Source: a virus. Taken from it: a stretch of 64,000 nucleotides of DNA. A program made the position numbers and the translations under genes. Positions 1-64,000 of the stretch are shown here, piece after piece. Location: positions 96,001-160,000 of the IMG/VR virus record IMGVR_UViG_3300045988_120991; one strand, 5' to 3'. The notes under the pieces are model-generated. The model worked only from the letters and a program-made list of their open reading frames with translations. It did not search any database and was not told where the DNA came from. Position 1 is the first letter of the stretch; every line of letters starts with the position of its first letter.

Positions 1-1220
1 TTAATCAATTTATCTGAATTTTCATCAACTAAAATCTTAGGCGAAGTATAGCCGCCAGATGTCTTACCATGAGAATTTGACATAACTGTAGGTGCAATAC
101 CTTCTGCACTATATACTCTACCACTCTGGTCAAAACTAGAATCTAGCTGACCGACTTTGATAATACTAGGCTCAATAACACCAGTCATAGACTGATTGCC
201 AAAGCCCTTGTAATCTCTAGCCATAAGAGTATGTGCAACATCTGTTAGACCATCAAATGTCGTTGCCTGATCCTTTAGGTTGATACCACTAGCTTCGTTC
301 TGTCTTGCAATAAAGTTTGCAAGAATACTCTCTACTTTATCACCAGAGAGGTAGTATTTTTCATCTACGGTCTTCTCTAGAATATCTTTTAGACGAGTAG
401 TTAGAGGAATCTGCTCTGGGAACTTAAATTTGCCATTATCTACATCTTTACGAATTGATAGGGCAAAAATACGCTCTCTGTTCTGAGGAATACCAAAGTG
501 CTTAGAATTGAGAACCTGATAGTAAGTATTATAACCAATGCTATCTAGCCAACGAATCCAAGCATCGAATTGTGGCTTAAACTTCTTACCAACAAGATTC
601 TTGACATTCTCAAGAAGTAAATACTTTGGTAGTGTATTTTCCTTCTTTGATACTACGAGAAGTCTCTGTACTTGACCAAGCAAACCAGAACGAGTACTAG
701 ATTGTACCTTCGCCCCACAATTAGGACAAATCAAAGATTCGCTATCGTTACTAAAATCAATAGGCCAAGAGTATCCACAAGAACACTTGTTGACCATACC
801 TTCACCCTTGCCGGCGACTGACAAATCGGTGCATGGGAACGAATATGTAACCATATCTGCATATGGTAGTCTATCAACCTTAGAAATATCTCCAAGGTTA
901 TTGCTTAGTTTATCTGCAATATAATACTGCTTTAGTTTATTAATAGGAGTACGACTCGTAATCGTATGTTTGCCCTTCATAAAATCATAGCCAAACCCCT
1001 TATTCTGTAGTTCTTCAATCATCTTATCTTGTGTAGAAAATTGATATGTCTTCATAGCAGAATCAATGTCAAAACGCATTGCTGCATATGACAATACCGC
1101 GTCCTTATCACAGTCACATGTATTGATAATTTTATAAGGAATTTTCAGTTGTCTTAATGCTCTTTCTTGTGCCCCGATACCACTGAATAATTCTATCATA
1201 CTAAATGTCTTGTTCTCCAT
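1..1220 (-). CDS. DNA (cytosine-5)-methyltransferase; the 3' end of the gene runs off the window start
   Basis: My own translation from ATG 1220 (SD GGAGTGAA) gives MENKTFSMIELFSGIGAQERA (motif I), YSFPCTDLSVAG (PC motif IV), LLLENVKNL (ENV motif) and GIPQNRERIF (QxRxR motif). The frame is still open at position 1. This ORF is absent from the supplied track. Confidence 0.9.
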   Translation of the reverse strand, partial: MENKTFSMIELFSGIGAQERALRQLKIPYKIINTCDCDKDAVLSYAAMRFDIDSAMKTYQFSTQDKMIEELQNKGFGYDFMKGKHTITSRTPINKLKQYYIADKLSNNLGDISKVDRLPYADMVTYSFPCTDLSVAGKGEGMVNKCSCGYSWPIDFSNDSESLICPNCGAKVQSSTRSGLLGQVQRLLVVSKKENTLPKYLLLENVKNLVGKKFKPQFDAWIRWLDSIGYNTYYQVLNSKHFGIPQNRERIFALSIRKDVDNGKFKFPEQIPLTTRLKDILEKTVDEKYYLSGDKVESILANFIARQNEASGINLKDQATTFDGLTDVAHTLMARDYKGFGNQSMTGVIEPSIIKVGQLDSSFDQSGRVYSAEGIAPTVMSNSHGKTSGGYTSPKILVDENSDKLI

Positions 1221-1236
1221 CGGTTCACTCCTTATA

Positions 1237-1788
1237 TTAATTTTGTACTGTTTCTGCTTCAATAATATACTTTAGCACAGAATACGCCTTATCCTCGTTT
1301 AGATTACTAATAGCATAATCAAAACCACCATGTGCTTTCATCTGAATAAACTGTTTCATCTCCGCTCTATTTCTAGCAAAGAAATCTTCCACAGAATCTC
1401 CACGATACAATGCACGGTCTAGACGAACCTCTGTCGGTACATTGATGTAAATAGAACATAGGTCAACACCTGTTAGACCGAGGTCTTCTAGAGTGGTGAG
1501 ACCGATAGCATCAATAATATAAACATCATTCTCATACAACTGATCTGTAGTACTCCAATACTTATTGCCATTAATTTCTGTGAATGCTGCAATCTTATCA
1601 TCAGACTTCATTTGCTCATAAACAGAATCATCAACAAAGATATGGGTGTCACCTTCATTTGTGCGACGATGACGGGTAGTGTAGCTGATAATTGACTTCA
1701 TGCCAGTATCTTCACATAGTCTTTTTGTCAATGTGTCCTTGCCAGAAGCTGTTTCACCCATGATACAAAATAGCTTATGATTACTCAT
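1237..1788 (-). CDS. P-loop nucleoside-monophosphate kinase, guanylate-kinase-like
   Basis: I trimmed track ORF 1237..1929 to ATG 1788 (SD GAGGAGAA; ATGAGTAA overlap with the upstream stop). It has Walker A GETASGKDT and a guanylate-kinase-like SYTTRHRRTNEGDTHIFV motif. Confidence 0.65.
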   Translation of the reverse strand: MSNHKLFCIMGETASGKDTLTKRLCEDTGMKSIISYTTRHRRTNEGDTHIFVDDSVYEQMKSDDKIAAFTEINGNKYWSTTDQLYENDVYIIDAIGLTTLEDLGLTGVDLCSIYINVPTEVRLDRALYRGDSVEDFFARNRAEMKQFIQMKAHGGFDYAISNLNEDKAYSVLKYIIEAETVQN

Positions 1789-2101
1789 CTGTATTCTCCT
1801 CTTCGTCATTAAAACTTGGTGTTTCAACAGTATGGTTAATAGCAGTTTGGCAGAAATCACGCACCTTCTTAACAATTCTACGCATATCTGCCATAGAACG
1901 TTTGCCTGGTTTATTGATGTCTCCATCAATCATATTGGCAATAGTTACACACATAGAACGTGCGCCGAGCAATAGTGCCTGTGTACGAATCTGCTCGACA
2001 ACATTCTCCACCTTGGACTTAAACTCATTCTCTACACTATCGGTAGCAACTTCTTCGTTTGTAGTGTTCTCATTTACCACATTAATATTATTATCGGCCA
2101 T
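1781..2101 (-). CDS. hypothetical protein (106 aa)
   Basis: I trimmed the track ORF to ATG 2101, which is preceded by GAAGGAGGAAAAGTA. It is the first gene behind promoter 2118..2163. Confidence 0.6.
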   Translation of the reverse strand: MADNNINVVNENTTNEEVATDSVENEFKSKVENVVEQIRTQALLLGARSMCVTIANMIDGDINKPGKRSMADMRRIVKKVRDFCQTAINHTVETPSFNDEEENTDE

Positions 2102-2117
2102 TACTTTTCCTCCTTCA

Positions 2118-2163
2118 TTAATTTTGTACTGTAAGTATAACACCACTTGCAATATTTGTCAAG
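2118..2163 (-). promoter_or_regulatory. sigma-70-type promoter with conserved downstream box
   Basis: The minus strand reads CTTGACAAATATTGCAAGTGGTGTTATACTTACAGTACAAAATTAATGAAGGAGG, giving TTGACA, a 17-nt spacer, TATACT and then the box ACAGTACAAAATTAA. Confidence 0.75.
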
Positions 2164-2166
2164 AGG

Positions 2167-2646
2167 TTATTTACGCAATTTTCCACCTTGCATATATGCT
2201 TTATTTGAGTTGAACTCTTTTATCATCTGTTCAAAGGGTTTATATGCCGTGCAAGTCTTATCAGTAATGGTCAAATCACTTCTCTGTCTAGGAACATAAG
2301 TCCTATTTTCTTGTTTCTTATACAAATCAACAGAATGTCCTTGAATTTTCTGCATTCTACTCTTAAACTCTTTACCACTTTGACTTGTGATGTATTCATA
2401 CATCTCTTGCAGAAGTTCATTCTCTTCTTTTGCACAACGGCGCTTTAATCTAAGCTCACGAAGAGTCTTATACATTACATACCCCTTGTACATATCTTTT
2501 GGTGCAGAAAGCTCTATTTCATGGTTTATATCATTAAGTTCATCTTCTGTTTGTTTAATAACTTCAAGGTTGCGCTCATAATTTGTCACAACATCTTTGA
2601 AGATGTCAATAATAGCTGTTGAATAATCACCAACAATATTCGGCAT
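2167..2646 (-). CDS. hypothetical protein (159 aa)
   Basis: Track ORF in tight same-strand packing. I see no recognisable motif. Confidence 0.6.
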   Translation of the reverse strand: MPNIVGDYSTAIIDIFKDVVTNYERNLEVIKQTEDELNDINHEIELSAPKDMYKGYVMYKTLRELRLKRRCAKEENELLQEMYEYITSQSGKEFKSRMQKIQGHSVDLYKKQENRTYVPRQRSDLTITDKTCTAYKPFEQMIKEFNSNKAYMQGGKLRK

Positions 2647-2660
2647 TTAAGCACCTCCAA

Positions 2661-2930
2661 TCATTTTTCATATTCTACATATCCACTTTCAAGTTCTTGT
2701 AGCTCTTTTTGAATTGAATGTTCTTTTATTTTTACTTTTCCATAAGCACCACTAAGTTCAAAATCTCGAATTTCTTTTTGTTTTTCACGTACTTTTTGAT
2801 TCAATACATCAAGTTCGTTTATTAAAGTATTAAATTTTTTCAAGCCATCACATTCACAATAGTAATATTCATAATAATGATCTTTATAACCACGCTTAAG
2901 TTCTTTCCCGCAGAATTTACATTTTCTCAT
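2661..2930 (-). CDS. small zinc-ribbon/coiled-coil protein
   Basis: I trimmed the track ORF to ATG 2930 (GGAGAATGATT upstream). It contains CKFCGK...CECDG cysteine pairs. Confidence 0.55.
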   Translation of the reverse strand: MRKCKFCGKELKRGYKDHYYEYYYCECDGLKKFNTLINELDVLNQKVREKQKEIRDFELSGAYGKVKIKEHSIQKELQELESGYVEYEK

Positions 2931-2991
2931 AATCATTCTCCAATCATATTTATGAGATCTTGAATATAAATAGAAATAACAAAATGCATTG

Positions 2992-3222
2992 TCATCTTTC
3001 AATGCTACTTGATACATTTTTCATATCTGCTTCGCACTCGGAACACGGATATATGTTCCGATTGTGATTCCTTCCTGTATCCCAGTGAAATAATCTTTTC
3101 CCATATTTATAGCACATATGAAACCTTTCTTCTCCATGAAACCTCAATCGTTCTTGCTCGGCTTCTGTTATGCTAAGTTGTGGACAATTGTTGCAAGTAT
3201 ACGTAAACTTCATTTTTGTCAC
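2992..3222 (-). CDS. Cys-rich zinc-finger protein (76 aa)
   Basis: Track ORF with CNNCP...CYKYG...CSECE cysteine pairs. Confidence 0.55.
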   Translation of the reverse strand: MTKMKFTYTCNNCPQLSITEAEQERLRFHGEERFHMCYKYGKRLFHWDTGRNHNRNIYPCSECEADMKNVSSSIER

Positions 3223-3238
3223 CTCTTTGAGTATATTT

Positions 3239-3640
3239 TCAAATCCTCAATACTACAAATGCAATCCAGGTGATAAAGATTTGTACCAAATGACATAACT
3301 GGTCTTGTACCAAGTTAATCTTCCTCAAATTTGCTTTTGAATTATCAACAATCATATGAATAAACAAATTAATTAAAAAGAATAATGCAATCACTAAGGA
3401 CGCATTATTTGTATTTGTTGTGTTAATCAACGTGTACACAGATGGAACAACCATAATCATAAATGCCCAGCTAAAACTATGCATGAATAATGCCATAATA
3501 TAATCATGTTTGTATAGTTCGTCTGGTGCATTTTGTTCCCAGTAGTTTTTCTGTTTTGCCGATGCTAACCATCCTTGCAAATAATAATCATCTACAATGT
3601 GTAGAAAAATCATAACTAATAGTAATAAAATCTTATACAT
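3239..3640 (-). CDS. integral membrane protein, DUF3307-like
   Basis: It has hydrophobic segments, and the N-terminal HIVDDYYLQ resembles the HxxxDFxxQ signature of DUF3307 as I recall it. Confidence 0.5.
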   Translation of the reverse strand: MYKILLLLVMIFLHIVDDYYLQGWLASAKQKNYWEQNAPDELYKHDYIMALFMHSFSWAFMIMVVPSVYTLINTTNTNNASLVIALFFLINLFIHMIVDNSKANLRKINLVQDQLCHLVQIFITWIAFVVLRI

Positions 3641-3666
3641 AGATTCTCACCTTTTGAAATTCTATT

Positions 3667-3888
3667 TTAGCCATTAGAAACATAATAATCATCATGACCA
3701 AATCTTACACAAGATTCACATTTGTATTTTTTATCCTCCAAATGAAGACATCCATAGCAGCCTTTATGCTGTTCTTCCCATTCATTGATTGCATTGGTAG
3801 CCAACTGAATAACTTGCATTTCGTAAGGGTCAAAACAAAAATCTTGTTCATTGATAATATCTGTAAATTCTTTTGCTAACTTTCCCAT
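3667..3888 (-). CDS. hypothetical protein (73 aa)
   Basis: Track ORF with a CYGC...CESC motif. Confidence 0.55.
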   Translation of the reverse strand: MGKLAKEFTDIINEQDFCFDPYEMQVIQLATNAINEWEEQHKGCYGCLHLEDKKYKCESCVRFGHDDYYVSNG

Positions 3889-3900
3889 ATAATTACCTCA

Positions 3901-4209
3901 TTACAATTTCTCTCTCAATTCATTTACGGCATCTACCAACTCGTTGATTTTTGCAGTAAGTCCTATCTCTGAACAGGGATAATTATATTCAAAATGATCA
4001 ATCTTCTTAACTTCAGGTTTTGTAAAATCATGCTGGCCGATACGATTAAAAAATCCATTTTCTACACCAGTAATGCTATAATCTAATCCTATATAGTAAC
4101 CGTCTGATGGATAGGTGCCTCGCCACCACAATGCCCTATCATCACTTACATAGCCAGTCGCACCACCCTTTGTCTCAACATAGTCGCCTACATGAAATTC
4201 GTATTTCAT
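3901..4209 (-). CDS. hypothetical protein (102 aa)
   Basis: Track ORF whose start overlaps the upstream stop. Confidence 0.55.
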   Translation of the reverse strand: MKYEFHVGDYVETKGGATGYVSDDRALWWRGTYPSDGYYIGLDYSITGVENGFFNRIGQHDFTKPEVKKIDHFEYNYPCSEIGLTAKINELVDAVNELREKL

Positions 4210-4484
4210 AGAAATTCCTCCGTAAAATAACCACCGCAGTATTCACACCGTTCATCTATTTCTTTATGAGGTGCTCCACAGTTGGGACATTTAAGCACCT
4301 TGTTACCGTATTTTTTCTTTACAGTAGCTTCTGTACTAGCATATATCTTATCAAAATATGAACCATTGTACACATACAAACTATTTGTATCTGAACAGTA
4401 TACAATATCCCCTATTTTTATTGAATGTTTATCATGAATCATGTTAATATATGTAGATTCAAAATAGTAAGATGTGTTAATCAT
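4206..4484 (-). CDS. hypothetical protein with C-terminal zinc ribbon
   Basis: Track ORF with CPNCGAP...CEYCG. Confidence 0.55.
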   Translation of the reverse strand: MINTSYYFESTYINMIHDKHSIKIGDIVYCSDTNSLYVYNGSYFDKIYASTEATVKKKYGNKVLKCPNCGAPHKEIDERCEYCGGYFTEEFL

Positions 4485-4696
4485 ATTCCAATCGTTCCAT
4501 CAGTGCCCACGACTGGTTTGCTAATATAATCCTTGAAGCTAATGAAAAACGGACACTTATCCGTCCCATTACATACTACTTCCGGGCTTGCATATTTGCA
4601 TACATAACCATCGGGACACCACCATGTGGCACGTTCATGTACTAACCAAGGACAACCGTCTCTATCTTTAGGCATATCGTCAACTAAAATTTTCAT
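4481..4696 (-). CDS. hypothetical Cys-rich protein (71 aa)
   Basis: Track ORF with a 4-nt overlap to its neighbour. Confidence 0.5.
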   Translation of the reverse strand: MKILVDDMPKDRDGCPWLVHERATWWCPDGYVCKYASPEVVCNGTDKCPFFISFKDYISKPVVGTDGTIGI

Positions 4697-4698
4697 AT

Positions 4699-5154
4699 TT
4701 AATCATCCTCACATTGATATTTTGGAGATAGATTACACATATCTCTTCTGCCGTTACATTCACATTTGCTCTTATTTTTCTCATTGAAATGTTCTCTCAT
4801 AAGCTTAACCCAGTTTTCCAAATCTTTTCTAGTCATCCAATCAACATCAAAATCCTGTGGTAGTACAATTAGATTTGGATACTTCTTCGAAAGCTGGTTT
4901 GCAAAATTGCATACATCATATAAGGTGTACGCAGTTGTAAATCTAAATACTGGAGTTTTATCCTTCAAGAAATCAACCTTATTCTCAAGGTCTCTTCCGC
5001 ACCAAGGACAGTAACTAATGTATTCTTTTTGATATATCCAATCGTCATTATATGTGTCCCATTCCGAAGTCTGAATATCAAGAAAATACTCTTGTGTTAG
5101 AGGCTCAAAGAAAATTTCACACTCATTGGATGCCGAATCACAATACTTACACAT
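4699..5154 (-). CDS. hypothetical Cys-rich protein (151 aa)
   Basis: Track ORF with CKYC...CPWCG pairs. Confidence 0.55.
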   Translation of the reverse strand: MCKYCDSASNECEIFFEPLTQEYFLDIQTSEWDTYNDDWIYQKEYISYCPWCGRDLENKVDFLKDKTPVFRFTTAYTLYDVCNFANQLSKKYPNLIVLPQDFDVDWMTRKDLENWVKLMREHFNEKNKSKCECNGRRDMCNLSPKYQCEDD

Positions 5155-5155
5155 A

Positions 5156-5476
5156 TTAGTCCCTCATCTCACTAATTAGGAAATCATACACATCTCCCCA
5201 ATTTTCAATCTTTACACAATAACCACCAATCTCAATATCACCAAGCTCAAATTTATGTAGCCAATCACGCTCCCAGATAAAGTAGCCTAGCCAGTCATTC
5301 TCCTTGTCGTTGAAAATCTCACTCAGAACATCTGTCGTAATGTTAAAAGCGTCGCAAATATAAAAGCTACCAAAATCTTCACAAAGACCACGCATTGCTC
5401 TGTCTGCTACATCCATTCTGTTGCTCAAATCCTCAAGACGCGCGATAGTCTTGATAAAAGTTTCCTTAGAAATCAT
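5156..5476 (-). CDS. hypothetical protein (106 aa)
   Basis: Track ORF in tight packing. Confidence 0.55.
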   Translation of the reverse strand: MISKETFIKTIARLEDLSNRMDVADRAMRGLCEDFGSFYICDAFNITTDVLSEIFNDKENDWLGYFIWERDWLHKFELGDIEIGGYCVKIENWGDVYDFLISEMRD

Positions 5477-5480
5477 ATAA

Positions 5481-5822
5481 TCACTCCTTAATATTTAGCT
5501 TATAACCAAGCTCCTTTTCTAGCTGTTTCTTTGACATCTCTCGTTCAATCACTTCAAATGTTGCCCACTTGTCATCTACTGCAAAAATATCAAACTTGGT
5601 TATGACCCTCTGTTTATAGCCAAAATAATCATATTCCTCCTCCTCTTTTTCTTGCATAACTTTTGAGAAGGTTAGTCCGATCTTAGGGAAATGGACTTTA
5701 CATTTGCTACCATCTGTAGCATAAAAAGTACCAATATAATCAAGATAAGGTACGCCGTCTTCAATATAAATCTTTACATCGGTTGGGCGTACACCACTAC
5801 TAATAATTGGAGTGTATTTCAT
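5481..5822 (-). CDS. hypothetical protein (113 aa)
   Basis: Track ORF. Confidence 0.55.
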   Translation of the reverse strand: MKYTPIISSGVRPTDVKIYIEDGVPYLDYIGTFYATDGSKCKVHFPKIGLTFSKVMQEKEEEEYDYFGYKQRVITKFDIFAVDDKWATFEVIEREMSKKQLEKELGYKLNIKE

Positions 5823-6553
5823 TATTTAGCACCTTTCCTTTCGTTCAACCAATCACAATACTTCTGGCATTCTTCTTTAGATTTGAATCCAATTTTTTTC
5901 ATATATCCAAGTTGTTCCGTCTTCTCAATAACATCCTCACAAAACTTATCGTATACAAACTGGATCCCAAAGTCTTCGTATGAGTAATCGTTCCATCTAC
6001 TGTCACCAGTGTGTTGATAGCTTTTATCAAGTCGATAATATCTTTCGTATTGATAATTACTGTCTTTGACTATATATCTTATACAATTAATCCATGTTTC
6101 CTGTGGTTCATACCAATAATCTGGCTGAAAGCATGTGCATTTCTTACTTATAGTTGTACCATCAGGCCAAGTCAAAACCCAGTTTCTATTTTCATCACAT
6201 TTATCGCACTTAGGCTTTTCATGTGGTTTATTATCTGCAAACCAGAGCTGAGATTTTTCAAGCGCGTCCTTAAAGATATCGTCAATAGCAGTCTTATAAA
6301 ATTCTTTTTCTACTTCTCTGCGAAGATTTTGTGCTTTATATTCCAAGTCAATTTCTTTGCTCGATACTTCTCGTGCCTTGTCCTCAAGCTCTTTATTGCG
6401 CTTCTCAAGATATTCATTACGACTTTTAAGTGATTCCATGTCGTTCTTCAAAGAAGCTTTTGCTGCATCAACAAGTTTTGATTTCATTTCGTCAAAAAGT
6501 TCATCTGCTTCTGACGGCTCCCATATAGGTTCTTCATAATCCCAATAACTCAT
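5822..6553 (-). CDS. hypothetical coiled-coil protein with Cys cluster (243 aa)
   Basis: ATG 6553 follows AAAGAGGGATAAA. The protein has a central heptad-like region (SLKSRNEYLEKRNKELEDKAREV) and a CDKCDEN...CTC cluster. Confidence 0.6.
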   Translation of the reverse strand: MSYWDYEEPIWEPSEADELFDEMKSKLVDAAKASLKNDMESLKSRNEYLEKRNKELEDKAREVSSKEIDLEYKAQNLRREVEKEFYKTAIDDIFKDALEKSQLWFADNKPHEKPKCDKCDENRNWVLTWPDGTTISKKCTCFQPDYWYEPQETWINCIRYIVKDSNYQYERYYRLDKSYQHTGDSRWNDYSYEDFGIQFVYDKFCEDVIEKTEQLGYMKKIGFKSKEECQKYCDWLNERKGAK

Positions 6554-6659
6554 TTTATCCCTCTTTTCTTTGCAATTGTTCTCATTGCATATCTGGCTCC
6601 GTATTTGCCATACTTCTTTCTACAACTCCAATAAATCATCCAATATAAGTTAGAATGTT

Positions 6660-6932
6660 TCATACGCCACTAATCCTCTTATCGTGCAAAGGCTCCGTTG
6701 GAATAAAGTCTTTATAATTATTTGAATGTCTGCAATCCTTATGTTCACAATCTTGTTCACAACCATACGCATAATATGAATTGTTGCAATAATCACAAAC
6801 ATTTCCACAATTAAGCATAATCAAACATTTAATTCTATCTACTGGAGCCATATGAGATACTTCACACATTCTACATTCTTTAGAGCTTTTAAATTCCCGT
6901 CCACAAGTATCACATTTATAAATAGTAGTCAT
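6660..6932 (-). CDS. Cys/His-rich protein (90 aa)
   Basis: ATG 6932 follows GAGGTGACTT. Multiple CxxC pairs are present. Confidence 0.55.
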   Translation of the reverse strand: MTTIYKCDTCGREFKSSKECRMCEVSHMAPVDRIKCLIMLNCGNVCDYCNNSYYAYGCEQDCEHKDCRHSNNYKDFIPTEPLHDKRISGV

Positions 6933-6940
6933 AAGTCACC

Positions 6941-7774
6941 TCAAATTAGTTTCTCGACATAGTTTCTGTCTTGAGTAAAGATAGGAATTTCATTATCAAT
7001 TACCCACTTACTTCTCTTGATATAACCACAAATATTTCCTACTTCATCATACTCGGTAAGACTATCATCAGCCTTAATGCAGCAGCTACCACGCTTTAGA
7101 GTTGTAGAATAATCATTCCAGTTGATGCCCTTCTGTAGCATAAGCATATCCTGAATGTTGTTGCAAGACTTACCGTGAAGTTCCTTCTGACTGAAGTTTG
7201 CCTGACCTACAGACTGGATAGAGTTGCGAGTGGCATCTTGCTGTCGCCAGATTAGCGCATTGCAAACTTCCTCCTTGGGAATTGTAAAGACACGAGAATC
7301 AAACATAGCACCTTTATTTCTTGCGTTAATGAGAATTTTTGTATATTCGGTTAAATCCTTTGTAATACCACAATCGGCATCAAGATTGTTGTCAATATAC
7401 TTTACAATATTGTCGTTAAATGCTTTATTAAATGCTAGCGTTGCCATACTTGCAGATACACTACACATCTTCTGTAAATTGTTGCCGAACCAAGCGTCAG
7501 TTGTAAGCTCTGCATAGTCAGTAAGCACAAGAGAAATTTCGTCGCTCTGTGTATAGCCAAGGACACAACCTTGGATGTTCTCACAGAGATACTTCATAGT
7601 ATCTTGCATAGTCTTTACAAAAATATCATCAAAAGGTTTTTTCATGCCCTTAGTAAAAGTATGACCAGCTTTCATATCCATTCTAATAATAATCGGCATT
7701 CTACGAGTTAAATAATACCGACTGATATTCTCGTAGTTATTTTTCATACGGTCGCCCAGCGTAGTCTTATCCAT
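6941..7774 (-). CDS. Thg1-like protein (tRNA-His guanylyltransferase / 3'-5' polymerase family)
   Basis: The N-terminus LGDRMKNNYE, the segment RMD..GHTFTKGMKKPFD and the motif GYTQSDEISLV match the Thg1/TLP signature blocks (GDRMK.YE, R.DG..F, KP.D, SDE.S) as I recall them. Confidence 0.8.
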   Translation of the reverse strand: MDKTTLGDRMKNNYENISRYYLTRRMPIIIRMDMKAGHTFTKGMKKPFDDIFVKTMQDTMKYLCENIQGCVLGYTQSDEISLVLTDYAELTTDAWFGNNLQKMCSVSASMATLAFNKAFNDNIVKYIDNNLDADCGITKDLTEYTKILINARNKGAMFDSRVFTIPKEEVCNALIWRQQDATRNSIQSVGQANFSQKELHGKSCNNIQDMLMLQKGINWNDYSTTLKRGSCCIKADDSLTEYDEVGNICGYIKRSKWVIDNEIPIFTQDRNYVEKLI

Positions 7775-7776
7775 CT

Positions 7777-8076
7777 TTAATCCTCCTTAACGATTTCTTC
7801 TAGGCTATTGGTTTGTACATTATAAACGTATGGCATTCCGTTTGGTGCATAATAAGGAGACATATAACCGTAACCAGAATTTCCAGCACATTCATTAAAA
7901 AGTATATATACGATTTTTGTATTCGTATCATAATATAAATCTTGCATCATTGTAGGCTGTAGCCTACCATTGGTGCGTGTTGTATAACCTTTAGAACCAG
8001 CAAATGTGGCACTACACCCAGCTAGACAAAAAACAAGAAATACAGTTAGAATCAACGCAATAATTTTATTTCGCAT
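7777..8076 (-). CDS. lipoprotein (99 aa)
   Basis: I trimmed the track ORF to ATG 8076 (AAGGAG 8 nt upstream). The signal peptide ends in the lipobox LAGC. Confidence 0.65.
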   Translation of the reverse strand: MRNKIIALILTVFLVFCLAGCSATFAGSKGYTTRTNGRLQPTMMQDLYYDTNTKIVYILFNECAGNSGYGYMSPYYAPNGMPYVYNVQTNSLEEIVKED

Positions 8077-8614
8077 TAGTCTTGCTCCTTTCAATAATTT
8101 CATCAAGTGTTCTTGGCCAATATTCCATCCAAGGCATCATGCAACCAACATTGATAATATTGCCGCAGTTATCACTATTTGTTTGTTTGCTATCCTTTAG
8201 CTCCTTCGTCCACTTTTCAACAAAATCCTGCTCTCTTGTTACATGAGTGTGTCCATGCAGCATATAGCAGTTCGGATTATAAGATGCTTTATAACACATA
8301 ATTGGATAGTGACACATAATAACATGTCGCCCACAGTCTGTAATTTCTTTATAATCAACCGCTTCTACGATATATTTCTTAACGTCATATGGATAATCCT
8401 TCAAATCATGATTGCCTTTGATGATATGAATATTGCCGTTTAGCAGCTTTAGATACTTAATCCAATCATCCTTCTTTCCCCAGCAAAAATCTCCAAGATG
8501 ATACACATGGTCTGCATTACTTATAACTGAATTCCAGTTGTTGACTAGTGCTTCGTTCATCTCATCAATTGTTCCAAACGGTCTGTTATCAAATCTGATA
8601 ACATTTTTATGCAT
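8066..8614 (-). CDS. calcineurin-like metallophosphoesterase
   Basis: Motifs HLGDF, GNHD and GHTH occur in the canonical order. Confidence 0.75.
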   Translation of the reverse strand: MHKNVIRFDNRPFGTIDEMNEALVNNWNSVISNADHVYHLGDFCWGKKDDWIKYLKLLNGNIHIIKGNHDLKDYPYDVKKYIVEAVDYKEITDCGRHVIMCHYPIMCYKASYNPNCYMLHGHTHVTREQDFVEKWTKELKDSKQTNSDNCGNIINVGCMMPWMEYWPRTLDEIIERSKTNAK

Positions 8615-8671
8615 TAAGCGCCTTCAACTAATGAAGGTCAGAAATATAGAAAATCTGACTCATAGATAATA

Positions 8672-8902
8672 TCACGCTCCTTTCTTTGGTCTTCCACGCT
8701 TTTTCTTTTCTGGTTTATCTTCAATTTCTTCAACTTCAAATTTTGGAGCCTCTGGCATTTGCATCCAATATACAACTTGAAGGTATGTGTTAAACTTCGC
8801 ATTACCCATATGTAGGGCTGATTTTACGATGCCTTCGTTTGTACATATAATTACGTCCTGATACTTCTCAGGCCATTTATCATTGATATTAATCCAATCC
8901 AT
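8672..8902 (-). CDS. small DUF551-like protein with basic AT-hook-like tail
   Basis: The N-terminus is WININDKWPEK... and the C-terminus is KKKRGRPKKGA. The family assignment is from memory only. Confidence 0.5.
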   Translation of the reverse strand: MDWININDKWPEKYQDVIICTNEGIVKSALHMGNAKFNTYLQVVYWMQMPEAPKFEVEEIEDKPEKKKRGRPKKGA

Positions 8903-9827
8903 TTCTACCTCTCAAAAAGTTAAACATATCCTTGATGTCATCCATGATAGGATAACGGTCTACTGCACAAGAGTTACGAGCAAATTCACGTTTTACGAGG
9001 TCTACATACATACTTGCCGAAGTCATCTCACCATCCAAGCCATCATCTCCCATATACATCTCATCCCATGCTTCCTTAGACATAATACGCTGAGGATTGA
9101 GCTGCTTAATGGCAAGATTATCAAAGCTAACGACATCAAACCAACCATGTTCTACAATCTCAGGAAGATAGTTGTATAGGTCTTGTTTAAGACCATCAAT
9201 ATGCTCTCTTGCATCAGCATTCTCATAAAGCTTTTCACCACGGCGAAATTCCTTGTAACCAAGAATTAGAATCTTAAGTCCATAATAGCGAAGCTGCTCC
9301 AAATTCTGCATAGTTACAATACCATTGATGACATGAATAACTGCATTAGGAAATTCCTTCACGGCATCAATGAAGCCATCCTGCCAAGGATTAGAGAGGG
9401 AAATACCAAGACCATAAATAAGCCCCTCGTCACGAAGCTTACGAATAAAGTCAAGGTTCTGCATAAAGTGTTCCTGACGAATAGTAGTGTTGCAAATAAG
9501 CTTGAGATTCTTGCACTTAACAAGGAAGTCATAGAAATCAGGATGCTCAAGAACATTACCGCCACCGAGAGCCAGTTCAGTATAAGGATGGAGTTTATCA
9601 ATAAAGCTCTCAGACATAATGTCTCCATGAGCACCATCACACTTAGAGTCTTCGTGGCACATCGGACAATTCATATTGCAACGATTTGTGATCTTGATAT
9701 CCATAGACTCAGGGAAAGCAGCATCAAAAAAGTCTAGGTCATTCTCTCTGATTTTAGTTCCCGTGTCCAAATCAATGCTTACAGTATAATTACCATTTTG
9801 ATAACTTACCCAATTACTATTCATCAT
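8889..9827 (-). CDS. radical SAM enzyme
   Basis: It has the CxxxCxxC cluster ITNRCNMNCPMCHE and a GGGNVLEHPDF glycine-rich motif. The SD is AAAAGGAG. Confidence 0.8.
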   Translation of the reverse strand: MMNSNWVSYQNGNYTVSIDLDTGTKIRENDLDFFDAAFPESMDIKITNRCNMNCPMCHEDSKCDGAHGDIMSESFIDKLHPYTELALGGGNVLEHPDFYDFLVKCKNLKLICNTTIRQEHFMQNLDFIRKLRDEGLIYGLGISLSNPWQDGFIDAVKEFPNAVIHVINGIVTMQNLEQLRYYGLKILILGYKEFRRGEKLYENADAREHIDGLKQDLYNYLPEIVEHGWFDVVSFDNLAIKQLNPQRIMSKEAWDEMYMGDDGLDGEMTSASMYVDLVKREFARNSCAVDRYPIMDDIKDMFNFLRGRNGLD

Positions 9828-9990
9828 AATAGCTCCTTTTCGGTGTTAATATATCAATAATTTTTTCTTTCTGCTCATCTGTTAGGGTACAGTAGTCTAG
9901 TGTAAAATTTTCACATCCATGCTCAGGATATGCAAGACCATCGTCACAATCCCAAGAATAGCGACTTTTGCAATATTCGCAAAGGCTCAT
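9817..9990 (-). CDS. small Cys-rich protein (57 aa), not in track
   Basis: ATG 9990 follows a strong AAGGAGGATCT. The translation is MSLCEYCKSRYSWDCDDG...YDE and ends at TAG. It overlaps the radical-SAM start. Confidence 0.5.
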   Translation of the reverse strand: MSLCEYCKSRYSWDCDDGLAYPEHGCENFTLDYCTLTDEQKEKIIDILTPKRSYYDE

Positions 9991-9999
9991 AGATCCTCC

Positions 10000-10422
10000 T
10001 TAACCATCGTAGCCGTAATATCCAAAAGCAACAATCTTATCTCCACTATTAGTTGTGTAATACTCTGAGAATGTCTCTGTACCACTATTATGACGAACGA
10101 GCCACTCATTGTGTGTTAAGTACTCATCATGGCTCTTCTTCTTTTTATTTATTAGAACATACTCTGTAGTATAATCCTTTCGATCTTCTGCACTTAGTTC
10201 ATCCCAACTCTTGTAATATTTACCCTTGCTAGATTCGTACTTAGCCTTAGCCTCCTCATAATCATAAGAAGTTAGTTCTTCTGCTTCAAGAAAGTCTTTA
10301 TTCCAATCTCCAAACAAAATCCTACCATCACACCACTTTTCATAAGTTTCCTGTGGACAAATAGTAATTGAGTGAGTAGAAGAACTGTTTGTTTCAAATG
10401 TCATTCGTCTTACCTGTCTCAT
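10000..10422 (-). CDS. hypothetical protein, FETNSSSTHS-motif family (paralog A)
   Basis: I trimmed the track ORF to ATG 10422 (GGAAGGGGAA upstream). Its N-terminal motif MTFETNSSSTHSI is shared with the adjacent gene. Confidence 0.6.
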   Translation of the reverse strand: MRQVRRMTFETNSSSTHSITICPQETYEKWCDGRILFGDWNKDFLEAEELTSYDYEEAKAKYESSKGKYYKSWDELSAEDRKDYTTEYVLINKKKKSHDEYLTHNEWLVRHNSGTETFSEYYTTNSGDKIVAFGYYGYDG

Positions 10423-10424
10423 AG

Positions 10425-11000
10425 TTAATTCCCCTTCCAATACCAATCATAGTCATTGCGATCTGTCATATAATACGGATTTTTAATCTTAGATTCCGTT
10501 TTGGTTTGCCAGTTATAATCATCGAGATACTCCTGATCTCTTTCAATAAAACAACGCTCTTCGGCATCAGAATTGTCATTACCAGTAAATACTAGTCCTC
10601 TACTCAGAAAACGTACAAGTTTGTCTCCATCGTTTAGTAGCTCATTTACAAAATCCGTCAATTTACTGCCATGGTCAATATAACCATCATCAAGATATAG
10701 ATAATAGTTATTGCCATAAGAAGAAATGTGAGTTTTTACATCTTCAAAATAATATTCAATGTTATGAGAATCTAGAATATCCTTTAAGGTTTGAATCTTC
10801 TCTTCAACTTCGTTCTCTGTATTAGACGTTTCATAAATTGCCGTGTAAAAATAATCCGCTGGATCTACTTCTTCCCAGCCCCAACCAAAATCACCTACAT
10901 GAAATGAAATGAAATTAGTTGCTTTACAATTCTTTGGAATAGCAATACTGTGAGTGCTAGATGAGTTCGTCTCAAATACGTTACTTCGAATAGTCTTCAT
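10425..11000 (-). CDS. hypothetical protein, FETNSSSTHS-motif family (paralog B)
   Basis: The N-terminus reads SNVFETNSSSTHSIAIP. Confidence 0.6.
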   Translation of the reverse strand: MKTIRSNVFETNSSSTHSIAIPKNCKATNFISFHVGDFGWGWEEVDPADYFYTAIYETSNTENEVEEKIQTLKDILDSHNIEYYFEDVKTHISSYGNNYYLYLDDGYIDHGSKLTDFVNELLNDGDKLVRFLSRGLVFTGNDNSDAEERCFIERDQEYLDDYNWQTKTESKIKNPYYMTDRNDYDWYWKGN

Positions 11001-11002
11001 AT

Positions 11003-11299
11003 TTATTCTCCTTCATTATTCATAATTTCATATTCATGATTAATTGCCTCTCGCATTGTAGAAAACATCTTCTCATCAGAAGTCATATATTCTGCATGAA
11101 GAATCTGAATCCTCTTTGCAGCCTTATTGCGACTAGTTTCAGATGGATCAATAGGATATAGCTTTGTAACATTGGTTGTATACCAATTCTCTCCGTCATA
11201 ATATGTGGCAATAGAAGTAGTTCCATTTACTCCTACAGAAATGTTATATACGGAAACTACTTTATTATTTTTCTTTAGCTTCATCTGGATAGGGTACAT
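11003..11299 (-). CDS. hypothetical protein (98 aa)
   Basis: ATG 11299 follows AAAGGAGGAACAAAT. It is the first gene behind promoter 11323..11357. Confidence 0.55.
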   Translation of the reverse strand: MYPIQMKLKKNNKVVSVYNISVGVNGTTSIATYYDGENWYTTNVTKLYPIDPSETSRNKAAKRIQILHAEYMTSDEKMFSTMREAINHEYEIMNNEGE

Positions 11300-11322
11300 A
11301 TTTGTTCCTCCTTTAATTTTGT

Positions 11323-11357
11323 ACTGTAATTATATCATATACTACTCATTTGTCAAG
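11323..11357 (-). promoter_or_regulatory. sigma-70-type promoter with conserved downstream box
   Basis: The minus strand reads CTTGACAAATGAGTAGTATATGATATAATTACAGTACAAAATTAAAGGAGG. Confidence 0.75.
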
Positions 11358-11404
11358 TTGGCATATTGCACAAAAGGTACGGCAAAAATGCCGTACCTAA
11401 TTGG

Positions 11405-12280
11405 TTAATGTGCTGCAAGGTCTGCTTCGTGAAGCAAATCCACAGAATTTTTAAGATATGCTGGAAGATTTTTATAACACTTTTCATTTAGAAATGGTGC
11501 CATATGAGTGCTTACAAGCCAAGCAACATCTATTCTGATTTCATCTGCAACAAGACCATATATCATATATGCTCCAACGCATTGATGCTGATAGAAGTGT
11601 GCAGTATCGCTCGGTTCACCTTTTGCATTAACGAATGCTTTGACATATGGTTTACCAACATCGTGAAATGATGCTGCAAGTGCCATAATGTTATCACACA
11701 TATCGTTATTTACAATATACTTATATGCCGACTCACAATGATTGTAAATATCTAAAGTATGATGTGGGTTATCATGTAGAATTCGCATGGCCTCTGTAGA
11801 ATCATCTATGTATTTTTGCATATCAAATCCATCTGGAAAAATGACTCTAATTTTATCAATGCCTTCATCATAATAAGGAGCTTGAAAACGCTTAAGCATT
11901 CTGTCAATAACTTCTTTACCAACAGTACGTTCTCTTGCGGCATCACGTTCAATGCAAGTTTCAATAGGTGCCCAAATAATATGGCATTCAATTTGTGCAA
12001 ACCTTGGGCACTTTGTAATGATGCTAGCTCTATCTTTTCTTGTGATATTTGTAGCATCATAGATGACATCAAAACCATTATTCAATAACATAATTGCTCT
12101 ATCCTGCATCAATGCAAATACATCTGAAGGATTTCCCTGTATATTTTCATCTCCATATAGTTCTTTTCTGATAGCATCAGAAGACAGATGATATGTATAG
12201 CTATTTTTCATTTTTTCTGCATAAGTGGTTTTCCCAGAACCAGGAATTCCACAAAGAAGTATTAGTACAGGTCTAGTCAT
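11405..12280 (-). CDS. P-loop polynucleotide-kinase-like domain fused to an HD phosphohydrolase domain (RNA end-healing candidate)
   Basis: The N-terminus carries Walker A GIPGSGKTTYA. The C-terminus carries HD-domain elements (H...LAASFHDVGKP...H) resembling the HD domains of CCA-adding enzymes. Confidence 0.7.
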   Translation of the reverse strand: MTRPVLILLCGIPGSGKTTYAEKMKNSYTYHLSSDAIRKELYGDENIQGNPSDVFALMQDRAIMLLNNGFDVIYDATNITRKDRASIITKCPRFAQIECHIIWAPIETCIERDAARERTVGKEVIDRMLKRFQAPYYDEGIDKIRVIFPDGFDMQKYIDDSTEAMRILHDNPHHTLDIYNHCESAYKYIVNNDMCDNIMALAASFHDVGKPYVKAFVNAKGEPSDTAHFYQHQCVGAYMIYGLVADEIRIDVAWLVSTHMAPFLNEKCYKNLPAYLKNSVDLLHEADLAAH

Positions 12281-12527
12281 TCTTATTCTCCATTTCCATC
12301 ATAAAGTTCTTTTTAAGAACATTCACAAGTACATCATTCATAACCTTCTCTGCAACTTTATTTATAATTGGTTTGTGAGTATCCATATACTTCTGCTTAA
12401 CATCTTTTACAATTTCAACAATATTATCTGCAATTTCTACTGCTTCATCTTTGGAATAGATATACGAAGCCTTTACTTCAATTAAATCTTTAATTGCTCC
12501 AGCTACAGCTCCAACGTTATCTTTCAT
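12273..12527 (-). CDS. hypothetical protein (84 aa)
   Basis: I trimmed the track ORF to ATG 12527 (GAGGAGGAGAATTAAT upstream). Confidence 0.55.
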   Translation of the reverse strand: MKDNVGAVAGAIKDLIEVKASYIYSKDEAVEIADNIVEIVKDVKQKYMDTHKPIINKVAEKVMNDVLVNVLKKNFMMEMENKND

Positions 12528-12528
12528 A

Positions 12529-14007
12529 TTAATTCTCCTCCTCATTAATCTCTTCTTGTGCTTCTTCCATATCAGGAGTAGTTGCCTCAGCCTTTACTAG
12601 ACCCTCAAGACACTTAAATGCAAAGTTCTTATGTTTATATGCGCAGAATTTAGGCTTATTCACAATACGAACTACTACACCCTCGCGTACATGAATCTTG
12701 CCAATAGGATCGGGGCCATCATAATATTGCTCTGCAATATTTTTAATCCATTCACCAGGGGTCCCTTCACGACAGACTCTCCAAGTGCCATGCTCGCCAT
12801 AACAATCATAACCTTCTTCAAGACCCTCATCAGCGGGGATAAAACCTCTCCACAACATCGGGACACATTTACAACCCATTTGCTCACAACGATAACGCAT
12901 GAAGTCAGGAGAATACTCTACTACATCTCCGTCTTCATTTGTCATAGTCATACGATAAACATAAAAGTCAGACTGAGGAACTTCTCTTTCAGTGATACCA
13001 ATACCTTCTTTGCCGTCTGGATTACAGCCATAAGAGAAAGTCGTAGTCTTACCATACTGCTTCACAAATTCCTTATCATTGAGCTTCTTATTATCAGCGG
13101 TTGCCATAATAGGAGTGCTAGTATGGGTGAACCCAACTACCTCATAGTAGACCTCTTCACCCTTATGTAGTTTGCCCTCAAAGAACTTGGAGTGCTGTTC
13201 GCGGAACTCATTAGAGCCATAGTAGCCGCCATCAAAATTCTCAAGAACGGTACGACGAGTACCAGACACATAGCCCCAATTATAAATAGGAGTTGCAGAA
13301 GAAAGTCCAAGATTCGCGAACTTCTGAGTTATAGCACCAACTTTATCACCAGACATTACCGCATCGAGAGCAGCTTGATAGATACGGTTTGTACATCTGT
13401 AACCCTTAAATACAGGTAAATAGCCGGTGCGCTGAGAAGTACCATGCATCTTTAGAGTGATTTCAATCTGGTCTCCCGCCTGAAAAGCTCCAAGATTATA
13501 GGCTAGCTGTTCAGTATCAGCATGTTCAGTAAACAGAGGTGCGATAGGAACCTTCTTCTTACGAGTATGATTACCATTTGTAGCATGACCACTACGGGTA
13601 TTTCTGCGAGGAATGTACTTAGCGCAAATCTCATGTCCATTGAATGTAGTAATAACATCTCCAACTTTTAGATTGGATACGTCACCAAAAGATTCTAAGC
13701 AAGCCAATGGTAGAAATAGACCATCTGACTTTTCACCACGAAGCCTAATAGAAGTTACATTGCGCTTGTCTGGGTCCATATAACCGCCAATGTTATTACC
13801 ATCTACATCCTTCTTACGAAGCAAATTATTAGTATCTGCAAACTCAACAGAAAGTTGACCATCCGTAGGGAAATATACACCAATCTGACCGTCTGTATAT
13901 TCCATACTTACACAAACCGTATTGCCAAAACACTCACCAAGCTGTAATCTGTCTGCGTTAGGATGCTTACGCAGATTTTTAATTGTTGTTACATACGCAT
14001 TATACAT
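12529..14007 (-). CDS. RNA ligase (Rnl2-like nucleotidyltransferase) with N-terminal tRNA-binding OB domain
   Basis: The N-terminal LRKHPNADRLQLG matches the HPNAD[KR]L hallmark of Trbp111/EMAPII-type tRNA-binding domains. The ligase motifs are I ITLKMHGTS (KxHGT), IV REGVVVRI and V YKHKNFAF. Confidence 0.8.
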   Translation of the reverse strand: MYNAYVTTIKNLRKHPNADRLQLGECFGNTVCVSMEYTDGQIGVYFPTDGQLSVEFADTNNLLRKKDVDGNNIGGYMDPDKRNVTSIRLRGEKSDGLFLPLACLESFGDVSNLKVGDVITTFNGHEICAKYIPRRNTRSGHATNGNHTRKKKVPIAPLFTEHADTEQLAYNLGAFQAGDQIEITLKMHGTSQRTGYLPVFKGYRCTNRIYQAALDAVMSGDKVGAITQKFANLGLSSATPIYNWGYVSGTRRTVLENFDGGYYGSNEFREQHSKFFEGKLHKGEEVYYEVVGFTHTSTPIMATADNKKLNDKEFVKQYGKTTTFSYGCNPDGKEGIGITEREVPQSDFYVYRMTMTNEDGDVVEYSPDFMRYRCEQMGCKCVPMLWRGFIPADEGLEEGYDCYGEHGTWRVCREGTPGEWIKNIAEQYYDGPDPIGKIHVREGVVVRIVNKPKFCAYKHKNFAFKCLEGLVKAEATTPDMEEAQEEINEEEN

Positions 14008-14022
14008 TTTGTTCTCCTCTCA

Positions 14023-14037
14023 TTAATTTTGTATCGT
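14023..14037 (-). promoter_or_regulatory. conserved box copy (GATACAAAATTAA) without an obvious -35/-10
   Basis: The minus strand reads CTTAACGATACAAAATTAATGAGAGGAGAAC and lies just upstream of the ligase start. Confidence 0.5.
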
Positions 14038-14516
14038 TAAGAAAAATATTGTATATCAAATTCATACCCTTGTGAATCAACAAAATAATTATTCACAAAT
14101 TGATTAATGAACTTATAACTCTGCGGACTTCCTTGGATATGACTAATAGGATAATAATCTGGTATATTTTTATCATATAATTGAGAATATTTATTTTGCT
14201 CAATCTTCTCTGGCTTCTTCGCCCCAACAACACCACCATTGTGCTTTAGTACTCTGTCGTCAAACGCATCCCAATTGTACTCACAGCCATACTCATCATA
14301 AATACGGAATTCGCCCGTATCGTATGCGGCCTTATACTCTGCCACAGAACTAATTCCATCCTTGTGTGCTTGAAACAAAGGCAACCAGCCAACACTTGTC
14401 TTTGCAATATGAATTTTATAACCAAAGTGTGGCTCATCTGTAAGTTCATAAGAATATGGTGCATAGCGCTGTGCTTGTTCTTTATTCTTTGTAATCATAT
14501 AAAAATTTGCGCCCAT
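14037..14516 (-). CDS. hypothetical protein (159 aa)
   Basis: Track ORF. ATG 14516 follows GAGGGCTAAGAT. Confidence 0.55.
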   Translation of the reverse strand: MGANFYMITKNKEQAQRYAPYSYELTDEPHFGYKIHIAKTSVGWLPLFQAHKDGISSVAEYKAAYDTGEFRIYDEYGCEYNWDAFDDRVLKHNGGVVGAKKPEKIEQNKYSQLYDKNIPDYYPISHIQGSPQSYKFINQFVNNYFVDSQGYEFDIQYFS

Positions 14517-14519
14517 ATC

Positions 14520-14909
14520 TTAGCCCTCATAAAATCTGAATAGTTTACTTAGTGGCACCCCATTCGCCTTAGCAAGACCCATAGCATAATCGCACACGTC
14601 ATCATCGTCCGTCACACCAAGCTCATCACTCATGTAATCACTCAAGGTATCATAAGTATCATTATTGTTATTACTCCAGCCAATTAACATCTGCCCATTT
14701 ACTGTAAAAATATCACAAGGTGAACCACCAGCACCATTTGAGAATTTACACCAAGCACCTTCGAGGACCGAGTTACTCAATGCTTTTGCATCTCTCTTGT
14801 CAACTTCAATTACTTTATACTTTTCACCAGAATACGTCTTATTGAAAGTAATGTCGTTGTCCTTTAGAATCTTCTCAATATTGCCAGTCGTTAGCATTTC
14901 TACTTTCAT
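14520..14909 (-). CDS. hypothetical protein (129 aa)
   Basis: I trimmed the track ORF to ATG 14909 (AAGGAGGACAAG upstream). Confidence 0.55.
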   Translation of the reverse strand: MKVEMLTTGNIEKILKDNDITFNKTYSGEKYKVIEVDKRDAKALSNSVLEGAWCKFSNGAGGSPCDIFTVNGQMLIGWSNNNNDTYDTLSDYMSDELGVTDDDDVCDYAMGLAKANGVPLSKLFRFYEG

Positions 14910-14919
14910 CTTGTCCTCC

Positions 14920-15696
14920 TTATAGTTCATCGTCTTCTTCTGCAAGCTTCTTCTTAATAGCTTTAATTGCAACTTGTACATCTGGACGAGTAATGTTCTC
15001 CTCCATCCAGACCACATAATCGTCACCAGATTTGAATAGGTCAATCAGCTTCTCGCCCTTATGCTTACCAAATGTTAGCACATACTCTTCTGGCTTAGAT
15101 TCTACTCTAGGAGTTTCAATGTTCTCAAAATCCATAGTAAGAGTTTTGCGAGATGCAAGGTAGTCTGCAAGATGTACTAGCTCTTGATATGTGTCTTCTG
15201 GTTTCGGCAAACATTCTCCGGTTTTTCTATCCACATTCCATTGGCCCATATGCGATTCAATACAATGAGCAATTAGTTCAATCTCATCGTGATTTAGATA
15301 CTTGCCATCATAACTACGAATAACTGCTGCCATTTGTAGAGGGTGGTCGAATTTAGTATACTTACTTCTTTCATAATCTGATTGGGACCCACTCTTACGG
15401 CCATCATGAATCAGTCCTGCCACACGTAGCAAGTCTCTTTCTCTACTAGGAATTATTTTGTTGTATTGTTCAAGTTCAAGAAAGAAATTTAGGAATCTTA
15501 CAACTGCAATCTGATGACACATCAATCCAAGTTCTCCAAGTGAATAGGCCGGATGGTACTTTCCAGTAGACGATGCTCCAACATGCCATATATATTCTGG
15601 AAGGTTGTCTAATAACACAATTGCAAAATCTTTAATATCATCATTTTCAAATGTATTTAGTACTGGTTGTACTATATTTAGTCTTTCAGGCGTCAT
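14920..15696 (-). CDS. HD-domain phosphohydrolase with C-terminal DUF3820-like domain
   Basis: The HD elements are KYHPAYS...MCHQ...AGLIHDGRKSG. The C-terminal FGKHKGEKLIDL..DDYVVWM resembles DUF3820. Confidence 0.7.
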   Translation of the reverse strand: MTPERLNIVQPVLNTFENDDIKDFAIVLLDNLPEYIWHVGASSTGKYHPAYSLGELGLMCHQIAVVRFLNFFLELEQYNKIIPSRERDLLRVAGLIHDGRKSGSQSDYERSKYTKFDHPLQMAAVIRSYDGKYLNHDEIELIAHCIESHMGQWNVDRKTGECLPKPEDTYQELVHLADYLASRKTLTMDFENIETPRVESKPEEYVLTFGKHKGEKLIDLFKSGDDYVVWMEENITRPDVQVAIKAIKKKLAEEDDEL

Positions 15697-15697
15697 A

Positions 15698-15946
15698 TTA
15701 GTCCTCCGTAGTGTAATACTCTAGTTCATCAAACATATTCGATAGGGTGATGACAGCATCTCTGCTATGATTATGTACCGCATTAGTTGGGTTTTCATCT
15801 TCATAGTTCTCTACAAACCACATGATATTACTTAGTACAGTCTTTGCAAAATCAATAACCTCTACCACATCGTCTGCCTGGACATTCATAATACCGTTTT
15901 CTGAAATGTTATTACACACATTGAATAGGTCATTAAAAGTCTTCAT
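15698..15946 (-). CDS. hypothetical protein (82 aa)
   Basis: Track ORF with an ATGA overlap to the upstream small ORF. Confidence 0.5.
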   Translation of the reverse strand: MKTFNDLFNVCNNISENGIMNVQADDVVEVIDFAKTVLSNIMWFVENYEDENPTNAVHNHSRDAVITLSNMFDELEYYTTED

Positions 15947-16110
15947 TCGTCATCCTCCTTAATATCATCTACAAGCTTTTCAATCTTTCCACAACAGGCA
16001 CATGCTTCCATATAAGGTGTAAACACAATTCTGTCAATATTCTTCTTTGATAATTTGTGTTTCTTTAGGAAACATTTCCGGCAATAAATTCCATAATCAG
16101 TCTCGTTCAT
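15943..16110 (-). CDS. small Cys-rich protein (55 aa), not in track
   Basis: ATG 16110 follows AAGAAAGGATTAAAGAA. The translation is MNETDYGIYCRKCF...CACCGKIEKL... Confidence 0.5.
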   Translation of the reverse strand: MNETDYGIYCRKCFLKKHKLSKKNIDRIVFTPYMEACACCGKIEKLVDDIKEDDE

Positions 16111-16125
16111 TTCTTTAATCCTTTC

Positions 16126-16533
16126 TTAATCAAATGTCTCTTGAATATATCCATTATCCGTTGTATAGTTAATCTTTTTAATGCCAAGGCTCTTGATAAG
16201 TTTTTGACATCCAGGACATGGTTTGCTCAATGCTTTGGTGCCGTTTTTCCACTCTCTATATATGTAAATCTGTACATCTTTCCAGTTGATATCTTTTCGA
16301 TTCATAAGTGGTAAAAGAGCAGACGTTTCTGCGTGAAGAAAATGATTTGTATCTCCGTCAAAACGTTCTTTATTAAGTTCTTTTTGAAGGGGGTGGCTTT
16401 TTTTGATGTTACAAGCACTTGAAATAACTCTGTGCTTATATATCACGGCGCAACCTATATGATGCTTTTCAAAGTCGCTTAATTCAGAAACGGCTTTTGC
16501 CACATTAAAATATGTTCTATCCTTTTTTGTCAT
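16126..16533 (-). CDS. dCMP/CMP deaminase
   Basis: It has the zinc-binding motifs HAETSAL and PCPGCQKLI. Confidence 0.85.
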   Translation of the reverse strand: MTKKDRTYFNVAKAVSELSDFEKHHIGCAVIYKHRVISSACNIKKSHPLQKELNKERFDGDTNHFLHAETSALLPLMNRKDINWKDVQIYIYREWKNGTKALSKPCPGCQKLIKSLGIKKINYTTDNGYIQETFD

Positions 16534-16536
16534 AAA

Positions 16537-16551
16537 TTAATTTTGTACTGT
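16537..16551 (-). promoter_or_regulatory. conserved box copy filling the 17-nt gap before the deaminase start (no SD)
   Basis: The minus strand reads GGATTAACAGTACAAAATTAATTTATG. Confidence 0.5.
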
Positions 16552-17057
16552 TAATCCTTTTTAATAATTGCCCACACATCATTATACGTAACACTTTTAC
16601 TTAGTGCTTCATCGTGTGTCTTAACCAAAACATCAATATGATTGCCGTTTACGGCACCACCTCTATCTTGAGCCGTTCTATATCCAATTCCATCAATATA
16701 AACTTTTGTGCCATATGGGATTACACTTGGATCAACTGCAATTGTTGTTCCAACATCTGTAGGTACTCCAGATGCGGTTACTCCAGACCCTCCACAAATA
16801 TGATCTCTTCTTTCATCACAATAGTACGTAATTTTATATGATCCGAGATACATAAATTCAACACCAGGAGATTTCAGGTCCTCAATTTCTTGCTTCAATC
16901 GAGAATTTTCATCATCCTTTACAGAAATCACTTCGTTCAATCCATCAATAGAACTACTCATCATAGAGATTTCGTTATTTTTCAAATGGATTGTCATTAC
17001 AAGCAAAACAATCACCGTAGCCAAAATAAGATAAGATATGTATTTCTTTCTAATCAT
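16551..17057 (-). CDS. 3D-domain (MltA/RlpA-like) cell-wall-binding or lytic protein with N-terminal TM helix
   Basis: It has an N-terminal hydrophobic helix, a coiled segment, and a C-terminal region VAVDPSVIPYGTKVYIDGIGYRTAQDRGGAVNGNHIDV typical of 3D domains. Confidence 0.7.
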   Translation of the reverse strand: MIRKKYISYLILATVIVLLVMTIHLKNNEISMMSSSIDGLNEVISVKDDENSRLKQEIEDLKSPGVEFMYLGSYKITYYCDERRDHICGGSGVTASGVPTDVGTTIAVDPSVIPYGTKVYIDGIGYRTAQDRGGAVNGNHIDVLVKTHDEALSKSVTYNDVWAIIKKD

Positions 17058-17076
17058 TCTTAATGTCCTTCCTAAA

Positions 17077-17121
17077 TTAATTTTGTACTGTAATTATAAC
17101 AGATATTTTCTATTTGTCAAG
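17077..17121 (-). promoter_or_regulatory. sigma-70-type promoter with conserved downstream box
   Basis: The minus strand reads CTTGACAAATAGAAAATATCTGTTATAATTACAGTACAAAATTAATTTAGGAAGG. Confidence 0.75.
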
Positions 17122-18241
17122 ATGTTCTTAACCTTTCAATAAGTTTTTTTAGAATTTTAGCAATGTCAGAAATATCATGCTGATTCAATGTTTCGTCCAA
17201 TGTAATACGAATCGTGCTTAAAGCTTCTGCATCTGTAAGTCCAATAGCTTTTAACGTGCTACTTGGCACAGTCTCCCCACTACTACAAGCAGAACCCGCA
17301 GAGATATAAATCCCACACATACTTGCTAGAGTCACAAGGTCACTAGCTTTTACTCCATCAATACGAACAGAAATATTATTGCACAGACGATTAGTATCAA
17401 GTTCTGGACCATTTAGATGTACTCCAGGAATTTCAAGAATTTTCTTTGCAAGTTCATCCCTATTAAATCTAGTACAAATGTTTGTATAGTCGTGTAACGT
17501 TCCTCTATTAATCTCTAGTGCTTTACCCATAGCTGCTATTGCAGGAGTATTTTCAGTTCCTCCTCGTTTGTGTAATTCTTGACTTCCATAAATAATCGGT
17601 GATAAATCAATTGTATCTTTGCAGTATAAAAATCCTGCACCTCTTCCACCTCTAAACTTCTGTGCTGAAATACTCATCATATCTATTCTAAGCTTATCAA
17701 CATCAATTCTTGATTCAGGGAAATATTGAACGGCATCCACATGTAATATACAATTATATTTATGCGTAATATATGAAATAGATTTAATATCTTGGAGTGT
17801 TCCAATTTCAGAGTTTGCATACTGAATACTAACAATAGAATTATTATGTTCTTTTATTGTATCTTCTAAAATATTTGCATCAATATTTCCAAATTCATCT
17901 ACTGGAATATAATGTACATTAGTAAATTTATGATGATTTAAAATTTCACTAATAGATTTATGCTCTAATTGTGTCGTTATAATAGTGTCAAAATTTGTTC
18001 CACAAAGTGCTAAAGTGTTTGCCTCTACTCCACCACTTGTGAAAATTATTTCTTTAGGTTCACAATTAATGTCTGCTGCAATTTGATCTCTTACATTTTC
18101 AATTATATTTTTAGCATCTTGCCCCATCTCATGAGTCGAAGATGGGTTGCCATAATGATTATACATTACATCGGCAACCACATCTACAACTTCTTTGTAT
18201 GGTTGAGTAGTAGATGCGCAATCTAAAAAGTATTTCTTCAT
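17117..18241 (-). CDS. cysteine desulfurase (class V aminotransferase, NifS/IscS-like)
   Basis: The PLP-lysine region is SISAQKFRGGRGAGFLY and the active-site loop is SAGSACSSG. Confidence 0.85.
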   Translation of the reverse strand: MKKYFLDCASTTQPYKEVVDVVADVMYNHYGNPSSTHEMGQDAKNIIENVRDQIAADINCEPKEIIFTSGGVEANTLALCGTNFDTIITTQLEHKSISEILNHHKFTNVHYIPVDEFGNIDANILEDTIKEHNNSIVSIQYANSEIGTLQDIKSISYITHKYNCILHVDAVQYFPESRIDVDKLRIDMMSISAQKFRGGRGAGFLYCKDTIDLSPIIYGSQELHKRGGTENTPAIAAMGKALEINRGTLHDYTNICTRFNRDELAKKILEIPGVHLNGPELDTNRLCNNISVRIDGVKASDLVTLASMCGIYISAGSACSSGETVPSSTLKAIGLTDAEALSTIRITLDETLNQHDISDIAKILKKLIERLRTS

Positions 18242-18244
18242 TGT

Positions 18245-18673
18245 CTACTCCTCAAATTCAATTTTCTCCTGGTGCCCATTACGAACCTCTGTGTACAGAT
18301 ACTTACTAGCAGCATAATCATTGTGAAAGTGCGCCCACTTATAAGCATCAAACATTGAATCGAAATCTACATCGTATCCGTAATAAATTGTATAGAAAGA
18401 TGTGTCGTCTCTATATCTTCCAATCATTACAAGTACATTATCCTCGTTCTGCAAAACGTTTCCAAGATACTTATGTGGGATTTCATAGATATTGTTAAGA
18501 ACATCCTCCACAATATCATAATCTACTGTAGTAACATTCTTTGTGATAAGAACTGTATTATTGTTACATTTGCAAACTGCATGGTAATACTTTAACCCCT
18601 TTATCTTATTCTCTGTGAACTCAGCAGATACTACCTCAAGCATTGCCCCTGAAACATCATATAATGTGCTCAT
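18245..18673 (-). CDS. hypothetical protein (142 aa)
   Basis: I trimmed the track ORF to ATG 18673 (GAGGAGGTTAGAC upstream). Confidence 0.55.
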   Translation of the reverse strand: MSTLYDVSGAMLEVVSAEFTENKIKGLKYYHAVCKCNNNTVLITKNVTTVDYDIVEDVLNNIYEIPHKYLGNVLQNEDNVLVMIGRYRDDTSFYTIYYGYDVDFDSMFDAYKWAHFHNDYAASKYLYTEVRNGHQEKIEFEE

Positions 18674-18688
18674 GTCTAACCTCCTCAA

Positions 18689-18733
18689 TTAATTTTGTAT
18701 TATAATTATAACGCAAATTTCTCATTTGTCAAG
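18689..18733 (-). promoter_or_regulatory. sigma-70-type promoter with conserved downstream box
   Basis: The minus strand reads CTTGACAAATGAGAAATTTGCGTTATAATTATAATACAAAATTAATTGAGGAGG. Confidence 0.75.
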
Positions 18734-18777
18734 TGCATTTTAGAAAAATAGCCACCTTTTTACAGGCGGCTTATTTT

Positions 18778-20007
18778 TTACATATAAATTGGATGTAGTT
18801 CGCATAGTTGACGAGCTATATCGGAGATATATTTCTTATTGCCATCGAAGTCTTTGATGGCCAACGAAATAAGTCCCGCCACATTTCTTGCGTCAAACTT
18901 ATCAAAGCCACGTGTAGTAATTGCGGGAGTCCCAATACGAAGACCACTAGTTACAAATGTGGATAGAGGGTCGTTAGGAATTGAATTTTTATTCGTTGTA
19001 ATGTTTACACTATCGAGCTTCTCCTGTAATTCTTTGCCAGTAATTCCTGTGTCTCTAAGGTCTAGAATCATTAGATGATTATCTGTTCCACCAGAAATAA
19101 GCTTAATGCCGTTTGTTTTAAATACACTTGCCATAGCCTTTGCATTATTAATAACATTATTCTGATATTCTGCAAATTCTGTCTTCAGTGCTTCACCAAA
19201 ACATACTGCCTTTGCTGCAATTATATGTTCTAGTGGACCGCCCTGAGTACCAGGAAATACTGCCGAATCAATCTTCTTTGCAAGTTTACTCTTGCACAAA
19301 ATAACTGCACCACGAGGGCCTCTCATGGATTTATGAGTCGTAAATGTGCAAACATCAGCATAAGGGACAGGACTTGGATGTACACCTCCTGCTACAAGTC
19401 CAGCAATATGCGCCATGTCTACAAAGAGATAAGCGCCTACTTCATCTGCAATTTCACGGAACTTTGCAAAATCAATGATACGCGGATATGCAGAAGCTCC
19501 TGCCAAAATCATCTTAGGCTTGTTATTTAGTGCAAGGTCCCTCACATTATCATAGTCAATAAAGCCATTTTCGCCTACTCCATAACGAACTACGTTAAAG
19601 TACTTGCCAGAAATGTTGAATGGTGCTCCGTGACTGAGATGCCCACCAGCAGAAAGATCCATGGACAGAACGGTATCACCAGGGGATAATAGTGCATAAA
19701 ATACTGCCAAATTTGCGCTTGCTCCTGAATGCGGCTGCACGTTTGCATGTTCTGCTCCAAATAGCTTTTTACAACGTTCAATTGCAAGAAGTTCTACTTC
19801 ATCAATATACTGACATCCACCATAGTATCTCGCATGAGGCTTTCCTTCTGCGTATTTATTGGTTAGAACAGATGACATTGCGTCAAGAACTGCTGGAGAC
19901 ACAATGTTTTCTGATGCAATAAGTTCGATTGTACCACGCTGCCTGTTAAGTTCTTTCAAACAAATATCGTATACTTCTACATCTTGCTTTTTTAGGTTGT
20001 CTAGCAT
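18778..20007 (-). CDS. glyA: serine hydroxymethyltransferase
   Basis: It shows full-length SHMT similarity, including the PLP-lysine motif [12 protein letters not shown] moved the start to ATG 20007 (AAGGAG 8 nt upstream); the track start at 20016 is GTG. Confidence 0.95.
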
Positions 20008-20025
20008 TATATTCACTCCTTACTT

Positions 20026-20052
20026 AAAAATAGGGGAGACTTTCGTCTCCCC
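20026..20052 (-). terminator. rho-independent terminator closing the tRNA operon
   Basis: The minus strand reads GGGGAGAC-GAAA-GTCTCCCC followed by TATTTTT. Confidence 0.7.
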
Positions 20053-20055
20053 TTA

Positions 20056-20131
20056 TGGAGCACGTGACGAGGCTTGAACTCGCAACAGCCAGATTGGAAA
20101 TCTGGAACTCTACCAATTGAGCTACACGTGC
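20056..20131 (-). tRNA. tRNA-Gly(UCC)
   Basis: Acceptor GCACGTG/CACGTGC, anticodon loop TTTCCAA, T-arm GCGAG-TTCAAGC-CTCGT, CCA encoded. Confidence 0.9.
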
Positions 20132-20136
20132 ATTTG

Positions 20137-20213
20137 TGGTACACCTTGAAGGACTCAAACCTTCGACCTTCTGATCCGTAGTCAGACGTTCTATTCAACT
20201 GAACTAAAGGTGC
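20137..20213 (-). tRNA. tRNA-Arg(ACG)
   Basis: Acceptor GCACCTT/AAGGTGT, anticodon loop CTACGGA, T-arm GAAGG-TTTGAGT-CCTTC, CCA encoded. Confidence 0.9.
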
Positions 20214-20218
20214 ATATA

Positions 20219-20293
20219 TGGTGCCCGTGGAGAGATTCGAACTCTCGACTCACGGCTTAAAAGGCCGTTACTCTACCACTGAGTTACACGAGC
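20219..20293 (-). tRNA. tRNA-Lys(UUU)
   Basis: Acceptor GCTCGTG/CACGGGC, anticodon loop CTTTTAA, T-arm GAGAG-TTCGAAT-CTCTC, CCA encoded. Confidence 0.9.
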
Positions 20294-20296
20294 ATA

Positions 20297-20373
20297 TGGT
20301 CGGAGTGCAGGGGCTTGAACCCTGGGCCTCTAGATCCCAAATCTAGCGCTCTACCAAACTGAGCTACACCCCG
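20297..20373 (-). tRNA. tRNA-Pro(UGG)
   Basis: Acceptor CGGGGTG/CACTCCG, anticodon loop TTTGGGA, T-arm CAGGG-TTCAAGC-CCCTG, CCA encoded. Confidence 0.9.
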
Positions 20374-20378
20374 AAATG

Positions 20379-20455
20379 TGGCACCCCGTGTTGGACTCAA
20401 ACCAACGACACATGGCTTAGAAGGCCATTGCTCTGTTCAACTGAGCTAACGGGGC
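20379..20455 (-). tRNA. tRNA-Arg(UCU)
   Basis: Acceptor GCCCCGT/ACGGGGT, anticodon loop CTTCTAA, T-arm GTTGG-TTTGAGT-CCAAC, CCA encoded. Confidence 0.9.
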
Positions 20456-20460
20456 ATATA

Positions 20461-20555
20461 TGGCGCCGAGGGTGGGATTCGAACCCACGGGCCGAATATA
20501 AATCGGCACACAAGATTTCAAGTCTAGGCGCTTATGACCACTTGCGCACCTCGGC
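20461..20555 (-). tRNA. tRNA-Ser(UGA), type II
   Basis: Acceptor GCCGAGG/CCTCGGC, anticodon loop CTTGAAA, long variable arm GCCGA-TTTATAT-TCGGC, T-arm GTGGG-TTCGAAT-CCCAC, G73, CCA encoded. Confidence 0.85.
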
Positions 20556-20668
20556 ATATTAACTTTGTAATCCCAAACTCCTCCACACAGATTACTGGGC
20601 ACCCCTTACCTCGAATGCTAGTTAGTAGCAACAAACGTTTGTGCCGTTTCCACAAATAAAGATACACC

Positions 20669-20863
20669 TCACTGCGTATTAACCTCTGTATATTCAGTAC
20701 TAGATAAGGTAATCATTCTTTCGCATCCGTCCTGTGGACAAAAAATATTTGCAACCCCAAGATTATTTATTCCGTCAGACGGATTAAATGCAAATTCACA
20801 ACCACAATAAGGGCAGATTGCCTTATAGGTCTTAACTTTGCCTCCCTTGATAATATACTTCAT
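20669..20863 (-). CDS. small zinc-ribbon protein (64 aa) inside the tRNA operon
   Basis: ATG 20863 follows GAGGTGTTATT. It contains CPYCGC...CPQDGC. Confidence 0.55.
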   Translation of the reverse strand: MKYIIKGGKVKTYKAICPYCGCEFAFNPSDGINNLGVANIFCPQDGCERMITLSSTEYTEVNTQ

Positions 20864-20874
20864 AATAACACCTC

Positions 20875-20994
20875 TTAATTAAACTTGTTCAACTGCCGCT
20901 TAACTTTACGGATAAGGCCCTCGTTCATAGTCTCGCCTCGTGCCAAAAGCTTTGCTAGACGATTTTCATAATGTTCCTTAGTGCGAAAGTTCAT
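20875..20994 (-). CDS. small basic protein (39 aa), not in track
   Basis: ATG 20994 follows TTTAGGAGGTACATATT. The translation is MNFRTKEHYENRLAKLLARGETMNEGLIRKVKRQLNKFN. Confidence 0.45.
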   Translation of the reverse strand: MNFRTKEHYENRLAKLLARGETMNEGLIRKVKRQLNKFN

Positions 20995-21020
20995 AATATG
21001 TACCTCCTAAAATTTTTGTA

Positions 21021-21143
21021 TGGCAGGGGTAGTAGGGTTCGAACCTACGATGCGGGAGTCTGGTCAAGGTAGTTGGTACTGCCCCAACTAAATTCACTTG
21101 AATACCTTGAAAGTCCCGTGCCTTACCACTTGGCTATACCCCT
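21021..21143 (-). tRNA. tRNA-Gln(UUG) interrupted by a 49-nt insert in the anticodon loop
   Basis: The structure is AGGGGTA-TA-GCCAAGTGGTAAGGC-A-CGGGA-[CTTT|49 nt|GAC]-TCCCG-CATC-GTAGG-TTCGAAC-CCTAC-TACCCCT-G-CCA. The Gln-like D-arm, weak 1:72 pair and G73 support the Gln assignment. Confidence 0.7.
21061..21109 (-). other. 49-nt intervening sequence in tRNA-Gln
   Basis: The sequence is CAAGGTATTCAAGTGAATTTAGTTGGGGCAGTACCAACTACCTTGACCA. It forms the P1 helix TCAAGGTA/TACCTTGA, the hairpin GTTGG-GGCAGTA-CCAAC and an 11-nt tail ending GACCA. Confidence 0.65.
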
Positions 21144-21146
21144 ATA

Positions 21147-21221
21147 TGGTGGATCTGACGTGACTCGAACACGCAACTTCTTCCTTGCAAGGGAAGCTTT
21201 CTCCCATTGAAATACAGACCC
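21147..21221 (-). tRNA. tRNA-Ala(UGC)
   Basis: Acceptor GGGTCTG/CAGATCC with G3:U70, anticodon loop CTTGCAA, T-arm GCGTG-TTCGAGT-CACGT, CCA encoded. Confidence 0.9.
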
Positions 21222-21383
21222 AGATTTTATGAGATAGCTACACTATGTATACCTAATGTAGCTATTAGGTTTTCTAACTCCTCACCTCAAACCATTTTTA
21301 TCTGTCTCTCCTCTTAGCCAATCAGATTTGAGTGACTTGAACGGACCGCCGTCCTCACATTGATAAAATAGTAAAATCAACAA

Positions 21384-21474
21384 TGGCGCGATAGGAAGGC
21401 TTCGAACCTTCGCACGGCTTTCACCGCCTAGCAGATTAGCAATCTACCCTCTTCAACCACTTGAGTACTACCGC
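21384..21474 (-). tRNA. tRNA-Ser(GCU), type II
   Basis: Acceptor GCGGTAG/CTATCGC, anticodon loop TTGCTAA, long variable arm, T-arm GAAGG-TTCGAAG-CCTTC, G73, CCA encoded. Confidence 0.85.
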
Positions 21475-21477
21475 ATA

Positions 21478-21681
21478 TTAATCTAATGTTCTTCCAGTTG
21501 CTAATTCAAAAATTAAATTATCAACACAGGGAATGTGCATTGCCTCTATCTCATATTGAGTACGATGTTCAATGTCATTAATATAGATAGGACAATCTTT
21601 ACATTCTACATTTTCACAAAAACGAACAGCTTTTTCTACTATTTTAGAATTCGCAAATTTTATATATTCTTCCCAACGCAT
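21478..21681 (-). CDS. hypothetical Cys-containing protein (67 aa) inside the tRNA operon
   Basis: I trimmed the track ORF to ATG 21681 (GGAGGATTTT upstream). Confidence 0.5.
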   Translation of the reverse strand: MRWEEYIKFANSKIVEKAVRFCENVECKDCPIYINDIEHRTQYEIEAMHIPCVDNLIFELATGRTLD

Positions 21682-21701
21682 AAAATCCTCCATAAAACGA
21701 G

Positions 21702-21730
21702 CAGTTTATACAGTGATACTCAGCACTATC
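21702..21730 (-). repeat. 29-nt repeat copy 1 (CAGTTTATACAGTGATNNNCAGCACTNTC on the plus strand)
   Basis: It matches 22095..22123 at roughly 25 of 29 positions by eye. Both copies lie just 3' of a tRNA on the minus strand. Confidence 0.6.
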
Positions 21731-21753
21731 CCACGGTCCCAATCGAGCTTTTC

Positions 21754-21828
21754 TGGAGCTGATGGAGAATTTCGAAATCTCGACCTAGTGATTACAAATC
21801 ACTCGCTCTGCCTCTGAGCTACACCAGC
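21754..21828 (-). tRNA. tRNA-Thr(UGU)
   Basis: Acceptor GCTGGTG/CATCAGC, anticodon loop TTTGTAA, T-arm GAGAT-TTCGAAA-TTCTC (one mismatch), CCA encoded. Confidence 0.85.
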
Positions 21829-21935
21829 AGATCTCCTCGTCTTTCCGAGGTGTCAATCGCACTTTTACATTAATAATCTTAAATTATTCTTTAATAGGAA
21901 GATGACGCCAATCTTGTGTGATTACCTTTTATGTG

Positions 21936-22004
21936 AGGTCTTAATTGGAATCGAACCAACACCTGCCCCACCACGGGGCCGATCTACCATTGAACTATAA
22001 GACC
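21936..22004 (-). tRNA. atypical tRNA, probably His(GUG); short anticodon loop and no encoded CCA
   Basis: The structure is GGTCTTA-TA-GTTC-AATGGTA-GATC-G-GCCCC-GTGGT-GGGGC-AGGT-GTTGG-TTCGATT-CCAAT-TAAGACC-T. The GTG is central in a 5-nt loop (or a 7-nt loop if the closing pair opens). Positions -1 (A) and 73 (U) could pair. Confidence 0.5.
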
Positions 22005-22006
22005 TA

Positions 22007-22083
22007 TGGTGACGCTACCGGGGATCGAACCCGGACACTCCACGGTGAAAGCGTGGTAACTCTACCAATTCGTCCATAGCGCC
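22007..22083 (-). tRNA. tRNA-Glu(UUC)
   Basis: Acceptor GGCGCTA/TAGCGTC, anticodon arm CCACG-CTTTCAC-CGTGG, T-arm CCGGG-TTCGATC-CCCGG, CCA encoded. Confidence 0.85.
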
Positions 22084-22094
22084 ATATCTTTGGA

Positions 22095-22123
22095 CAGTTT
22101 ATACAGTGATGTCCAGCACTGTC
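22095..22123 (-). repeat. 29-nt repeat copy 2
   Basis: See 21702..21730. The minus strand can fold as ACAGTG-CTGGACAT-CACTGT. Confidence 0.6.
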
Positions 22124-22134
22124 ACTTTTGGGAG

Positions 22135-22219
22135 TGGTAGCGGTGGTGGGCTACGATCCCACACGTCATAAGACATTGGTTTTTGAGACCAACCTGTCTG
22201 CCTGTTCCAGCACACCGCC
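22135..22219 (-). tRNA. tRNA-Leu(CAA), type II
   Basis: Acceptor GGCGGTG/CACCGCT, Leu-type D-loop GGAACAGGCAGAC, anticodon arm TTGGT-CTCAAAA-ACCAA, T-arm GTGGG-ATCGTAG-CCCAC, A73, CCA encoded. Confidence 0.8.
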
Positions 22220-22426
22220 ATATTAAGCACAACCTACATAGAGCTAGCCTCGCTCACACTTGCTTTCCCGAACACTTCCCACCCTCGGTTATGCTTTGTT
22301 ATTGTTTATCCTATTTTCACAATAACATATGCCTCGTTCTCTTCTCGTTACTATGGGTTAGTAACTTAGTAGCTTTTCTCTTGTGGATAGCACTTATCAA
22401 TACACCGAGAACCCCAATAGGCGGCA

Positions 22427-22502
22427 TGGTTGCGAAGTTCTGGAATCGAACCAGATTCTGATAGCTTATGAGACTACCTGAGATTCCTACCTCCCACTCG
22501 CA
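22427..22502 (-). tRNA. tRNA-Met-like (CAU) with imperfect acceptor stem
   Basis: Anticodon arm GTAGT-CTCATAA-GCTAT, T-arm TCTGG-TTCGATT-CCAGA, 3' end CTTCGCA-A-CCA. The acceptor pairs only if one C is bulged or two pairs are mismatched. Confidence 0.5.
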
Positions 22503-22586
22503 TTATCTAGCAGACTACAATGCCGTCTGCTAGGGCATTAGAAAGAGGTGATGCCTATAACCAAGGCTCTGAACTTGTCATTCAGA

Positions 22587-22736
22587 TGGTCCCCCACCGG
22601 TGGATTGAACACCGAACCTCCCGATTATTTGTCACTACAGTAAGTCCTGCCCTTACATTACTGATTATCCTTCAGTGGTGTTGCTTTTACACTATGTAGT
22701 GAAGTCGGGTGCTCTAGCCAGTTGAGCTAGCAGGGG
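22587..22736 (-). tRNA. tRNA-Ile(UAU) interrupted by a 73-nt insert in the anticodon loop
   Basis: The structure is CCCCTGC-TA-GCTC-AACTGGCTA-GAGC-A-CCCGA-[CTT|73 nt|ATAA]-TCGGG-AGGTT-CGGTG-TTCAATC-CACCG-GTGGGGG-A-CCA. Confidence 0.65.
22629..22701 (-). other. 73-nt intervening sequence in tRNA-Ile
   Basis: The sequence is CACTACATAGTGTAAAAGCAACACCACTGAAGGATAATCAGTAATGTAAGGGCAGGACTTACTGTAGTGACAA. It forms the P1 helix TCACTACA/TGTAGTGA, the hairpin GTAAG-GGCAGGA-CTTAC and an 11-nt tail ending GACAA. Confidence 0.65.
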
Positions 22737-23034
22737 ACATATAATCCGGCTTTTACGGTACGCCCAATAAGATGGACACGCTTGAATTTCACAATTGCCA
22801 TCAAAGTGCCTGATGACTAACACCCAATATGAAGCCTTGATATCATTGCTTCTAAGTCGTTATTGGGAACAACAGATGGTAATGATAGCAAGCGAAGCCG
22901 CGCATGACTCCATTTCACAGTGCTTCATCAACTACTTTTGGCATTTCTAATTATTATCGGTGCAGGTAGCTAATCCTGTAACGGCTTATCCTCATTGATT
23001 ATCTCCTATGAAATTTGCACTACTTACTATCATT

Positions 23035-23119
23035 TGGTGGGCCAGGGTGGTGCCGACCCACCTACTCCCGAAGGAAACGGATTTACAGTCCGCCGCAGTT
23101 GCCGATTTGCTACTGACCC
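23035..23119 (-). tRNA. tRNA-Tyr(GUA), type II
   Basis: Acceptor GGGTCAG/CTGGCCC, anticodon arm GCGGA-CTGTAAA-TCCGT, variable arm TCC-TTCG-GGA, T-arm GGTGG-GTCGGCA-CCACC, CCA encoded. Confidence 0.8.
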
Positions 23120-23446
23120 ATATAGCTATACTTTTTAACTTGGGCAAGAAGTATAGTGAAACTTGCCAGACGATCAAACCTTCATCCACATGGGAGCCAC
23201 ACGCAGTTCGTCCGTAGTATGTGGTTTTAATGTTTGAGTTGGTTCGCTACACCAACTCCGACTGACTTGCAATCGCACTATTTTCTCTACAATTGGCCTT
23301 TGCACTACATTCGCACCCTAGTGCATTAACCTTCCTATATAGTGAACTTCCCTTTCATTTTCTGCTTCGAGAACCAATCGCTTGTTCTCTACTCCAAGAC
23401 TTTGGACGGGAGATGGGGCGGTAGTTTAATGACTTGCCAAGGTCGA

Positions 23447-23579
23447 TGGTGCGGGTAGCGAGACTTGAACTCGCACGGATATTTCACCGAGGGATTTTTG
23501 GTGAGTATTGTAGGTGCTGCCCCTACCAAAGCACTGGCTATACCCAAGTCCCTTGTGTCTGCCATTCCACCATACCCGC
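23447..23579 (-). tRNA. tRNA-Leu(UAA), type II, interrupted by a 47-nt insert in the anticodon loop
   Basis: The structure is GCGGGTA-TG-GTGGAATGGCAGACAC-A-AGGGA-[CTT|47 nt|AAAA]-TCCCT-CGGTGAAATATCCGT-GCGAG-TTCAAGT-CTCGC-TACCCGC-A-CCA. The Leu-type D-loop and A73 support the Leu assignment. Confidence 0.75.
23499..23545 (-). other. 47-nt intervening sequence in tRNA-Leu(UAA)
   Basis: The sequence is GGGTATAGCCAGTGCTTTGGTAGGGGCAGCACCTACAATACTCACCA. It forms the P1 helix TGGGTAT/ATACTCA (one G:U pair), the hairpin GTAGG-GGCAGCA-CCTAC and an 11-nt tail ending CACCA. Confidence 0.65.
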
Positions 23580-23627
23580 ATATCACAGGGCAGCTTTAAG
23601 GTGATGCCCAGCACCATACTTAACTCC

Positions 23628-25181
23628 TTAAGAGTTCTTCAATGCGGCTTCCACCGCATCATATCTATCACTCATAAGCGTCTCAACGAGGCACTCATAA
23701 GGATTGGTCTTACCACTCATAACCATCTTGCAGACATTAGTGGAGAATCCACTAACAAGAGCAACACCAAGGTCATTCTCCTTTATAGGAATAGTTCCAG
23801 TGCGAGAATTTACATTCCAGAAGACTAGTCTAGGCATCTGATACCCAGCATCCTCGAAACGCTTCTTGATTACCTTAAAAAGTTTTGCATTAGGTCTATT
23901 AAGACCATATCTAGCGGAACCGTCACAAGTTGCACAAGAGTCAAACTCCATATCTGAAATAATCAGTACGTTCTTAGGCATATCCTCTTGCTTCATATGA
24001 CCATTCACCGCAGTAGTAAGAATCAAATCAAACACCTTTTCAATGTTTGTATTTGAACACTCGTCATGACCATATGCAACACGTAACTTATCTCTCAGAG
24101 AATCGCACTGACTAAAATCAACCAACTGAGGTCTGCTAGAGAAAGTAATGTATTTATCCTTAAAGTCTCCAGAAGAATGTTCTGCAAAGTAAATCGCAAG
24201 TGCATTTGCAACTTCAAGTGCAGTAACACGGCTACTTCCACCAACGTTGCAACACATAGAACCAGAGCCATCTGCAACTACAATGGTGTTTCCACATTCA
24301 TTTACTGTGTTAGGCAAAGCTTTCCAAAGAGATTCAAGAGTTGCATCGTATTTGCCGATACCGCCGTACCATCCAGTTGCACTAGAATACTTATGCACAA
24401 TGTCGTGAGGGAACAAAGTTCCAGCATTAATCTTAGTTTCGCCCTTTTCAAGCTTACTCAGATACTCTCTGCGACGCTCCTCATCATTACGAAGGAAAGC
24501 TCCGTTATAAATGAGATTTGCACGAGAAGGAACTGTTTCGTACTTAATGTCTCCCCATTTCTTTGCAGACATCTTGCCCTCTACAATATCAATGTAAGAA
24601 CGCAGAGAAGAAAGTGTCTTACGATACTCACGCTCAGTCATACCAAGATTCTTGCAAATGTATCTTGCATCCATCTTAGTTTTTGCAGAAGAAGCATTCA
24701 CAGAAGGAAGCCACTTGGCAAGAAGAGATACGGGCTTATTATCAGCCATATTTGCAATATCATCAGTGAGCTGCTTTTTGATGATGTCAAAAATAATACC
24801 ATCTACGTCTGTACCAAACAGACACCACAGGTCATCATAACGACCATACTCACTCACCAGAGGAGCAAGATGCTTAACAATATCAACGTCATCCTTTGCC
24901 ATATTCTTAATAATCGCTCTGAACAAACGTCTTTCACCAAGACCACCACGAACATCTCTGGCGAAGAACAGCCAACGTAGAGCCATCATTTTATCTTCAA
25001 AATAAGCCTTAGTAAACTTATTATAGATATTCTCCTCACTCATACCACGCATAGAAGAAACTGCAAAGTTTAGGTCAACCAGTTCCTTACCAGAGGTACG
25101 ATACCCAAGAGCGCCATTCTCAGTTACTGAATAGTTGAAATCCTCGTTCAGAGTATTCTTTACTGCATTCATAAAAGACAT
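23628..25181 (-). CDS. DUF2828-like protein: helical N-domain plus C-terminal vWA domain with MIDAS motif (Ro60/TROVE-like architecture)
   Basis: I trimmed the track ORF to ATG 25181 (TGGAGGAAAGAAA upstream). The N-terminus reads NYSVTENGALGYRTSGKELVDLNF...RDVRGGLGER. The vWA MIDAS motif is VVADGSGSM. Confidence 0.6.
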   Translation of the reverse strand: MSFMNAVKNTLNEDFNYSVTENGALGYRTSGKELVDLNFAVSSMRGMSEENIYNKFTKAYFEDKMMALRWLFFARDVRGGLGERRLFRAIIKNMAKDDVDIVKHLAPLVSEYGRYDDLWCLFGTDVDGIIFDIIKKQLTDDIANMADNKPVSLLAKWLPSVNASSAKTKMDARYICKNLGMTEREYRKTLSSLRSYIDIVEGKMSAKKWGDIKYETVPSRANLIYNGAFLRNDEERRREYLSKLEKGETKINAGTLFPHDIVHKYSSATGWYGGIGKYDATLESLWKALPNTVNECGNTIVVADGSGSMCCNVGGSSRVTALEVANALAIYFAEHSSGDFKDKYITFSSRPQLVDFSQCDSLRDKLRVAYGHDECSNTNIEKVFDLILTTAVNGHMKQEDMPKNVLIISDMEFDSCATCDGSARYGLNRPNAKLFKVIKKRFEDAGYQMPRLVFWNVNSRTGTIPIKENDLGVALVSGFSTNVCKMVMSGKTNPYECLVETLMSDRYDAVEAALKNS

Positions 25182-25219
25182 TTTCTTTCCTCCATTTTTT
25201 TGATTTATTTCTAAATCCC

Positions 25220-25420
25220 AAGACACATTATTATGTACAATCTCCACATTAAAAATTTGCTGTTAGTGTCTTTGGAGTTTATTCAACGAGACGCCAAAAT
25301 AAAACCATTAGTAAAAATATCATTTTCATCTTTTTAAATTGCTGTAAGCGTCTCTATGTAAGGCAAGGCACCATCAATATAAATCCATATCATATTATGT
25401 AAAGTTGCTGTTAGTGCCTT
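25220..25420 (-). ncRNA. three tandem hairpin units in the 5' leader of the DUF2828-like gene
   Basis: There are three perfect 7-bp stems: AAGGCAC/GTGCCTT (25365..25420), GAGACGC/GCGTCTC (25288..25354) and AAGACAC/GTGTCTT (25220..25272). Each loop opens with T[AT]ACAGCAA-N-TTT. Confidence 0.55.
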
Positions 25421-25426
25421 TTTAAA

Positions 25427-25544
25427 GTCTCCTGACAGGACTTGAACCTGCGACCTCTGGTTTAACAGACCAATTAGAAACTTGCTGTTTAAGGCTTTTA
25501 CAAGTCTCGTTATTAAGCGCTCTATCCGACTGAGCTACAGGAGA
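25427..25544 (-). tRNA. tRNA-Asn(GUU)-like element with a 44-nt insertion between the D-arm and anticodon stem; no encoded CCA
   Basis: The structure is TCTCCTG-TA-GCTC-AGTCGGATA-GAGC-G-[44 nt, 25474..25517]-TTGGT-CTGTTAA-ACCAG-AGGTC-GCAGG-TTCAAGT-CCTGT-CAGGAGA-C. Confidence 0.55.
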
Positions 25545-25582
25545 CATATTTATGAGCAGTTTAACGAGGTGCTCGGCTCACT

Positions 25583-25628
25583 TTAATTTTGTACTGTGAT
25601 TATACCACAGATTACTTATTTTGTCAAG
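25583..25628 (-). promoter_or_regulatory. sigma-70-type promoter with conserved box; likely promoter of the tRNA / DUF2828 operon
   Basis: The minus strand reads CTTGACAAAATAAGTAATCTGTGGTATAATCACAGTACAAAATTAAAGTGAGCC. Confidence 0.75.
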
Positions 25629-25741
25629 TACTTTTTTACTTTTTATTCCAGAGAAGCCATCCACAAGCAACTCCGAACAAGAAACATACAATTTCCTTCA
25701 TCTTTACTTCTTCCTTATTATACCATATTCGGCATCATTTG

Positions 25742-26092
25742 TCAAGCATTTTCTCGATTTTTTCTTGTGCAATTTACTCGATTGCAGAACTCAAACATTG
25801 CTGCATTAAGATCCTCTGCAAACTCATCACACTTGGTATCCAGTGCTGCATAGTACCGATCCAGAAGCTTCGCCTTTGCCATCTTCATACCAATAGCAGG
25901 ATCATACTCATCATCAGGATGACACACGACAACCGCACGATAAGAACTACTCATCAGGTACTTACTAGGATCGAAGCACAGAGATTTGGTCTGTCCCATA
26001 ATCTTTGCAATCTTATGGATAGCATCATACTTCGTGTTCTCAAGAACCGCAATGGTCTTGTTCTGCTCCGGCACATGTACAAACTTAATCAT
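25742..26092 (-). CDS. hypothetical protein (116 aa)
   Basis: ATG 26092 follows AAGAAAGGATAACAAAA. A CHPDDEYDPAIGMKMAKAK motif is present, but I do not know its function. Confidence 0.55.
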   Translation of the reverse strand: MIKFVHVPEQNKTIAVLENTKYDAIHKIAKIMGQTKSLCFDPSKYLMSSSYRAVVVCHPDDEYDPAIGMKMAKAKLLDRYYAALDTKCDEFAEDLNAAMFEFCNRVNCTRKNRENA

Positions 26093-26112
26093 TTTTGTTA
26101 TCCTTTCTTGTT

Positions 26113-26158
26113 TTAATTTTGTATTGTGATTATAACATGCTTTCTTGAACTTGTCAAG
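26113..26158 (-). promoter_or_regulatory. sigma-70-type promoter with conserved downstream box
   Basis: The minus strand reads CTTGACAAGTTCAAGAAAGCATGTTATAATCACAATACAAAATTAAAACAAGAAAGGA. Confidence 0.75.
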
Positions 26159-26205
26159 CCCTTTTTAACCATCCCGGTAAAGGTTCTTGCCTCATTCATT
26201 GTTTG

Positions 26206-26236
26206 TATTATAGCGCATTAATTTTGTTTTGTCAAG
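26206..26236 (-). promoter_or_regulatory. second, tandem promoter with the box inside the spacer
   Basis: The minus strand reads CTTGACAAAACAAAATTAATGCGCTATAATACAAAC (TTGACA, 17-nt spacer, TATAAT). Confidence 0.6.
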
Positions 26237-27380
26237 TATCTTTTTTAAATAATTTTCTAGTTTCTTCATAAGACAGGTACTTAATATTAATGCCCGTCAA
26301 ATTCAGCAGTTTTTCATTTTTAAACTCGTTAACATGAGTTACTGCAAGAGATACCTCATAGGCAATATCCCCAATGTCTTCCTTAATTCTTTGCATAAGC
26401 TCACCAACATCAAGATGCCCATACCGAATGGACCCCTGATACTGGTTTGTAATATTGGTCTTGTCATCAATGTTAATGTTAATCTCCGACTTATCACATT
26501 CACATTCAAAGTCACCAGCACCATGCTTCGTCATATATGTTCTAGTAACATAGCACACTTCAACGTTTGCATTAGGTAAATACTTTTCAATGATTATATG
26601 AGGATTTGCAATGCCAGTATTGCTAGGAGTCGTATTATCATAATACTGAACATGACGCTGATCCAACAGCAATCCTTGCCCATTTTCAAATACGACATTA
26701 TCAAACTTTTGCAAAATCCTACTATAATCAAATACTACATGAGAATGCATAAACTGCGCATCGTCAATAAAGTTATAAATCAAATTGTCGGATGCCAAAA
26801 TATCTTCCCATTCCTGCAAAACTTCAGGACTAGCCTTTAGCAGCCTCTTAGACGTATATTCATCCCTGACACGCTTAAGAAATGCGACCTGCTCGTCCTT
26901 AGTCATATTATAGAACTGCTGGAAAGACGGGCTTGTAGTATTCCTATATCTAAGAACAGTTTCCCAAATACCCATACCACAAGAGCCATACCGATTTTTG
27001 CCACGACTATCCTCAAGGATTTGATTTGTAATCATATCATATGGAGTAGACCATCTGCAATTCCAATGACTATAAACACGAGGTGCATAGCCTAATGCCT
27101 TCAATTCCTCGTACTCTTTTCTAAAAGTCATAGGGTTTAGAATATACTCTTCCCCAAAATAAGTATCTGCTCCCGCAAAGGTTCCTGAACCAAAATGGTG
27201 GAACACATGTCTAATGCCATCTGGAGTAACTACAGTATGTCCTCTTTGTGCGCCGCCATTGCATAGAGCAACGATACAAGATTCATTCCGCTTACTTGCT
27301 TCGGCACAAAAGTAATCGGTCATCAGACCTTTTCCCTCGTCGCCAAAGTTGCTACCAATTACTACCTTAACATTAGACAT
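26232..27380 (-). CDS. adenylosuccinate synthetase family protein, divergent (PurA-like; PurZ candidate)
   Basis: I trimmed the track ORF to ATG 27380 (AAAGGATAAACAC upstream). It has the P-loop GSNFGDEGKG, then NGGAQRGHTVV (compare PurA GGHNAGHT), and the equivalent of the GTTGRGIG block reads YGSCGMGIWET. Confidence 0.75.
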   Translation of the reverse strand: MSNVKVVIGSNFGDEGKGLMTDYFCAEASKRNESCIVALCNGGAQRGHTVVTPDGIRHVFHHFGSGTFAGADTYFGEEYILNPMTFRKEYEELKALGYAPRVYSHWNCRWSTPYDMITNQILEDSRGKNRYGSCGMGIWETVLRYRNTTSPSFQQFYNMTKDEQVAFLKRVRDEYTSKRLLKASPEVLQEWEDILASDNLIYNFIDDAQFMHSHVVFDYSRILQKFDNVVFENGQGLLLDQRHVQYYDNTTPSNTGIANPHIIIEKYLPNANVEVCYVTRTYMTKHGAGDFECECDKSEININIDDKTNITNQYQGSIRYGHLDVGELMQRIKEDIGDIAYEVSLAVTHVNEFKNEKLLNLTGINIKYLSYEETRKLFKKDT

Positions 27381-27394
27381 GTGTTTATCCTTTC

Positions 27395-28249
27395 TTACCA
27401 AGAAATACCTTCACTAGATGTTGCTACATTGCCACCAGAAAACGCATTGGTGACAATATCAATGATGTCATCTGCAATCTTATCAATAGACGTATCCTTC
27501 AGATGGTTCTCGTCCAGAAGCAGCCCAAAAGTCCTATGAACGGCCTCATGATAACGACCATAACCATGCTTAACATACAGATGATAAATGTCAAACTTCT
27601 CAGACGCATTAGCGTAAAGCTGTGCCGTTTCAACATCGCTCTGTAGATTATCACCAGTTACTGCGGATAGAGCCTTCTTCGGCAGATATGGATTCATAGG
27701 CTCGTCACCCATAGTGATAATGACACCCTTCTGTCCACGATTCCAGCAATCTAGCTTCGTGTGATTAAGACCGAAATACCATGCGGCGCTATAAGACTCA
27801 TAATCATTGCCTCCACCACCGCCCTCAAAATAAATCTTATCAAGCTGTTCTGCGATGCGGATATCAGACTCAAACTGTGATGCCTGAATAGGAGCGCAAT
27901 CGTAAGCAAGATCCCCAATGCCCATAACCATGAACTCTACGTCTGCGATATTCTCGTATAGCTTAGTCATTACTACATTGATCTGCTTTGCAACTTCCAT
28001 AGCCGCCTTGCCCATGCTACCAGTTACATCGAGTGCCAGAATAACAGGCTTGGTATTAGGATGTTCCACAGAGTCAACACACTCACGCATTACATTCTTA
28101 GGATTAAGGTCTGCTACTAGCATTTTAGATTTAAAATTGTCCTGCACATTAGAGGACATTCCAGTGACTACACCATCCATTGATACGCTGTACCCCTTGG
28201 TAGTCGCATAAGTGGTAAAAGCATTTTTAGTCCAACTGCCACCGCCCAT
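27395..28249 (-). CDS. vWA-domain protein
   Basis: It has the MIDAS motif LALDVTGSMG and an alpha/beta pattern typical of vWA domains. Confidence 0.7.
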   Translation of the reverse strand: MGGGSWTKNAFTTYATTKGYSVSMDGVVTGMSSNVQDNFKSKMLVADLNPKNVMRECVDSVEHPNTKPVILALDVTGSMGKAAMEVAKQINVVMTKLYENIADVEFMVMGIGDLAYDCAPIQASQFESDIRIAEQLDKIYFEGGGGGNDYESYSAAWYFGLNHTKLDCWNRGQKGVIITMGDEPMNPYLPKKALSAVTGDNLQSDVETAQLYANASEKFDIYHLYVKHGYGRYHEAVHRTFGLLLDENHLKDTSIDKIADDIIDIVTNAFSGGNVATSSEGISW

Positions 28250-28251
28250 TT

Positions 28252-28827
28252 TTACTCAGCCTCACTTTCATCATCAATATCAAAATCAAACATGCCACTA
28301 AACATGTCGGATACATTGTTACCGTTCATAAGCATCATCATAGGAAGCATAGAACCCATACCATTGCTGGAAGTATTGCTACCCTTCATCATCTCGGACA
28401 TTACCATATAAGACATCATCTTATCCATACCCTTCTTGCCCTTCATAAAGTTGTTGCCGAACATGGAAACAATCTTGCCGTAGAAATAGGTATTGCCCAT
28501 AAAGACATGACGCTCAGGAAGAATGGTTTCTACAGTAGAATCCTCGTAGTTAATTACCGTGATGGTATCCTTGTCAGACTTAACAACACACTTGGGCTTA
28601 CCAGATACCAGAATGATGTCTCCAACCTCAACCTTGTTTGTAGGAATAACGAAGAAGAACTCCTCACCAATGTCGAAGACGAAGCTATCACAGTTCGTTA
28701 GACGACCATTCTTCACATTGTAGCTCTTATAGCCGGTAGTCGTCTTAACTGCAATGCCACCACTCATAGAAAGTCTGCACATACCAGGGGCAATCTTGCC
28801 GAACATACCATTGAATACATTTGTCAT
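28252..28827 (-). CDS. hypothetical protein with Met-rich, acidic C-terminal tail
   Basis: ATG 28827 follows AAAAAGGAGAAGTGTT. The C-terminus reads MMSYMVMSEMMKGSN...MLPMMMLMNGNN...DFDIDDESEAE. Confidence 0.6.
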   Translation of the reverse strand: MTNVFNGMFGKIAPGMCRLSMSGGIAVKTTTGYKSYNVKNGRLTNCDSFVFDIGEEFFFVIPTNKVEVGDIILVSGKPKCVVKSDKDTITVINYEDSTVETILPERHVFMGNTYFYGKIVSMFGNNFMKGKKGMDKMMSYMVMSEMMKGSNTSSNGMGSMLPMMMLMNGNNVSDMFSGMFDFDIDDESEAE

Positions 28828-28848
28828 AACACTTCTCCTTTTTGAACT

Positions 28849-28909
28849 TTAATTTTGTATTGTGTTTTTTGATAATTGAATAATACCACGCCATTTTCGT
28901 TTTGTCAAG
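28849..28909 (-). promoter_or_regulatory. sigma-70-type promoter; the conserved box lies about 20 nt downstream of the -10
   Basis: The minus strand reads CTTGACAAAACGAAAATGGCGTGGTATTATTCAATTATCAAAAAACACAATACAAAATTAAAGTTCAAAAAGGAG. Confidence 0.7.
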
Positions 28910-28970
28910 AGGTAATTCGGTGGCAGTATGCGTAAGTTTTTGACTGAATTACCTCTCAACTGTATTTTGG

Positions 28971-29000
28971 ATTATAGCACTATATATTTCATTTGTCAAG
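28971..29000 (-). promoter_or_regulatory. sigma-70-type promoter without the box
   Basis: The minus strand reads CTTGACAAATGAAATATATAGTGCTATAATCC. Confidence 0.65.
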
Positions 29001-29165
29001 TGCTTTTTCATATTTTTCGCAATCTAATTGTAGTCTTGCCTGAGAGTATATATCTTTGTTGTTGCTTATATGCCTCTGACAATTGATGTGAGTGCAGTCT
29101 TTGCCATCACATACGGTAAAGCACATAGGATTTGTGTGCTCATCATATTCAATAAAATAATTCAT
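28989..29165 (-). CDS. small Cys-rich protein (58 aa), not in track
   Basis: ATG 29165 follows AAGGTGATATT. The translation is MNYFIEYDEHTNPMCFTVCDGKDCTHINCQRH... Confidence 0.5.
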   Translation of the reverse strand: MNYFIEYDEHTNPMCFTVCDGKDCTHINCQRHISNNKDIYSQARLQLDCEKYEKALDK

Positions 29166-29174
29166 AATATCACC

Positions 29175-32100
29175 TTATATAATTATATTTACAAGATAAT
29201 TCGTCAACCAAGGTTCTTGCTCTGGGAGTTTAACCCATTGACCATTCTCGTCCTTACGGCTCTTATTTCTCATTTCAGAATGGAACTGTAATATACAATC
29301 TTTATTAAAAGGATTCTTCTCATAAGCCTTTTTCTGTACCTTATAGACTACAGTTTGCCCATCCCAAAGTTGATAAACCGTAATACGAGGACTCCAATTT
29401 GTATTCAAATCCATAACATAACCAATATTCTTTTTATCTGGAATTACCAATGAACAGAATCCAAAAAGGTCACATTGCCATTTTATTTTAGACTGAATAG
29501 GAACTTCTACTTGTGGAATCATAGAACATAATTCTTTAAGTAGTCCATCTGGATCGGTAATTCTATATTGTTTCTCTGTAGCCGTTGTGTATTTGTCAAG
29601 AAGTTCTTGTGGAAGTCTACATTTGTCCTTCTTCAAAATTTTCTTTCCAGCAAACTGGTCATATACTTCTACAAGGTGCAAAAGAGTTCCCGAAGGTCCA
29701 AAGTCAGAAAAATAGTCAATCTTAATCAATGTATCAATCTTTGCAGAGTTTAAACTAGGAATCTTTTTCATAGCAGTAAGTAACTCAATGAAACTATCAA
29801 ACTTCTGTTTCTGTGAAAGTTCATACAAATCATCCGCACAAGCTTGGCTTAGTCCTTTAATTGACAATAGAGACGGGTTAATTACATGCTTCTCCTTGTC
29901 TGCAACAAACTTTCTGTTATCAACACCAAATTTATACTCACCCTCTTTAATGCCAAAAGCTACTTGCATCTCCTGTTTAAGAGCTTGAACTTTATCCTTC
30001 TTGCCCTTATCAGAAAACACTTGTAGAAGGACTTCATAAAATTCATATTGATAATGAGCCTTTAACCATGCACAATACAGACTATCAAGAGCCATACAAT
30101 AAGCATGAGCACTATTGAAGCCATATCCGCAGGAATCATCAATAATCTGCCATACCTTTGCACTCATTTCTTCCGCTTCTGCATCTGGAATATGGTCATC
30201 CTCCATAATACGCTTCTTGAATCCTTCAATGAATCTAGATTTCAAAGGACGAACCTTTTCTGGATGCTTCTTTGCAATAGCTTTAATAATTCCATAGCAT
30301 TCATCAAGGGGGAATCCAGCATAGTTTAATGTATTCATACTCTGCTCTTGATAAAGAATATAAGAATATGGGAATTGTGGTGTTTGAAGAATCTTATCAA
30401 AAGCCTTAATTCCATACTCAAAATGCTCACGTGATTCAAACTTAGAATACATAGACTTAAAAGCAGGACGAATTGCAGCAATCCAAGCGGCTAACTCTGA
30501 AATATTCTGAGGCTTATACTTTTTGAGCTTTCTCATTGCAGATTCTTTCTCACACTGATTAACTCCAATAGTATATCCATTGGCATAAATATCCCATACT
30601 TTCTTGTCACCATCAACAAGGTCACTAATCTCGCTAGCCGTATGTACTGGAATACCAATACGCTTATAAATCATATCAATGAGCAAAACAACATCTACTT
30701 TAAGCAAGTCATTTTTAAGGAACTTGTACTTTTCTGCAATTGCTCCATCAATAACTGTAGTAATATATTCACGCTTTGTGCTTTCACTCTTGCACTTGAT
30801 AAGACCAATTTCTTCTCTGATGCTACCCTGGTACAATAAGTAGGCACAAGGGGCCTTGTTTTTGTGGTCAATTACTCCCCAATATTTCTTGCTCTTATCA
30901 ATATATGGTTTATACTGCTCATCAATAAAGTCATAAATATTAATATCATCCTTGTCGTCATCGTCGGCATATTTTACTGCTTCTTCATACTTATCAATCT
31001 GCTTAGAAATTTCATTTGCAATATCATAATCTAAGTTAGCTGCTCTTGCGTACAACTTGAATGCTGACTTCTTCTTTAGTGTACCAAAAGCAACCATAGG
31101 ATATGCATGATCTTCTCCAAGAATTTCTTTCTGAGCTTCTGCAAAAGGTTCTACCGTGCCAAGGTTCATATCCAAATCTGGTAATGACTTGGTTTCCAAA
31201 ATTCTCGTCTTACTAATAAAACGCTCTGGATACAGTTTAATTGGAGATGTAAATCTATCAACCTTAGAAAATCCACATAGGGTATTGGTAAAATAACCAA
31301 CGGCACTACCTCTGCCAGTAGTTGTGATAAGCCCACCCTTTTCAATGCCACGCTTAATAATAGCATAATCCATCAAAGGATAGTCCACCATACCAGTTTC
31401 TTTATATACTGATACTTCTTGTTTAACTCCATCAAAGTATTCTTTATATTTATCCTTTGGAACATGTTTCACATAGTCTTTAAAAAGCCTAGAAATAAGC
31501 TTACTATATATTTTATTTCGTTCCTCCTGTGTTTTATCTGGATACAATGTAGGTAACTTAATGTCTGTAGTAAATACTGGCACATTGTCATAATCATCAA
31601 AAGTTAGCAGAATATCAGTATTGTCCATAGCTTTTTGCACAGTTTCTGCATCAAACACACCTTGCTCTACAAATCTTTGACGAACAGTATCATCGTCTGG
31701 ATAATCCATATACCAACCAACTTCATTGTCATCAAACTGAATATTTCGCCCAGCTAGGATATCATCTCTTTCTACCGATTGCTCTGGATAAATATAATGG
31801 CTATCAAGTCCAACTATCATTGGAATGTTATACTTCTCAGACAATTCTTTAATATGCTTGTTTAGAATAATTTGTCTTGAAGTATTGTGATTTTGAATTT
31901 CTAACATGAAGTTGTCTTTAAAATAATCATGTAGATGTTTTACAATTTCGTCACTGTCTTCATATTTCCAAAAGGCAATACATGCAGTTGTGATAAAAAC
32001 ATCATCAGCAGGAAGTGAAAAAATTAAATCAAGGTCAATTCTTGGTTTATAATAATATCCTGTTTCGTTAGCATCAGATAGAATACGATTTATGGCACGT

Positions 32101-32441
32101 CTTCCGTTTTCGTTCTTAGCAAGAATAATTATATGATTGTTGGATTTATCTTTATTGGTACGAATTATTCCATCTTTATTCTTTTTAACTTCACCAGTTT
32201 CTTTATCGTATTCTTCATATTCTTTCTGGCGATCTTTAACCCAATATGCTTCCGTACCAAAAATGAACTTTAAATTATATTCTTTTGCCAACTCAAATGC
32301 TTTATGATAATAGCCTTGCCATCCATGTTCAACAGAGCTAATAACCTTATGCCCAAGTTCTACTGCTCTTTTTGCATATTCCTCTGGCATTGCTGCACTA
32401 TCACCTTCGCTATAGCTTGTATGACGATGGTAATTTTGCAT
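29175..32441 (-). CDS. dnaE: DNA polymerase III alpha subunit (DnaE-type, N-terminal PHP domain)
   Basis: The PHP motif is NYHRHTSYS...VEHG, and GRGSAVGYFTNTLCGFSKVD corresponds to DnaE GRGSAAGS. The protein is 1088 aa and the SD is GGAGGTGACATA. Confidence 0.9.
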   Translation of the reverse strand: MQNYHRHTSYSEGDSAAMPEEYAKRAVELGHKVISSVEHGWQGYYHKAFELAKEYNLKFIFGTEAYWVKDRQKEYEEYDKETGEVKKNKDGIIRTNKDKSNNHIIILAKNENGRRAINRILSDANETGYYYKPRIDLDLIFSLPADDVFITTACIAFWKYEDSDEIVKHLHDYFKDNFMLEIQNHNTSRQIILNKHIKELSEKYNIPMIVGLDSHYIYPEQSVERDDILAGRNIQFDDNEVGWYMDYPDDDTVRQRFVEQGVFDAETVQKAMDNTDILLTFDDYDNVPVFTTDIKLPTLYPDKTQEERNKIYSKLISRLFKDYVKHVPKDKYKEYFDGVKQEVSVYKETGMVDYPLMDYAIIKRGIEKGGLITTTGRGSAVGYFTNTLCGFSKVDRFTSPIKLYPERFISKTRILETKSLPDLDMNLGTVEPFAEAQKEILGEDHAYPMVAFGTLKKKSAFKLYARAANLDYDIANEISKQIDKYEEAVKYADDDDKDDINIYDFIDEQYKPYIDKSKKYWGVIDHKNKAPCAYLLYQGSIREEIGLIKCKSESTKREYITTVIDGAIAEKYKFLKNDLLKVDVVLLIDMIYKRIGIPVHTASEISDLVDGDKKVWDIYANGYTIGVNQCEKESAMRKLKKYKPQNISELAAWIAAIRPAFKSMYSKFESREHFEYGIKAFDKILQTPQFPYSYILYQEQSMNTLNYAGFPLDECYGIIKAIAKKHPEKVRPLKSRFIEGFKKRIMEDDHIPDAEAEEMSAKVWQIIDDSCGYGFNSAHAYCMALDSLYCAWLKAHYQYEFYEVLLQVFSDKGKKDKVQALKQEMQVAFGIKEGEYKFGVDNRKFVADKEKHVINPSLLSIKGLSQACADDLYELSQKQKFDSFIELLTAMKKIPSLNSAKIDTLIKIDYFSDFGPSGTLLHLVEVYDQFAGKKILKKDKCRLPQELLDKYTTATEKQYRITDPDGLLKELCSMIPQVEVPIQSKIKWQCDLFGFCSLVIPDKKNIGYVMDLNTNWSPRITVYQLWDGQTVVYKVQKKAYEKNPFNKDCILQFHSEMRNKSRKDENGQWVKLPEQEPWLTNYLVNIII

Positions 32442-32457
32442 TATGTCACCTCCTACT

Positions 32458-32500
32458 TTAATTTTGTACTGTTATATCATAATTCTTCTTCTTTGTCAAC
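32458..32500 (-). promoter_or_regulatory. sigma-70-type promoter with conserved downstream box
   Basis: The minus strand reads GTTGACAAAGAAGAAGAATTATGATATAACAGTACAAAATTAAAGTAGGAGG. Confidence 0.7.
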
Positions 32501-34213
32501 CACTTCATAATCATTAATAATCATTTGGGCAATTCTTTTTCCCCCATAATCATTAATGCTACATTCTCCAACAACATTAAGTTTAATATTTTCTCCTATT
32601 GCCTCATTTGCCAACTGTAGCAACTCATCATCTTGTGGAAGCTTGAACTTGCAATATTTTACACCATCGGCAAAAAACGATATGGAATTCTTGTCTTTGC
32701 CCATAATTGCAATTTCATCTGTAGAAACCTCAACCCCTTCTACTGCAACCAAAGGCTCAGAAACTCCATGTCCCCAAACCCATTGATTTTTATCAAGCGT
32801 CTGAAAGAAATCTGCGTCTAAATCATACGGGCTAAAAATAAAATCTACATATATAGTATCATCATATTCAATATGATTCAAAGCTTCATTAAGTGCTTTT
32901 TTTGCATCTTCAAGTTTATCCTTATCAATATCACAGCCAAATGCACCTGAATGACCTTGTGCGAAATTAAATAAACCAACAGAATTTACTAATTCCTTAA
33001 AATCTTTCACTGGGGAACCATCGTAATTTCTTGCAGAACCACCTAATGCACCGTCTTTATATTCTTGAAGAACAATAGTAGGTTTGCTTGCAAAGTCGCA
33101 TAGTTTCATACATGATAGACCTACAATGCCACTATCGGCACCATTCACTACAAGCACAACGACCTTATCGTCTGGATTAATTTCATCTTTAAGCTCATTA
33201 TATAAAGCATCTCTCATTTTGTCTTGCTTGGCTTTAATATTTTTACAGAGTCTTGCTGCTCTTGTATAAATATCTTCATCAACCTCGATATCACTTCCAC
33301 GTTTCTTATATGGAAATCTTTCATCAGTTTCAATAAATGCTCTAAATACAAGATCTCTATCTTCCATACTTCCAATACGTATCATACTATTTAAAATTGG
33401 GGTCCAATACCATGAAATTGTATGAATGTTTATAATCCCCTTTGTACTAAATTCTTGTGCTTTTGCTAGAGCTAGTAAGAATTTATTTTTGATGTTCTTA
33501 ATGCCTTCTTCAATATAATATCTTGTTTGTGAATTGCGTATATCCATAACATCGCTAATGTTTGCAAAGGCACATAGGTCTAAAAACTTATCAGCATAAT
33601 CACAAATGTAATAATCATCAAGCGCTCTAAGAAACTCCATTGCAATTCCTGCACCTGAAAAATCTTTATCTGTGTAATTTTTGCTCATTTGATTATTGAC
33701 AATAATAGCTTTATTTGATTTTGCTATATCTTCGGCTTCGTGATGGTCTAAAACAATACAATCAATACCACTATCAATAAGCTTATTAAATTGCTCTGCA
33801 TCATTTGTTCCTGCATCTGGTACTATAAATAATTTTGTACCATCTGGAATACAAAAATCTCCATCTTCCATCTTCACAAGACCATGTGTTTTGTTATTAT
33901 TATGTAAAATATATCTAACTGGATAATCCTCTTCTAGCATTTTGATATAACTATATAACATTGCCGCACTTGAAAATCCGTCAGGATCACTATCGACGAG
34001 AATGGAAATACAGTCATTGTTTTCAAAATGCTTCGCGAAGCAGTCAACAGCTTCTTCCATATTGTCAAGGTTATCATAGTCATTTATGCAACTCGAATCC
34101 AGAGAAAGGTATTCCTCTGGATTCTCAATGCCACGATTTAAAAGCACTGTTTCTATTAATTTGTCTTTATCATTTAAATTATTTTTAAAAAGTTTATAAT
34201 TCAAATAAATCAT
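32477..34213 (-). CDS. DHH-family phosphoesterase, RecJ-like ssDNA exonuclease
   Basis: The DHH motifs are DSDPDG, VLDHHE and GHSGAFG. I prefer the start at ATG 34213 over 34270, but it remains uncertain because the SD is weak. Confidence 0.75.
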   Translation of the reverse strand: MIYLNYKLFKNNLNDKDKLIETVLLNRGIENPEEYLSLDSSCINDYDNLDNMEEAVDCFAKHFENNDCISILVDSDPDGFSSAAMLYSYIKMLEEDYPVRYILHNNNKTHGLVKMEDGDFCIPDGTKLFIVPDAGTNDAEQFNKLIDSGIDCIVLDHHEAEDIAKSNKAIIVNNQMSKNYTDKDFSGAGIAMEFLRALDDYYICDYADKFLDLCAFANISDVMDIRNSQTRYYIEEGIKNIKNKFLLALAKAQEFSTKGIINIHTISWYWTPILNSMIRIGSMEDRDLVFRAFIETDERFPYKKRGSDIEVDEDIYTRAARLCKNIKAKQDKMRDALYNELKDEINPDDKVVVLVVNGADSGIVGLSCMKLCDFASKPTIVLQEYKDGALGGSARNYDGSPVKDFKELVNSVGLFNFAQGHSGAFGCDIDKDKLEDAKKALNEALNHIEYDDTIYVDFIFSPYDLDADFFQTLDKNQWVWGHGVSEPLVAVEGVEVSTDEIAIMGKDKNSISFFADGVKYCKFKLPQDDELLQLANEAIGENIKLNVVGECSINDYGGKRIAQMIINDYEVVDKEEEL

Positions 34214-34217
34214 TCCT

Positions 34218-35507
34218 TTATTCTGTTTTCCACCTAAATACAAACCCTTTTGTTTTTTCTTGTACACCATGACAGCATTCTAAAATTCTTGTTTTACTTG
34301 CATTCGTATTTTTTACGGCATCCGCAACATTTTTATATTCTGCTATAAAATTTCCATCTAAATCATACTGTAATACTGGAAGTCTAACTGGGCTTTTATG
34401 ATAATTTGTAGATTTAATTTTATCTAAATCATAATCTCCGTCGGCATATTTCCATACAAATCCACCAGCCATAGAGCCATCTTTAGCTAAACATCTCGAT
34501 ATGGTAGAATTGTTAATTCCAGTTATCCTTGATGCCTCAACAATACTTTCATAAGTTGCAATAATATTTCCATTTGTGTCTATTTGCACAACTTCTTTAT
34601 ATACTGGATTTTTATATACATATGTTTTTGACGGGTCATATTCTTCTTTGTATATCCAGATATATTCGCCAGCGTGGTTATAATTGCCTTTGCAGCACAT
34701 AGTTATACTTGAATCATAAATATTTGTGTTTATACTTGCGTCTTTTATAGTACTATATTCTGCTATAAAATTACCCAATTTATCCAATTGTACAACCGGC
34801 CTTAATGTATTATTATCATATGTTATATCATTATGAGGATCATAATCTTTTTTATAAACCCAAAGAAACTTTCCGCCAGATTTAGAATGTAATTTACCAA
34901 GGCAGCACTTGTTAATAGTTGTTTCATCAACACCAGTTATTTCACTGGCTTCTCTACCACTTTTAAATTCTGCTATATATTTTCCATCTAAGCCTAATTG
35001 AATAACTGGTACACTTTGTATTTTGCTTATAACATTTTTTGTTTCATCCGAATGATGTTTACCATAAAATGGGTTACATTCTCCAGAAAATTTCTTGCTC
35101 CACTTTTCTTTTAACTCGTCTGTCCATCTATTTCTTTGAGCTTCACTCATTTTGTTTTTAGTATCATCAGATACTATTAATCCACTTACTCCGCCTCCAC
35201 CATAACAAAGATTGTACCAATTTTTATCTTCTACAACATTAAGAAAAACACTTAAATCATATTCAGATTTATTTAATTCTTCTAATGAATCACAAAAACA
35301 TATAATATTTCTAGAAAAATTTTCTTTGCCATATTTTCTTACTGCACTTTTAAATGCACTACCGCTTCCTAAATAATTCTTCCATTTATAATTATCATCA
35401 AAAGATTTTTGTCCAAGGTATCTTTTGCCGTTAACCATATTTGTAGTAATATATATAAATCCATATGGTTCTTTAATTATTTTTTTTACTTCTTCCACAA
35501 CTCTCAA
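34218..35507 (-). CDS. GIY-YIG homing endonuclease with repeated C-terminal DNA-binding modules
   Basis: It has GFIYITTNMVNGKRYLGQ (GIY) and NYLGSG (YIG). These are followed by about five repeats of a roughly 55-aa module ending ...G.[FY].W.Y. The start is non-ATG (TTG) with no SD. Confidence 0.85.
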   Translation of the reverse strand: MRVVEEVKKIIKEPYGFIYITTNMVNGKRYLGQKSFDDNYKWKNYLGSGSAFKSAVRKYGKENFSRNIICFCDSLEELNKSEYDLSVFLNVVEDKNWYNLCYGGGGVSGLIVSDDTKNKMSEAQRNRWTDELKEKWSKKFSGECNPFYGKHHSDETKNVISKIQSVPVIQLGLDGKYIAEFKSGREASEITGVDETTINKCCLGKLHSKSGGKFLWVYKKDYDPHNDITYDNNTLRPVVQLDKLGNFIAEYSTIKDASINTNIYDSSITMCCKGNYNHAGEYIWIYKEEYDPSKTYVYKNPVYKEVVQIDTNGNIIATYESIVEASRITGINNSTISRCLAKDGSMAGGFVWKYADGDYDLDKIKSTNYHKSPVRLPVLQYDLDGNFIAEYKNVADAVKNTNASKTRILECCHGVQEKTKGFVFRWKTE

Positions 35508-35539
35508 TCATAAGAGTTTTTATCGCATCTTTTGTTCTC

Positions 35540-35713
35540 TTAATTACTCCTTTCTTGATTAATTTGCAATGCATCTACAATATCTAAATAATCATCAATA
35601 ATATCCAAAATCATTTCTCTGTCGTTATCATCCCTAAAAACGCACTCTCCACGACTTCTTGCTTCTTTTTGTCTCGCGATAAATTCTTCTTCTGTTTCGT
35701 AAGAATACTTCAT
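35540..35713 (-). CDS. small acidic protein (57 aa), not in track
   Basis: ATG 35713 follows GGTGATGTAA. The translation is MKYSYETEEEFIARQKEARSRGE... Confidence 0.45.
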   Translation of the reverse strand: MKYSYETEEEFIARQKEARSRGECVFRDDNDREMILDIIDDYLDIVDALQINQERSN

Positions 35714-35727
35714 TTACATCACCAACA

Positions 35728-36009
35728 TTAATTTTTCGCAGTTATTGTAATACATTTTGTGCCAACATAAGGAACAGTTTTTCGAGCATAGCATTTTCTA
35801 CACATATAATCCGTTCCTCCTGTGGACATTCCAATACATTCCCACTCATGGTCGGATTCTGATTGGCACGTTTTATTAGCGGCAGCATCATCAATAGGAT
35901 TACACTTTGCTCTTTGTCCACGCTCTGGTGTCTTTTTATCACACTTCTTATCCCACTTTGAGCACCATCCACAAGGGGTTTCATACACACAATTTATTGT
36001 TCCCATCAT
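35728..36009 (-). CDS. Cys-rich protein (93 aa)
   Basis: I trimmed the track ORF to ATG 36009 (GAGGTGAAAATT upstream). Confidence 0.55.
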   Translation of the reverse strand: MMGTINCVYETPCGWCSKWDKKCDKKTPERGQRAKCNPIDDAAANKTCQSESDHEWECIGMSTGGTDYMCRKCYARKTVPYVGTKCITITAKN

Positions 36010-36014
36010 AATTT

Positions 36015-36182
36015 TCACCTCATATTCACCGTAGCATAAATTTCATAATCCTTATGCTCTCCAATTCCGTACCCACTATATACTTTGCTAATTGAAACAA
36101 TCACCTGTTCTTCTTTAACATCAAACTCTTTTGCAATTAGCCGCTTAATATCTTTTGCATCTAATTCAATTGTTTGTTTCAT
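36015..36182 (-). CDS. small protein (55 aa), not in track
   Basis: ATG 36182 follows GAGGTGAAGC. The translation is MKQTIELDAKDIKRLIAKEF... Confidence 0.5.
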   Translation of the reverse strand: MKQTIELDAKDIKRLIAKEFDVKEEQVIVSISKVYSGYGIGEHKDYEIYATVNMR

Positions 36183-36190
36183 GCTTCACC

Positions 36191-36544
36191 TCAATAAACA
36201 ATATTCTGTCCCAAGGTGCAGAAACAAATGCCATCTCCACCATTCTTCGGGTTGCTAGGACAATTTTCACAGGCCTTCGCACCAAATGCAGTAATAGCAC
36301 TTGAAGTTGCTAGATTTGTACTATCCCAACCTGTTGATGTTCCATTCCAACTTAGTGGAATACTATCCTTATTAATAAGAGTATCTTTATTACCACCGAA
36401 CGGTACTCTGGTAATCTTCTCTGGCTTCCCTGTCCAGCTCCATCCGCAATTCCAACACACCTTACGAGGAATAGGTGGATATGTGCAAATCACTGTATTC
36501 TGTAAATCGTGCCCACACTTTGGGCAAGTTTCAATAACAATCAT
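36191..36544 (-). CDS. zinc-ribbon protein (117 aa)
   Basis: It contains CPKCGH...CWNCGW. Confidence 0.55.
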   Translation of the reverse strand: MIVIETCPKCGHDLQNTVICTYPPIPRKVCWNCGWSWTGKPEKITRVPFGGNKDTLINKDSIPLSWNGTSTGWDSTNLATSSAITAFGAKACENCPSNPKNGGDGICFCTLGQNIVY

Positions 36545-36738
36545 CTCTTATCCTCCTTAAACTTAACCTCATATTTCATACCATCATCAAAGTTAACAAA
36601 TAGCCGTCTATATTCTTCAGGACAATCATTATCGAATATATAATCAAAGCAGCTTGTGTCCCACCACTCATAAAAGTCTTCGTCATAACATCCATCTTTG
36701 TCATAAAAGGCAACTTGAAAATTTTCAATCTTCTTCAT
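36541..36738 (-). CDS. hypothetical protein (65 aa)
   Basis: Track ORF with 4-nt overlaps on both sides. Confidence 0.5.
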   Translation of the reverse strand: MKKIENFQVAFYDKDGCYDEDFYEWWDTSCFDYIFDNDCPEEYRRLFVNFDDGMKYEVKFKEDKR

Positions 36739-36973
36739 TATTCATTCTCCACCAATCTTTCATATCCCACCGATAACTTTCTTGAGCTTCCTTATGCATT
36801 CTCCTCAGCGAGTCCTTCAAGAATGCTTTAGTTTGTTCGTCCCAACCAATGCACTCTAACTGCATACGAGCATTATCATCACATTTACTTAGAGCATGGT
36901 CTAAATTCCCAAGAAAAGAGATTGCCTTATTATATGCTGGATAAAAATGTTTATTATAATCAGATGTAGTCAT
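36725..36973 (-). CDS. hypothetical protein (82 aa)
   Basis: Track ORF. Confidence 0.5.
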   Translation of the reverse strand: MTTSDYNKHFYPAYNKAISFLGNLDHALSKCDDNARMQLECIGWDEQTKAFLKDSLRRMHKEAQESYRWDMKDWWRMNNEED

Positions 36974-36982
36974 TCTACTACC

Positions 36983-37201
36983 TCACAATCCAAGATAATA
37001 TTCTGGCTCGTTACTGCCGCCATTATAAGCCTGAACTTCATATCCAAAGAGAATGTGAGTCATGTCATTATAAACAAGAATTTCCGATTGACAAAGCCTA
37101 AAGGCAGGATAATTCAAGAAAATCTTTTTAGGCTCTAAATTATCAAATTTAAGCATCATAATGGAACAATAAATACTATTCAAAAAATCTTCTTTATTCA
37201 T
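36983..37201 (-). CDS. hypothetical protein (72 aa)
   Basis: Track ORF. Confidence 0.5.
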   Translation of the reverse strand: MNKEDFLNSIYCSIMMLKFDNLEPKKIFLNYPAFRLCQSEILVYNDMTHILFGYEVQAYNGGSNEPEYYLGL

Positions 37202-37204
37202 AAT

Positions 37205-37363
37205 TCAATCCTCCTCTGAAATAGCTTCAATGGCATCAATAAGCTCCTGCCAAAAATCAAAAGCCTCTATATCGTCGGCTTTGTTCCTACTATACAGACC
37301 TATTGGGTAAGTTTCCTTCTGTCTATTTTCTAAAATTGAAATGACTGATTCCTTATAAATCAT
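37205..37363 (-). CDS. small protein (52 aa), not in track
   Basis: ATG 37363 follows TGGAGTAAATTACA and sits directly behind promoter 37378..37422. Confidence 0.5.
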   Translation of the reverse strand: MIYKESVISILENRQKETYPIGLYSRNKADDIEAFDFWQELIDAIEAISEED

Positions 37364-37377
37364 TGTAATTTACTCCA

Positions 37378-37422
37378 TTAATTTTGTACTGTCATTATAT
37401 CACATGATTTCTATTTGTTAAA
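37378..37422 (-). promoter_or_regulatory. sigma-70-type promoter (TTAACA -35) with conserved downstream box
   Basis: The minus strand reads TTTAACAAATAGAAATCATGTGATATAATGACAGTACAAAATTAATGGAG. Confidence 0.65.
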
Positions 37423-37603
37423 TAGAACTTCTTGGGTATTTAGTAGTATTAGAGATTATAATCAACGCTCTTACTGCCGTATTACAAATACAATCTCCAT
37501 CTTGCCACCACATACATTTCTCCTTTTCACACATCAATGTCCCTGGAGACAGTGCAGTATCAGCAAGGCAATAACACAGTGGACAAAATTTTCTATCTTC
37601 CAT
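37418..37603 (-). CDS. Cys-rich protein (61 aa)
   Basis: ATG 37603 follows AAGGAGGATTATT. Confidence 0.5.
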   Translation of the reverse strand: MEDRKFCPLCYCLADTALSPGTLMCEKEKCMWWQDGDCICNTAVRALIIISNTTKYPRSSI

Positions 37604-37614
37604 AATAATCCTCC

Positions 37615-38043
37615 TTAATAGCTATCATAAAAATACGCCGTGTCTTCTGGGTGTTTCTTCAACCAACACTTTAGCCTATATAGCCCAACAAGATTTCTTG
37701 CCTGATTGTGTCGAGTATATTTGTCCCAATCCCAGATGGTGTTTCCTTCATATACCCAAGTATCCTTGTGGAGAAAATGCTTGAATGCTTTAATGACATC
37801 ATCAATATTATCAAGCGTCACAGGATACTCATACTCATTTGTTACTGTCGGGTCTACCGCTCGTAAGATAGCATTCCTAATTCCCCAGCACTTCCTCCAG
37901 TAGCAAACGGAACATTCACCTGGTTCATACCACTCTTCGTGACTAAATAGTTTATATGCCTTTTTATAATTCTCTATATTCTTTACATGTAGGTCAATAC
38001 CATTATCAAGTCCCAAATCAATTACCTCCCAAAATACAGCCAA
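37615..38043 (-). CDS. hypothetical protein (142 aa)
   Basis: Track ORF. Confidence 0.55.
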   Translation of the reverse strand: MAVFWEVIDLGLDNGIDLHVKNIENYKKAYKLFSHEEWYEPGECSVCYWRKCWGIRNAILRAVDPTVTNEYEYPVTLDNIDDVIKAFKHFLHKDTWVYEGNTIWDWDKYTRHNQARNLVGLYRLKCWLKKHPEDTAYFYDSY

Positions 38044-38456
38044 AATCTATTTTTAGACAAGTTAATCTGATCCTCTTTTAGTTCCTTAATTTTATTGTTG
38101 TTATCTACATAAATCTCAAGCTGCTTTGTAGCAAGTTCATTGCTCTGTAGTTCAGGATATGCAGAAGCAAATAGAACTGCATTCTCAGGTTTCAAAGAGC
38201 TATATGTATCAGACTCGTGCTTATAATAATCTTTTACAAGTACATCAAGGCTCTGCTCAATCCTCAAATTCTCTTCTTCATACATTTCAATCTTGTCATC
38301 GAAAGTTCTCCCATGAATAAGAATACCAATATTGATAAAAATGCCTAATAAAGCTATTCCTATAATAATAACTCCGAATTCACCAAGGCCATCTTCTGTT
38401 GTATGTACATATAATATGATAAGAACAACTCCAATAAGAAAGAATAAAATAAACAT
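38022..38456 (-). CDS. membrane protein (144 aa)
   Basis: I trimmed the track ORF to ATG 38456 (GGAGGTAACT upstream). It has two N-terminal hydrophobic helices. Confidence 0.6.
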   Translation of the reverse strand: MFILFFLIGVVLIILYVHTTEDGLGEFGVIIIGIALLGIFINIGILIHGRTFDDKIEMYEEENLRIEQSLDVLVKDYYKHESDTYSSLKPENAVLFASAYPELQSNELATKQLEIYVDNNNKIKELKEDQINLSKNRFWLYFGR

Positions 38457-38458
38457 AG

Positions 38459-38860
38459 TTACCTCCAAAACTTCTTCATATTAAGCCCACGAAATTGTTC
38501 TTGTCCCTTATAAATCTCTCCTTTATACGGAGCTGATTTCCATGTATGACCTTCTGAGTATTTTTTGATGTAATAATTACTCTCACCTTCATGATATAGC
38601 TTCTCAGCTTCTCTATCTGTCATATAAACCTGAGAGAACACACTGACTCCGTTGCAATAAAGAATATAACCATTTAAGTTGTTCTTGCACCACGCAAAAT
38701 AAAGCTCCTTATAACACCAACCGATAATGTTCAAGATAAAAACAGGTACACAAAGAACGAAAACAAAGACATCATCGTTCTCACCACTTGCCTCATAAAT
38801 AATAATACCAATAATCTGCCACACTAGAATCCCGATAAGCCCAGCGATAATATAATTCAT
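38459..38860 (-). CDS. membrane protein (133 aa)
   Basis: It has two hydrophobic helices in the N-terminal half. Confidence 0.6.
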   Translation of the reverse strand: MNYIIAGLIGILVWQIIGIIIYEASGENDDVFVFVLCVPVFILNIIGWCYKELYFAWCKNNLNGYILYCNGVSVFSQVYMTDREAEKLYHEGESNYYIKKYSEGHTWKSAPYKGEIYKGQEQFRGLNMKKFWR

Positions 38861-39051
38861 CTGCTACCACCCCTTCTTTCAAAGTCAATCAGTGCAGTAA
38901 TATCTGCAATACTTAGCCCATAATCTTCTGCTACTTGCTTGATTTTATCAATACTAATCTCAAAGTCGTCTTTACACGACCATGCCGTGCATCCATCAAA
39001 GGAATCGTAGCATTTACAACAATAACATTTCATGTTTTTAATATCACTCAT
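38857..39051 (-). CDS. hypothetical Cys-rich protein (64 aa)
   Basis: Track ORF. Confidence 0.5.
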   Translation of the reverse strand: MSDIKNMKCYCCKCYDSFDGCTAWSCKDDFEISIDKIKQVAEDYGLSIADITALIDFERRGGSR

Positions 39052-39392
39052 TATTTTTCTCCTTTTGCAAACGGATCATATTCTGACGGGTCTGCTTTAT
39101 TTGCCCACTCAACCCATCGTACCGCCTTATCTCTCAGTTCATCATCGAGTAGAAATGGCTCTTGCACAAGAATAAGACTTGGATTCTTCTTCATAATATC
39201 AGCGTTATCTACGATTTCCTCATAATCAATTGGGAATTGTAACATTTTCGAGTAAACTCGGTCTCCGCGTGAACTAATTCTACGAGTAAATGTCTCTTCT
39301 CTGAACTTAAACTTCTCTGTTAAGTGTGGATTAAGTGTTAAATCATATTTTACGATATAGCCAATTTTCATTAAATTTTCCTCCCTAGACAA
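39051..39392 (-). CDS. hypothetical protein (113 aa)
   Basis: Track ORF. Confidence 0.55.
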   Translation of the reverse strand: MSREENLMKIGYIVKYDLTLNPHLTEKFKFREETFTRRISSRGDRVYSKMLQFPIDYEEIVDNADIMKKNPSLILVQEPFLLDDELRDKAVRWVEWANKADPSEYDPFAKGEK

Positions 39393-39640
39393 TCAACTTC
39401 AATAATGTCGTTGTCAAGTACATCTGTTTCGTAAAGCATCTTTTCCAATGCATGAAGTTCATTGAAATAACGCTCAAGTTCTTTCTTGAGATTCTTTACT
39501 GCTTCTTCTTTTGTCTCTCCATATCCACGGATGTTTGTTATATCAAATTCATGATAATCATCAGCATCATTAAATAAATAACAGGTATGTGATTCCCGTT
39601 TTTCTTTACCATCATTGTGGTGTGCAATCTTCATTAACAT
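39371..39640 (-). CDS. hypothetical protein (89 aa)
   Basis: Track ORF. Confidence 0.5.
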   Translation of the reverse strand: MLMKIAHHNDGKEKRESHTCYLFNDADDYHEFDITNIRGYGETKEEAVKNLKKELERYFNELHALEKMLYETDVLDNDIIEVDCLGRKI

Positions 39641-39661
39641 AATTCATTCTCCTTGGCGATA

Positions 39662-39925
39662 TTATCTATAATACCCTCCATCCGACGCATCTCTCTTATA
39701 ACGCTTACAACCTACTGGGTTGCCATGGCATCCAACTTCGTATACACACTTGCTGCAATCTCTTGTGAATGGAACTTTGTCTCCAAGTGCAACGTCTTTA
39801 ACGTCCACAAATTGCTCTGCATGTTTACACGTGGCTTTTTCTATAACTTCTGGATGTTCGTGTATATATTCATCAAACTTCTTAACGGCATCTACAAATG
39901 CCTGATATTGTTCTGGTGTCAGCAT
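39662..39925 (-). CDS. hypothetical protein (87 aa)
   Basis: Track ORF. Confidence 0.5.
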   Translation of the reverse strand: MLTPEQYQAFVDAVKKFDEYIHEHPEVIEKATCKHAEQFVDVKDVALGDKVPFTRDCSKCVYEVGCHGNPVGCKRYKRDASDGGYYR

Positions 39926-39929
39926 AATT

Positions 39930-40088
39930 ACTACACTACCCTCTTTCTAAACAAGTCAAATTTTCGGAAGAACTTTCCCCATGGTAAGCAACACCAATAT
40001 GTTACTCTATACCTACCATTTGAAGTAGTCTCGTAATAATGCCAAAAGCCGAAAAACGAATAAATCTTTTGCCATAGTGTCTTTTTCA
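39930..40088 (-). CDS. small aromatic/basic protein (52 aa), not in track
   Basis: ATG 40088 follows GAGGAGTAAATAAG. The translation is MKKTLWQKIYSFFGFWHYYE... Confidence 0.4.
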
Positions 40089-40094
40089 TCTTAT

Positions 40095-40340
40095 TTACTC
40101 CTCGCCTTCCTCATCTTCCTTTGCTGGTTTTCCATGAATCCCAAATAGCTTACCATCCCACAGACAATCTCGTGCTTGATTAGCCATTTCAACCAATTCA
40201 GCAACAAGATTTTTCAAATCCTCAACAGAACGACACCCATCATAATCACAACCAATTGCCCAAATATCAAATAACAACTCGTCCACACAGTCTGGAGAAC
40301 ACATCTTACAATTAGTTTGTTTATCAATCCAATACTTCAA
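40095..40340 (-). CDS. hypothetical protein (81 aa)
   Basis: Track ORF. Confidence 0.5.
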   Translation of the reverse strand: MKYWIDKQTNCKMCSPDCVDELLFDIWAIGCDYDGCRSVEDLKNLVAELVEMANQARDCLWDGKLFGIHGKPAKEDEEGEE

Positions 40341-40518
40341 AATTTATTCTCCTTTTATCACAAATAATAAAATTCGGCTTAGCTTTGGGAGTATAATGAA
40401 ATGCTAACTGTGCCAGACTCAAATCTAACTCACAAAATGTACCTTGCCAATGAGGACAATCTGTATCAGGAGCAGTACAGTATCCATGTCCGTGGTCACA
40501 AAAAGGAATATTAATCAA
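40324..40518 (-). CDS. hypothetical protein (64 aa)
   Basis: Track ORF. Confidence 0.45.
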   Translation of the reverse strand: MINIPFCDHGHGYCTAPDTDCPHWQGTFCELDLSLAQLAFHYTPKAKPNFIICDKRRINFEVLD

Positions 40519-40721
40519 AATACCGCCTCCTCATAATTCATACACCAAAAGTCCTCACAATAGCTACATCCTCTCACTAATTGTGTGTGCTCTTTATCCA
40601 AGTGTAATTTACAAAAAATAGGGCTACCTATAACTTTACCACTTTCAAATTCAATCACTTCATGAACTACATAGTTACAATAATCGCAACAAGGGATACA
40701 TTCTTCACTACATTTCCTCAT
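40515..40721 (-). CDS. Cys-rich protein (68 aa)
   Basis: Track ORF with multiple CxxC pairs. Confidence 0.5.
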   Translation of the reverse strand: MRKCSEECIPCCDYCNYVVHEVIEFESGKVIGSPIFCKLHLDKEHTQLVRGCSYCEDFWCMNYEEAVF

Positions 40722-41209
40722 AGTCTCCTCCCAATTTCATTCGTAATTCTTTCGGCCTCTCTAATTTCTTTCTCTGCTTGCTTACGGATACTGTCGATGT
40801 CCTTCTGAACAAGTTCAAGCATCCCTCTCATATCTTCGTTGTGCTTATACTTCTTCTTTACCTTTTGTTTATGTTTATCCCAATAATAAAATCTGATATA
40901 TGAGAATAATTTAAATTTGATTTTATATTTGTTTCTAAACTGTACACCATATTGACAATACATATTATATTCATTATATTCTTCTTTAATATTTAAAGAA
41001 CATGGTTCTCCATTATTGTATTCTATTTCATATCTGTCTGGATTTAAATTATAAAAATCTATAAAATCTTTGAAGGATAAAAATATTTCACTTTTGCCAT
41101 CGCCATAACCACTCTGATTGAAATAGTTTTGCTTTATAACAAGCATCAATACAAAAATAGCAATACCAATAATTGTGAAAAATATTAAACAAAAAATAGG
41201 AAATGTCAT
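40718..41209 (-). CDS. membrane-anchored protein (163 aa)
   Basis: It has an N-terminal TM helix and a basic, coiled C-terminus. Confidence 0.55.
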   Translation of the reverse strand: MTFPIFCLIFFTIIGIAIFVLMLVIKQNYFNQSGYGDGKSEIFLSFKDFIDFYNLNPDRYEIEYNNGEPCSLNIKEEYNEYNMYCQYGVQFRNKYKIKFKLFSYIRFYYWDKHKQKVKKKYKHNEDMRGMLELVQKDIDSIRKQAEKEIREAERITNEIGRRL

Positions 41210-41823
41210 AACTCCTCCTCTAACTCCGTTTCGTTTTTTATGTTTTCTGCTAATATATTTTCAAAAACCTCCTTGCCCTCGTCAGAGGGATTTATATTAT
41301 ATTTTTCAAAAAGATGGAGCTGAGGAGCAAACTCTCCGTAGTATTTTGCTTCTGCTTTAAGACGAGTAATAATTGCATCCTCTTTATTTATGAAACACCC
41401 CAATTGAACCTGATTTTTATTAATTGAAATGTATACGCGCCAATAGTTTTGCTTCTTGTCATAACAGACACCAACAACACCAGAATTATTTCTATTTGTT
41501 TTCTTTCTATTTTGACTTTGTTGCTCTTGTGTAGCTTTTCTTAAATTGCTTTTTCTATTATTCATAGGGTCCCTATCCTTATGGTCGTATTCTTTCCCCA
41601 CAATTAACCAATGCATCCATATCATTTGTTCTAAATTAGAATCCCATGCTCTTAATTCATGATAACCATTTCTCCATCTATCACTCCATGTATAATCTTT
41701 TATTTTATCATAATCCTCTGGATCAAAATAAAACGGATTTCCAGTATTTCTACAATATCCTACACCTGGAATATTTTCGTCATATTTATTTCCTTGTTTT
41801 TTCTTTATTTGTTTATCTTCCAT
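41206..41823 (-). CDS. HNH homing endonuclease with AP2 DNA-binding domain
   Basis: The HNH motif is YDHKDRDPMNNRKSNLR. The AP2-like domain is SGVVGVCYDKKQNYWRVYISINKNQVQLGCFINKEDAIITRLKAEAKYYGEFA. Confidence 0.8.
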   Translation of the reverse strand: MEDKQIKKKQGNKYDENIPGVGYCRNTGNPFYFDPEDYDKIKDYTWSDRWRNGYHELRAWDSNLEQMIWMHWLIVGKEYDHKDRDPMNNRKSNLRKATQEQQSQNRKKTNRNNSGVVGVCYDKKQNYWRVYISINKNQVQLGCFINKEDAIITRLKAEAKYYGEFAPQLHLFEKYNINPSDEGKEVFENILAENIKNETELEEEL

Positions 41824-41885
41824 AATCCATTATTGAGTAAGAATTCTTTTATGGTATTTTTTAATTTCCTACATTCTCCTTTTCA

Positions 41886-42938
41886 TTAAATTTCATCTTC
41901 TGCTAATTCTTCCTCTAATTCGTTGATATCTTGAATTTCATTATTTAATATATAATAAAAATTATCTTTTCCTCCGTCTGTTGGAGATTCCTTTTCACCT
42001 ATTGACAAAGAATTCCTCCAGTCAAACCAAGTAATTTTAAATTTCCTCATAGTTGCTAACGATTTTAATGTTTGTGCATTTTTATATGTAATTTCTGGAT
42101 CAAGTCCTTCATCGAGCATAAAACAATACTCTTTTGCATTTAAACTTAATAATTCTTTAGCTTGGTTTTCGCTTAATATGTTGCCCATAATACTTACAGC
42201 ATTTTGATAACCATAAGAATCTGCTGCAATTACACTTTTTTCTGCTTCAAATATAAATATTTTATCTGAACCATATAGCCAAGGATAGTTCTGATAAGCA
42301 CCATAAAGTATTAAGCTTTTTTGACATGGATATTCAAAAATATATTTTGGATCATCTTCATTATCCGTATCATAATTTCTCCTGCACTTTGTCCCACACA
42401 AATCACCAAATGTATTCCTAATAGGTATGACTATTCTATCTGTTTCAACATTATACATAATTTCAAAACGACGTTGACTTTCTAACGATAAATGGTCTTT
42501 TAGAAATCTTGTGTTGCCTACTTTTAGATAATTATTTAAAATTGATTCGTTATACACTTTTGGTTGAGGTTTTGTCTTATTAATTATTCTAGAGAATACA
42601 CCTCCAAATATTTCTCTTTTATTACTTTGTGGCCTCCAATCGTCTGACAAATGAAGAATCTTCTTGATAGCTGTAAGTACAGTTCTAAAGTCTGTATGCT
42701 TTTCTTTAATAATATATGAAACAATATCACAATGCTCAGACCTTGCGTAGTCTGTTACATTGAGATAGTCATTATTCTCAAGCCTTATACGAATGTTCTG
42801 TCCGCCTTCACTGTTTCTAGCAAAGCGAATTTCATTTCTTTTAAGTGTGATATGCTCAAACTCGAACTCTTCAAGGAGGGCGTGAATGCTTTCTGGATTT
42901 TCTAATAGTTGTTTTTTTAGTTCTTGAATCACATTCAC
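41886..42938 (-). CDS. TOPRIM-domain DNA primase-like protein
   Basis: The TOPRIM acidic motifs are IFIFEAEKSV and CFMLDEGLD. It lies directly downstream (minus strand) of the helicase gene, behind promoter 42952..42996, and starts with GTG. Confidence 0.55.
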   Translation of the reverse strand: MNVIQELKKQLLENPESIHALLEEFEFEHITLKRNEIRFARNSEGGQNIRIRLENNDYLNVTDYARSEHCDIVSYIIKEKHTDFRTVLTAIKKILHLSDDWRPQSNKREIFGGVFSRIINKTKPQPKVYNESILNNYLKVGNTRFLKDHLSLESQRRFEIMYNVETDRIVIPIRNTFGDLCGTKCRRNYDTDNEDDPKYIFEYPCQKSLILYGAYQNYPWLYGSDKIFIFEAEKSVIAADSYGYQNAVSIMGNILSENQAKELLSLNAKEYCFMLDEGLDPEITYKNAQTLKSLATMRKFKITWFDWRNSLSIGEKESPTDGGKDNFYYILNNEIQDINELEEELAEDEI

Positions 42939-42951
42939 ACCACTCCTTTCG

Positions 42952-42996
42952 TTAATTTTGTATTGTAATTATATCATAAAATTTGGATTTGTCAAG
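42952..42996 (-). promoter_or_regulatory. sigma-70-type promoter with conserved downstream box
   Basis: The minus strand reads CTTGACAAATCCAAATTTTATGATATAATTACAATACAAAATTAACGAAAGGAG. Confidence 0.75.
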
Positions 42997-43037
42997 AGGA
43001 AGATGCTTATTTATATTTTATTTATTCACTAGGTCTA

Positions 43038-44606
43038 TTAATTTGAGCCAATAAACCCATGCTTCGGTTTGCCCCAGCAACATTCACTAAATGTAGCATA
43101 TCTACCGTTAAACCTAAACATCAATGCAGAACCAGAAGATGTAGAGTTTTCTGAATTTCTACTTTTTGCCAAGAAGCAGAATTTCCATGGATACTTTGGG
43201 TCGCACAAATAATCTTTTGTTACAGAATTTCCGTTTTCGTCTCTTACAATTTGATATGGATGACAAAAATATTTTGAAGATTGGTCAAGCTCATCCTTAT
43301 ATACATCTCTAATACAGAGTAATGTATCAAGTTGTTCTACCATTCCTTTTGCGCCTGATAACATATTAGAGTCTAGGAATAAGGCTCCCTTTTGGCTTTG
43401 TGCTAACTGGACAGAAGCGCACATAATCAGGTTAAATTTCTTTGCCAGGATGTCAAGATCGCGGCTATACTGTACAAGTTCTTCCCATGCTGCTAAATTA
43501 CCATCTCTCTTATTGCTATCAGAAATCTTTAGTGTGTCGAAAATAACCATAGAATACCCATACTGCAATGCATAGAATCTGATCTTTGACTTTACTACGT
43601 CAAATGAATTTTCAGAGAGTTGAATAAAATGCATTCTTCCTTTATAATGCTCGTTGAAATAATCCTTTGCCTTTTGAAGCATCCTTTTATTTTCGTCTGT
43701 TAATTTACCAGCCATAAGACTCGACTTTGTGATACCATACTCTTTAAAATGTTTGTATAGAATGAACAGTATCATGTTGATCTTCCAAACTTTTGATGAT
43801 TGCTCATTACACAAAATCAATATCTTTTCTTGAAGTGCCATAGACATGGCAATTGAACACCACATTGCAGTTTTACCACTTGACGAAAACCCAGCAATAT
43901 AGTGTGACGCTTGTCGAGTGAATCCCAATGTCAAAGAGGAAAGATAAGGAAAGACGTTCATGTTGTCCCCATTTATATCTTTTCCTGCGTATGCGTATGG
44001 AGTTCCGTACTCTTCTGCATTTTCCAACGACTCTAGAAATTCATCCGTAATTTCAATATCTACATCTTCAAGCAACTTTACATCGTAACCGCCAACATAC
44101 ATTTTGTTAAGCTGCGTTTCATACCACTCCACAAGTTCTGTTGATGTAAGATTTTTAGAAAATTCGAGTGGTGTCATTTCTTTTTTACCAATTTGAATCT
44201 TCTTTGTAAGATTAAATCCAGCATCATATAGGCGTAAAATTGTATTATATCTATAAAGTTCATCTAGAATGCTATCTTTATTCTTCAATGAAACAACGCT
44301 TGCCATATTATCAATTGCCTTATACCCTCCACGTTCATTGAACTTTTCTAGTGCTTCTTCAGATAAATTACTAATTACTGCAACTTCATCAAACTCGTTC
44401 AAATTTTTCGAACGAAGATGTTTTTCTACACCGAAATAAAAGCGCCCATCTTTACTGAAAAAGTCTGCCGATGATAATGAAATTTCATCTAGAATAAGTG
44501 GGTCTTGCCACAGGACACCAATTACAGATGCTTCTGCATTGATACGTCCTTCTAGTAGTTCTTTTGGATATTTGTCTTCTACACCTCTTAACCAAACATC
44601 ATTCAT
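43038..44606 (-). CDS. dnaB: DnaB-like replicative DNA helicase
   Basis: It has Walker A AGFSSSGKTAMW, a DnaB-like N-terminal domain (EASVIGVLWQDPLILDEI) and Walker B VIFDTL. Confidence 0.8.
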   Translation of the reverse strand: MNDVWLRGVEDKYPKELLEGRINAEASVIGVLWQDPLILDEISLSSADFFSKDGRFYFGVEKHLRSKNLNEFDEVAVISNLSEEALEKFNERGGYKAIDNMASVVSLKNKDSILDELYRYNTILRLYDAGFNLTKKIQIGKKEMTPLEFSKNLTSTELVEWYETQLNKMYVGGYDVKLLEDVDIEITDEFLESLENAEEYGTPYAYAGKDINGDNMNVFPYLSSLTLGFTRQASHYIAGFSSSGKTAMWCSIAMSMALQEKILILCNEQSSKVWKINMILFILYKHFKEYGITKSSLMAGKLTDENKRMLQKAKDYFNEHYKGRMHFIQLSENSFDVVKSKIRFYALQYGYSMVIFDTLKISDSNKRDGNLAAWEELVQYSRDLDILAKKFNLIMCASVQLAQSQKGALFLDSNMLSGAKGMVEQLDTLLCIRDVYKDELDQSSKYFCHPYQIVRDENGNSVTKDYLCDPKYPWKFCFLAKSRNSENSTSSGSALMFRFNGRYATFSECCWGKPKHGFIGSN

Positions 44607-45163
44607 AGATCATCCTCCAATTCCGCAAATGATTTTCGTACCTTTTTATTCTCCCTTACTGGCTCGAATAATACAAAAGAAGATTCCTTTGGTATAGCAT
44701 TGTCAACAACTGGAGGCTGTCCTCTATAATCATGTAGCTTCGATGACACAATAACACTATAATAGCGCACACGATTAAAGTCATTTGAAAATTCCTTTCG
44801 TGCTAATATGGAAGATAAGAAATCTTCATTCTCTTTGAGATAGCTTAAAATCTTCTTTCTGTCCGCAAGCTTCTCCCAATTCTTTACTTCTCTTTTCAGT
44901 ATTCCATAGCCTTGAAACTCATACCCGAAGATAGTTTTTGTTTCTTCAAAAATTTCATCGTACTCTGCCTTTTCTTTCACATATTCTTCCCTCTCTTGCT
45001 TATTTGCAAGTCTCTCAATCTCTTTCACTTTCTTTTCTGCGTTTGCTTTGTCATAGCATTCTTGATTACAATAATATGTATTATATTTCTCTCCTGGAAT
45101 TTGAAGAGCATCTTTCTTTTCTATTTTAGACTTACAGTATCTGCAAGTTACTCTCATTCCCAT
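44603..45163 (-). CDS. hypothetical protein with N-terminal zinc ribbon (186 aa)
   Basis: ATG 45163 follows GGAGGTAGACT. It contains CRYCKS...YYCNQEC. Confidence 0.6.
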   Translation of the reverse strand: MGMRVTCRYCKSKIEKKDALQIPGEKYNTYYCNQECYDKANAEKKVKEIERLANKQEREEYVKEKAEYDEIFEETKTIFGYEFQGYGILKREVKNWEKLADRKKILSYLKENEDFLSSILARKEFSNDFNRVRYYSVIVSSKLHDYRGQPPVVDNAIPKESSFVLFEPVRENKKVRKSFAELEDDL

Positions 45164-45173
45164 AGTCTACCTC

Positions 45174-45204
45174 CAAAAAAATAAGGGGAAGGTTGCCCTC
45201 CCCC
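45174..45204 (-). terminator. rho-independent terminator
   Basis: The minus strand reads GGGGAGGG-CAA-CCTTCCCC followed by TTATTTTTTT. Confidence 0.7.
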
Positions 45205-45210
45205 TGTTTG

Positions 45211-46413
45211 TTAAGCTAGGGCTTCTAGAATTGCCTTTAGAGTCTTCTCATCATGTACGTCTGCAAGCTTTGCACCATTTAGAATTCCCTTAATAATCTT
45301 CTTGGTTTCTGCATCTGCTACCTTGAATGCAGGTCTGATAGTTGCTTTGGCTGCGTCCTCATCAAAAGTCTCTGTATCGCCTTCGTTATCTTCATCGAAA
45401 AGATCCGTGTCATCATCGTCCCAAGGAGCAGCTTCTGCTTCATCTGACTGAACTGGAGTAGCATCAATCTCTTCGTCTTCCTCAACGACAGGCTCCTCAA
45501 CCTTTGCCTTCTTGGTAATCTTCTTAGCAGTCTTCTTGACTAAAACCTCTACATCACCAGAAGAAGCGTTGCAAGTCTTACTCTTTTCCATACCATCCTC
45601 GATAACCTTGATAAAATCCTTTGCCATATTTGGCTTGTCAAATACTAGATACTCAGGCACTGCACCAAAAGCAAATCTGCCACCAGCATCAATTTCAGGG
45701 GTGCCGCGGAAATAAAGCTTACGAATAGAATCAGTTGCATATCTCTTAGCATCGCTTCCCTCTCCAACAGTCTCAATATTACGGTCAATCATACCAGTAA
45801 CAACGACATCAAAGATGTCGCCTAGAGCCGCTTCATATGCGGCAGATAGATTGCTTGTTAGCTGCATATAGCCCTCGCTGTCTACATTTGCCTTATCCTT
45901 AATATTCTTATACTTCGAATGGCCTAGAACCCAAACCTGAATACCCGCCTTGCGAATCTTATCAAAATAGTTCTTCATAAGAGTGGCGGAATACTGTTCT
46001 CCTGCAGTATAGCCCCCCATAGCCGCCTTCACAGATTTTACCGTCTTCTGAGGATTCTCAATATTGTGCTGACGGATAGTTTCCTTATCAAACAGGGGAA
46101 CAAGTTCATCGGCAACATCGAAACCAACAATTTCAATGTGATGCTCAGTTCCCTTGCCCTCAATCAGCCACTTTTGGAACTCAATAAGATCCTTGTAAGT
46201 ATCTAGATGAAGAGTGTTTAGGTTATCTAGCAGCTCATCACCGTGCTCCATGCCAATTTCTGCAAGGCATCCATAGGTTGGGTCTCCATACTTCTCCATA
46301 ATTACGTCTCTAAATAGAGTGGACTTTCCGAATTTCTTTACTGAACGAATATAAATACTTACATTCTTTAGATCTGGTTTAATAGTCTTTACAGTAGGTT
46401 TTACAAATGCCAT
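45211..46413 (-). CDS. putative P-loop ATPase (AAA_24/Sak4-like) with acidic C-terminal region
   Basis: I trimmed the track ORF to ATG 46413 (AAGGAG 9 nt upstream). It has a Walker-A-like KKFGKST and a Walker-B-like IVGFDVADE. The family assignment is tentative. Confidence 0.45.
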   Translation of the reverse strand: MAFVKPTVKTIKPDLKNVSIYIRSVKKFGKSTLFRDVIMEKYGDPTYGCLAEIGMEHGDELLDNLNTLHLDTYKDLIEFQKWLIEGKGTEHHIEIVGFDVADELVPLFDKETIRQHNIENPQKTVKSVKAAMGGYTAGEQYSATLMKNYFDKIRKAGIQVWVLGHSKYKNIKDKANVDSEGYMQLTSNLSAAYEAALGDIFDVVVTGMIDRNIETVGEGSDAKRYATDSIRKLYFRGTPEIDAGGRFAFGAVPEYLVFDKPNMAKDFIKVIEDGMEKSKTCNASSGDVEVLVKKTAKKITKKAKVEEPVVEEDEEIDATPVQSDEAEAAPWDDDDTDLFDEDNEGDTETFDEDAAKATIRPAFKVADAETKKIIKGILNGAKLADVHDEKTLKAILEALA

Positions 46414-46414
46414 A

Positions 46415-46792
46415 TTAATTATCTCCTTCATTAATTAAAATTTTTTCATAATTTTCTTTATACATGAAAATATATCCATGAGAATATTTATGACGACCAG
46501 AACAACATTCACCAATACTAGATTTAGAAAATCCAGTTTGATTTGAAGCTTCTGATATGCTTGAATACTCCTTAATATATTTATTATCTTTTGTTAATTG
46601 CACAACTAATCTTTCTCTATGTGATTTATATTTATATACAATAGATGGATCGTATTCGTCTTCGTATAACCACATAAAACCACCGGATGATATTTTTATA
46701 TGTCTCACACAGGCACTAATTTGCTGATATCTAACTCCGGTACACTTTTCTGCTTCTTTTAATGAATTATATGTTTGTAAATATTCTCCATT
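46415..46792 (-). pseudogene. homing-endonuclease remnant: two DNA-binding modules, no nuclease domain, no ATG
   Basis: The frame is open from the twin TAA TAA at 46793..46798. It encodes GEYLQTYNSLKEAEKCTGVRYQQISACVRHIKISSGGFMWLYEDEYD and then a second module, both matching the repeats of ORF 34218..35507. Confidence 0.55.
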
Positions 46793-46816
46793 TTATTATC
46801 TCTAAATTCACCTCCA

Positions 46817-46853
46817 TTAATTTTGTATTATAAAGGGAGAAATTAATCTCCCT
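46817..46853 (-). promoter_or_regulatory. terminator-like hairpin followed by a TATAAT-like element and a box copy
   Basis: The minus strand reads AGGGAGA-TTAATT-TCTCCCT-TTATAATACAAAATTAATGGAGG. Confidence 0.5.
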
Positions 46854-48028
46854 TATAGATCATCATCAAACAAATCCACATCTTCTGTATCTTCTTTGAC
46901 ATCGGCTCTAGCAGGATGCATATCGTCTGTAGTATAACTTGTATCTTCAACATTCTTTTTTCTTGCATTTAGACCCTTGAAACGAATCTCGGAAATTCTT
47001 TCTCCTGCCTTTTGTCCACCCATTGCTGCCGCTAACTCTTCTACTGTCACTAGCCCACAGTCCACATCCTCTTTATCTTCATCACTCAAATCTTCATAAG
47101 TAATTGCAGACATACTCGCACCTTGAATTACTTCTCCTACAAGACCAATGTTCTTAATTTCATCGTCATCTGCAACGAGCTTCTTCTTCATCACTTTTAG
47201 CTTCTTTTCATCACGAACAACAAATGTAATAGGTGTAAAGCCGTTTTTCTTCATCATACCATCCCAATATGTGGTATACCCATTGATAAATCCCTTGCCA
47301 GTTTCATCAAAGTCTGAATCATCTACTGCGTTAGCTCCAAAATAAAAATCTACAGAAAGATCTGTGGCTTCATCAATACCATCTTTTGCAATATCAACAC
47401 GGTTCACATGATAATTTACATAGAAACGACCCTTTTCTGCATTATACTGCACCTCCTGATAGCCAGAAATACGGAACACAGTATCCTTAATTTTAGGGGA
47501 AGAAACTACCTTAGTCATAAACTCGGCAAAATCCCACTCACTCAAGAACACATGGCGTCTCTTGTTACTCTTATCAAGAGCTTCCTTTACCTCTTCAAGA
47601 TTATTACATCCTGTCTTGGCAATTAATTCATCAGTAATCTCATCATTTTCAAATGCCTTTACTGCATCTTGTAGTGCATAACGCATCTGAGCATCCCCAA
47701 GATCTACAACAAATTTACGATAGCCCGCAACTTTTTCGATTTCCTTTTCATCAAATCTCTTTGACCAGGGAATGTCAATCTTTTCTCCCTTGGTAACAGA
47801 ACCGTCCTCATTAGTTACAGTTTTTGCAATTGTCTTTACAACATTTTTTTTGTCATCATTCCATTTTCCACCTTGTGCTACACACATCACACGATTAGTT
47901 CTAGAAATGCAGTTAAATCTAACTGTAGTCATAGACCAGCCTGAATCAAAAGTCTTTTTCTCTACTGGATGAAATGAGTTCGAATCCTTAATGCTTTGAA
48001 TTTTCCCGATAAATGTAAATTGATTCAT
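46853..48028 (-). CDS. putative ssDNA-binding protein (acidic C-terminal tip)
   Basis: It is 391 aa. The C-terminus DVDLFDDDL resembles SSB tails and the gene lies in the replication module. I see no firm motif. Confidence 0.4.
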   Translation of the reverse strand: MNQFTFIGKIQSIKDSNSFHPVEKKTFDSGWSMTTVRFNCISRTNRVMCVAQGGKWNDDKKNVVKTIAKTVTNEDGSVTKGEKIDIPWSKRFDEKEIEKVAGYRKFVVDLGDAQMRYALQDAVKAFENDEITDELIAKTGCNNLEEVKEALDKSNKRRHVFLSEWDFAEFMTKVVSSPKIKDTVFRISGYQEVQYNAEKGRFYVNYHVNRVDIAKDGIDEATDLSVDFYFGANAVDDSDFDETGKGFINGYTTYWDGMMKKNGFTPITFVVRDEKKLKVMKKKLVADDDEIKNIGLVGEVIQGASMSAITYEDLSDEDKEDVDCGLVTVEELAAAMGGQKAGERISEIRFKGLNARKKNVEDTSYTTDDMHPARADVKEDTEDVDLFDDDL

Positions 48029-48049
48029 TATTATATTTCCTTTCTTTCA

Positions 48050-48064
48050 TTAATTTTGTACTGT
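48050..48064 (-). promoter_or_regulatory. conserved box copy with a weak -10 (TATTAA)
   Basis: The minus strand reads TTATATTAATACAGTACAAAATTAATGAAAGAAAGGA. Confidence 0.5.
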
Positions 48065-48065
48065 A

Positions 48066-48269
48066 TTAATATAAAAAATATCTTGGATCGTTATTTATAT
48101 CCCAATATAAATACTTATCATCCAAGTTGTCGCCTATCCATAACTGTAATGTTTCGTCTTCACATTCTTCACAAAACATTTCATAATATAGTTCTTCTGT
48201 CTTATATGGATATTTTATGTAATGCACTGCACCACAACTGCAGCATTGGTAGTATCCTCCTACTTTCAT
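48066..48269 (-). CDS. zinc-ribbon protein (67 aa)
   Basis: It contains CCSCG...CEECE. Confidence 0.5.
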   Translation of the reverse strand: MKVGGYYQCCSCGAVHYIKYPYKTEELYYEMFCEECEDETLQLWIGDNLDDKYLYWDINNDPRYFLY

Positions 48270-48348
48270 ACACTCGCCCTAATGTCAACCCGACATTTTG
48301 CTGCCTCCTTTCCTCATGTGGTATAACCACTTTTCTACTTATGTTGTG

Positions 48349-48378
48349 ATTATACCACATAATGTAAGTTTTGTCAAT
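48349..48378 (-). promoter_or_regulatory. sigma-70-type promoter without the box
   Basis: The minus strand reads ATTGACAAAACTTACATTATGTGGTATAATCACAAC. Confidence 0.65.
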
Positions 48379-48625
48379 AGTTTAAAATAATTTTTATTGT
48401 CATCCTATTTCCGTTGATTACGATCCTTCCATCATCAACCTCATACGAAACAACATCATCTTTATCAATACATATTGCCTGTCCATACACACGGAACCCC
48501 CATCCCGCTTCTGTCTCTGGTACAAACTTCATCTGAATATGTTGCTTGTCAAAGAGCTTATGCTCAGTATAAATATCTACATTTTTCCCCTTTATTTCTT
48601 TTAATGCATCAATTAATTGTCTCAT
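48374..48625 (-). CDS. hypothetical protein (83 aa)
   Basis: Track ORF. The SD is AAAAGGGGAGAAAAAC. Confidence 0.55.
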   Translation of the reverse strand: MRQLIDALKEIKGKNVDIYTEHKLFDKQHIQMKFVPETEAGWGFRVYGQAICIDKDDVVSYEVDDGRIVINGNRMTIKIILNY

Positions 48626-48661
48626 GTTTTTCTCCCCTTTTCGTCTAAAGTTTGTACGGAT

Positions 48662-48691
48662 ATTTTAGCATATTTGACCATAAATTACAAG
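48662..48691 (-). promoter_or_regulatory. promoter with extended -10
   Basis: The minus strand reads CTTGTAATTTATGGTCAAATATGCTAAAATATCC (TTGTAA, 17-nt spacer, TGCTAAAAT). Confidence 0.55.
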
Positions 48692-48721
48692 AACAAATGT
48701 TCTCCTTCTATAAATTACTAA

Positions 48722-48736
48722 TTAATTTTGTGCTGT
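48722..48736 (-). promoter_or_regulatory. conserved box variant (ACAGCACAAAATTAA)
   Basis: The minus strand reads CTGCTTACAGCACAAAATTAATTAG. Confidence 0.45.
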
Positions 48737-48761
48737 AAGCAGTATATAATAAGCAATATGC

Positions 48762-49667
48762 TTATACATACTGCTCGTATTTCTGACAAATGTTGTCTAC
48801 ATAATAATCACCAAACCCATATTGCTTTGCCAATATTTCTCCCTTGTTTGTCTTCAAGAACTCTCTAAGGTCCAATCCCGTTTCCTTCATACCATGTTGA
48901 AGATAATGCCATAAACCAGACGCTGCAATATTCTTCATTGTTAGACCAGGTATATCTAAATAGTCCCTAAATATTTGAATTTTACGATAAAAGTAGCGAA
49001 AATGCACATCATCAGAGTCTACGCCTCTTGTATTTGGTCTTTCTTTATAAATACGCCCTCTACCGATTACTTGTGAGATCCTCATTGTGTTTCCATATGC
49101 CATAGATTCTGTTTCAGAAAACGCTTTCGGTAAAAATTCTTTTAGTCTTCTTGTCATAGTAAACTCTTTACCGTTTACACATAACTTATCTCCTTGCACA
49201 CAGTCTTCTGTAACTGAATATATATCATTCATATTCTTACCAGCGACACCTTCCCAAAGCAATTCTACGATTGCCTTGTCTACCCAGTTAAGAAGCTGCA
49301 CTTCAACATCATCAAGTTCCTCCCTTGTAAGCAAGATATTTGCATCTTTGTCTACCATATCGGCAACATCTGCTTTTCCAATTGACTCATACGCATTTGT
49401 ACCAACTTCTCCGAATACGAATCTAGAATAATGCTTTAAAACTATGGTGTAATTCAACAAAGAGTTGATTGACTTTGCCTTAAATTTTGCAAGCATATCT
49501 AGAATCTCATCCCTAGTAAACTTTGACACATCCTTATTAAGTTTCTCTTCAAAATCCTCTGTCTTTTTAAAAACTGCATAAAGGCTAGTTTCTGCAACCA
49601 CCTTACTCCTCAAGTACTTTTTTATAAACGTCTCTTTTTGCGCTTCGTTAAACATCTCCTTCTTCAC
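48762..49667 (-). CDS. hypothetical protein (about 300 aa), possibly recombinase-associated
   Basis: Track ORF. The start is uncertain (GTG 49667 or ATG 49655), and I found no catalytic R-H-R-Y set. Confidence 0.5.
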   Translation of the reverse strand: MKKEMFNEAQKETFIKKYLRSKVVAETSLYAVFKKTEDFEEKLNKDVSKFTRDEILDMLAKFKAKSINSLLNYTIVLKHYSRFVFGEVGTNAYESIGKADVADMVDKDANILLTREELDDVEVQLLNWVDKAIVELLWEGVAGKNMNDIYSVTEDCVQGDKLCVNGKEFTMTRRLKEFLPKAFSETESMAYGNTMRISQVIGRGRIYKERPNTRGVDSDDVHFRYFYRKIQIFRDYLDIPGLTMKNIAASGLWHYLQHGMKETGLDLREFLKTNKGEILAKQYGFGDYYVDNICQKYEQYV

Positions 49668-49680
49668 TCCTTATAACTGT

Positions 49681-49709
49681 ATTATACAGTACAATATTAA
49701 TTTTGTCAA
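49681..49709 (-). promoter_or_regulatory. sigma-70-type promoter with the box inverted and placed in the spacer
   Basis: The minus strand reads CTTGACAAAATTAATATTGTACTGTATAATACAG. The plus strand 49685..49700 reads TACAGTACAATATTAA. Confidence 0.65.
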
Positions 49710-49712
49710 GTT

Positions 49713-50690
49713 TTAAATAATGCTATCAAGAATATTAACAGCTTCCTGCTTCTGCTTATCGAGTGCAGCGACATATCTCATAGTCGTATTGACATTATTA
49801 TGCCCCAAAATTTCCTTTATTACTTGCACTGGTACATCGTGTGCTCCCATTTGTGTTGCTGCAGTTGCTCTAAGCTTATGAGGTGTAATATGCTTATCTG
49901 TAACACCCTCAATATATTTCTTCAATAGCAATTCTATATTCTTTGGTGACATTCTATTATTCCATTGTGATACAAACAAAGGACCTCTTTCATCTACATC
50001 AAAATAATCCCTTCTGTCCTGAAGCCAATTTAATAACAATTGTTTCATATTTTCACCAAATCCAATAGTTCTTTCTTTTCTTCCCTTTTCAATAACTGTG
50101 ATTGTATTTGTCTTGAAATTCACATCTTCTACATTTATTTGCACCAATGCAGACTTTCTTAATCCGGTAGAAATGAAAAGTGAGAAGATACACAAATCTC
50201 TATTAAACAATCTTTCTGTAGACTTTTCTTTTATGTTTGCAAACAGCTTACTAATCTCGTCCTCCTCCAAGAATGTTACTTCACTTTTTGCTTTTACTTT
50301 TGGTCTCTTTGCCCCTTCTACCGGATTATTATCTGTAAAACCAAGATCATTCAAGAATACGAATAATTTTTTAATTGCCGACCATTTTGTTGCAAGAATA
50401 CTATCGCCCGTTCTTACAATCTCTCCTTCTTTTTCCTTTGTTCTCTGAGAAGAAATAAACTGCCTTACATTGGATTGAGTTACATTCTTATAATACTCAT
50501 CGTCCTTTTTTCCTCCTGTAATATATTCCATGAATTCAACATTATAATCAATATAATGCTCTATCGTATTATAAGATCTATCATCTTCTTCCATATAACT
50601 ATAAAATTCTGTAAAGATAGGCGGAAGCTTTTTCAATTTTGCCTTAATAACTTTTTGCTTATTCAATTCAGATTCCAAACGTCCGTTCAT
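49713..50690 (-). CDS. tyrosine recombinase / integrase (XerC/D-like)
   Basis: The C-terminal catalytic region reads TGLRKSAL...HKLRATAATQM...LGHNNVNTTMRYV. The SD is AAGGAGGATATTATT. Confidence 0.85.
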   Translation of the reverse strand: MNGRLESELNKQKVIKAKLKKLPPIFTEFYSYMEEDDRSYNTIEHYIDYNVEFMEYITGGKKDDEYYKNVTQSNVRQFISSQRTKEKEGEIVRTGDSILATKWSAIKKLFVFLNDLGFTDNNPVEGAKRPKVKAKSEVTFLEEDEISKLFANIKEKSTERLFNRDLCIFSLFISTGLRKSALVQINVEDVNFKTNTITVIEKGRKERTIGFGENMKQLLLNWLQDRRDYFDVDERGPLFVSQWNNRMSPKNIELLLKKYIEGVTDKHITPHKLRATAATQMGAHDVPVQVIKEILGHNNVNTTMRYVAALDKQKQEAVNILDSII

Positions 50691-50704
50691 AATAATATCC
50701 TCCT

Positions 50705-51148
50705 TTAATTATACTTTGAAGATTTCCAAATAAGATAGAATATTGTTGCACCAATCCAACCGATAATTCTATCATTAAAGATTGTCAGAAGCAACATGAC
50801 GACTACATACAACAAAGTTCCGTTGAATGTGTCTACTGATTGCTTCTTATTTTTACCATCAAGATATAATGGTCCACTCTTTTTCCATTTTTCTGGCTCA
50901 CTAGCATAATACACTTCTTGAAGAATATTCAGAATGTCACGACGAGCTGCAACAACACCCATTTCGTTTTCGTCAATACAGTTATAAATTTCATTCCCGT
51001 GACTGTCGTACAAATAATAATCTCCTTTAATATAATGCATTTGATTGTCTACCATACATTTTATATACCCCTCTAAACGCAGTTTTGTCTTATACTTGCC
51101 TTTTCTTTGCATATCGTTTAGCCACTTATCAAATCCCGGTTTTGCCAT
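50705..51148 (-). CDS. membrane-anchored protein (147 aa)
   Basis: I trimmed the track ORF to ATG 51148 (GAAGGTGGATTA upstream, TAATG overlap). It has C-terminal hydrophobic helices. Confidence 0.55.
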   Translation of the reverse strand: MAKPGFDKWLNDMQRKGKYKTKLRLEGYIKCMVDNQMHYIKGDYYLYDSHGNEIYNCIDENEMGVVAARRDILNILQEVYYASEPEKWKKSGPLYLDGKNKKQSVDTFNGTLLYVVVMLLLTIFNDRIIGWIGATIFYLIWKSSKYN

Positions 51149-51573
51149 TAATCCACCTTCTTTCCAACATACTCCCAATAATTGCCCACAACTCCATCCG
51201 TACAATCCCAAATGTCATACCAGCTATGGTCACACAGATAGCTCATATGGTGAGTACCCACATGAGCAAGACATCTTCCGTTATAAATCTTTGCAAACTC
51301 ATAACCTCTATATTTCTGTCTATTGCTCTTCACAGGTTGCTTCATTTTCTTCCAACCATTCTCCTCAAAATACAAGGTATAATTTTCTACTGCCGTTACC
51401 ATATATCCAGTTCTAATTGAATATTCTACGAGTTTTCTTAAAACATCTTCCCATGTTTTTCCTTCTGCCGCTGCAATTGCACGAATTACACAATCATCAG
51501 TTCTTTTACCTTTAGGATTTGCGTTGTAATAAACATATGCAGGTTCCCCATTGTACTTTGTCTTCTTAAACAT
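51148..51573 (-). CDS. hypothetical protein (141 aa)
   Basis: I trimmed the track ORF to ATG 51573 (GTGGAGGTATTGAAA upstream). Confidence 0.55.
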   Translation of the reverse strand: MFKKTKYNGEPAYVYYNANPKGKRTDDCVIRAIAAAEGKTWEDVLRKLVEYSIRTGYMVTAVENYTLYFEENGWKKMKQPVKSNRQKYRGYEFAKIYNGRCLAHVGTHHMSYLCDHSWYDIWDCTDGVVGNYWEYVGKKVD

Positions 51574-51799
51574 TTTCAATACCTCCACAAAGTCTTTCTT
51601 TTCTTTCAATTCTCTTTCGTTTTGCTGCAGCTCTTTGTTGCCACCAATTATGGGTTTCATTCTTCTCTAGGTGCCAACATTGCTTTTGCAAGCAATTCTT
51701 TTGTCTGATTTGTTTTACCGTTAAATAACAAGAATGATGATGACAATAGGCGGCGCAGTTCTTAGATTCACACCTATTCAATGTTTTCATCAACATCAA
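51566..51799 (-). CDS. Cys/His-rich protein (77 aa)
   Basis: Track ORF. Confidence 0.45.
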   Translation of the reverse strand: MMLMKTLNRCESKNCAAYCHHHSCYLTVKQIRQKNCLQKQCWHLEKNETHNWWQQRAAAKRKRIERKERLCGGIENV

Positions 51800-51861
51800 C
51801 CTTCCTTTCTTTTATAATAACGCCTTAATTTCGTATTGTCAATAATTTTGAGAATATTTTG

Positions 51862-52383
51862 TCAACTTGCCATCCTCTTTTCAAACGCTGTTTTGTATCT
51901 TGCGTAAGCTGCAACTTCATCATATCCATTTTTCTTCAAAATCTCCCGCCTTTCCTTTTCGTCCAACACCCTCATAACACGAATTGCACTTGTAATAATC
52001 CACGTTCCACGAGAACCTTCCTTAAACCAGTAGAATCCATTCTCTGGGACTTTGTCTTTCATACACTTTCCTGGGAGCTTCAATACCTCCTCTCTATAAT
52101 CATTTGTTGCATCGTATTCACACAAGCACCATACTCGTTTCCATCCTTTATTCCTTCCCTTATAAGGTCCAAGGTCAGAACCGTCATATCCACGAAGCCA
52201 AGGAGCATCAGGGATATCCATACCAAGGTGCCATCCTGGTCTGAGCGAAAACCCCTTTGTCGGCAAATTCTCTGCAGGAATCCATTCTCCAATCTTAGTT
52301 TCCTTATTTTTGCCAATAAAAAGAGGATACAACTTGCCAGTAGTATCCATTTCAAACAGTTTGTAACCATATCCAGTTTTCAT
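51862..52383 (-). CDS. hypothetical protein (173 aa)
   Basis: I trimmed the track ORF to ATG 52383 (GAAAGGAGATTTTAAA upstream). Confidence 0.55.
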   Translation of the reverse strand: MKTGYGYKLFEMDTTGKLYPLFIGKNKETKIGEWIPAENLPTKGFSLRPGWHLGMDIPDAPWLRGYDGSDLGPYKGRNKGWKRVWCLCEYDATNDYREEVLKLPGKCMKDKVPENGFYWFKEGSRGTWIITSAIRVMRVLDEKERREILKKNGYDEVAAYARYKTAFEKRMAS

Positions 52384-52397
52384 TTTAAAATCTCCTT

Positions 52398-52643
52398 TCA
52401 AACATTACAAGCAACGACTTCCGTCATAATAATATGACCTCCAGTACAATGAAAGTCATATCTGTGATATAATGCACCGGGCATCACATCATACTCCTCT
52501 CTTACACCAAACAAATCACACTTCTCTTCAAAACTCATCTCCTCAAAATCCAAAACTTCTTCATCATTCTCAAGCTCGTACACATAAACACGGTCTGCCG
52601 ATTCGTCCCAACCACAAAGAGGTGAAGTATAAATGTGTTTCAT
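52398..52643 (-). CDS. hypothetical protein (81 aa)
   Basis: Track ORF. Confidence 0.5.
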   Translation of the reverse strand: MKHIYTSPLCGWDESADRVYVYELENDEEVLDFEEMSFEEKCDLFGVREEYDVMPGALYHRYDFHCTGGHIIMTEVVACNV

Positions 52644-52656
52644 AATTAATTTCCTT

Positions 52657-53013
52657 TCAATATTCCATAGTTGTTACTTTACCGACAACATTACAGTGAC
52701 TAACATATAGCCACAAACACTTTCCGTTTTCTATATTTTCCATTAGGTCTTTTACTTCGTTTTCCTTGTACTTTGACCCGTGTACGTTTTTATAGTTTCT
52801 ACTTTTAACTGCGACTCTTATCGCTCCATAGGCATTATTACTGGCTTCGGCTCGGTAATTCCCATCATCATCCTTATAAATCTCATAAATGAAATTGCAA
52901 ACTCCATCTGGCATTCGTCTACTTCCAATAAATCCTGTATAATACGGTTCCCAATCAATTTTTTCGTGCGTCCGACAAGGCTGCGTATAATGAATAGGTC
53001 TATTAATTTTCAT
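52657..53013 (-). CDS. hypothetical protein (118 aa)
   Basis: Track ORF. Confidence 0.55.
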   Translation of the reverse strand: MKINRPIHYTQPCRTHEKIDWEPYYTGFIGSRRMPDGVCNFIYEIYKDDDGNYRAEASNNAYGAIRVAVKSRNYKNVHGSKYKENEVKDLMENIENGKCLWLYVSHCNVVGKVTTMEY

Positions 53014-53025
53014 AATTAATCTCCT

Positions 53026-53298
53026 TTACATTTTCAAGATTTCCTCCAACAGAGCTTCTGCTTTTTTATCTTCTGTGTCATGATATAGAGTACCATCATA
53101 ATAAAGATACCTTCTATCAAGATAACCAAGATCAAAAAGTTTTTCGGCACATCTCCAATCTATCTCAAATTCGCTTACCCATGAATTAAATATATTAACT
53201 ATGTTATCCAGAGTCTCCAATAATTCATTTCCATCAAATTTCACTCCATCTACAATATAATACGTAGTTGGAATCATCTTAGTAATTTTAGTAATCAT
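53026..53298 (-). CDS. hypothetical protein (90 aa)
   Basis: I trimmed the track ORF to ATG 53298 (GGAGGATTAAA upstream). Confidence 0.5.
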   Translation of the reverse strand: MITKITKMIPTTYYIVDGVKFDGNELLETLDNIVNIFNSWVSEFEIDWRCAEKLFDLGYLDRRYLYYDGTLYHDTEDKKAEALLEEILKM

Positions 53299-53299
53299 T

Positions 53300-54016
53300 T
53301 TAATCCTCCAAGAAGTTATCTTCCAACACAAGTACATTTACCTTGTGTGTCCAAGCAGTGCAGGCATCCAAACCAATGCATCCATCGTGCTCAATAATAT
53401 CAAAGCAAGCATCTTCATCGAACTCACTACCAATTCCCTTTCTGTGCCAACCGTAGCTATTATGAAAATGTCCATGTACAATCGTCTTGCCAGTTTTATT
53501 TCCAATTACTGACGCAATATCAAAAGGATTGCCCCAAAACGCCTTGTTCCATTTGCTTTGTGAAGCATATCTCCAGTCTTTGCCGCCAGGAATCCAGCTA
53601 TGTACAAAAACATAGTGTTCTGTCTCAAAGTAATTCACCAACAAGCTCATATACTTTTGATATTCTGGATCATCTCTCAGTTCTCCAAGAATCTGAGCGT
53701 GGCTCATGAGCCCAGCATTTTCCTTTGTGCAAAAATCATATGCAGTATTTGCTGTACCATTATGGAAATCATGCATTAGAAAACATCTTCTTTGAATTGC
53801 GTCTTGCATGAGTTGTTCATGATTTCCTTTAACCAATACTTTATTTGGTAGTCCATTGAGAAACTCAATTACTTCCCTAGGTTGTTTGCCTCTATCCATT
53901 GCATCTCCGCAACTTATAAATAAATCTGTTTCAGGATTAAAGTTTACTTTATCCAATGCATCCATTAATTTATCGTAAAATCCGTGAATATCACTGCAAA
54001 CTACAAGTCTCTGCAT
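53300..54016 (-). CDS. PPP-family Ser/Thr (lambda-like) protein phosphatase
   Basis: The motifs are CSDIHG, CGDAMDRG, GNHE and HGH. Confidence 0.85.
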   Translation of the reverse strand: MQRLVVCSDIHGFYDKLMDALDKVNFNPETDLFISCGDAMDRGKQPREVIEFLNGLPNKVLVKGNHEQLMQDAIQRRCFLMHDFHNGTANTAYDFCTKENAGLMSHAQILGELRDDPEYQKYMSLLVNYFETEHYVFVHSWIPGGKDWRYASQSKWNKAFWGNPFDIASVIGNKTGKTIVHGHFHNSYGWHRKGIGSEFDEDACFDIIEHDGCIGLDACTAWTHKVNVLVLEDNFLED

Positions 54017-54030
54017 CTTTTATTCCTCCA

Positions 54031-54450
54031 TTACAGGTTATTTCCTTGGTCAAAACTTGATACTCTATCTTCTTTAGCAAACCTAAACATATCCATACAA
54101 GAAATTCTCTTAGCCGCTTCTTCTTTCTCTTCTTCTGTGCCAATGTACACTTCATAAAGTGTATCCTCTCTGCCAACAATATCTCTTACAAATTTCACTT
54201 TTCTTTGATGCTTCTCATAGTAGTCAATGATTTTGTCTACATATTTTACTGTATCATCATCATCCATATCTCCGTAGAAGTATGTGATTAACTTGTCGTA
54301 TACAAGAACATTTGTATCAAACAACTCCCAAACATCACCAAATTCATCAATAATTACATTGTACTCTGTTGTGATTTGCCCAATTGTATATTCGTGTCCT
54401 CCATCAGAAGTGTAAATCAACGCTCCGTATTTCTTTTCTAATTTACTCAT
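54031..54450 (-). CDS. hypothetical protein (139 aa)
   Basis: Track ORF. Confidence 0.55.
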   Translation of the reverse strand: MSKLEKKYGALIYTSDGGHEYTIGQITTEYNVIIDEFGDVWELFDTNVLVYDKLITYFYGDMDDDDTVKYVDKIIDYYEKHQRKVKFVRDIVGREDTLYEVYIGTEEEKEEAAKRISCMDMFRFAKEDRVSSFDQGNNL

Positions 54451-54463
54451 TTTTTATTCCTCC

Positions 54464-54691
54464 TTAAATCTTCTTGCGACGAAAAGTTTTATTATCAATC
54501 AGGACAATGTGTCCTTTCTCAATTTTTCGCATGAAGCTATTAAACTTTTTCTCATCAGTTTCTGTTGTGTTGATTCCAATGTCACCAATGTATTCAGTAC
54601 GAATTATCTTATAGCACTTATTTTTGAGTTCTACCATCATTTCCTTTCTTGTTACTGGTTTGCCGTTTACATAATATTGATATTTGTTCAT
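54464..54691 (-). CDS. hypothetical protein (75 aa)
   Basis: Track ORF. Confidence 0.5.
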   Translation of the reverse strand: MNKYQYYVNGKPVTRKEMMVELKNKCYKIIRTEYIGDIGINTTETDEKKFNSFMRKIEKGHIVLIDNKTFRRKKI

Positions 54692-54703
54692 TAATATTCC
54701 TCC

Positions 54704-55318
54704 TTAATTAAACCATTTAATTTTCGGTTCTCCATTGAACCCTTTTTGCCAGATATACCAGCAATAAGCAACTGCTGAATCAGCCTTCAGATTTCCATTT
54801 TTATCCTTCTTAAATTCACCGTTCTTTGCACAACCAATACGAGAAGTAGAAACATAAACCGTCTTAGGTGGATACTTTTTAAACAATTCTCTTCTGCTTT
54901 GCCCCTCAAGAAATGTCAACTTAAGAAACATTGCAACCTTATGCCCGTCTGTTACAACTTCCATTGCATGTTCTACAAATTCTTTTGCCATACTATAGGG
55001 AGGATTTGTAACAATATCTACATCCATTGGTTTGTTCATGCAGAAAAAGTCTACTCCTCCAATACCATACCCTCTGTCAATAAGATCTGTTGCCAAAACC
55101 CTATGCCCATGAGCTTTAAGAACCTCCGCAATATGTCCCTCTCCACAAGCCGGTTCCATAATTATTTCGCTGAAACCCTCAAGCCCAAGCAACATCTCTA
55201 CTGCACTAGGAGGAGTCGCATAATAATCATTTGCTTCTCGTTCAGTATCACTGTGATTACTTGCTCCGTGACAAGAATAAATTGCCTTACTATTACCGGT
55301 CCAATCACTAGTTGTCAT
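54704..55318 (-). CDS. DNA methyltransferase, NPPY type (N6-adenine or N4-cytosine)
   Basis: The SAM motif is EPACGEGHI and the catalytic motif is IVTNPPYS. Confidence 0.8.
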   Translation of the reverse strand: MTTSDWTGNSKAIYSCHGASNHSDTEREANDYYATPPSAVEMLLGLEGFSEIIMEPACGEGHIAEVLKAHGHRVLATDLIDRGYGIGGVDFFCMNKPMDVDIVTNPPYSMAKEFVEHAMEVVTDGHKVAMFLKLTFLEGQSRRELFKKYPPKTVYVSTSRIGCAKNGEFKKDKNGNLKADSAVAYCWYIWQKGFNGEPKIKWFN

Positions 55319-55336
55319 TATGTCATTTCCTTTCTG

Positions 55337-55510
55337 TTATTCATTAACCAAAACTACAGTTTCGCCGTCTTCAAATTCTTTTCCACATATATCACAATAA
55401 CGTCCATGTGGGTCGTCGAAATCTTCTGTTGCATCAAACCATTGCCAGTAATCAAACTCAGCTTCTTTGTATGTTTCATCTCCTTTAAAGCATTGTTTGC
55501 AAATAATCAT
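55337..55510 (-). CDS. small zinc-ribbon protein (57 aa)
   Basis: I trimmed the track ORF to ATG 55510 (CAAGGAGGTGATTTA upstream). It contains CKQC...CDICG. Confidence 0.5.
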   Translation of the reverse strand: MIICKQCFKGDETYKEAEFDYWQWFDATEDFDDPHGRYCDICGKEFEDGETVVLVNE

Positions 55511-55527
55511 TAAATCACCTCCTTGCG

Positions 55528-55542
55528 TTAATTTTGTATTGT
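55528..55542 (-). promoter_or_regulatory. conserved box copy next to TTGACC
   Basis: The minus strand reads TTGACCAACATTAACAATACAAAATTAACGCAAGGAGG. Confidence 0.5.
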
Positions 55543-56237
55543 TAATGTTGGTCAAATTTAATAGATTGGATTTTCTTATTGAAGCACTTCCTACAAATAC
55601 TACAAGTGATTGTTTTATCCTTTTGGTTAGGACAACCAGTCGTTCCATTCGGAAACTCAGGATTCAAAGTTTTGTCTTTAAAGTCTACATAGGCAATAGG
55701 TAAGCTGTGAGGATTTTCTACCTTCCAACCAATATGCCATGCAGAGAATCTTACTGTGAAGTTATCTGGCAAATCTCCATTCTTATCAATCCATTCGTTA
55801 ACAATCCAATATTTCTTTGTGTATGCAAGGAACTTAATGTCGGGAAATGTGTTTGCCAAGTCTACCATACCAACAAAGAAATCTGCATCTGGAATGTCGC
55901 CGCTATCAGTCCAACGAAACAAAGGATAGGGACGGTGTTTAATCTTAAATTTCACTTGCTCCCAGAAGTCTACAGGATTTGTATTATACAATCTCAAGTT
56001 TCTTGCATATGCAGCCTGTACAACTGCTAATTGCTGTCTGCCCTTGTTGCAATAACAGCCTCCCTCTCTGCACGGTGCATCCTCACGGCATGTACAAATA
56101 GGAAATGCTAGGTCATTACACAAGGGTCCAGTCTTACTATTTCTGTCGCTGATATGCACCTCATTACTTTGTGCTGCGAGATAATTAATATAGTCTTCTC
56201 TTTCCATCCATACTTTGCTTTCATTTTTCTTTTTCAT
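55542..56237 (-). CDS. Cys-rich protein (231 aa), function unknown
   Basis: I trimmed the track ORF to ATG 56237 (GGAGGTACAAATT upstream). It has the clusters CTCREDAPCREGGCYC and CSICRKC. Confidence 0.55.
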   Translation of the reverse strand: MKKKNESKVWMEREDYINYLAAQSNEVHISDRNSKTGPLCNDLAFPICTCREDAPCREGGCYCNKGRQQLAVVQAAYARNLRLYNTNPVDFWEQVKFKIKHRPYPLFRWTDSGDIPDADFFVGMVDLANTFPDIKFLAYTKKYWIVNEWIDKNGDLPDNFTVRFSAWHIGWKVENPHSLPIAYVDFKDKTLNPEFPNGTTGCPNQKDKTITCSICRKCFNKKIQSIKFDQH

Positions 56238-56250
56238 AATTTGTACCTCC

Positions 56251-56280
56251 ATTATACATTAATTTTGTATCCTTGTCAAG
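56251..56280 (-). promoter_or_regulatory. sigma-70-type promoter with the box inside the spacer
   Basis: The minus strand reads CTTGACAAGGATACAAAATTAATGTATAATGGAGG. Confidence 0.7.
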
Positions 56281-56281
56281 T

Positions 56282-56302
56282 AAAAAGGAGCCTTTCGGCT
56301 CC
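56282..56302 (-). terminator. rho-independent terminator
   Basis: The minus strand reads GGAGCC-GAAA-GGCTCC followed by TTTTT. Confidence 0.75.
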
Positions 56303-56464
56303 TTACATTTCCCAAAATCCAACTTTATTCCCGTTAATGTCTATAATTGCGCCGTGGTCATATCCTCGCCTTACCTTATGCACAATTTCCTCAAGGATAC
56401 GAGCTACCTCAGTACCACCATATTCATCAAAAGCCGCATTACTTGTATTGAATTCAATTTTCAT
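56303..56464 (-). CDS. small protein (53 aa), not in track
   Basis: ATG 56464 follows GGGAGAATTAAAA. The translation is MKIEFNTSNAAFDEYGGTEVARILEEI... Confidence 0.5.
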   Translation of the reverse strand: MKIEFNTSNAAFDEYGGTEVARILEEIVHKVRRGYDHGAIIDINGNKVGFWEM

Positions 56465-56477
56465 TTTTAATTCTCCC

Positions 56478-56858
56478 TTAAAACTTCAAAGTGTTTTTTG
56501 CAATCTCCGAAAGCATATGCGTAAAGTCTTCAACAACTTTACTTAACAGATATACATCTGCCCAATCGCCATCAGATGTTGTTGTCATATACCATCCGTT
56601 GCCTGAGTACTCTTCAATTCCGTAAATGTCGCTATAGTTATACTTTAGATATGTCATAAACATATTGAACTCATTTTCTGAAGTAATTTTGTAAGCGACG
56701 TGAGTATAAAGGCCGTCGTCTCCATAAGGAATTTGTACGTCAAACTTCTGCAAATTGACATCTTTAAATGCATTTGCTTCATACTCCACGCAATCGCTAC
56801 GGCTCACAAATTCCTTTCCATCAAATGCCTTGTAAACTGTGCTTGTAATTTCTTTCAT
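56478..56858 (-). CDS. hypothetical protein (126 aa)
   Basis: I trimmed the track ORF to ATG 56858 (GGGGAGGAATATTAAA upstream). Confidence 0.55.
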   Translation of the reverse strand: MKEITSTVYKAFDGKEFVSRSDCVEYEANAFKDVNLQKFDVQIPYGDDGLYTHVAYKITSENEFNMFMTYLKYNYSDIYGIEEYSGNGWYMTTTSDGDWADVYLLSKVVEDFTHMLSEIAKNTLKF

Positions 56859-56859
56859 T

Positions 56860-57084
56860 TTAATATTCCTCCCCATCAATCTGATTTCCATTGTACCATT
56901 CACGAAGATAATCTTCGTCAAAGCAATCGACTTCCCAAGAACCATCCATAAATGTCCCATCATCTGGAATAGGAATAACACCTGCATCATCTTTTGCAAT
57001 TTCAATTGCTTCTGCAAGAGTATTTGCTTCAACCTTTACAGTTCCCATCATTGCCCAACACACAGGAATTTTCCAAGTTTTCAT
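56860..57084 (-). CDS. hypothetical protein (74 aa)
   Basis: Track ORF. Confidence 0.5.
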   Translation of the reverse strand: MKTWKIPVCWAMMGTVKVEANTLAEAIEIAKDDAGVIPIPDDGTFMDGSWEVDCFDEDYLREWYNGNQIDGEEY

Positions 57085-57231
57085 TTAATTTTCCTTCCTT
57101 TCATAAATCATAGAATGAATCGCATCATTTACAACATCAAGGTCTTCCCAATATTCTTCTGGGATATTAAGAAGCCTTAATTCTTCTTCATCAAGTGTAA
57201 CATATGTTTGAACATACTTATTATTTTCCAT
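57085..57231 (-). CDS. small acidic protein (48 aa), not in track
   Basis: ATG 57231 follows GAGGAGGAAGGCTAA. Confidence 0.45.
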   Translation of the reverse strand: MENNKYVQTYVTLDEEELRLLNIPEEYWEDLDVVNDAIHSMIYERKEN

Positions 57232-57702
57232 TTAGCCTTCCTCCTCCAAAATCCAATCATATCCGAACCATTTAATTTCGTCATCCGAAAATCCTATGGC
57301 GTCCAAATCTCTTCGTACAATCGCAAGCTCTACGTTTCCGTTATTTGTACAACATTTAATTGCATTGTCAAGCAATTCAAGTGCCCTTCTGTATGTAATA
57401 TATCCAGAATTATGTGTCTTGTCTGGTGAAATTTCATTTCCATTTTCGTCTTCGTCGCCTTCAACCCACCAAGATGACCACATATTGTAAGTTTCACTTA
57501 ACCTTTCTACCATAAACTCTTCGCAACAAGAATCTTCGACATATGCTCTATAATCAGGATCTTCAATTTCTTCTGTGCTATGCCATTCAGAATAATATTC
57601 GTCAAGCATATCAAGAATTTCCCTTTCAAGATGTTTGTACGCATCATCCCATTCGATACATAATTCTCTTTCAAAACAATTTACCCAATATTTTGTTATC
57701 AT
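57232..57702 (-). CDS. hypothetical acidic protein (156 aa)
   Basis: Track ORF. Confidence 0.55.
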   Translation of the reverse strand: MITKYWVNCFERELCIEWDDAYKHLEREILDMLDEYYSEWHSTEEIEDPDYRAYVEDSCCEEFMVERLSETYNMWSSWWVEGDEDENGNEISPDKTHNSGYITYRRALELLDNAIKCCTNNGNVELAIVRRDLDAIGFSDDEIKWFGYDWILEEEG

Positions 57703-57969
57703 TTATTCCTCCTCCTCATGAATATTAATTTTAAATTCATTGGTATAGTCTTCATTGTTTGCATCTGCATATACTAAAACATTAATTCCTTTGTCTTGTA
57801 TAATTTCATAATCCTCATTATAATGATACTTTTGTCCCACTACTGCAATGTCTTGTAGCCACACTCCATTTTTATCTTCAAGAGAAACAATCACTTCTCT
57901 ATAATCCTTGTCTGCTCCTCTTTCAGCAACTAATGTTGCAAATCCAAGGTCGATTTTAATTTTATCCAT
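57703..57969 (-). CDS. hypothetical protein (88 aa)
   Basis: Track ORF. Confidence 0.5.
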   Translation of the reverse strand: MDKIKIDLGFATLVAERGADKDYREVIVSLEDKNGVWLQDIAVVGQKYHYNEDYEIIQDKGINVLVYADANNEDYTNEFKINIHEEEE

Positions 57970-58191
57970 TTACATTTCCTCCTCATCAATCTCTATATTA
58001 AACTCAATATGGATACTCTTTCTTTTCTCATCATAGAAAATATCCATACCTCCAATTTCGTAATCCTCCCACTCAGAATGCCTCAGATCTTCTTCTGAAA
58101 TATCAAATGCTCTTTCGCTATTACAATCAAATATCGAAAATTCTACACCATCAATAGTACAGCAAGTATTAATAAAATCATAAATTGTCAT
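57970..58191 (-). CDS. hypothetical protein (73 aa)
   Basis: Track ORF. Confidence 0.5.
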   Translation of the reverse strand: MTIYDFINTCCTIDGVEFSIFDCNSERAFDISEEDLRHSEWEDYEIGGMDIFYDEKRKSIHIEFNIEIDEEEM

Positions 58192-58310
58192 TTACTCGTC
58201 CTCCTATTCTCTTCATAGTACCCGCCGATGTAATAAGCAATGCAGTCTGCCTCAATTTCGTTCCACACAGTTTCGTAAGGAATCCCCTTTGAATCGTACA
58301 CAGTATACAT
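58188..58310 (-). CDS. small protein (40 aa), not in track
   Basis: ATG 58310 follows GGAAGGAAATTAAA, and its stop overlaps the next start as ATGA. Confidence 0.4.
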   Translation of the reverse strand: MYTVYDSKGIPYETVWNEIEADCIAYYIGGYYEENRRTSK

Positions 58311-58347
58311 TTTAATTTCCTTCCTTTCCATATAGCTAGCCTTATTT

Positions 58348-58734
58348 TTACCAGCTACTTACATAATAGACCATTTCCTTTTCAAAGTCCGTTGTTTCAA
58401 GCACTCGTGTCAGAATATCAATCGTATCCTCAACACCTCTCATATACCAATTGTCATACTCAGTTCCTCCAAAGAAGAATCCTCCCTGAGTAGGAAGAAG
58501 TGCTGCAATTTCATCGGCATTTACAACGACCTCTCCGTCCTCATAACAATTCTTCCACTTTCCGTTTATAAGTGTCTGTCCATTTATAACCTTTCCTGGT
58601 TTCAATACTGCAATCTGCTTCACTTTCTCACAAGTATCAAGCAATTCCTCAAGAATTTCCTTTGTACACTCATTGTGGTAACGGCAGTCGTCAATTCCAT
58701 CCTGAACATGGTCAACAAACCATTGATGAATCAT
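58348..58734 (-). CDS. hypothetical protein (128 aa)
   Basis: Track ORF. Confidence 0.55.
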   Translation of the reverse strand: MIHQWFVDHVQDGIDDCRYHNECTKEILEELLDTCEKVKQIAVLKPGKVINGQTLINGKWKNCYEDGEVVVNADEIAALLPTQGGFFFGGTEYDNWYMRGVEDTIDILTRVLETTDFEKEMVYYVSSW

Positions 58735-58746
58735 ATTCTCTTTTCG

Positions 58747-59028
58747 TCAGTAACCAACCTGTTTCATAATGGAATTATGTCCATAGTTGTGCTCAGTATC
58801 CCAAGCACAATACTTTGTGTTATAGAATTGCTTATAATAACTAATGATGTCATTATCAAGCAATATATTTTCATCTGCTCCACAATACTCTTGCCATGTA
58901 CAATTTGCATACTCACTCCCTTCCTTTTTTGCTTTCTGCCAATCAAGATAGCCCTCAACTGCGTTTATTACACTTGCGGTAGCCTTCTTGTAACGAGGCA
59001 TTCTGTAAAGCATCATATCAAGTCCCAT
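58747..59028 (-). CDS. hypothetical protein (93 aa)
   Basis: Track ORF. Confidence 0.5.
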   Translation of the reverse strand: MGLDMMLYRMPRYKKATASVINAVEGYLDWQKAKKEGSEYANCTWQEYCGADENILLDNDIISYYKQFYNTKYCAWDTEHNYGHNSIMKQVGY

Positions 59029-59029
59029 A

Positions 59030-59458
59030 TTAAAATCCTCCTTTATTAATCATCTCTTTAATTTTATTTGCACCAAGCTGTTCTCTTGTTGGCTGTGCAT
59101 CATCAATGTCGCAAAGCATTCCATACAAGTCGTAATTATACTGCTCGTTTTCATTAAAATATTCTCTGTCTACAATGTCCCACCCGTCAATGATATAAGT
59201 TCCGTTATCGTAGTTATCATAGTCAAGATGACTACACGTATCAATCCCAATAGAAAGTCCCCCGCCAAAGAAGTTTCCAATCACCTGGCAGAGTCTTGCC
59301 CACCCATAATTATCACTTGTCGGCTCTCTATATCCTTTCATTTTGCAATAGGTTAAGAATGCTTGTACACTATCTCGGCCTCCGTTCCAGTGTAGGTATA
59401 CACCTACTCCATCGTTATTAAAGTTCTCCCTCGTAGTGATTACAGCTCTGTTACCCAT
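59030..59458 (-). CDS. hypothetical protein (142 aa)
   Basis: Track ORF. Confidence 0.55.
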   Translation of the reverse strand: MGNRAVITTRENFNNDGVGVYLHWNGGRDSVQAFLTYCKMKGYREPTSDNYGWARLCQVIGNFFGGGLSIGIDTCSHLDYDNYDNGTYIIDGWDIVDREYFNENEQYNYDLYGMLCDIDDAQPTREQLGANKIKEMINKGGF

Positions 59459-59472
59459 TTTTAAATCCTCCT

Positions 59473-59682
59473 TTAATATTTTGTTTCTCTTTCATTCATC
59501 AGCCAGCCAACGCCTTTGCTGTGGTTTTCATCAAACCAATGCCAAATCTCCTCTCTGTGAGTTCCTTTGCTCCAACCTTTCCAATCAACATCAAGGCATT
59601 CATTTTCGTCAATAGGTACATCTTCAAGCTCGTCCCACATAGATTCAAGAAGTTCATCATCGTATTTCTGATAAACACTCAT
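59473..59682 (-). CDS. hypothetical protein (69 aa)
   Basis: Track ORF. Confidence 0.5.
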   Translation of the reverse strand: MSVYQKYDDELLESMWDELEDVPIDENECLDVDWKGWSKGTHREEIWHWFDENHSKGVGWLMNERETKY

Positions 59683-60336
59683 TTACATTTCCTCCTCGTC
59701 GTCTTCTGTAATATACTCTACTCTAATCGCAACAATTTTCCCTTCCTCATTATGCGCAGTCCAACAACAATAACTGCCATCTCCATATCCAGAAGAAGAA
59801 GCAAAGCCAAGACCATCAATAGTATTTCCATCATTAATTTGAATCGTTTGCCAACTTACCTTTGTGTTGTTGCTCCATTCTCTGTACTTTTTTAACTGTT
59901 CAGCCATATCTTCTGCATTATAATCAAAAACGAATGCTACATAATTTGGATTTTTCTTAGTCGTTGTTGTAAGTTCACATACCCTCCAATACCAATCGTC
60001 ATTTACGTGTTCGGTTTCATTATCATCACTATGATATTTCTTATAATATTCATAATCAAAAATACCAGCCTGACCACTATCAACGCCGACCACGAAGCTT
60101 TCCTTACTGTATTCAAGGAACTTATTCATATAATCTGCATGTACAACCTGAATTGCGGAAACTCGTCTACCCCATGCGTCTTCATCAGAAGTTTCCACCG
60201 TACACTTATAGTTGCCTTTGAGCACATTATTAATCGCGCCTTGACACCAAGTATTCATTCCATAACATGGATCGGAAACCATCACCTTATCATCAAGAGT
60301 TATAAAACCCTTATCATTAATTTCAATATTATTCAT
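59683..60336 (-). CDS. DUF4241-like protein (217 aa)
   Basis: The motifs VSDPCY and SSGYGDGSY resemble DUF4241 as I recall it. Confidence 0.5.
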   Translation of the reverse strand: MNNIEINDKGFITLDDKVMVSDPCYGMNTWCQGAINNVLKGNYKCTVETSDEDAWGRRVSAIQVVHADYMNKFLEYSKESFVVGVDSGQAGIFDYEYYKKYHSDDNETEHVNDDWYWRVCELTTTTKKNPNYVAFVFDYNAEDMAEQLKKYREWSNNTKVSWQTIQINDGNTIDGLGFASSSGYGDGSYCCWTAHNEEGKIVAIRVEYITEDDEEEM

Positions 60337-60547
60337 TCCTCATCTTCCTTTCATATTCATCAATTTGTTCCATACTCAACCATACAGGCTTCTCTTCAAG
60401 TTCATTCCAAATTCGTCTCATGGCTTCAATGTGTTTTTCAACACTCTTTCCCCATAGATATTTTGTACTTCTGTTTCCAAAATCAAGATAATAGTCGCAA
60501 TCTGACCTCATACGGTCAAGCATTTTGTATTGAAATTCACTATTCAT
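60329..60547 (-). CDS. hypothetical protein (72 aa)
   Basis: I trimmed the track ORF to ATG 60547, just after the upstream TAA. Confidence 0.5.
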   Translation of the reverse strand: MNSEFQYKMLDRMRSDCDYYLDFGNRSTKYLWGKSVEKHIEAMRRIWNELEEKPVWLSMEQIDEYERKMRNE

Positions 60548-60548
60548 A

Positions 60549-60773
60549 TTAATCATCAACCTCACATTCAAAGAAGTTCTCATCACATTCTGAACATACA
60601 TAATCGTATTGTTCTAAATCACTTAGAAGAAGCGGTCTTCCACAATGTGGACATCTCTTTTCTGTAATGAGCATATCAATCAACGCCTTTACCTTAAAAA
60701 TTGTGTACGTATCAAGCTCAATATTTTTCAATTCTTTTCTAATGGTTAGTCTTTTCTCGTAGTTCTTAGACAT
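60549..60773 (-). CDS. zinc-ribbon protein (74 aa)
   Basis: It contains CPHCG...CSECD. Confidence 0.5.
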   Translation of the reverse strand: MSKNYEKRLTIRKELKNIELDTYTIFKVKALIDMLITEKRCPHCGRPLLLSDLEQYDYVCSECDENFFECEVDD

Positions 60774-60787
60774 TTAATTATCCTCCT

Positions 60788-61099
60788 TTAATTTTCTTCG
60801 GAACAAATATCCATGATTGTATCAACCAAATTCTGCAAAGAATCCACTCCATACCCATGTAGCGGAATCATTAACTCTCCAGTTTCCTTATCTCTCAGTT
60901 CGCAATAATGTGTCCATCCATCTTCCTCAAGATAATCGAAAGAAATGTCAAGTTCGTTTCCGTTAATAGAATTAATGTCATAAGTCACAATCCTTGTGTC
61001 AAAAGATTTCGGTCTTCTTCCTTCCCCATTCCAATTAGTAGGATTCATTTTCTCCAAAAAATCATCTGCAATTTTTTCTGCCTTTTCTCTGTTGAACAT
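60788..61099 (-). CDS. hypothetical protein (103 aa)
   Basis: Track ORF. The SD AGGAGG follows box 61114..61128. Confidence 0.55.
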   Translation of the reverse strand: MFNREKAEKIADDFLEKMNPTNWNGEGRRPKSFDTRIVTYDINSINGNELDISFDYLEEDGWTHYCELRDKETGELMIPLHGYGVDSLQNLVDTIMDICSEEN

Positions 61100-61113
61100 A
61101 ATTAAATCCTCCT

Positions 61114-61128
61114 TTAATTTTGTATCGT
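61114..61128 (-). promoter_or_regulatory. conserved box copy (GATACAAAATTAA) without an obvious -35/-10
   Basis: The minus strand reads TTTAAGACGATACAAAATTAAAGGAGGATT. Confidence 0.5.
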
Positions 61129-61129
61129 C

Positions 61130-61492
61130 TTAAATGCATCCACCGCAACATCCCCATGGAACGTTGTCATTAAATACTCTATCAATCTCTGCTGCATATT
61201 TTCGGAATTCTTCAGGAATCTCATCTGCGTCGATTTCCCATTCGCCTTGATATACATCAAAGTTCCAGTCTTCATCTGCCCGAATATTTCCTCCGCTATG
61301 CCAGAACGGTTCGCAGTTATGATCTCTAAATTTATTTGTATTAAAATCATAACTTCCAACTTCATGCCCAAAGCCATATGCGAGTCCATCAATTCTCAAC
61401 ACGAGAACGCCACTACAAAGATTTGGATATCTGCCACTATAAGAAACAAACTCGACATGATTAGTTTCATTGTTGTTATGATTAATCAACAT
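61130..61492 (-). CDS. hypothetical protein (120 aa)
   Basis: Track ORF. The overlapping ORF 61114..61392 is rejected as an alternative frame. Confidence 0.55.
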   Translation of the reverse strand: MLINHNNNETNHVEFVSYSGRYPNLCSGVLVLRIDGLAYGFGHEVGSYDFNTNKFRDHNCEPFWHSGGNIRADEDWNFDVYQGEWEIDADEIPEEFRKYAAEIDRVFNDNVPWGCCGGCI

Positions 61493-61493
61493 T

Positions 61494-61676
61494 TTATTCT
61501 CCTTTCAACATCTGCTCAATCAGTTCCATTGCCTTATCGCCTTCCAGATAGAAGCCATCACTTCCAATCTGTGTTTGAAGATTACATACCAACTGCATAA
61601 ATCTCCAATCGGGAAACATGTGCCAGTATGCCTTGAGCATCTCACAAAATTTATCAATTCTCTTGGGGTCTCTCAT
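61494..61676 (-). CDS. hypothetical protein (60 aa)
   Basis: ATG follows AAAGGAGATTCAAAA. Confidence 0.5.
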   Translation of the reverse strand: MRDPKRIDKFCEMLKAYWHMFPDWRFMQLVCNLQTQIGSDGFYLEGDKAMELIEQMLKGE

Positions 61677-61743
61677 TTTTGAATCTCCTTTAAATCAAAT
61701 TCCATATCCAGCATGTTGTATGACATTTATTCTTCCTCCTTAT

Positions 61744-62079
61744 TTACTGCAAATGACCAGTTCTTCTTTCATCTTCATATGTCCACATAAAATTAGAAGT
61801 AACGAGTGGTTTATCTGCATCGTAAGTGAACAAATGGGCATCAATGGTAGCTGTAGCAAAACGAATGAAATGTTTTGTATCGTGCGAAAGAAACGTGTAT
61901 TGGACAGAAAAACTATCAGATTTCACTTCAAAAATTTCTGCCTCATCAGCATACTTTTGAATATAGTCAAAAGCATCTCCAAATGTTTGAAACATTCTTT
62001 TACGGCTTCTGATATAATCCACAATAGTAACAGTAAACAAACAAAACTGACCTGCGGGAATTGTACGTCTAAATTCCAT
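61744..62079 (-). CDS. hypothetical protein (111 aa)
   Basis: I trimmed the track ORF to ATG 62079 (GAAAGGAGATATAAC upstream). Confidence 0.55.
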   Translation of the reverse strand: MEFRRTIPAGQFCLFTVTIVDYIRSRKRMFQTFGDAFDYIQKYADEAEIFEVKSDSFSVQYTFLSHDTKHFIRFATATIDAHLFTYDADKPLVTSNFMWTYEDERRTGHLQ

Positions 62080-62092
62080 GTTATATCTCCTT

Positions 62093-63652
62093 TCAAGCCA
62101 AACAAAAACAATGACTAATTCTACCATTCTCTGTGATGGGTTTACCACAGTTGGCGCAGATTCCAGAATGCCCAATGCTAATTACATTGTCACGGCTCTC
62201 GCTTCTTTCTCTTGGATAAGAAACGTTACAATCTTCAAAAGTTGTATAGTCACGATAGTGTACTCCGTAGGAATCTACATTATTGATTACATCACCATTT
62301 TCTTTCTTTTTCCAGACAGTATCCGTAAGACCAAGAATAGTGGCGAGTACATTTTGTACATAGTTGCGGAATACTTTATACAAATCCGTTCTACCATCAT
62401 TCCCCTGTGGATACACTCTGCCCTGTACAAGAATGTTATTTCCATAATGAAACATACACCTATAAATCTTTCCGTCCTCCCAATTGGTCGGAACATGATT
62501 ATGCACAAAGGTAACAATCGAAGTGCTATCCAGCATATAACTCACAGTCCCTCCGCAGTACATACCAGAATAGGCGTTATCCATACCTCTACGGTTCTCT
62601 TTGTCAATTGTATGGCAAGAAGCCCAGTTTACACCGAAGCTCATAGTTAAATAATCAATAGGATTGACGCTAATAAAGAACTTTAGCTTTCTCTTGAGTC
62701 CACTTACCATGTCGGCATACTTTGCAAATAGCTTATTATACTTAGGTAATTTATCTATTCCATAGAATCCGCACACTCGATTGAAAGCACGGCTGGTTTT
62801 CATGCCTTCCCTTACTTTATATTTTGCATCCATGCTTTCAGAAAATTCTTTATCAATAGTAGAAAGTCTGAACATCTTAAATTTACGCATTGCGCTATAG
62901 CACTCATTTTCGATTGCATGAGAAGCAAGCGTTGCTTTATCATCTGCAAACTTATTGCGTGCATCTGTTACATTTTTTAACTTTGCAACCACTTCTGGCT
63001 TCATCAAATCTTTTGCCGTAATGCACTCTACTCCAGTTCTGATGTAATCATCAATTTTCTTACCATACTCATCTTCGTACTTCAGAATCAACCTGCTTGC
63101 GTCAACATTATTATAGAAGTTTTCGCAAAATGAATAAATATCATCTGCATTATTTTCTCTTTCGAGTTCAATGTCAATCATGATTCGCATGTCGCCCATG
63201 TAATAAGCAGACTTTTGAAACAGTTCAATCAAATCCTTTTTGTTGGTGAAATATTCATTCAGCATCGTACATACGCCGTGCTCAGTATTTCTATGCCCAT
63301 ATTTGGTAAGCAGAGCCATCACATCATCGACGAGCTTGTCCGTGTCACAATACTGACCCCACGCTTCCTTGATATCTGCCTTTGTAAGAATGGTGCTTGG
63401 CTGTGCTGTAGGAACCGTCCCATCCTCAAAACCAGCAAAGTCAGCGCTGCCCCAAGAAAATTTCCCATCATCTTCTTCGAGGAAGTATTCAGTATCTTCT
63501 TCGATACCGTTATGTTCAACAACTCTTTCGATTGTTACAGCACGTCCATTAAAACGCTCCATTCCCCATCCGTACCCATAACGATAATTTCTACTAATGA
63601 CACCAAGATTTTCCCTTACAACAACACGATCCCCAACATTGTAGAGTGCCAT
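62093..63652 (-). CDS. large hypothetical protein (519 aa)
   Basis: I trimmed the track ORF to ATG 63652 (GAAAGGAGATATAATT upstream). I see no recognisable motif. Confidence 0.65.
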   Translation of the reverse strand: MALYNVGDRVVVRENLGVISRNYRYGYGWGMERFNGRAVTIERVVEHNGIEEDTEYFLEEDDGKFSWGSADFAGFEDGTVPTAQPSTILTKADIKEAWGQYCDTDKLVDDVMALLTKYGHRNTEHGVCTMLNEYFTNKKDLIELFQKSAYYMGDMRIMIDIELERENNADDIYSFCENFYNNVDASRLILKYEDEYGKKIDDYIRTGVECITAKDLMKPEVVAKLKNVTDARNKFADDKATLASHAIENECYSAMRKFKMFRLSTIDKEFSESMDAKYKVREGMKTSRAFNRVCGFYGIDKLPKYNKLFAKYADMVSGLKRKLKFFISVNPIDYLTMSFGVNWASCHTIDKENRRGMDNAYSGMYCGGTVSYMLDSTSIVTFVHNHVPTNWEDGKIYRCMFHYGNNILVQGRVYPQGNDGRTDLYKVFRNYVQNVLATILGLTDTVWKKKENGDVINNVDSYGVHYRDYTTFEDCNVSYPRERSESRDNVISIGHSGICANCGKPITENGRISHCFCLA

Positions 63653-63666
63653 AATTATATCTCCTT

Positions 63667-64000
63667 TCAATTATACAGGCTTGCAATTTTTTCCTTAATG
63701 CTTTTAAGGGTTTTGTCAGGAATGGATTCGGAACTATTGTATTCATTATACCAGCAACCATTAATAAGAAACAGCTTGTTGTACTTTTTAGAATACACAA
63801 CATCAAACGACTGACTTCTGTAACAAATTACAAAACGGTCAACAATGTTTAACTTGTTGACTATTGCAGTAATATGATTCTTCCCTTTCAGTTTATAGTA
63901 GGTAACGCCACTGTGTTTATATTCAATCTTTTCTGTGAACCCGTTTTCAAGAATTCTATCCACAGTAATTATGTCATCAAATAGGCCAGGATAATTTGTA
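63667..64000 (-). CDS. hypothetical protein; the 5' end may lie beyond the window
   Basis: The track ORF starts at GTG 63963, but the same frame stays open to position 64000. Confidence 0.45.
   Translation of the reverse strand, partial: TNYPGLFDDIITVDRILENGFTEKIEYKHSGVTYYKLKGKNHITAIVNKLNIVDRFVICYRSQSFDVVYSKKYNKLFLINGCWYNEYNSSESIPDKTLKSIKEKIASLYN

Follow-up and report, generated by a model that had tools for sequence, protein, structure and literature searches.

Integrase-fold repressors and their dispersed operators

The master repressor of phage SPβ, MrpR (also YopR or SroF), is a monomer that binds a 15-bp element, the SPBRE, at about 10 SPβ promoter regions, as determined by ChAP-seq and EMSA (PMC10516654). 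In phage phi3T, SroF recognises an asymmetric 26-bp box, of which it reads 24 bp and which is dispersed in many copies, and the SroF antirepressor, Sar, is LexA controlled (bioRxiv 10.1101/2025.11.27.690993). A monomeric repressor with more than 20 asymmetric sites is also found in the cluster A mycobacteriophages (L5 gp71 and the TipsytheTRex repressor), where these operators/stoperators were proposed to stop transcription at initiation as well as during elongation (PMC9283540).

The window, i.e., the whole stretch of 64,000 nt of viral DNA analysed here, contains a repeated box of 15 to 17 bases with the consensus ACA[GA]TACAAAATTAA(TG) (Table 1) and encodes a candidate binder from the same protein family as MrpR. 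Like SPBRE, the box is an AT-rich, asymmetric repeat of about 15 bp in the early region that is co-oriented with the genes. In our scan of SPβ, the boxes either made up the spacer of promoters of the type TAGACA-N17-TATAAT or stood between the -10 and the Shine-Dalgarno sequence (SD). There were about 13 SPBRE copies in the 84 kb scanned, mostly the promoters themselves, whereas here there are about 22 in 64 kb, mostly just past the -10 or promoterless. The SPβ sequence reads CAAATACAAATAATATGTATA and that of the window ACAGTACAAAATTAATG; with AT-rich composition controlled, the similarity of the boxes was not significant for either SPβ (P = 0.27) or phi3T (P = 0.56). The hosts also differ, namely, Bacillus for SPβ and a gut member of the Bacillota here (the bin points, with uncertainty, to Faecalimonas).

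A scan of phi3T gave 16 boxes in 41 kb, 16/16 co-oriented with the genes, a density of about one per 2.7 kb that equals the density in the window; several of these boxes touch the SD or sit within the 3' end of the preceding ORF. The geometries seen in the scans of SPβ and phi3T thus included boxes located within operons next to the following SD. On the sense strand, the phi3T box has ATAAAATTAMT as its 3' end, which may be compared with ACAAAATTAAT here, and a monomeric repressor reading one long asymmetric site that contains an A-tract, as in phi3T, would also fit the window. The phi3T box is, however, 26 bp long versus 17 conserved bp here, and its promoter-linked copies are mostly over the -35 and spacer rather than the +1 region. 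Arbitrium genes were not recognised in the window. The cluster A mycobacteriophages share with the window the location of sites in promoters and short intergenic gaps and their orientation with transcription, but those sites are GC-rich and 13 bp long, the host is an actinobacterium, and the repressor fold (HTH plus stoperator domain) is unrelated to the integrase fold found here. Elongation block, shown for cluster A, is a function that we infer here.

Table 1. Box copies and associated features of the window (+, plus strand; -, minus strand)
Feature	Position	Strand	Context
Box, exact	1237..1251	-	Promoterless; TAA is stop of upstream ORF; SD and ATG follow; 28.7 bits
Box, exact	2118..2132	-	1 nt past TTGACA-17-TATACT
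Box, exact	11313..11327	-	1 nt past TTGACA-16-TATAAT; SD touches box
Box, 2 mismatches	14023..14037	-	Begins on upstream ORF stop; weak promoter 10 nt upstream
Box, exact	16537..16551	-	Occupies entire stop-to-ATG gap; without SD; dCMP deaminase gene downstream
Box, exact	17077..17091	-	1 nt past consensus promoter; 3D-domain gene downstream
Box, 2 mismatches	18689..18703	-	1 nt past consensus promoter
Box, exact	25583..25597	-	1 nt past consensus promoter of non-coding tRNA-like/hairpin region
Box, 1 mismatch	26113..26127	-	1 nt past consensus promoter
Box, 2 mismatches	26218..26232	-	Promoter fusion TTG-ACAAAACAAAATTAA-TGCGC-TATAAT; SPBRE-type arrangement
Box, 1 mismatch	28849..28863	-	16 nt past -10
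Box, exact	32458..32472	-	Upstream of DnaE-type polymerase gene; -10 overlaps box and RecJ stop codon
Box, exact	37378..37392	-	1 nt past TTAACA-16-TATAAT
Box, 1 mismatch	42952..42966	-	1 nt past consensus promoter; primase-like gene downstream
Box, 2 mismatches	46817..46831	-	Straight after hairpin; without -35
Box, exact	48050..48064	-	1 nt past upstream stop codon; promoterless
83-aa ORF, candidate antirepressor	48374..48625	-	Position of phi3T LexA-controlled Sar; assigned by position
LexA/Cheo-like site GAACAAATGTTC	48691..48702	.	Only GAAC-N4-GTTC of the window; touches promoter-like TTGTAA-17-TAAAAT
Box, 1 mismatch	48722..48736	-	Closely 3' of repressor gene; LexA-like site follows
Candidate box-binding protein gene	48762..49655	-	297 aa; MrpR/YopR/SroF homologue; integrase fold
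Inverted box pair	49686..49711	.	Plus 49686-49700, minus 49697-49711; imperfect palindrome
Tyrosine integrase gene	49713..50690	-	Immediately upstream of repressor gene; same order as SPβ yopP...yopR
Box, 2 mismatches	51825..51839	-	Fused to TTGACA-17-TATTAT; box ACA is 3' half of -35 TTGACA
Box, 1 mismatch	55528..55542	-	Begins on upstream stop codon; promoterless
Box	56259..56273	-	In consensus-promoter spacer; terminator-like hairpin 56304-56285 directly precedes promoter
Box, 2 mismatches	61114..61128	-	1 nt past upstream stop codon; SD touches box

Number, position, and conservation of the box copies

The earlier note had described a box of about 15 nt at some 20 promoters or gene starts, and the repeat proved to be real. 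A 15-mer search allowing up to three mismatches produced 25 matches in the window versus 6.5 +/- 2.4 in dinucleotide shuffles, a number reached in 0/100 shuffles; 10 of the 25 were exact, and 24 were on the minus strand, which bears all the genes. A PWM trained solely on box copies from outside the window produced, at a threshold of >=14 bits, 22 sites (21 minus and 1 plus) versus 0.8 expected. The window holds about 22 minus-strand (coding) copies and one inverted copy, and fewer than one strong match would be expected by chance. The matches at 33829 and 51379, each with three mismatches and within ORFs, are probably due to chance.

The previously listed coordinates were correct except for 11323, a typographical error for the box at 11313-11327, and two copies had been missed (1237-1251, exact, and 51825-51839, two mismatches). 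The order -35, -10, and box after 1 nt was found as described at 2118, 11313, 17077, 18689, 25583, 26113, 37378, and 42952 but not at 32458, where the first box bases are also part of the -10. The more distant position at 28849 (16 nt after the -10), the location within promoter spacers at 26218 and 56259, the inverted copy in a spacer at 49686-49700, which forms an imperfect palindrome with 49697-49711, and the missing SD at 16537, where the sequence reads TTAAtttATG, were all confirmed. The likeness drawn to the TAACAGCAA hairpin loops was not upheld, as the shared letters are only ACAG..CAA and nothing tested supports a link.

Conservation was assessed on 136 non-redundant copies from related gut phage contigs of about 150 to 170 kb. 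These comprised 35 copies located 1 nt after a sigma-A -10, 26 located 4 to 23 nt after it, and 75 (55%) that were promoterless, and all 15 box positions were conserved regardless of promoter class. The 5' ACART was kept in 98, 88, 92, 96, and 84% of the copies, position by position, although seeding had used ACAAAATTAA only, and it was conserved equally in copies with a canonical promoter and in promoterless copies. At canonical promoters this 5' third of the box is upstream of the predicted start site. The box is one unit at the DNA level, with a conserved extent of 17 bp in the window. An SD and a start codon followed 83% of the 136 copies, the SD being 0 to 10 nt from the box with a spread of about 10 nt, and about 15% of the copies stood before non-coding or tRNA-like sequence.

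One reading of the promoter-linked copies, 35 of 61 of which are exactly 1 nt past the -10, is that the box extends the core promoter as a discriminator and initial transcribed sequence tuning start-site choice or escape of the host sigma-A polymerase. The 1-nt placement gives the box a T/A start-site context, and strong phage promoters have conserved A-rich initial transcribed regions. The promoterless copies would then be decayed or recombined remnants, but they form the largest class, are equally conserved, and are in many cases exact. This reading is also opposed by the copies 4 to 23 nt past the -10, by the spacer and inverted copies, and by the perfect consensus promoters without a box at 25745, 28999, and 48377, and we regard it as quite improbable.

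Alternatively, the box might act in RNA as a leader that enhances translation or provides a standby site, stabilises the 5' end, or serves as an endonuclease processing site, in which case the 5' end ACAAAAUUAA-SD would be common to primary and processed transcripts. The sense-strand location of 24/25 copies, the frequent SD and start codon downstream, the box in place of an SD at 16537, and the promoterless copies that fill the stretch from a stop codon to the following SD are consistent with this, and the A-rich, G-poor box would be unable to pair with the SD. A comparable element is the SAS of cluster K mycobacteriophages, a short conserved sequence on the sense strand immediately before many start codons, which includes the SD and keeps a near-fixed spacing to the start codon. 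The box, in contrast, excludes the SD, its spacing varies by about 10 nt, and some copies are located in promoter spacers or precede non-coding RNA. Moreover, the operators of phi3T, which were defined experimentally as DNA sites, share both the SD adjacency and the strand bias, and these features are therefore no argument for RNA. An RNA family search with the sequence gave no match. The copies at 26218, 51825, and 56259, like the inverted one at 49686, are unlikely to act as RNA, and the box is not a translation signal alone, because about 15% of the copies precede non-coding or tRNA-like sequence. Taken as the sole explanation, a leader has an outside chance, while an additional role at the RNA level may exist.

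The earlier note had named three options, in which the box serves as the operator of a phage regulator, as a conserved initial transcribed sequence, or as a signal for RNA processing or translation. The transcribed-sequence and translation options are by themselves insufficient, because ACART is upstream of the start and yet conserved and because there are spacer, post-terminator, and inverted copies as well as copies before non-coding sequence. The operator option is supported, with a candidate binder, because the window encodes a candidate MrpR/SroF-homologous regulator and because the operators of SPβ and phi3T match the box in copy number, asymmetry, orientation, and promoter/SD geometry. 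A pure DNA model would account for the promoterless copies and the SD adjacency only through compact intergenic gaps or a presumed roadblock role.

The candidate repressor gene and its surroundings

The 297-aa protein matched the Pfam families PF22822 (MrpR_N_CB; 5e-15) and PF22823 (MrpR_C_cat; 1.3e-5) and the YopR/MrpR chains in the PDB (about 1e-11), although it is only about 23% identical to the SPβ repressor. Its catalytic Arg I is lost (GVAG, compared with GVSG in MrpR), while the adjoining integrase keeps TGLR at this position. Among the approximately 113 ORFs of the window, no further transcription regulator could be recognised. As in SPβ, an integrase gene is upstream of the repressor gene, but without a yopQ-like gene between them. 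The replication module (AAA_24, DnaB, primase-like, RecJ, DnaE, and 3D-domain) is syntenic with that of SPβ, and yorM, the SPβ homologue of the 3D-domain gene behind the box at 17077, likewise has an SPBRE. The window belongs to a distant SPβ-like phage. Its relatives were assembled as free contigs of about 150 to 170 kb, and no integrated prophage was found.

The MrpR-like gene has a consensus promoter whose -35 and spacer are covered by the inverted box pair, and the sequence of the pair was identical in seven relatives. Between the repressor gene and the 83-aa ORF is the LexA-like site, variants of which were conserved in relatives L025 and L104. The ORF was 51% identical to that in relative L132 and showed no sequence similarity to phi3T Sar. 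A LexA-type site followed by a small ORF beside the repressor gene, as in phi3T, is a known antirepressor layout, here matched by position.

SPβ-like phages have their own polymerase, YonO, and a promoter for phage transcription machinery (a phage sigma factor or YonO-like polymerase) with middle or late initiation just before the SD was considered as well. The box is a sharply bounded, strand-specific unit of 15 to 17 bp ahead of many genes without a -35/-10, and it is similar to late phage promoters that are short and AT-rich, e.g., TATAAATA of T4. In many copies, however, the SD is 0 to 2 nt past the box, and a start downstream of the box would therefore cut into the SD. The genes served have early, replication, and nucleotide metabolism functions, no sigma factor or polymerase gene for transcription was recognised in the window, and the inverted copy and those in spacers are at odds with such a promoter, making this reading very unlikely.

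The box was the commonest 10-mer in 8/8 loci with an MrpR-like protein 70 to 98% identical, with 6 to 8 copies per 21 kb on a single strand, and one of these loci belonged to a mosaic relative with neighbouring genes only 33 to 50% identical. Loci with a protein of <=28% identity had 0 to 1 copies, and one such clade had its own box, TAATGWTTTAATCAAA, at the same position. This co-occurrence is confounded by overall relatedness. The relatives are mosaic around conserved boxes, and different genes may follow the same box and promoter, as would be expected if promoter/box cassettes persisted as linkers that mediate the shuffling of modules among phages and had no part of their own in regulation. 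The conservation is nevertheless position specific and sharply bounded, with variable spacers between -35, -10, and box, and therefore argues for selection on the box sequence itself; a linker would also leave unexplained the strand bias and the palindromic box pair in front of the repressor gene. Such a linker is scarcely plausible.

A proposed silencing system

We propose, with a probability of roughly 0.7, that the box forms an operator and roadblock array for the MrpR/YopR/SroF-type repressor encoded in the window, to which the protein would bind as its SPβ and phi3T homologues do. The repressor would be a monomer with a tyrosine-recombinase fold, without catalysis, that reads a long asymmetric site. 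On boxes overlapping a promoter, either at the -35/spacer or at about -5 to +12 just after the -10, it would prevent sigma-A RNA polymerase from initiating or escaping. On boxes 4 to 23 nt past the -10, or in gaps between stop codon and SD, it may act as an orientation-dependent roadblock to read-through. With the inverted box pair in its promoter, the repressor gene would be autoregulated. Release would probably involve the small antirepressor candidate, expressed from the adjoining LexA-type site, which suggests a link to the SOS response.

Acting together, the sites would silence the whole early/replication region, be it during lysogeny or a carrier state or once the early genes have been shut off. 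Since the box is most likely a repressor site, as in SPβ and phi3T, the silencing system of this phage is most likely a new example of the kind known from those phages.

A co-oriented box at promoters and gene starts

The box described in the earlier note is present far beyond chance. With up to three mismatches, the 15-mer ACAGTACAAAATTAA has 25 matches in the window versus 6.5 ± 2.4 in dinucleotide-preserving shuffles; the match is exact in 10 of the 25, and 24 lie on the minus strand, which is the transcribed strand throughout the window, an assignment on which every long ORF, the tRNAs and the GC skew agree. A position weight matrix trained on box copies outside the window found 22 sites scoring at least 14 bits (21 minus, 1 plus), with 0.8 expected. 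Each copy was viewed together with its flanks and a scan for sigma-A-type promoters, and the geometric classes described in the earlier note (box just after a -10, box without a recognisable promoter, box within a promoter spacer) were borne out. Its list of coordinates also stood, apart from the box placed at 11323, which lies at 11313, and the geometry at 32458, which is shifted; two copies were absent from that list (table).

The box is a long (at least 15 bp), non-palindromic site with about 22 dispersed copies in 64 kb. Eight copies in the window begin exactly 1 nt after a near-consensus TTGACA-16/17-TATAAT, several are promoterless and lie just 5' of a Shine-Dalgarno sequence (SD), two to four occupy promoter spacers, and one is inverted. 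Three perfect TTGACA-17-TATAAT promoters have no box, and two of these, with over 40 nt of downstream sequence free of any obvious SD, may drive further non-coding transcripts.

The limits of the unit were derived from 136 non-redundant copies in related gut phage contigs, collected by seeding on the 3' ten bases only. The unseeded 5' bases were still kept (A 98%, C 88%, A 92%, R 96%, T 84%), two extra bases were found on the 3' side (T 68%, G 67%), and the information content was that of the background immediately beyond the edges, leaving 15 to 17 conserved positions. The retention of the unseeded 5' bases and the sharp edges define the unit as ACARTACAAAATTAA(TG). The box follows the end of the -10 by 1 nt in 35 of the 136 copies and lies 4 to 23 nt downstream of it, with a cluster at 14 to 18, in 26; the remaining 75 have no recognisable promoter. 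The 5' bases were conserved equally in all three classes. A conserved discriminator plus initial transcribed sequence, the second element of which the earlier note had also offered, would describe the first class; set beside the equal conservation in the other two, it appears quite improbable.

In 83% of the 136 copies, the box stands ahead of an SD and a start codon. The distance from the box to the start of the SD ranges from -1 to +33 nt, mostly 1 to 10, so the spacing is close but not fixed, and the start codon is mostly 11 to 23 nt away. The other copies precede non-coding, tRNA-like or structured sequence, as in the tRNA-like/hairpin region of the window (25225-25597). Promoterless copies typically span the gap between a stop codon and the next SD, always in the sense orientation, and sometimes overlap the stop codon. 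A further reading of the box, as a recombination linker, we hold to be scarcely credible.

Several further features were observed around these sites. In the tRNA-like/hairpin region, a canonical promoter with a box drives a non-coding stretch immediately upstream of a DUF2828/DUF7788 gene, whose product has a DGSGSM motif, possibly of vWA type. The tRNA-like element carries a 57-nt insertion in its anticodon arm and is followed by three hairpins, each starting T(A/T)ACAGCAA. The layout recalls Y-RNA-like/tRNA-like modules, although the Rfam match is to tRNA only and the fold z-score is only -1.5; Rfam searches, with the gathering threshold applied to the whole window and E<=1 to 25100-25800, returned tRNA matches only. 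Six related loci (L009, L027, L085, L110, L117 and L118) have a further conserved motif, CAGTTCAAGGGA (variants CAGTTCAAG and CAGTTCAAACG), situated between the -10 and the box; at several of them it stands 5' of non-coding or tRNA-like sequence with ACAGCAAATTTA.

Coordinates of features in the window
Feature	Position (strand)	Remark
Box copies absent from the earlier list	1237-1251; 51825-51839	
Displaced box	28849	16 nt 3' of -10
Spacer boxes	26218; 51825	ACA of box is end of -35 hexamer
Inverted box copy	49686-49700	
Overlapping inverted box pair	49686-49711	in promoter of candidate repressor gene
Box matches	33829; 51379	probably chance
Perfect promoters without box	25745; 28999; 48377 (-)	no obvious SD at 28999 and 48377
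Candidate repressor gene	48762-49655 (-)	297 aa
Integrase gene	49713-50690	immediately upstream of repressor gene
LexA-like site	48691-48702	
Small ORF	48374-48625	83 aa
Second small ORF	48066-48269	67 aa
Non-coding stretch	25225-25597 (-)	promoter and box
tRNA-like element	25427-25544	Rfam tRNA, 42 bits
DUF2828/DUF7788 gene	23628-25247	
14-tRNA cluster	20056-23119 (-)	
Extra Rfam tRNA match	21024-21143	120 nt
RNA ligase-like protein	12529-14007	weak Pfam matches
AAA_33 kinase fused to HD-like region	11405-12280	
Thg1-like tRNA-His guanylyltransferase	6941-7774	
Serine hydroxymethyltransferase	18778-20016	Pfam 2e-162
Adenylosuccinate synthetase-like	26232-27401	
Class-V aminotransferase/cysteine desulfurase-like	17117-18241	
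dCMP deaminase	16126-16533	starts 3 nt after box, no SD
GIY-YIG/NUMOD homing-endonuclease-like ORF	34218-35507	probable mobile insertion
RecJ ORF (long)	32477-34270	5' end overlapped by preceding entry
Small NUMOD-domain ORF	46415-46708	after hairpin and box; probable mobile insertion

The phage, its relatives and the candidate repressor

The window is a phage region with a GC content of 35%, encoding a DnaE-type polymerase, RecJ, DnaB, an AAA_24 protein, a primase-like protein and a 3D-domain protein, together with 14 tRNAs and nucleotide-metabolism and RNA-repair-like genes. The RNA-repair-like set lies near the tRNA cluster, the auxiliary metabolic genes include four enzymes (table), and the extra Rfam tRNA match, which was not called by ARAGORN, possibly contains an intron. 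In gene order, the replication module matches yorG-yorM of Bacillus phage SPβ and also Bacillus phage pW2. The polymerase shares 39 to 45% identity with its counterparts in large Bacillus and Geobacillus siphoviruses. A megablast of 8 kb against INPHARED gave no close cultured relative. MT835469, the nearest polymerase match (45% identity), has no box and no consensus promoters in 43 kb.

Exact box copies were found in many 150- to 170-kb IMG/VR contigs, mostly from one gut data set, and multiple copies on a single strand were seen at about 46 loci. The relatives are phage-sized contigs of 147 to 170 kb in metagenomes and MAG bins; one of the bins is Faecalimonas, and another, "Prevotella", is probably mis-binned. 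No integrated prophage copy was found in the genome scan, which returned phage-sized contigs in MAG bins and two to three chance matches; an integrase is encoded in the window. No AimR-like protein was recognised among the window ORFs.

A Pfam scan of all window ORFs revealed one recognisable regulator candidate, a 297-aa product matching MrpR_N_CB (PF22822, 5.1e-15) and MrpR_C_cat (PF22823, 1.3e-5). In a phmmer search of the PDB, it matched the YopR/MrpR chains 8bj6, 8bjv and 8a0a at about 1e-11 and 9rd5 at 1e-10. It has 347 metagenomic homologues, and both Pfam domains were present in the 120 matches listed. At the Arg I position the protein has EGVAG, compared with E(G/E)VSG in MrpR (V137/S138), whereas the adjacent integrase keeps TGLR; the C-terminal His, Arg II and Tyr are not reliably alignable. 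The rest of the window contained no recognisable sigma factor, HTH regulator or RNA polymerase, and the reading of the box as a promoter for a phage-specific polymerase, which its placement at gene starts might call to mind, is very improbable.

The consensus promoter of the 297-aa protein's own gene contains an overlapping inverted box pair, and the sequence of this pair is identical in seven relatives, even where the flanks differ. In all eight loci with a 70 to 98% identical MrpR-like protein, the box is the most frequent 10-mer, with six to eight copies per 21 kb on one strand. These include a mosaic relative (L132) whose repressor is 70% identical while the integrase, SSB-like protein and other neighbours are only 33 to 50% identical. 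Loci with an MrpR-like protein of 28% identity or less have zero to one box copies. A gut clade whose MrpR-like protein is only 26% identical (L134, L137 and L142; IMG/VR 3300045988_160425, _143395 and _153448) has a repeated box of its own, TAATGWTTTAATCAAA (TAATG(T/A)TTTAATCAAA), which recurs seven to eight times per 21 kb on one strand, downstream of a -10-like TATAAT and directly adjoining the SD. This contrast between box and protein is confounded because the clade with the different box is distant in all genes.

Parallels in SPβ and phi3T

In SPβ, the master repressor is MrpR (YopR, SroF), a monomer that has a tyrosine-recombinase fold but lacks recombinase activity; its target, as determined by ChAP-seq and EMSA, is the 15-bp SPβ repeated element (SPBRE), bound at about ten promoter regions (PMC10516654). 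The phi3T orthologue was crystallised on a 26-bp asymmetric box, of which 24 bp are read, including A-tracts, and is released by the small antirepressor Sar, whose promoter, beside the repressor gene, contains a LexA box (bioRxiv 10.1101/2025.11.27.690993).

The SPBRE copies that we pulled from SPβ gave the consensus CAAATACAAATAATATGTATA. Most of them form the spacer of TAGACA-N17-TATAAT promoters, and those at yonX, yopV and yopM have a -10 on the upstream side and directly adjoin the SD on the other. Both arrangements occur in the window, where at two spacer copies the overlap with the -35 hexamer (table) is exactly as in SPβ. The phi3T locus (L151, KY030782 53813-94586) has 16 SroF boxes in 41 kb, all co-oriented with the local gene and several abutting an SD; the density, about 1 per 2.7 kb, equals that of the window. 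At positions 6163 and 36747 of this locus, promoterless boxes within an operon are embedded in the 3'-terminal parts of phi3T_71 and phi3T_134, respectively, and abut the SD of the next gene. These stoperator-like positions are not discussed in the cited MrpR/SroF literature (PMC10516654; bioRxiv 10.1101/2025.11.27.690993). The window boxes resemble those of SPβ and phi3T in their placement at early promoters and gene starts and in their co-orientation with transcription.

This comparison bears on the view that the box acts in RNA as a leader element, to which the strand bias, the SD adjacency and the promoterless copies might point. All three are also found in phi3T, so that a DNA operator defined by experiment shows them too; we regard an RNA leader element as unlikely. 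Among the readings offered in the earlier note, the operator for a phage regulator is the one supported; the transcribed-sequence and RNA processing or translation readings would not suffice alone.

In sequence, the window box matches the phi3T box at 11 of 17 positions and the SPβ box at 10 of 17 (best ungapped), not significantly more than composition-controlled shuffles (p = 0.27 and 0.56), and the common A(Y)AAAATTA(M)T end gives no more than a hint. Sequence relatedness is not strictly defining because the phi3T and SPβ boxes also differ from each other, and divergent specificities are expected. Geobacillus E3 and Bacillus pW2 were tried as comparators with de novo k-mers and rejected, as their promoter-embedded AT-rich repeats (ATAATGATATAAT and TAAAATATAA) were inseparable from -10 elements.

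Directly downstream of the repressor gene is a LexA/Cheo-like GAAC-N4-GTTC site (AGAACAAATGTTCT), the sole one in the window (0.54 expected), with variants at the same place in relatives. It abuts a promoter-like site and precedes the 83-aa ORF, so that by position the layout is that of Sar in phi3T. The 83-aa product has no similarity to phi3T Sar (phi3T_99) or to yopT, an SPβ small ORF in a comparable position. The product of the second small ORF by the site is acidic and Cys-rich.

A putative operator array and its possible modes of action

The motif, its geometry, the protein homology and the parallel anatomy in SPβ and phi3T are direct observations. On these grounds, we give a probability of about 0.7 to the reading that the array consists of SPBRE/SroF-box type operators for the MrpR-like repressor, including the following mechanism as a whole. 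A monomer of the repressor would bind each box. At promoter-linked copies it would cover the spacer or about -5 to +12, blocking initiation or escape, and at downstream and promoterless copies the bound repressor would act as a polar roadblock. The repressor would regulate its own gene through the inverted box pair, and repression would be relieved by a LexA-controlled antirepressor.

Other mechanisms were considered from their resemblance to the box: sigma-dependent pausing or Q-type antitermination, nut/boxA-like antitermination, MazF/RNase Y-type cleavage sites and a T4-late-like -10 element. As sole explanations, all were rejected, having no supporting gene and leaving the spacer and inverted copies unaccounted for.

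In cluster A mycobacteriophages, a monomeric repressor acts on more than 20 asymmetric sites oriented with transcription, the roadblock sites termed stoperators, and the window array is similar in having its sites in promoters and short intergenic gaps (PMC9283540). The proteins differ, since the repressor there has an N-terminal HTH and a stoperator domain (L5 gp71 type) whereas the candidate here has an integrase fold, and no L5 gp71-type protein was recognised in the window. The cluster K start-associated sequences also differ, in that they contain the SD at a near-fixed distance from the start codon, whereas the window box excludes the SD and its spacing varies. The promoterless, co-oriented, SD-abutting sites in the window and phi3T suggest an elongation block, and we tentatively raise the possibility, on balance doubtful, that SroF/MrpR repressors are also polar, orientation-dependent elongation blocks, a convergent Bacillota equivalent of the L5 gp71 system. 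In a variant of this proposal, the box may have a second role in the mRNA leader. Elongation block by this family is not described in the cited literature (PMC10516654; bioRxiv 10.1101/2025.11.27.690993), and the large share of such sites may go beyond published descriptions.

If the array is indeed of the SPBRE/SroF-box type, the MrpR/SroF system, so far studied in Bacillus SPβ-like phages, would now be placed in abundant uncultured human-gut phages of about 150 to 170 kb. The operator consensus could then guide the prediction of immunity groups, early transcription units and regulated non-coding RNAs. With so large a share of co-oriented sites that lack a promoter and abut an SD, the question also arises of whether the family silences genes by elongation roadblock in addition to promoter occlusion.

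Follow-up and report, generated by a model that had tools for sequence, protein, structure and literature searches.

What are the short inserts that break the anticodon loops of three tRNA genes of this virus, and how, if at all, are functional tRNAs made from such genes? The genes form minus-strand cloverleafs in the window, as we call the whole 64,000-nucleotide stretch of DNA analysed, and the two halves of their anticodon stems lie 56 (Gln), 80 (Ile) and 54 nt (Leu) apart. An earlier note, made by reading the sequence, had pointed them out, and both the sequence and ARAGORN bear it out: run without introns, the program detected none of the three; with introns allowed, it detected all of them, as tRNA-Gln(UUG) at 21143..21021 (5' exon 21143..21110, 3' exon 21060..21021, with a GCCA 3' end encoded in the gene), tRNA-Ile(UAU) at 22736..22587 (exons 22736..22702 and 22628..22587) and tRNA-Leu(UAA) at 23579..23447 (exons 23579..23546 and 23498..23447). 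The Rfam tRNA model spans the inserts of the Gln and Leu genes (56.9 and 42.5 bits, respectively). Excision of the inserts gives the loops CUUUGAC in Gln, CUUAUAA in Ile and CUUAAAA in Leu, with junctions at 35/36 (CUUU|GAC), 34/35 (CUU|AUAA) and 34/35 (CUU|AAAA), and the single cutting rule, the tRNA identities and the junctions proposed earlier all proved correct. As had also been claimed, these isoacceptors are otherwise absent: ARAGORN, without and with introns, found no second gene for tRNA-Gln, tRNA-Ile or tRNA-Leu(UAA) in the window. The window would need the spliced products, since these are its sole genes for the three anticodons and the codons are used (CAA 57% of Gln, AUA 14% of Ile and UUA 17% of Leu codons in its ORFs), which we count in favor of splicing as proposed below.

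Each insert has the architecture of the top half of a tRNA, comprising an acceptor-like helix, a variable middle, a T-arm-like hairpin, a discriminator and a terminal CCA or CAA, and spans exactly the stretch from a mature tRNA 5' end to a CCA 3' end. The Gln insert (21109..21061, minus strand, 49 nt, between positions 35 and 36) consists of an acceptor-like 5' strand (21109..21103), a vestigial hairpin, a T-arm-like hairpin (21088..21072, GTTGG-GGCAGTA-CCAAC), the acceptor 3' strand (21071..21065), a discriminator A (21064) and CCA (21063..21061). The Leu insert (23545..23499, minus strand, 47 nt, between positions 34 and 35) has an acceptor 5' strand (23545..23539), the vestigial hairpin GC-CAGT-GC, a T-arm-like hairpin (23526..23510, GTAGG-GGCAGCA-CCTAC), an acceptor 3' strand (23509..23503), A (23502) and CCA (23501..23499). 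The Ile insert (22701..22629, minus strand, 73 nt, between positions 34 and 35) is a nested cloverleaf-like element, in which the acceptor 5' strand (22701..22695) is followed by D-arm-like and anticodon-arm-like hairpins, a T-arm-like hairpin (22656..22640, GTAAG-GGCAGGA-CTTAC), the acceptor 3' strand (22639..22633), A (22632) and CAA (22631..22629). The region of the D and anticodon arms is thus a degenerate cloverleaf in the Ile insert and a stub of 12–14 nt in the Leu and Gln inserts.

In each insert a 7-nt 5' segment pairs with an equally long stretch close to the 3' end (7/7, 7/7 and 6/7 pairs), a perfect 5-bp hairpin with the loop GGCAGNA abuts the 3' pairing segment in all three, and the 11-nt tail that follows ends ACCA in Gln and Leu and ACAA in Ile. 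In 200,000 shuffles per insert the three features occurred together 1, 0 and 0 times, and multiplication of their single frequencies gives ~1e-6 to 3e-6 per insert; the sequence GGGCAGNAC has exactly three copies in the 64 kb, one per insert. Minimum free energy folding reproduces the nested helices of the Gln gene and yields a four-way junction within the outer anticodon loop of the Ile gene. The pairing, the hairpin and the tail had been described correctly before, whereas the tRNA anatomy had been missed: the helix called ‘P1’ is an acceptor stem of 7 bp and the GGCAGNA hairpin a variant T arm; the ‘paired U’ occupies position -1, the A opposite it is the discriminator, and the ‘3 nt past the helix’ are the CCA. 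The T-arm-like hairpin (5 bp, 7-nt loop), whose stem stacks on the acceptor helix, keeps G53:C61 and C56, and we regard GGCAGNA as a T-loop variant because free-standing phage tRNA genes carry it too.

Uninterrupted alleles in related phage loci allow the junctions to be placed. The joined Leu exons are identical at 86/86 positions to an uninterrupted tRNA-Leu(UAA) gene with the same flanks at the syntenic site of two loci (L005 and L007), and the joined Gln exons at 70/74 positions to uninterrupted tRNA-Gln genes (L007 and L002); for Ile, the closest uninterrupted tRNA-Ile(UAU) is ~80% identical (L047). On reading the sequences, a shift of either junction by one base in Leu or Gln no longer reproduces the uninterrupted loop. 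The predicted Leu and Gln junctions, which match the insert-less alleles exactly, are confirmed by this comparison, that of Leu unambiguously. In other relatives the insert is itself a complete tRNA, called by ARAGORN in plain mode and by the Rfam tRNA model with the same boundaries as the insert: tRNA-Asn(GUU) within tRNA-Lys(UUU) (L016, 6024-6097, 57 bits), and a CUA tRNA within tRNA-Ile(UAU) (L005, L006 and L069; 54.6 bits at 2517-2591 of L069).

Some 55 distinct nested inserts are present in ~240 related phage loci, in tRNAs for Leu, Ile, Gln, Lys and Thr and in one CUA suppressor. The boundary rule, by which the insert runs from +1 of the helix to N-CCA and the remainder is a 7-nt loop, is obeyed by 54 of the 55 true tRNAs that ARAGORN with introns found interrupted in the anticodon loop in 118 related loci plus the window, and it holds although the insertion point differs among relatives (32/33, 34/35, 35/36 and 36/37). 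Loops starting with CTT are strongly enriched among the structural hits (61, with no other triplet exceeding 21). The 12 pairs of the acceptor and T stack are 98.8% paired over 28 distinct cores, a figure partly built in by a structural scan that demanded pairing, which the independent ARAGORN-based count of 54/55 mitigates. Across these cores 141 cells changed on both sides, with 42 extra pair types, a level reached by 0/500 shuffles; the pairing is specific in register, slid versions reaching only 40–47%. Compensatory changes in the ‘P1’ helix of related phages, the check suggested in the earlier note, are thus present as strong covariation. For instance, a counterpart of the Gln insert in L005 pairs CAGGGTA/TACCCTG; relatives of the Ile insert, with GCCA ends, have the acceptor helices CTCCTCA/TGAGGAG, CGCTGCA/TGCAGCG and CATCGTA/TACGATG; and those of the Leu insert have GCTGATA/AATCAGT, CGTCGAT/ATCGACG, GTTCGAG/CTTGAGC and GGTAGAT/ATCTACC.

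We therefore favor, at a probability of roughly 55%, the explanation that the insert derives from a tRNA, sits nested within the anticodon loop of a second tRNA and is released by RNase P- and RNase Z-type cuts, after which a phage ligase seals the exons. The in-vitro experiment proposed earlier implied self-cleavage or self-splicing; the tRNA anatomy of the inserts points instead to RNase P and RNase Z. We infer the identity of the cutting enzymes, the chemistry of the ends and the ligation itself, as follows. RNase P would take the nested element for a pre-tRNA, cutting at its +1 so that the outer 5' exon ends in U-3'OH, and an RNase Z-type endonuclease would cut right after the nested CCA, giving the outer 3' exon a 5'-phosphate. 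The outer cloverleaf would hold the exons together around a 3'-OH/5'-PO4 break in the 7-nt anticodon loop, and sealing of this break by the phage's ATP-dependent RNA ligase would yield tRNA-Gln(UUG), tRNA-Ile(UAU) and tRNA-Leu(UAA). The released element would be a by-product in the window and, in some relatives with a complete nested tRNA, a second, apparently functional tRNA.

An acceptor/T-arm minihelix with a 3'-NCCA is reportedly the classic minimal substrate of RNase P, and the bacterial enzyme is said to prefer U as the leader base at position -1. The excess of U at this position (53/64 distinct hits) fits RNase P, yet could merely mirror U-rich anticodon loops; a CAA end replaces CCA in 10/64 distinct hits, the Ile insert of the window included, which counts against the favored explanation. 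Cleavage by RNase P, like that by RNase Z, yields 3'-OH and 5'-phosphate ends, as required by an ATP-dependent ligase. RNase Z, including that of B. subtilis, T. maritima and E. coli, cuts CCA-containing precursors mainly just downstream of the CCA, and two archaeal RNase Z enzymes studied accept a substrate with the acceptor stem only and require that the 5' end be matured first (PMC7479834). The closest cultured relatives are phages of Bacillus and Geobacillus, which makes a bacterial host from the Bacillota probable, and because CCA strongly inhibits the B. subtilis enzyme in Mg2+ (PMC7479834), the 3' cut may need another enzyme. Host enzymes must be assumed for the cutting, since the window yielded neither an RNase P-like nor an RNase Z-like gene.

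The candidate sealing enzyme is encoded at 12529..14007 (minus strand), a DraRnl/NgrRnl-like ATP-dependent RNA ligase by sequence, with an N-terminal OB domain and a nucleotidyltransferase domain. It has weak Pfam matches to PHA02142 OB and RNA_ligase, PDB matches to the Naegleria RNA ligase and T4 Rnl2, a match to PHROG 968 ‘RNA ligase’ (4e-62), a partial match to TIGR02306, intact catalytic motifs (KMHG, EGVVV and KHK) and 47–48% identity to RNA ligases annotated in large Bacillus phages. Directly adjoining it on the minus strand, at 11405..12280, is the gene of an HD-Pnk-type end-healing enzyme that joins a P-loop 5'-OH polynucleotide kinase (GIPGSGKT) to an HD phosphoesterase with its HD motifs (Pfam AAA_33, 1.7e-26, and HD; partial match to bacterial Pnkp TIGR04075; PDB matches to Pnkp1 and the C. 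thermocellum Pnkp kinase domain). The suggestion in the earlier note that these two products matter was a reasonable guess, to which their identities are now added. Both genes are present in all nine insert-bearing loci with that region visible; their presence is not insert-specific, because many related phages without a nested insert in the flanks examined carry both.

An HD-Pnk beside the ligase would be expected with 2',3'-cyclic phosphate and 5'-OH ends and would point to a different nuclease, which we count against the favored explanation. It would suit an alternative that we hold to be possible but unlikely, in which a dedicated phage or host endonuclease, guided by the tRNA-like element, cleaves one junction or both by transesterification, and the resulting 2',3'-cyclic phosphate and 5'-OH ends are healed by HD-Pnk and sealed by the ligase, as in yeast tRNA splicing and T4 PrrC/Pnkp/Rnl1 repair. 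The pairing of the two genes is kept across relatives, several ORFs close to the tRNA array could be assigned to no family, and the CCA inhibition of RNase Z in a Bacillota model organism (PMC7479834) argues in the same direction. A candidate nuclease was not found in the window, however; an insert that is a complete tRNA requires the RNase P 5' cut anyway for its function, and the boundaries coincide exactly with mature tRNA ends, for which RNase P and RNase Z suffice without an extra factor.

Somewhat more doubtful is the idea that no splicing occurs, either because tRNA-derived selfish or accidental insertions inactivated the outer tRNAs, or because only the nested element is released and the outer halves do no more than scaffold the processing or supply tRNA halves. 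That close relatives are polymorphic for the presence of the insert points to its recent gain or loss, and for the several inner elements that are genuine tRNAs release alone would be enough. Yet compensatory changes preserve the outer cloverleafs and the 5 bp of the anticodon stems in relatives whose anchor protein is only 64–98% identical to that of the window, and the insert-bearing Leu genes show six or more different paired anticodon stems. Moreover, removal always restores a 7-nt loop (CUUNNNA; CUUUGAC in Gln of the window) despite the varying insertion point, the minimal inserts of 47–49 nt keep acceptor, T and CCA features with no evident function of their own, and the interrupted genes are the window's only source of their anticodons.

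That the insert is a small self-cleaving or self-splicing RNA, such as a miniature group I-like intron, is very improbable. Bacterial tRNA group I introns (cyanobacterial tRNA-Leu(UAA), Azoarcus tRNA-Ile) likewise break the anticodon loop after a U, and the cyanobacterial intron presumably occupies the same site as the Leu-UAA insert, U34|A35. Those introns, however, are self-splicing ribozymes of ~200–250 nt with a P1–P9 core, whereas the present inserts measure just 47–73 nt, have tRNA anatomy and are matched by none of the Rfam intron and ribozyme families at a threshold as loose as E<=1, in line with the earlier view that they are not group I. Conservation outside the helices is limited to G53:C61, C56 and the CCA end, the hairpin loop takes several unrelated forms (GGCAGNA, GTCATCA, TTCRANN and TGCAAGA), and some inserts are ordinary complete tRNAs, not catalytic RNAs. 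Least probable is an archaeal-type bulge-helix-bulge intron spliced by an EndA-like endonuclease and RtcB: the insert does lie in the anticodon loop, and archaeal introns of this type occur at non-canonical positions, but the motif of two 3-nt bulges and a 4-bp helix is absent, as had been noted, one junction sits at the foot of a 7-bp helix and the other 4 nt past its opposite strand, the scan of window ORFs gave no homologue of EndA or RtcB, and relatives of this phage infect bacteria.

The nested inserts look like an undescribed kind of intron; the Rfam scan at E<=1 yielded no intron or ribozyme family and the literature searched nothing similar, which agrees with the earlier note, in which no described intron or ribozyme class was recognised. 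Known systems share parts of the proposed pathway. In archaeal and eukaryotic tRNA splicing (EndA/TSEN with RtcB or Trl1), as proposed here, protein enzymes remove an anticodon-loop sequence and an RNA ligase rejoins halves held by the tRNA body, and the Trl1 pathway also has an end-healing kinase/phosphoesterase encoded alongside the ligase. There, however, a bulge-helix-bulge is recognised at 37/38 and EndA leaves 2',3'>P/5'-OH ends; here, in a bacteriophage, the signal would be an acceptor/T-arm/CCA mimic, with junctions from 32/33 to 36/37 and predicted RNase P/RNase Z cuts leaving 3'-OH/5'-P. The disrupted tRNAs of Nanoarchaeum (split) and Cyanidioschyzon (permuted) similarly have an unconventional layout that needs cutting and rejoining, but they use bulge-helix-bulge motifs and a splicing endonuclease, and none nests a tRNA in a tRNA. 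In T4 restriction-repair (PrrC, Pnkp and Rnl1), a phage RNA ligase partnered by a polynucleotide kinase-phosphatase mends a U34 tRNA broken in its anticodon loop, much as proposed here, and the same enzyme pair is encoded here; the T4 break is host-inflicted damage, whereas the present one would be programmed by the phage's own gene, with a segment removed, and the ligase is of the different, DraRnl/NgrRnl-like family with its N-terminal OB domain. In tRNA punctuation (mitochondrial polycistrons, MALAT1 mascRNA, plant t-elements and engineered tRNA-gRNA arrays), a tRNA, or a fold resembling one, guides RNase P and RNase Z so that its flanks are freed at exact positions; here, by contrast, the flanks are the halves of another tRNA that need rejoining, and the tRNA-like signal would be an intron, not a spacer.

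In the 18-gene tRNA set counted in the earlier note, the ‘18th’ member, at 25545..25426, is another kind of interrupted tRNA-like RNA, outside the nested-insert class.

The three interrupted tRNA genes, tRNA-Gln(UUG) at 21143..21021, tRNA-Ile(UAU) at 22736..22587 and tRNA-Leu(UAA) at 23579..23447 (all on the minus strand), each carry within the anticodon loop an insert built like a tRNA top half, with an acceptor stem, an abutting T arm, a discriminator and CCA (CAA in the Ile insert). As described in the earlier note, the two halves of the 5-bp anticodon stems, read on the minus strand, are 56, 80 and 54 nt apart, and ARAGORN run with intron models recovers all three genes. Without intron models the program reports 14 tRNAs in the window and misses the split Gln, Ile and Leu genes; with them, it assumes canonical intron positions and so reads the three anticodons wrongly, as Glu, Arg and Pro. 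The Rfam tRNA model aligns across the inserts of the Gln gene (56.9 bits) and the Leu gene (42.5 bits). By ARAGORN with and without introns, the split genes are the only Gln, Ile and Leu-UAA tRNAs of the window, consistent with the previously reported absence of these isoacceptors elsewhere. Among the window's ORFs, UUA makes up 17% of Leu codons, AUA 14% of Ile codons and CAA 57% of Gln codons. Two perfect sigma-70 promoters lie upstream of the tRNA array (25745-25717 and 25627-25599, minus strand), and a strong intrinsic-terminator-like hairpin (20053-20032, minus strand; 9 pairs, 6 of them G-C, then a T run) directly follows its last tRNA. The position of the terminator suggests that the array closes a long transcription unit, and promoters and terminator together are consistent with long precursor transcripts.

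The inserts occupy 21109..21061 (Gln, 49 nt), 22701..22629 (Ile, 73 nt) and 23545..23499 (Leu, 47 nt), all on the minus strand, and share a single layout: an opening segment of 7 nt, a variable stretch, a 5-bp hairpin with a 7-nt loop, the 7-nt complement of the opening segment, one nucleotide and CCA. In the three window inserts the acceptor-like helix forms 7, 7 and 6 of 7 pairs, and the T-arm-like hairpin (5-bp stem, 7-nt loop) stands directly against its 3' strand. The 3' ends read ACCA (Gln), ACAA (Ile) and ACCA (Leu); over 64 distinct hits, 54 end in CCA and 10 in CAA. The 8-bp 'P1' helix that had been proposed is real, and is better described as a 7-bp acceptor stem plus a potential U(-1):A(discriminator) pair. 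Similarly, the cut placed 3 nt past that helix keeps its position, with those 3 nt reread as CCA, and the 11 nt counted after the hairpin keep their length and are resolved as 7 + 1 + 3. Each insert holds one copy of the sequence GGGCAGNAC, and the window has no other. When each insert was shuffled 200,000 times, a terminal helix of at least 6/7 pairs, an abutting 5-bp hairpin with a 7-nt loop and a C[CA]A end appeared together 1, 0 and 0 times.

G53:C61 and C56 are near-universal positions of T arms; in the inserts the equivalent of G53 is invariant, and those of C61 and C56 are at least 90% conserved. The T-like loops include GGCAGNA, GTCATCA/GTTATCA, TGCAAGN and genuine TTCRANN. All three window inserts have GGCAGNA in place of TTCRANN. 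Many free-standing phage tRNA genes likewise have GGCAGNA as their T loop, in combination with a short D loop of 7 nt, which makes it a variant of the T loop and no motif peculiar to the inserts; this reading replaced one in which GGCAGNA served as a protein-binding or catalytic motif. A pairing of GGCAGNA with the CUGCC 3' end of the outer tRNA, seen by eye in the Gln gene only, was dropped as coincidence. The lower half of the tRNA is less well preserved. The D/anticodon-arm region of the Gln and Leu inserts is only a 12-14-nt stub, and thermodynamic folding of the Gln and Ile precursors gives an outer cloverleaf that encloses a junction of several helices. Within the Ile insert this is a four-way junction whose hairpins resemble a D arm and an anticodon arm, and the insert is therefore read as a degenerate cloverleaf, in which the anticodon-arm loop, AGGAUAA, has no U33. 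Given the stubs of two inserts and the missing U33 of the third, the window inserts are tRNA-derived and are not tRNAs.

The boundaries of the inserts follow from alleles that have none. Joined at CUU|AAAA, the window's Leu exons (86 nt) are identical at 86/86 positions to an uninterrupted tRNA-Leu(UAA) in L005 and L007 (L numbers denote related loci fetched for comparison), where the gene has the same site and the same flanks as the window gene. The joined Gln exons differ at 4/74 positions from uninterrupted genes in L007 and L002. For both Leu and Gln, shifting the junction by one base fails to reproduce the uninterrupted loop, so the junctions are unambiguous, and, judged from DNA, the insert is exactly the segment from +1 through CCA. 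Across phages, the orthologous Gln gene carries inserts of GGCAGTA type at 35/36, of GTCATCA type at 34/35, of a 93-nt TGCAAGA type at 34/35 and of an 85-nt type at 35/36. Such variety of type and site within one gene points to repeated independent insertions.

Relatives were gathered with three anchors, namely the neighbouring DUF2828/DUF7788 gene (65 loci, 49-98% protein identity), the ligase discussed below (53 more) and the hairpin pattern (119 more). ARAGORN with introns, applied to the first 118 loci and the window, made 198 interrupted tRNA-like calls of two classes: class A, which includes the window's three inserts, and class B, with 126 calls that include the window's 25545..25426. 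Class A holds 54 calls under a strict rule (an insert with at least 6/7 acceptor pairs, 5/5 T-stem pairs, a 7-nt loop, N and C[CA]A, within an outer tRNA whose remainder is exactly a 7-nt loop on an anticodon stem of 5/5 pairs), and a 55th call departs from it by a point change in the helix alone. The same rule, scanned over all loci and both strands, finds about 55 distinct inserts. The outer tRNAs are Leu-UAA, Ile-UAU, Gln-UUG, Lys-UUU, Thr-UGU and one CUA suppressor. The insertion point lies at 32/33, 34/35, 35/36 or 36/37, and removal from +1 to CCA always gives CUUNNNA; restored loops begin with CTT in 61 cases, against at most 21 for any other triplet.

Compensatory changes in the relatives, which the earlier note had looked to as a test of the helix, are found at all 7 acceptor positions. 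Among 28 distinct acceptor/T-arm cores the 12 pairs are 98.8% paired, a level partly built in by the selection filter, whereas the covariation, the register specificity and the ARAGORN-based count are not. Two-sided changes occur at 11 of the 12 pairs; in the T stem, 5/5 pairs are kept and 4 covary, while G53:C61 varies on one side only. Double-change cells number 141, compared with 39.6 ± 6.5 after shuffling (0/500 shuffles reach the observed value), and sliding the 3' partners by 1-3 columns brings pairing down to 40-47%. The outer cloverleafs, and the anticodon stems at the site of insertion, are also kept with compensatory changes in divergent insert-bearing phages, which argues against dead genes.

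In some relatives the nested element is a complete tRNA. A canonical 74-nt tRNA-Asn(GUU) with CCA lies inside tRNA-Lys(UUU) in L016 (6024-6097), L020 (5723-5796) and also L017, and the L016 copy is called by ARAGORN in plain mode and scores 57 bits in Rfam. An amber-suppressor-like tRNA with a CUA anticodon, labelled 'Pyl' by ARAGORN, lies inside tRNA-Ile(UAU) at 36/37 in L005 (12170-12246), L006 (12179-12255) and L069 (2517-2591; 54.6 bits in Rfam). The elements form a continuous series from complete tRNA through a degenerate cloverleaf (the window's Ile insert) to a 47-49-nt minihelix with a stub (the window's Leu and Gln inserts), and every member of the series keeps the acceptor stem, the T arm, N73 and CCA.

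We propose a third route of tRNA splicing, operating in bacteriophage, in which a nested tRNA or a reduced acceptor/T-arm/CCA mimic acts as the intron, RNase P and RNase Z excise it in place of a splicing endonuclease or ribozyme, and a phage ligase rejoins the exons; we put the probability of this reading somewhat below one half, at roughly 0.45. RNase P would cut at insert +1, and RNase Z just after the CCA. Both enzymes leave a 3'-OH and a 5'-phosphate, so that the two cuts would open a 3'-OH/5'-P break in the outer 7-nt anticodon loop. Such a break would be a substrate for an ATP-dependent RNA ligase with no healing step, and the phage ligase would join the outer exons directly (3'-OH to 5'-P). 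The scheme shares cut, cut, ligate with enzymatic tRNA splicing, shares with tRNA punctuation the use of tRNA shape to direct RNase P and RNase Z, and would use the enzyme pair of T4 tRNA repair.

RNase P is proposed on the ground that the surviving parts of the inserts are its minimal recognition set, which McClain, Guerrier-Takada and Altman are said to have defined in 1987 with model minihelix substrates. The predicted substrate has a 12-bp acceptor/T-stem stack, a 3'-NCCA and a single-stranded 5' leader that would comprise the 5' exon together with 1-6 nt of the outer loop. Of 64 distinct hits, 53 have a U at position -1, and U is reportedly the leader base preferred by bacterial RNase P (a finding attributed to Zahler et al. 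in 2003); the excess could also simply reflect U-rich anticodon loops. For the second cut, RNase Z from B. subtilis and from two archaea, given precursors that carry CCA, makes most of its cuts (70-90% of sites) immediately 3' of it, and the T. maritima and E. coli enzymes do the same (PMC7479834). The two archaeal enzymes accept a substrate consisting of the acceptor stem only and require that the 5' end be matured first (PMC7479834).

The gene for the candidate ligase (12529-14007, minus strand) lies some 7 kb downstream from the tRNA array. This DraRnl/NgrRnl-like protein contains nucleotidyltransferase motifs I (KMHG, matching KxHG), IV (EGVVV, matching EG) and V (KHK, matching KxK), has a PHA02142 N-terminal OB domain and an RNA_ligase domain (Pfam), resembles DraRnl, NgrRnl and T4 Rnl2 (PHROG 968; partial match to TIGR02306), and is 47-48% identical to annotated RNA ligases of large Bacillus phages. 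Beside it lies the gene for the end-healing enzyme HD-Pnk (11405-12280, minus strand), and both are present in 9/9 insert-bearing loci in which the region is visible. The ligase was rejected as an insert-specific marker, since many related phages whose visible flanks hold no insert also encode Rnl and HD-Pnk. Their presence without inserts fits a pre-existing anticodon-loop repair system that made insertions tolerable.

The end-healing enzyme also bears on the main rival to our proposal, in which a putative other nuclease makes the cuts and the ends are healed before being sealed. HD-Pnk would become necessary only where a 5'-OH or a cyclic phosphate results from one cut or both, and some inserts end in CAA. 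Moreover, CCA is a strong inhibitor of B. subtilis RNase Z in Mg2+ (PMC7479834), and the closest cultured relatives of this phage infect Bacillus and Geobacillus. For these reasons we retain healing and sealing as the main rival. Among about 60 ORFs searched in the 64-kb window, which comes from a phage whose relatives span about 150-170 kb, none resembles RNase P, RNase Z, EndA, RtcB or a CCA enzyme (Pfam, PHROGs or NCBIfam).

Described intron and ribozyme classes fare worse. Rfam searches of the array at gathering thresholds and at E<=1 returned only tRNA and weak chance matches, in agreement with the first reading, which recognised no described intron or ribozyme class in these inserts. Small self-cleaving ribozymes (hammerhead, twister, pistol, hatchet, HDV and hairpin) gave no Rfam match at E<=1, and the insert loops come in several unrelated sequences, against a conserved small-ribozyme core. 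Bulge-helix-bulge (BHB) introns are excluded: one junction adjoins the base of a 7-bp helix, the other lies 4 nt 3' to the opposite strand, and the predicted folds agree with the earlier note in showing no BHB (3-nt bulges with a 4-bp helix between). Group I introns are likewise excluded by size (47-73 nt vs about 200 nt or more), by the lack of a core and by the lack of any Rfam intron family at E<=1 in 19500-26500.

Megablast of the array against 50,697 phage records found no near relative. By protein comparison, the nearest records belong to large Bacillus/Geobacillus phages and to a human-faecal contig; segments of about 40 kb from each of two of these, PBC2 and MT835469, contain no tRNAs, so that no cultured model was found. 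A scan of genome contigs with the hairpin pattern gave, among the matches listed, no nested insert and no clue to the host; these matches were mostly coding (Streptococcus; a GWGSTYG-type motif) or free-standing tRNA-like genes. Full-text searches of the literature, whose coverage was incomplete such that an earlier description elsewhere is possible, turned up no report of a tRNA, or of an element like one, lying inside the anticodon loop of another tRNA. Provided that RNA-level proof is obtained, nested tRNA-like inserts are a new kind of element.

If spliced as predicted, the inserts would be a new kind of intron beside group I, group II, spliceosomal and BHB introns, with tRNA shape itself as the signal and with removal by enzymes that every cell has. 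Phage RNA-repair ligases would gain a constitutive biosynthetic job beyond the repair of anticodon-nuclease damage, and in some phages one transcript segment would yield two working tRNAs (Asn inside Lys, or the CUA suppressor inside Ile). With RNase P/Z excision and phage-ligase rejoining, maturation of tRNAs for A-ending codons and of suppressor tRNAs would depend on the phage ligase, which could serve as a device for timing or for evading host defence. We speculate that the arrangement hides anticodon loops from host anticodon nucleases, or else that its effect is to place U34 and suppressor tRNA maturation under ligase control. The series from full tRNA to degenerate cloverleaf to 47-nt minihelix would amount to a natural deletion experiment on RNase P/Z recognition, showing which parts processing requires. 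For engineering, the inserts may offer a compact natural analogue of tRNA-flanked processing cassettes, with which maturation of a tRNA or small RNA could be made ligase-dependent. The genes are missed without intron models and their anticodons are mis-assigned with them, and annotation is therefore biased with respect to the tRNA repertoires of phages, to arguments from codon usage and to the search for suppressor tRNAs in recoded phages.

Several further tRNA-like genes were encountered. In L200, a GGCAGTA-type insert (1988-2062) leaves a restored outer loop CUCUAAA (anticodon CUA), and therefore an amber-suppressor tRNA also carries such an intron. Free-standing GGCAGNA tRNA genes (L127 at about 5488-5515, L133 at about 7442-7469, and dozens more in L122-L239) come from many different metagenomes and have a 7-nt D loop, A[AT][AC]AGTA, and normal anticodon loops (Met, Gln, Trp, Asn and others). 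Outside class A, 0/87 matches to the GGCAGNA pattern overlap ARAGORN calls, and a minority lie in coding sequence. These genes look like a class of tRNAs with a non-canonical elbow and are the apparent source of the GGCAGNA-type inserts. L003 has a tRNA with 3 extra anticodon-loop nucleotides (14410-14486, with equivalent sites in L004 and L006; 6 copies), called by ARAGORN as 'tta' with a 3-nt intron (ccagg-GAATTTTAA-ccctgg), which may be an expanded-loop suppressor or frameshift tRNA. In L104, a tRNA-like call with a 265-nt insert, in which Rfam calls no group I intron, adjoins an abiF-motif RNA (41 bits) and a full-length ROOL RNA (299 bits), at 6978-7321, 7340-7376 and 7610-8184. In Melainabacteria/Obscuribacterales MAGs (L241, L247, L251, L285, L290, L303, L317 and others), a non-coding hairpin GUUGG-GGCAGCA-CCAAC is followed by CUGCG in a conserved context shared by many Obscuribacter-like genomes; this element is distinct from the nested tRNA inserts and looks like a structured RNA.

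The class B call at 25426-25545 (minus strand; Rfam tRNA, 42.3 bits) was considered as a fourth class A member and rejected: it has no insert with helix, T arm and CCA, and belongs to a separate family in which the anticodon arm is replaced by a covarying hairpin and an invariant CAGCAA. A phage has as many as 4 tandem copies of this family, whose 86 distinct homologues lie for the most part 0-2 kb upstream of the gene for the DUF2828/DUF7788 protein (PHROG 850, 'RNA-binding protein'). That protein, the RNA ligase, HD-Pnk and a Thg1-like 3'-5' polymerase form an RNA-repair module common to more than 50 fetched loci, with genes in the window at 6941-7774, 11405-12280, 12529-14007 and 23628-25247 (all minus strand); in most of the module loci L024, L027 and L066-L114 the visible flanks hold no nested insert. 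The CAGCAA-family RNA may be a Y-RNA-like partner of the DUF2828/DUF7788 protein, but it gives no match to the Rfam YrlA model; module and RNA together resemble what we take to be the organization of bacterial Ro/Y-RNA/RtcB operons.

Elsewhere in the window, homing-type endonuclease genes encode a GIY-YIG protein (SegE-like, with NUMOD domains; 34218-35507, minus strand) and an HNH protein (41206-41823, minus strand), neither of which adjoins the interrupted tRNAs. A divergent PurA/PurZ-like adenylosuccinate synthetase is encoded at 26232-27401 (minus strand), with a PurZ model score of 32.8 bits vs a cut-off of 300. Together with genes for an HD-domain protein, SHMT and a class-V aminotransferase (listed at 14920-15696, 18778-20016 and 17117-18241, all minus strand), it makes up a set for nucleotide metabolism, with a possible link to the modification of DNA bases.
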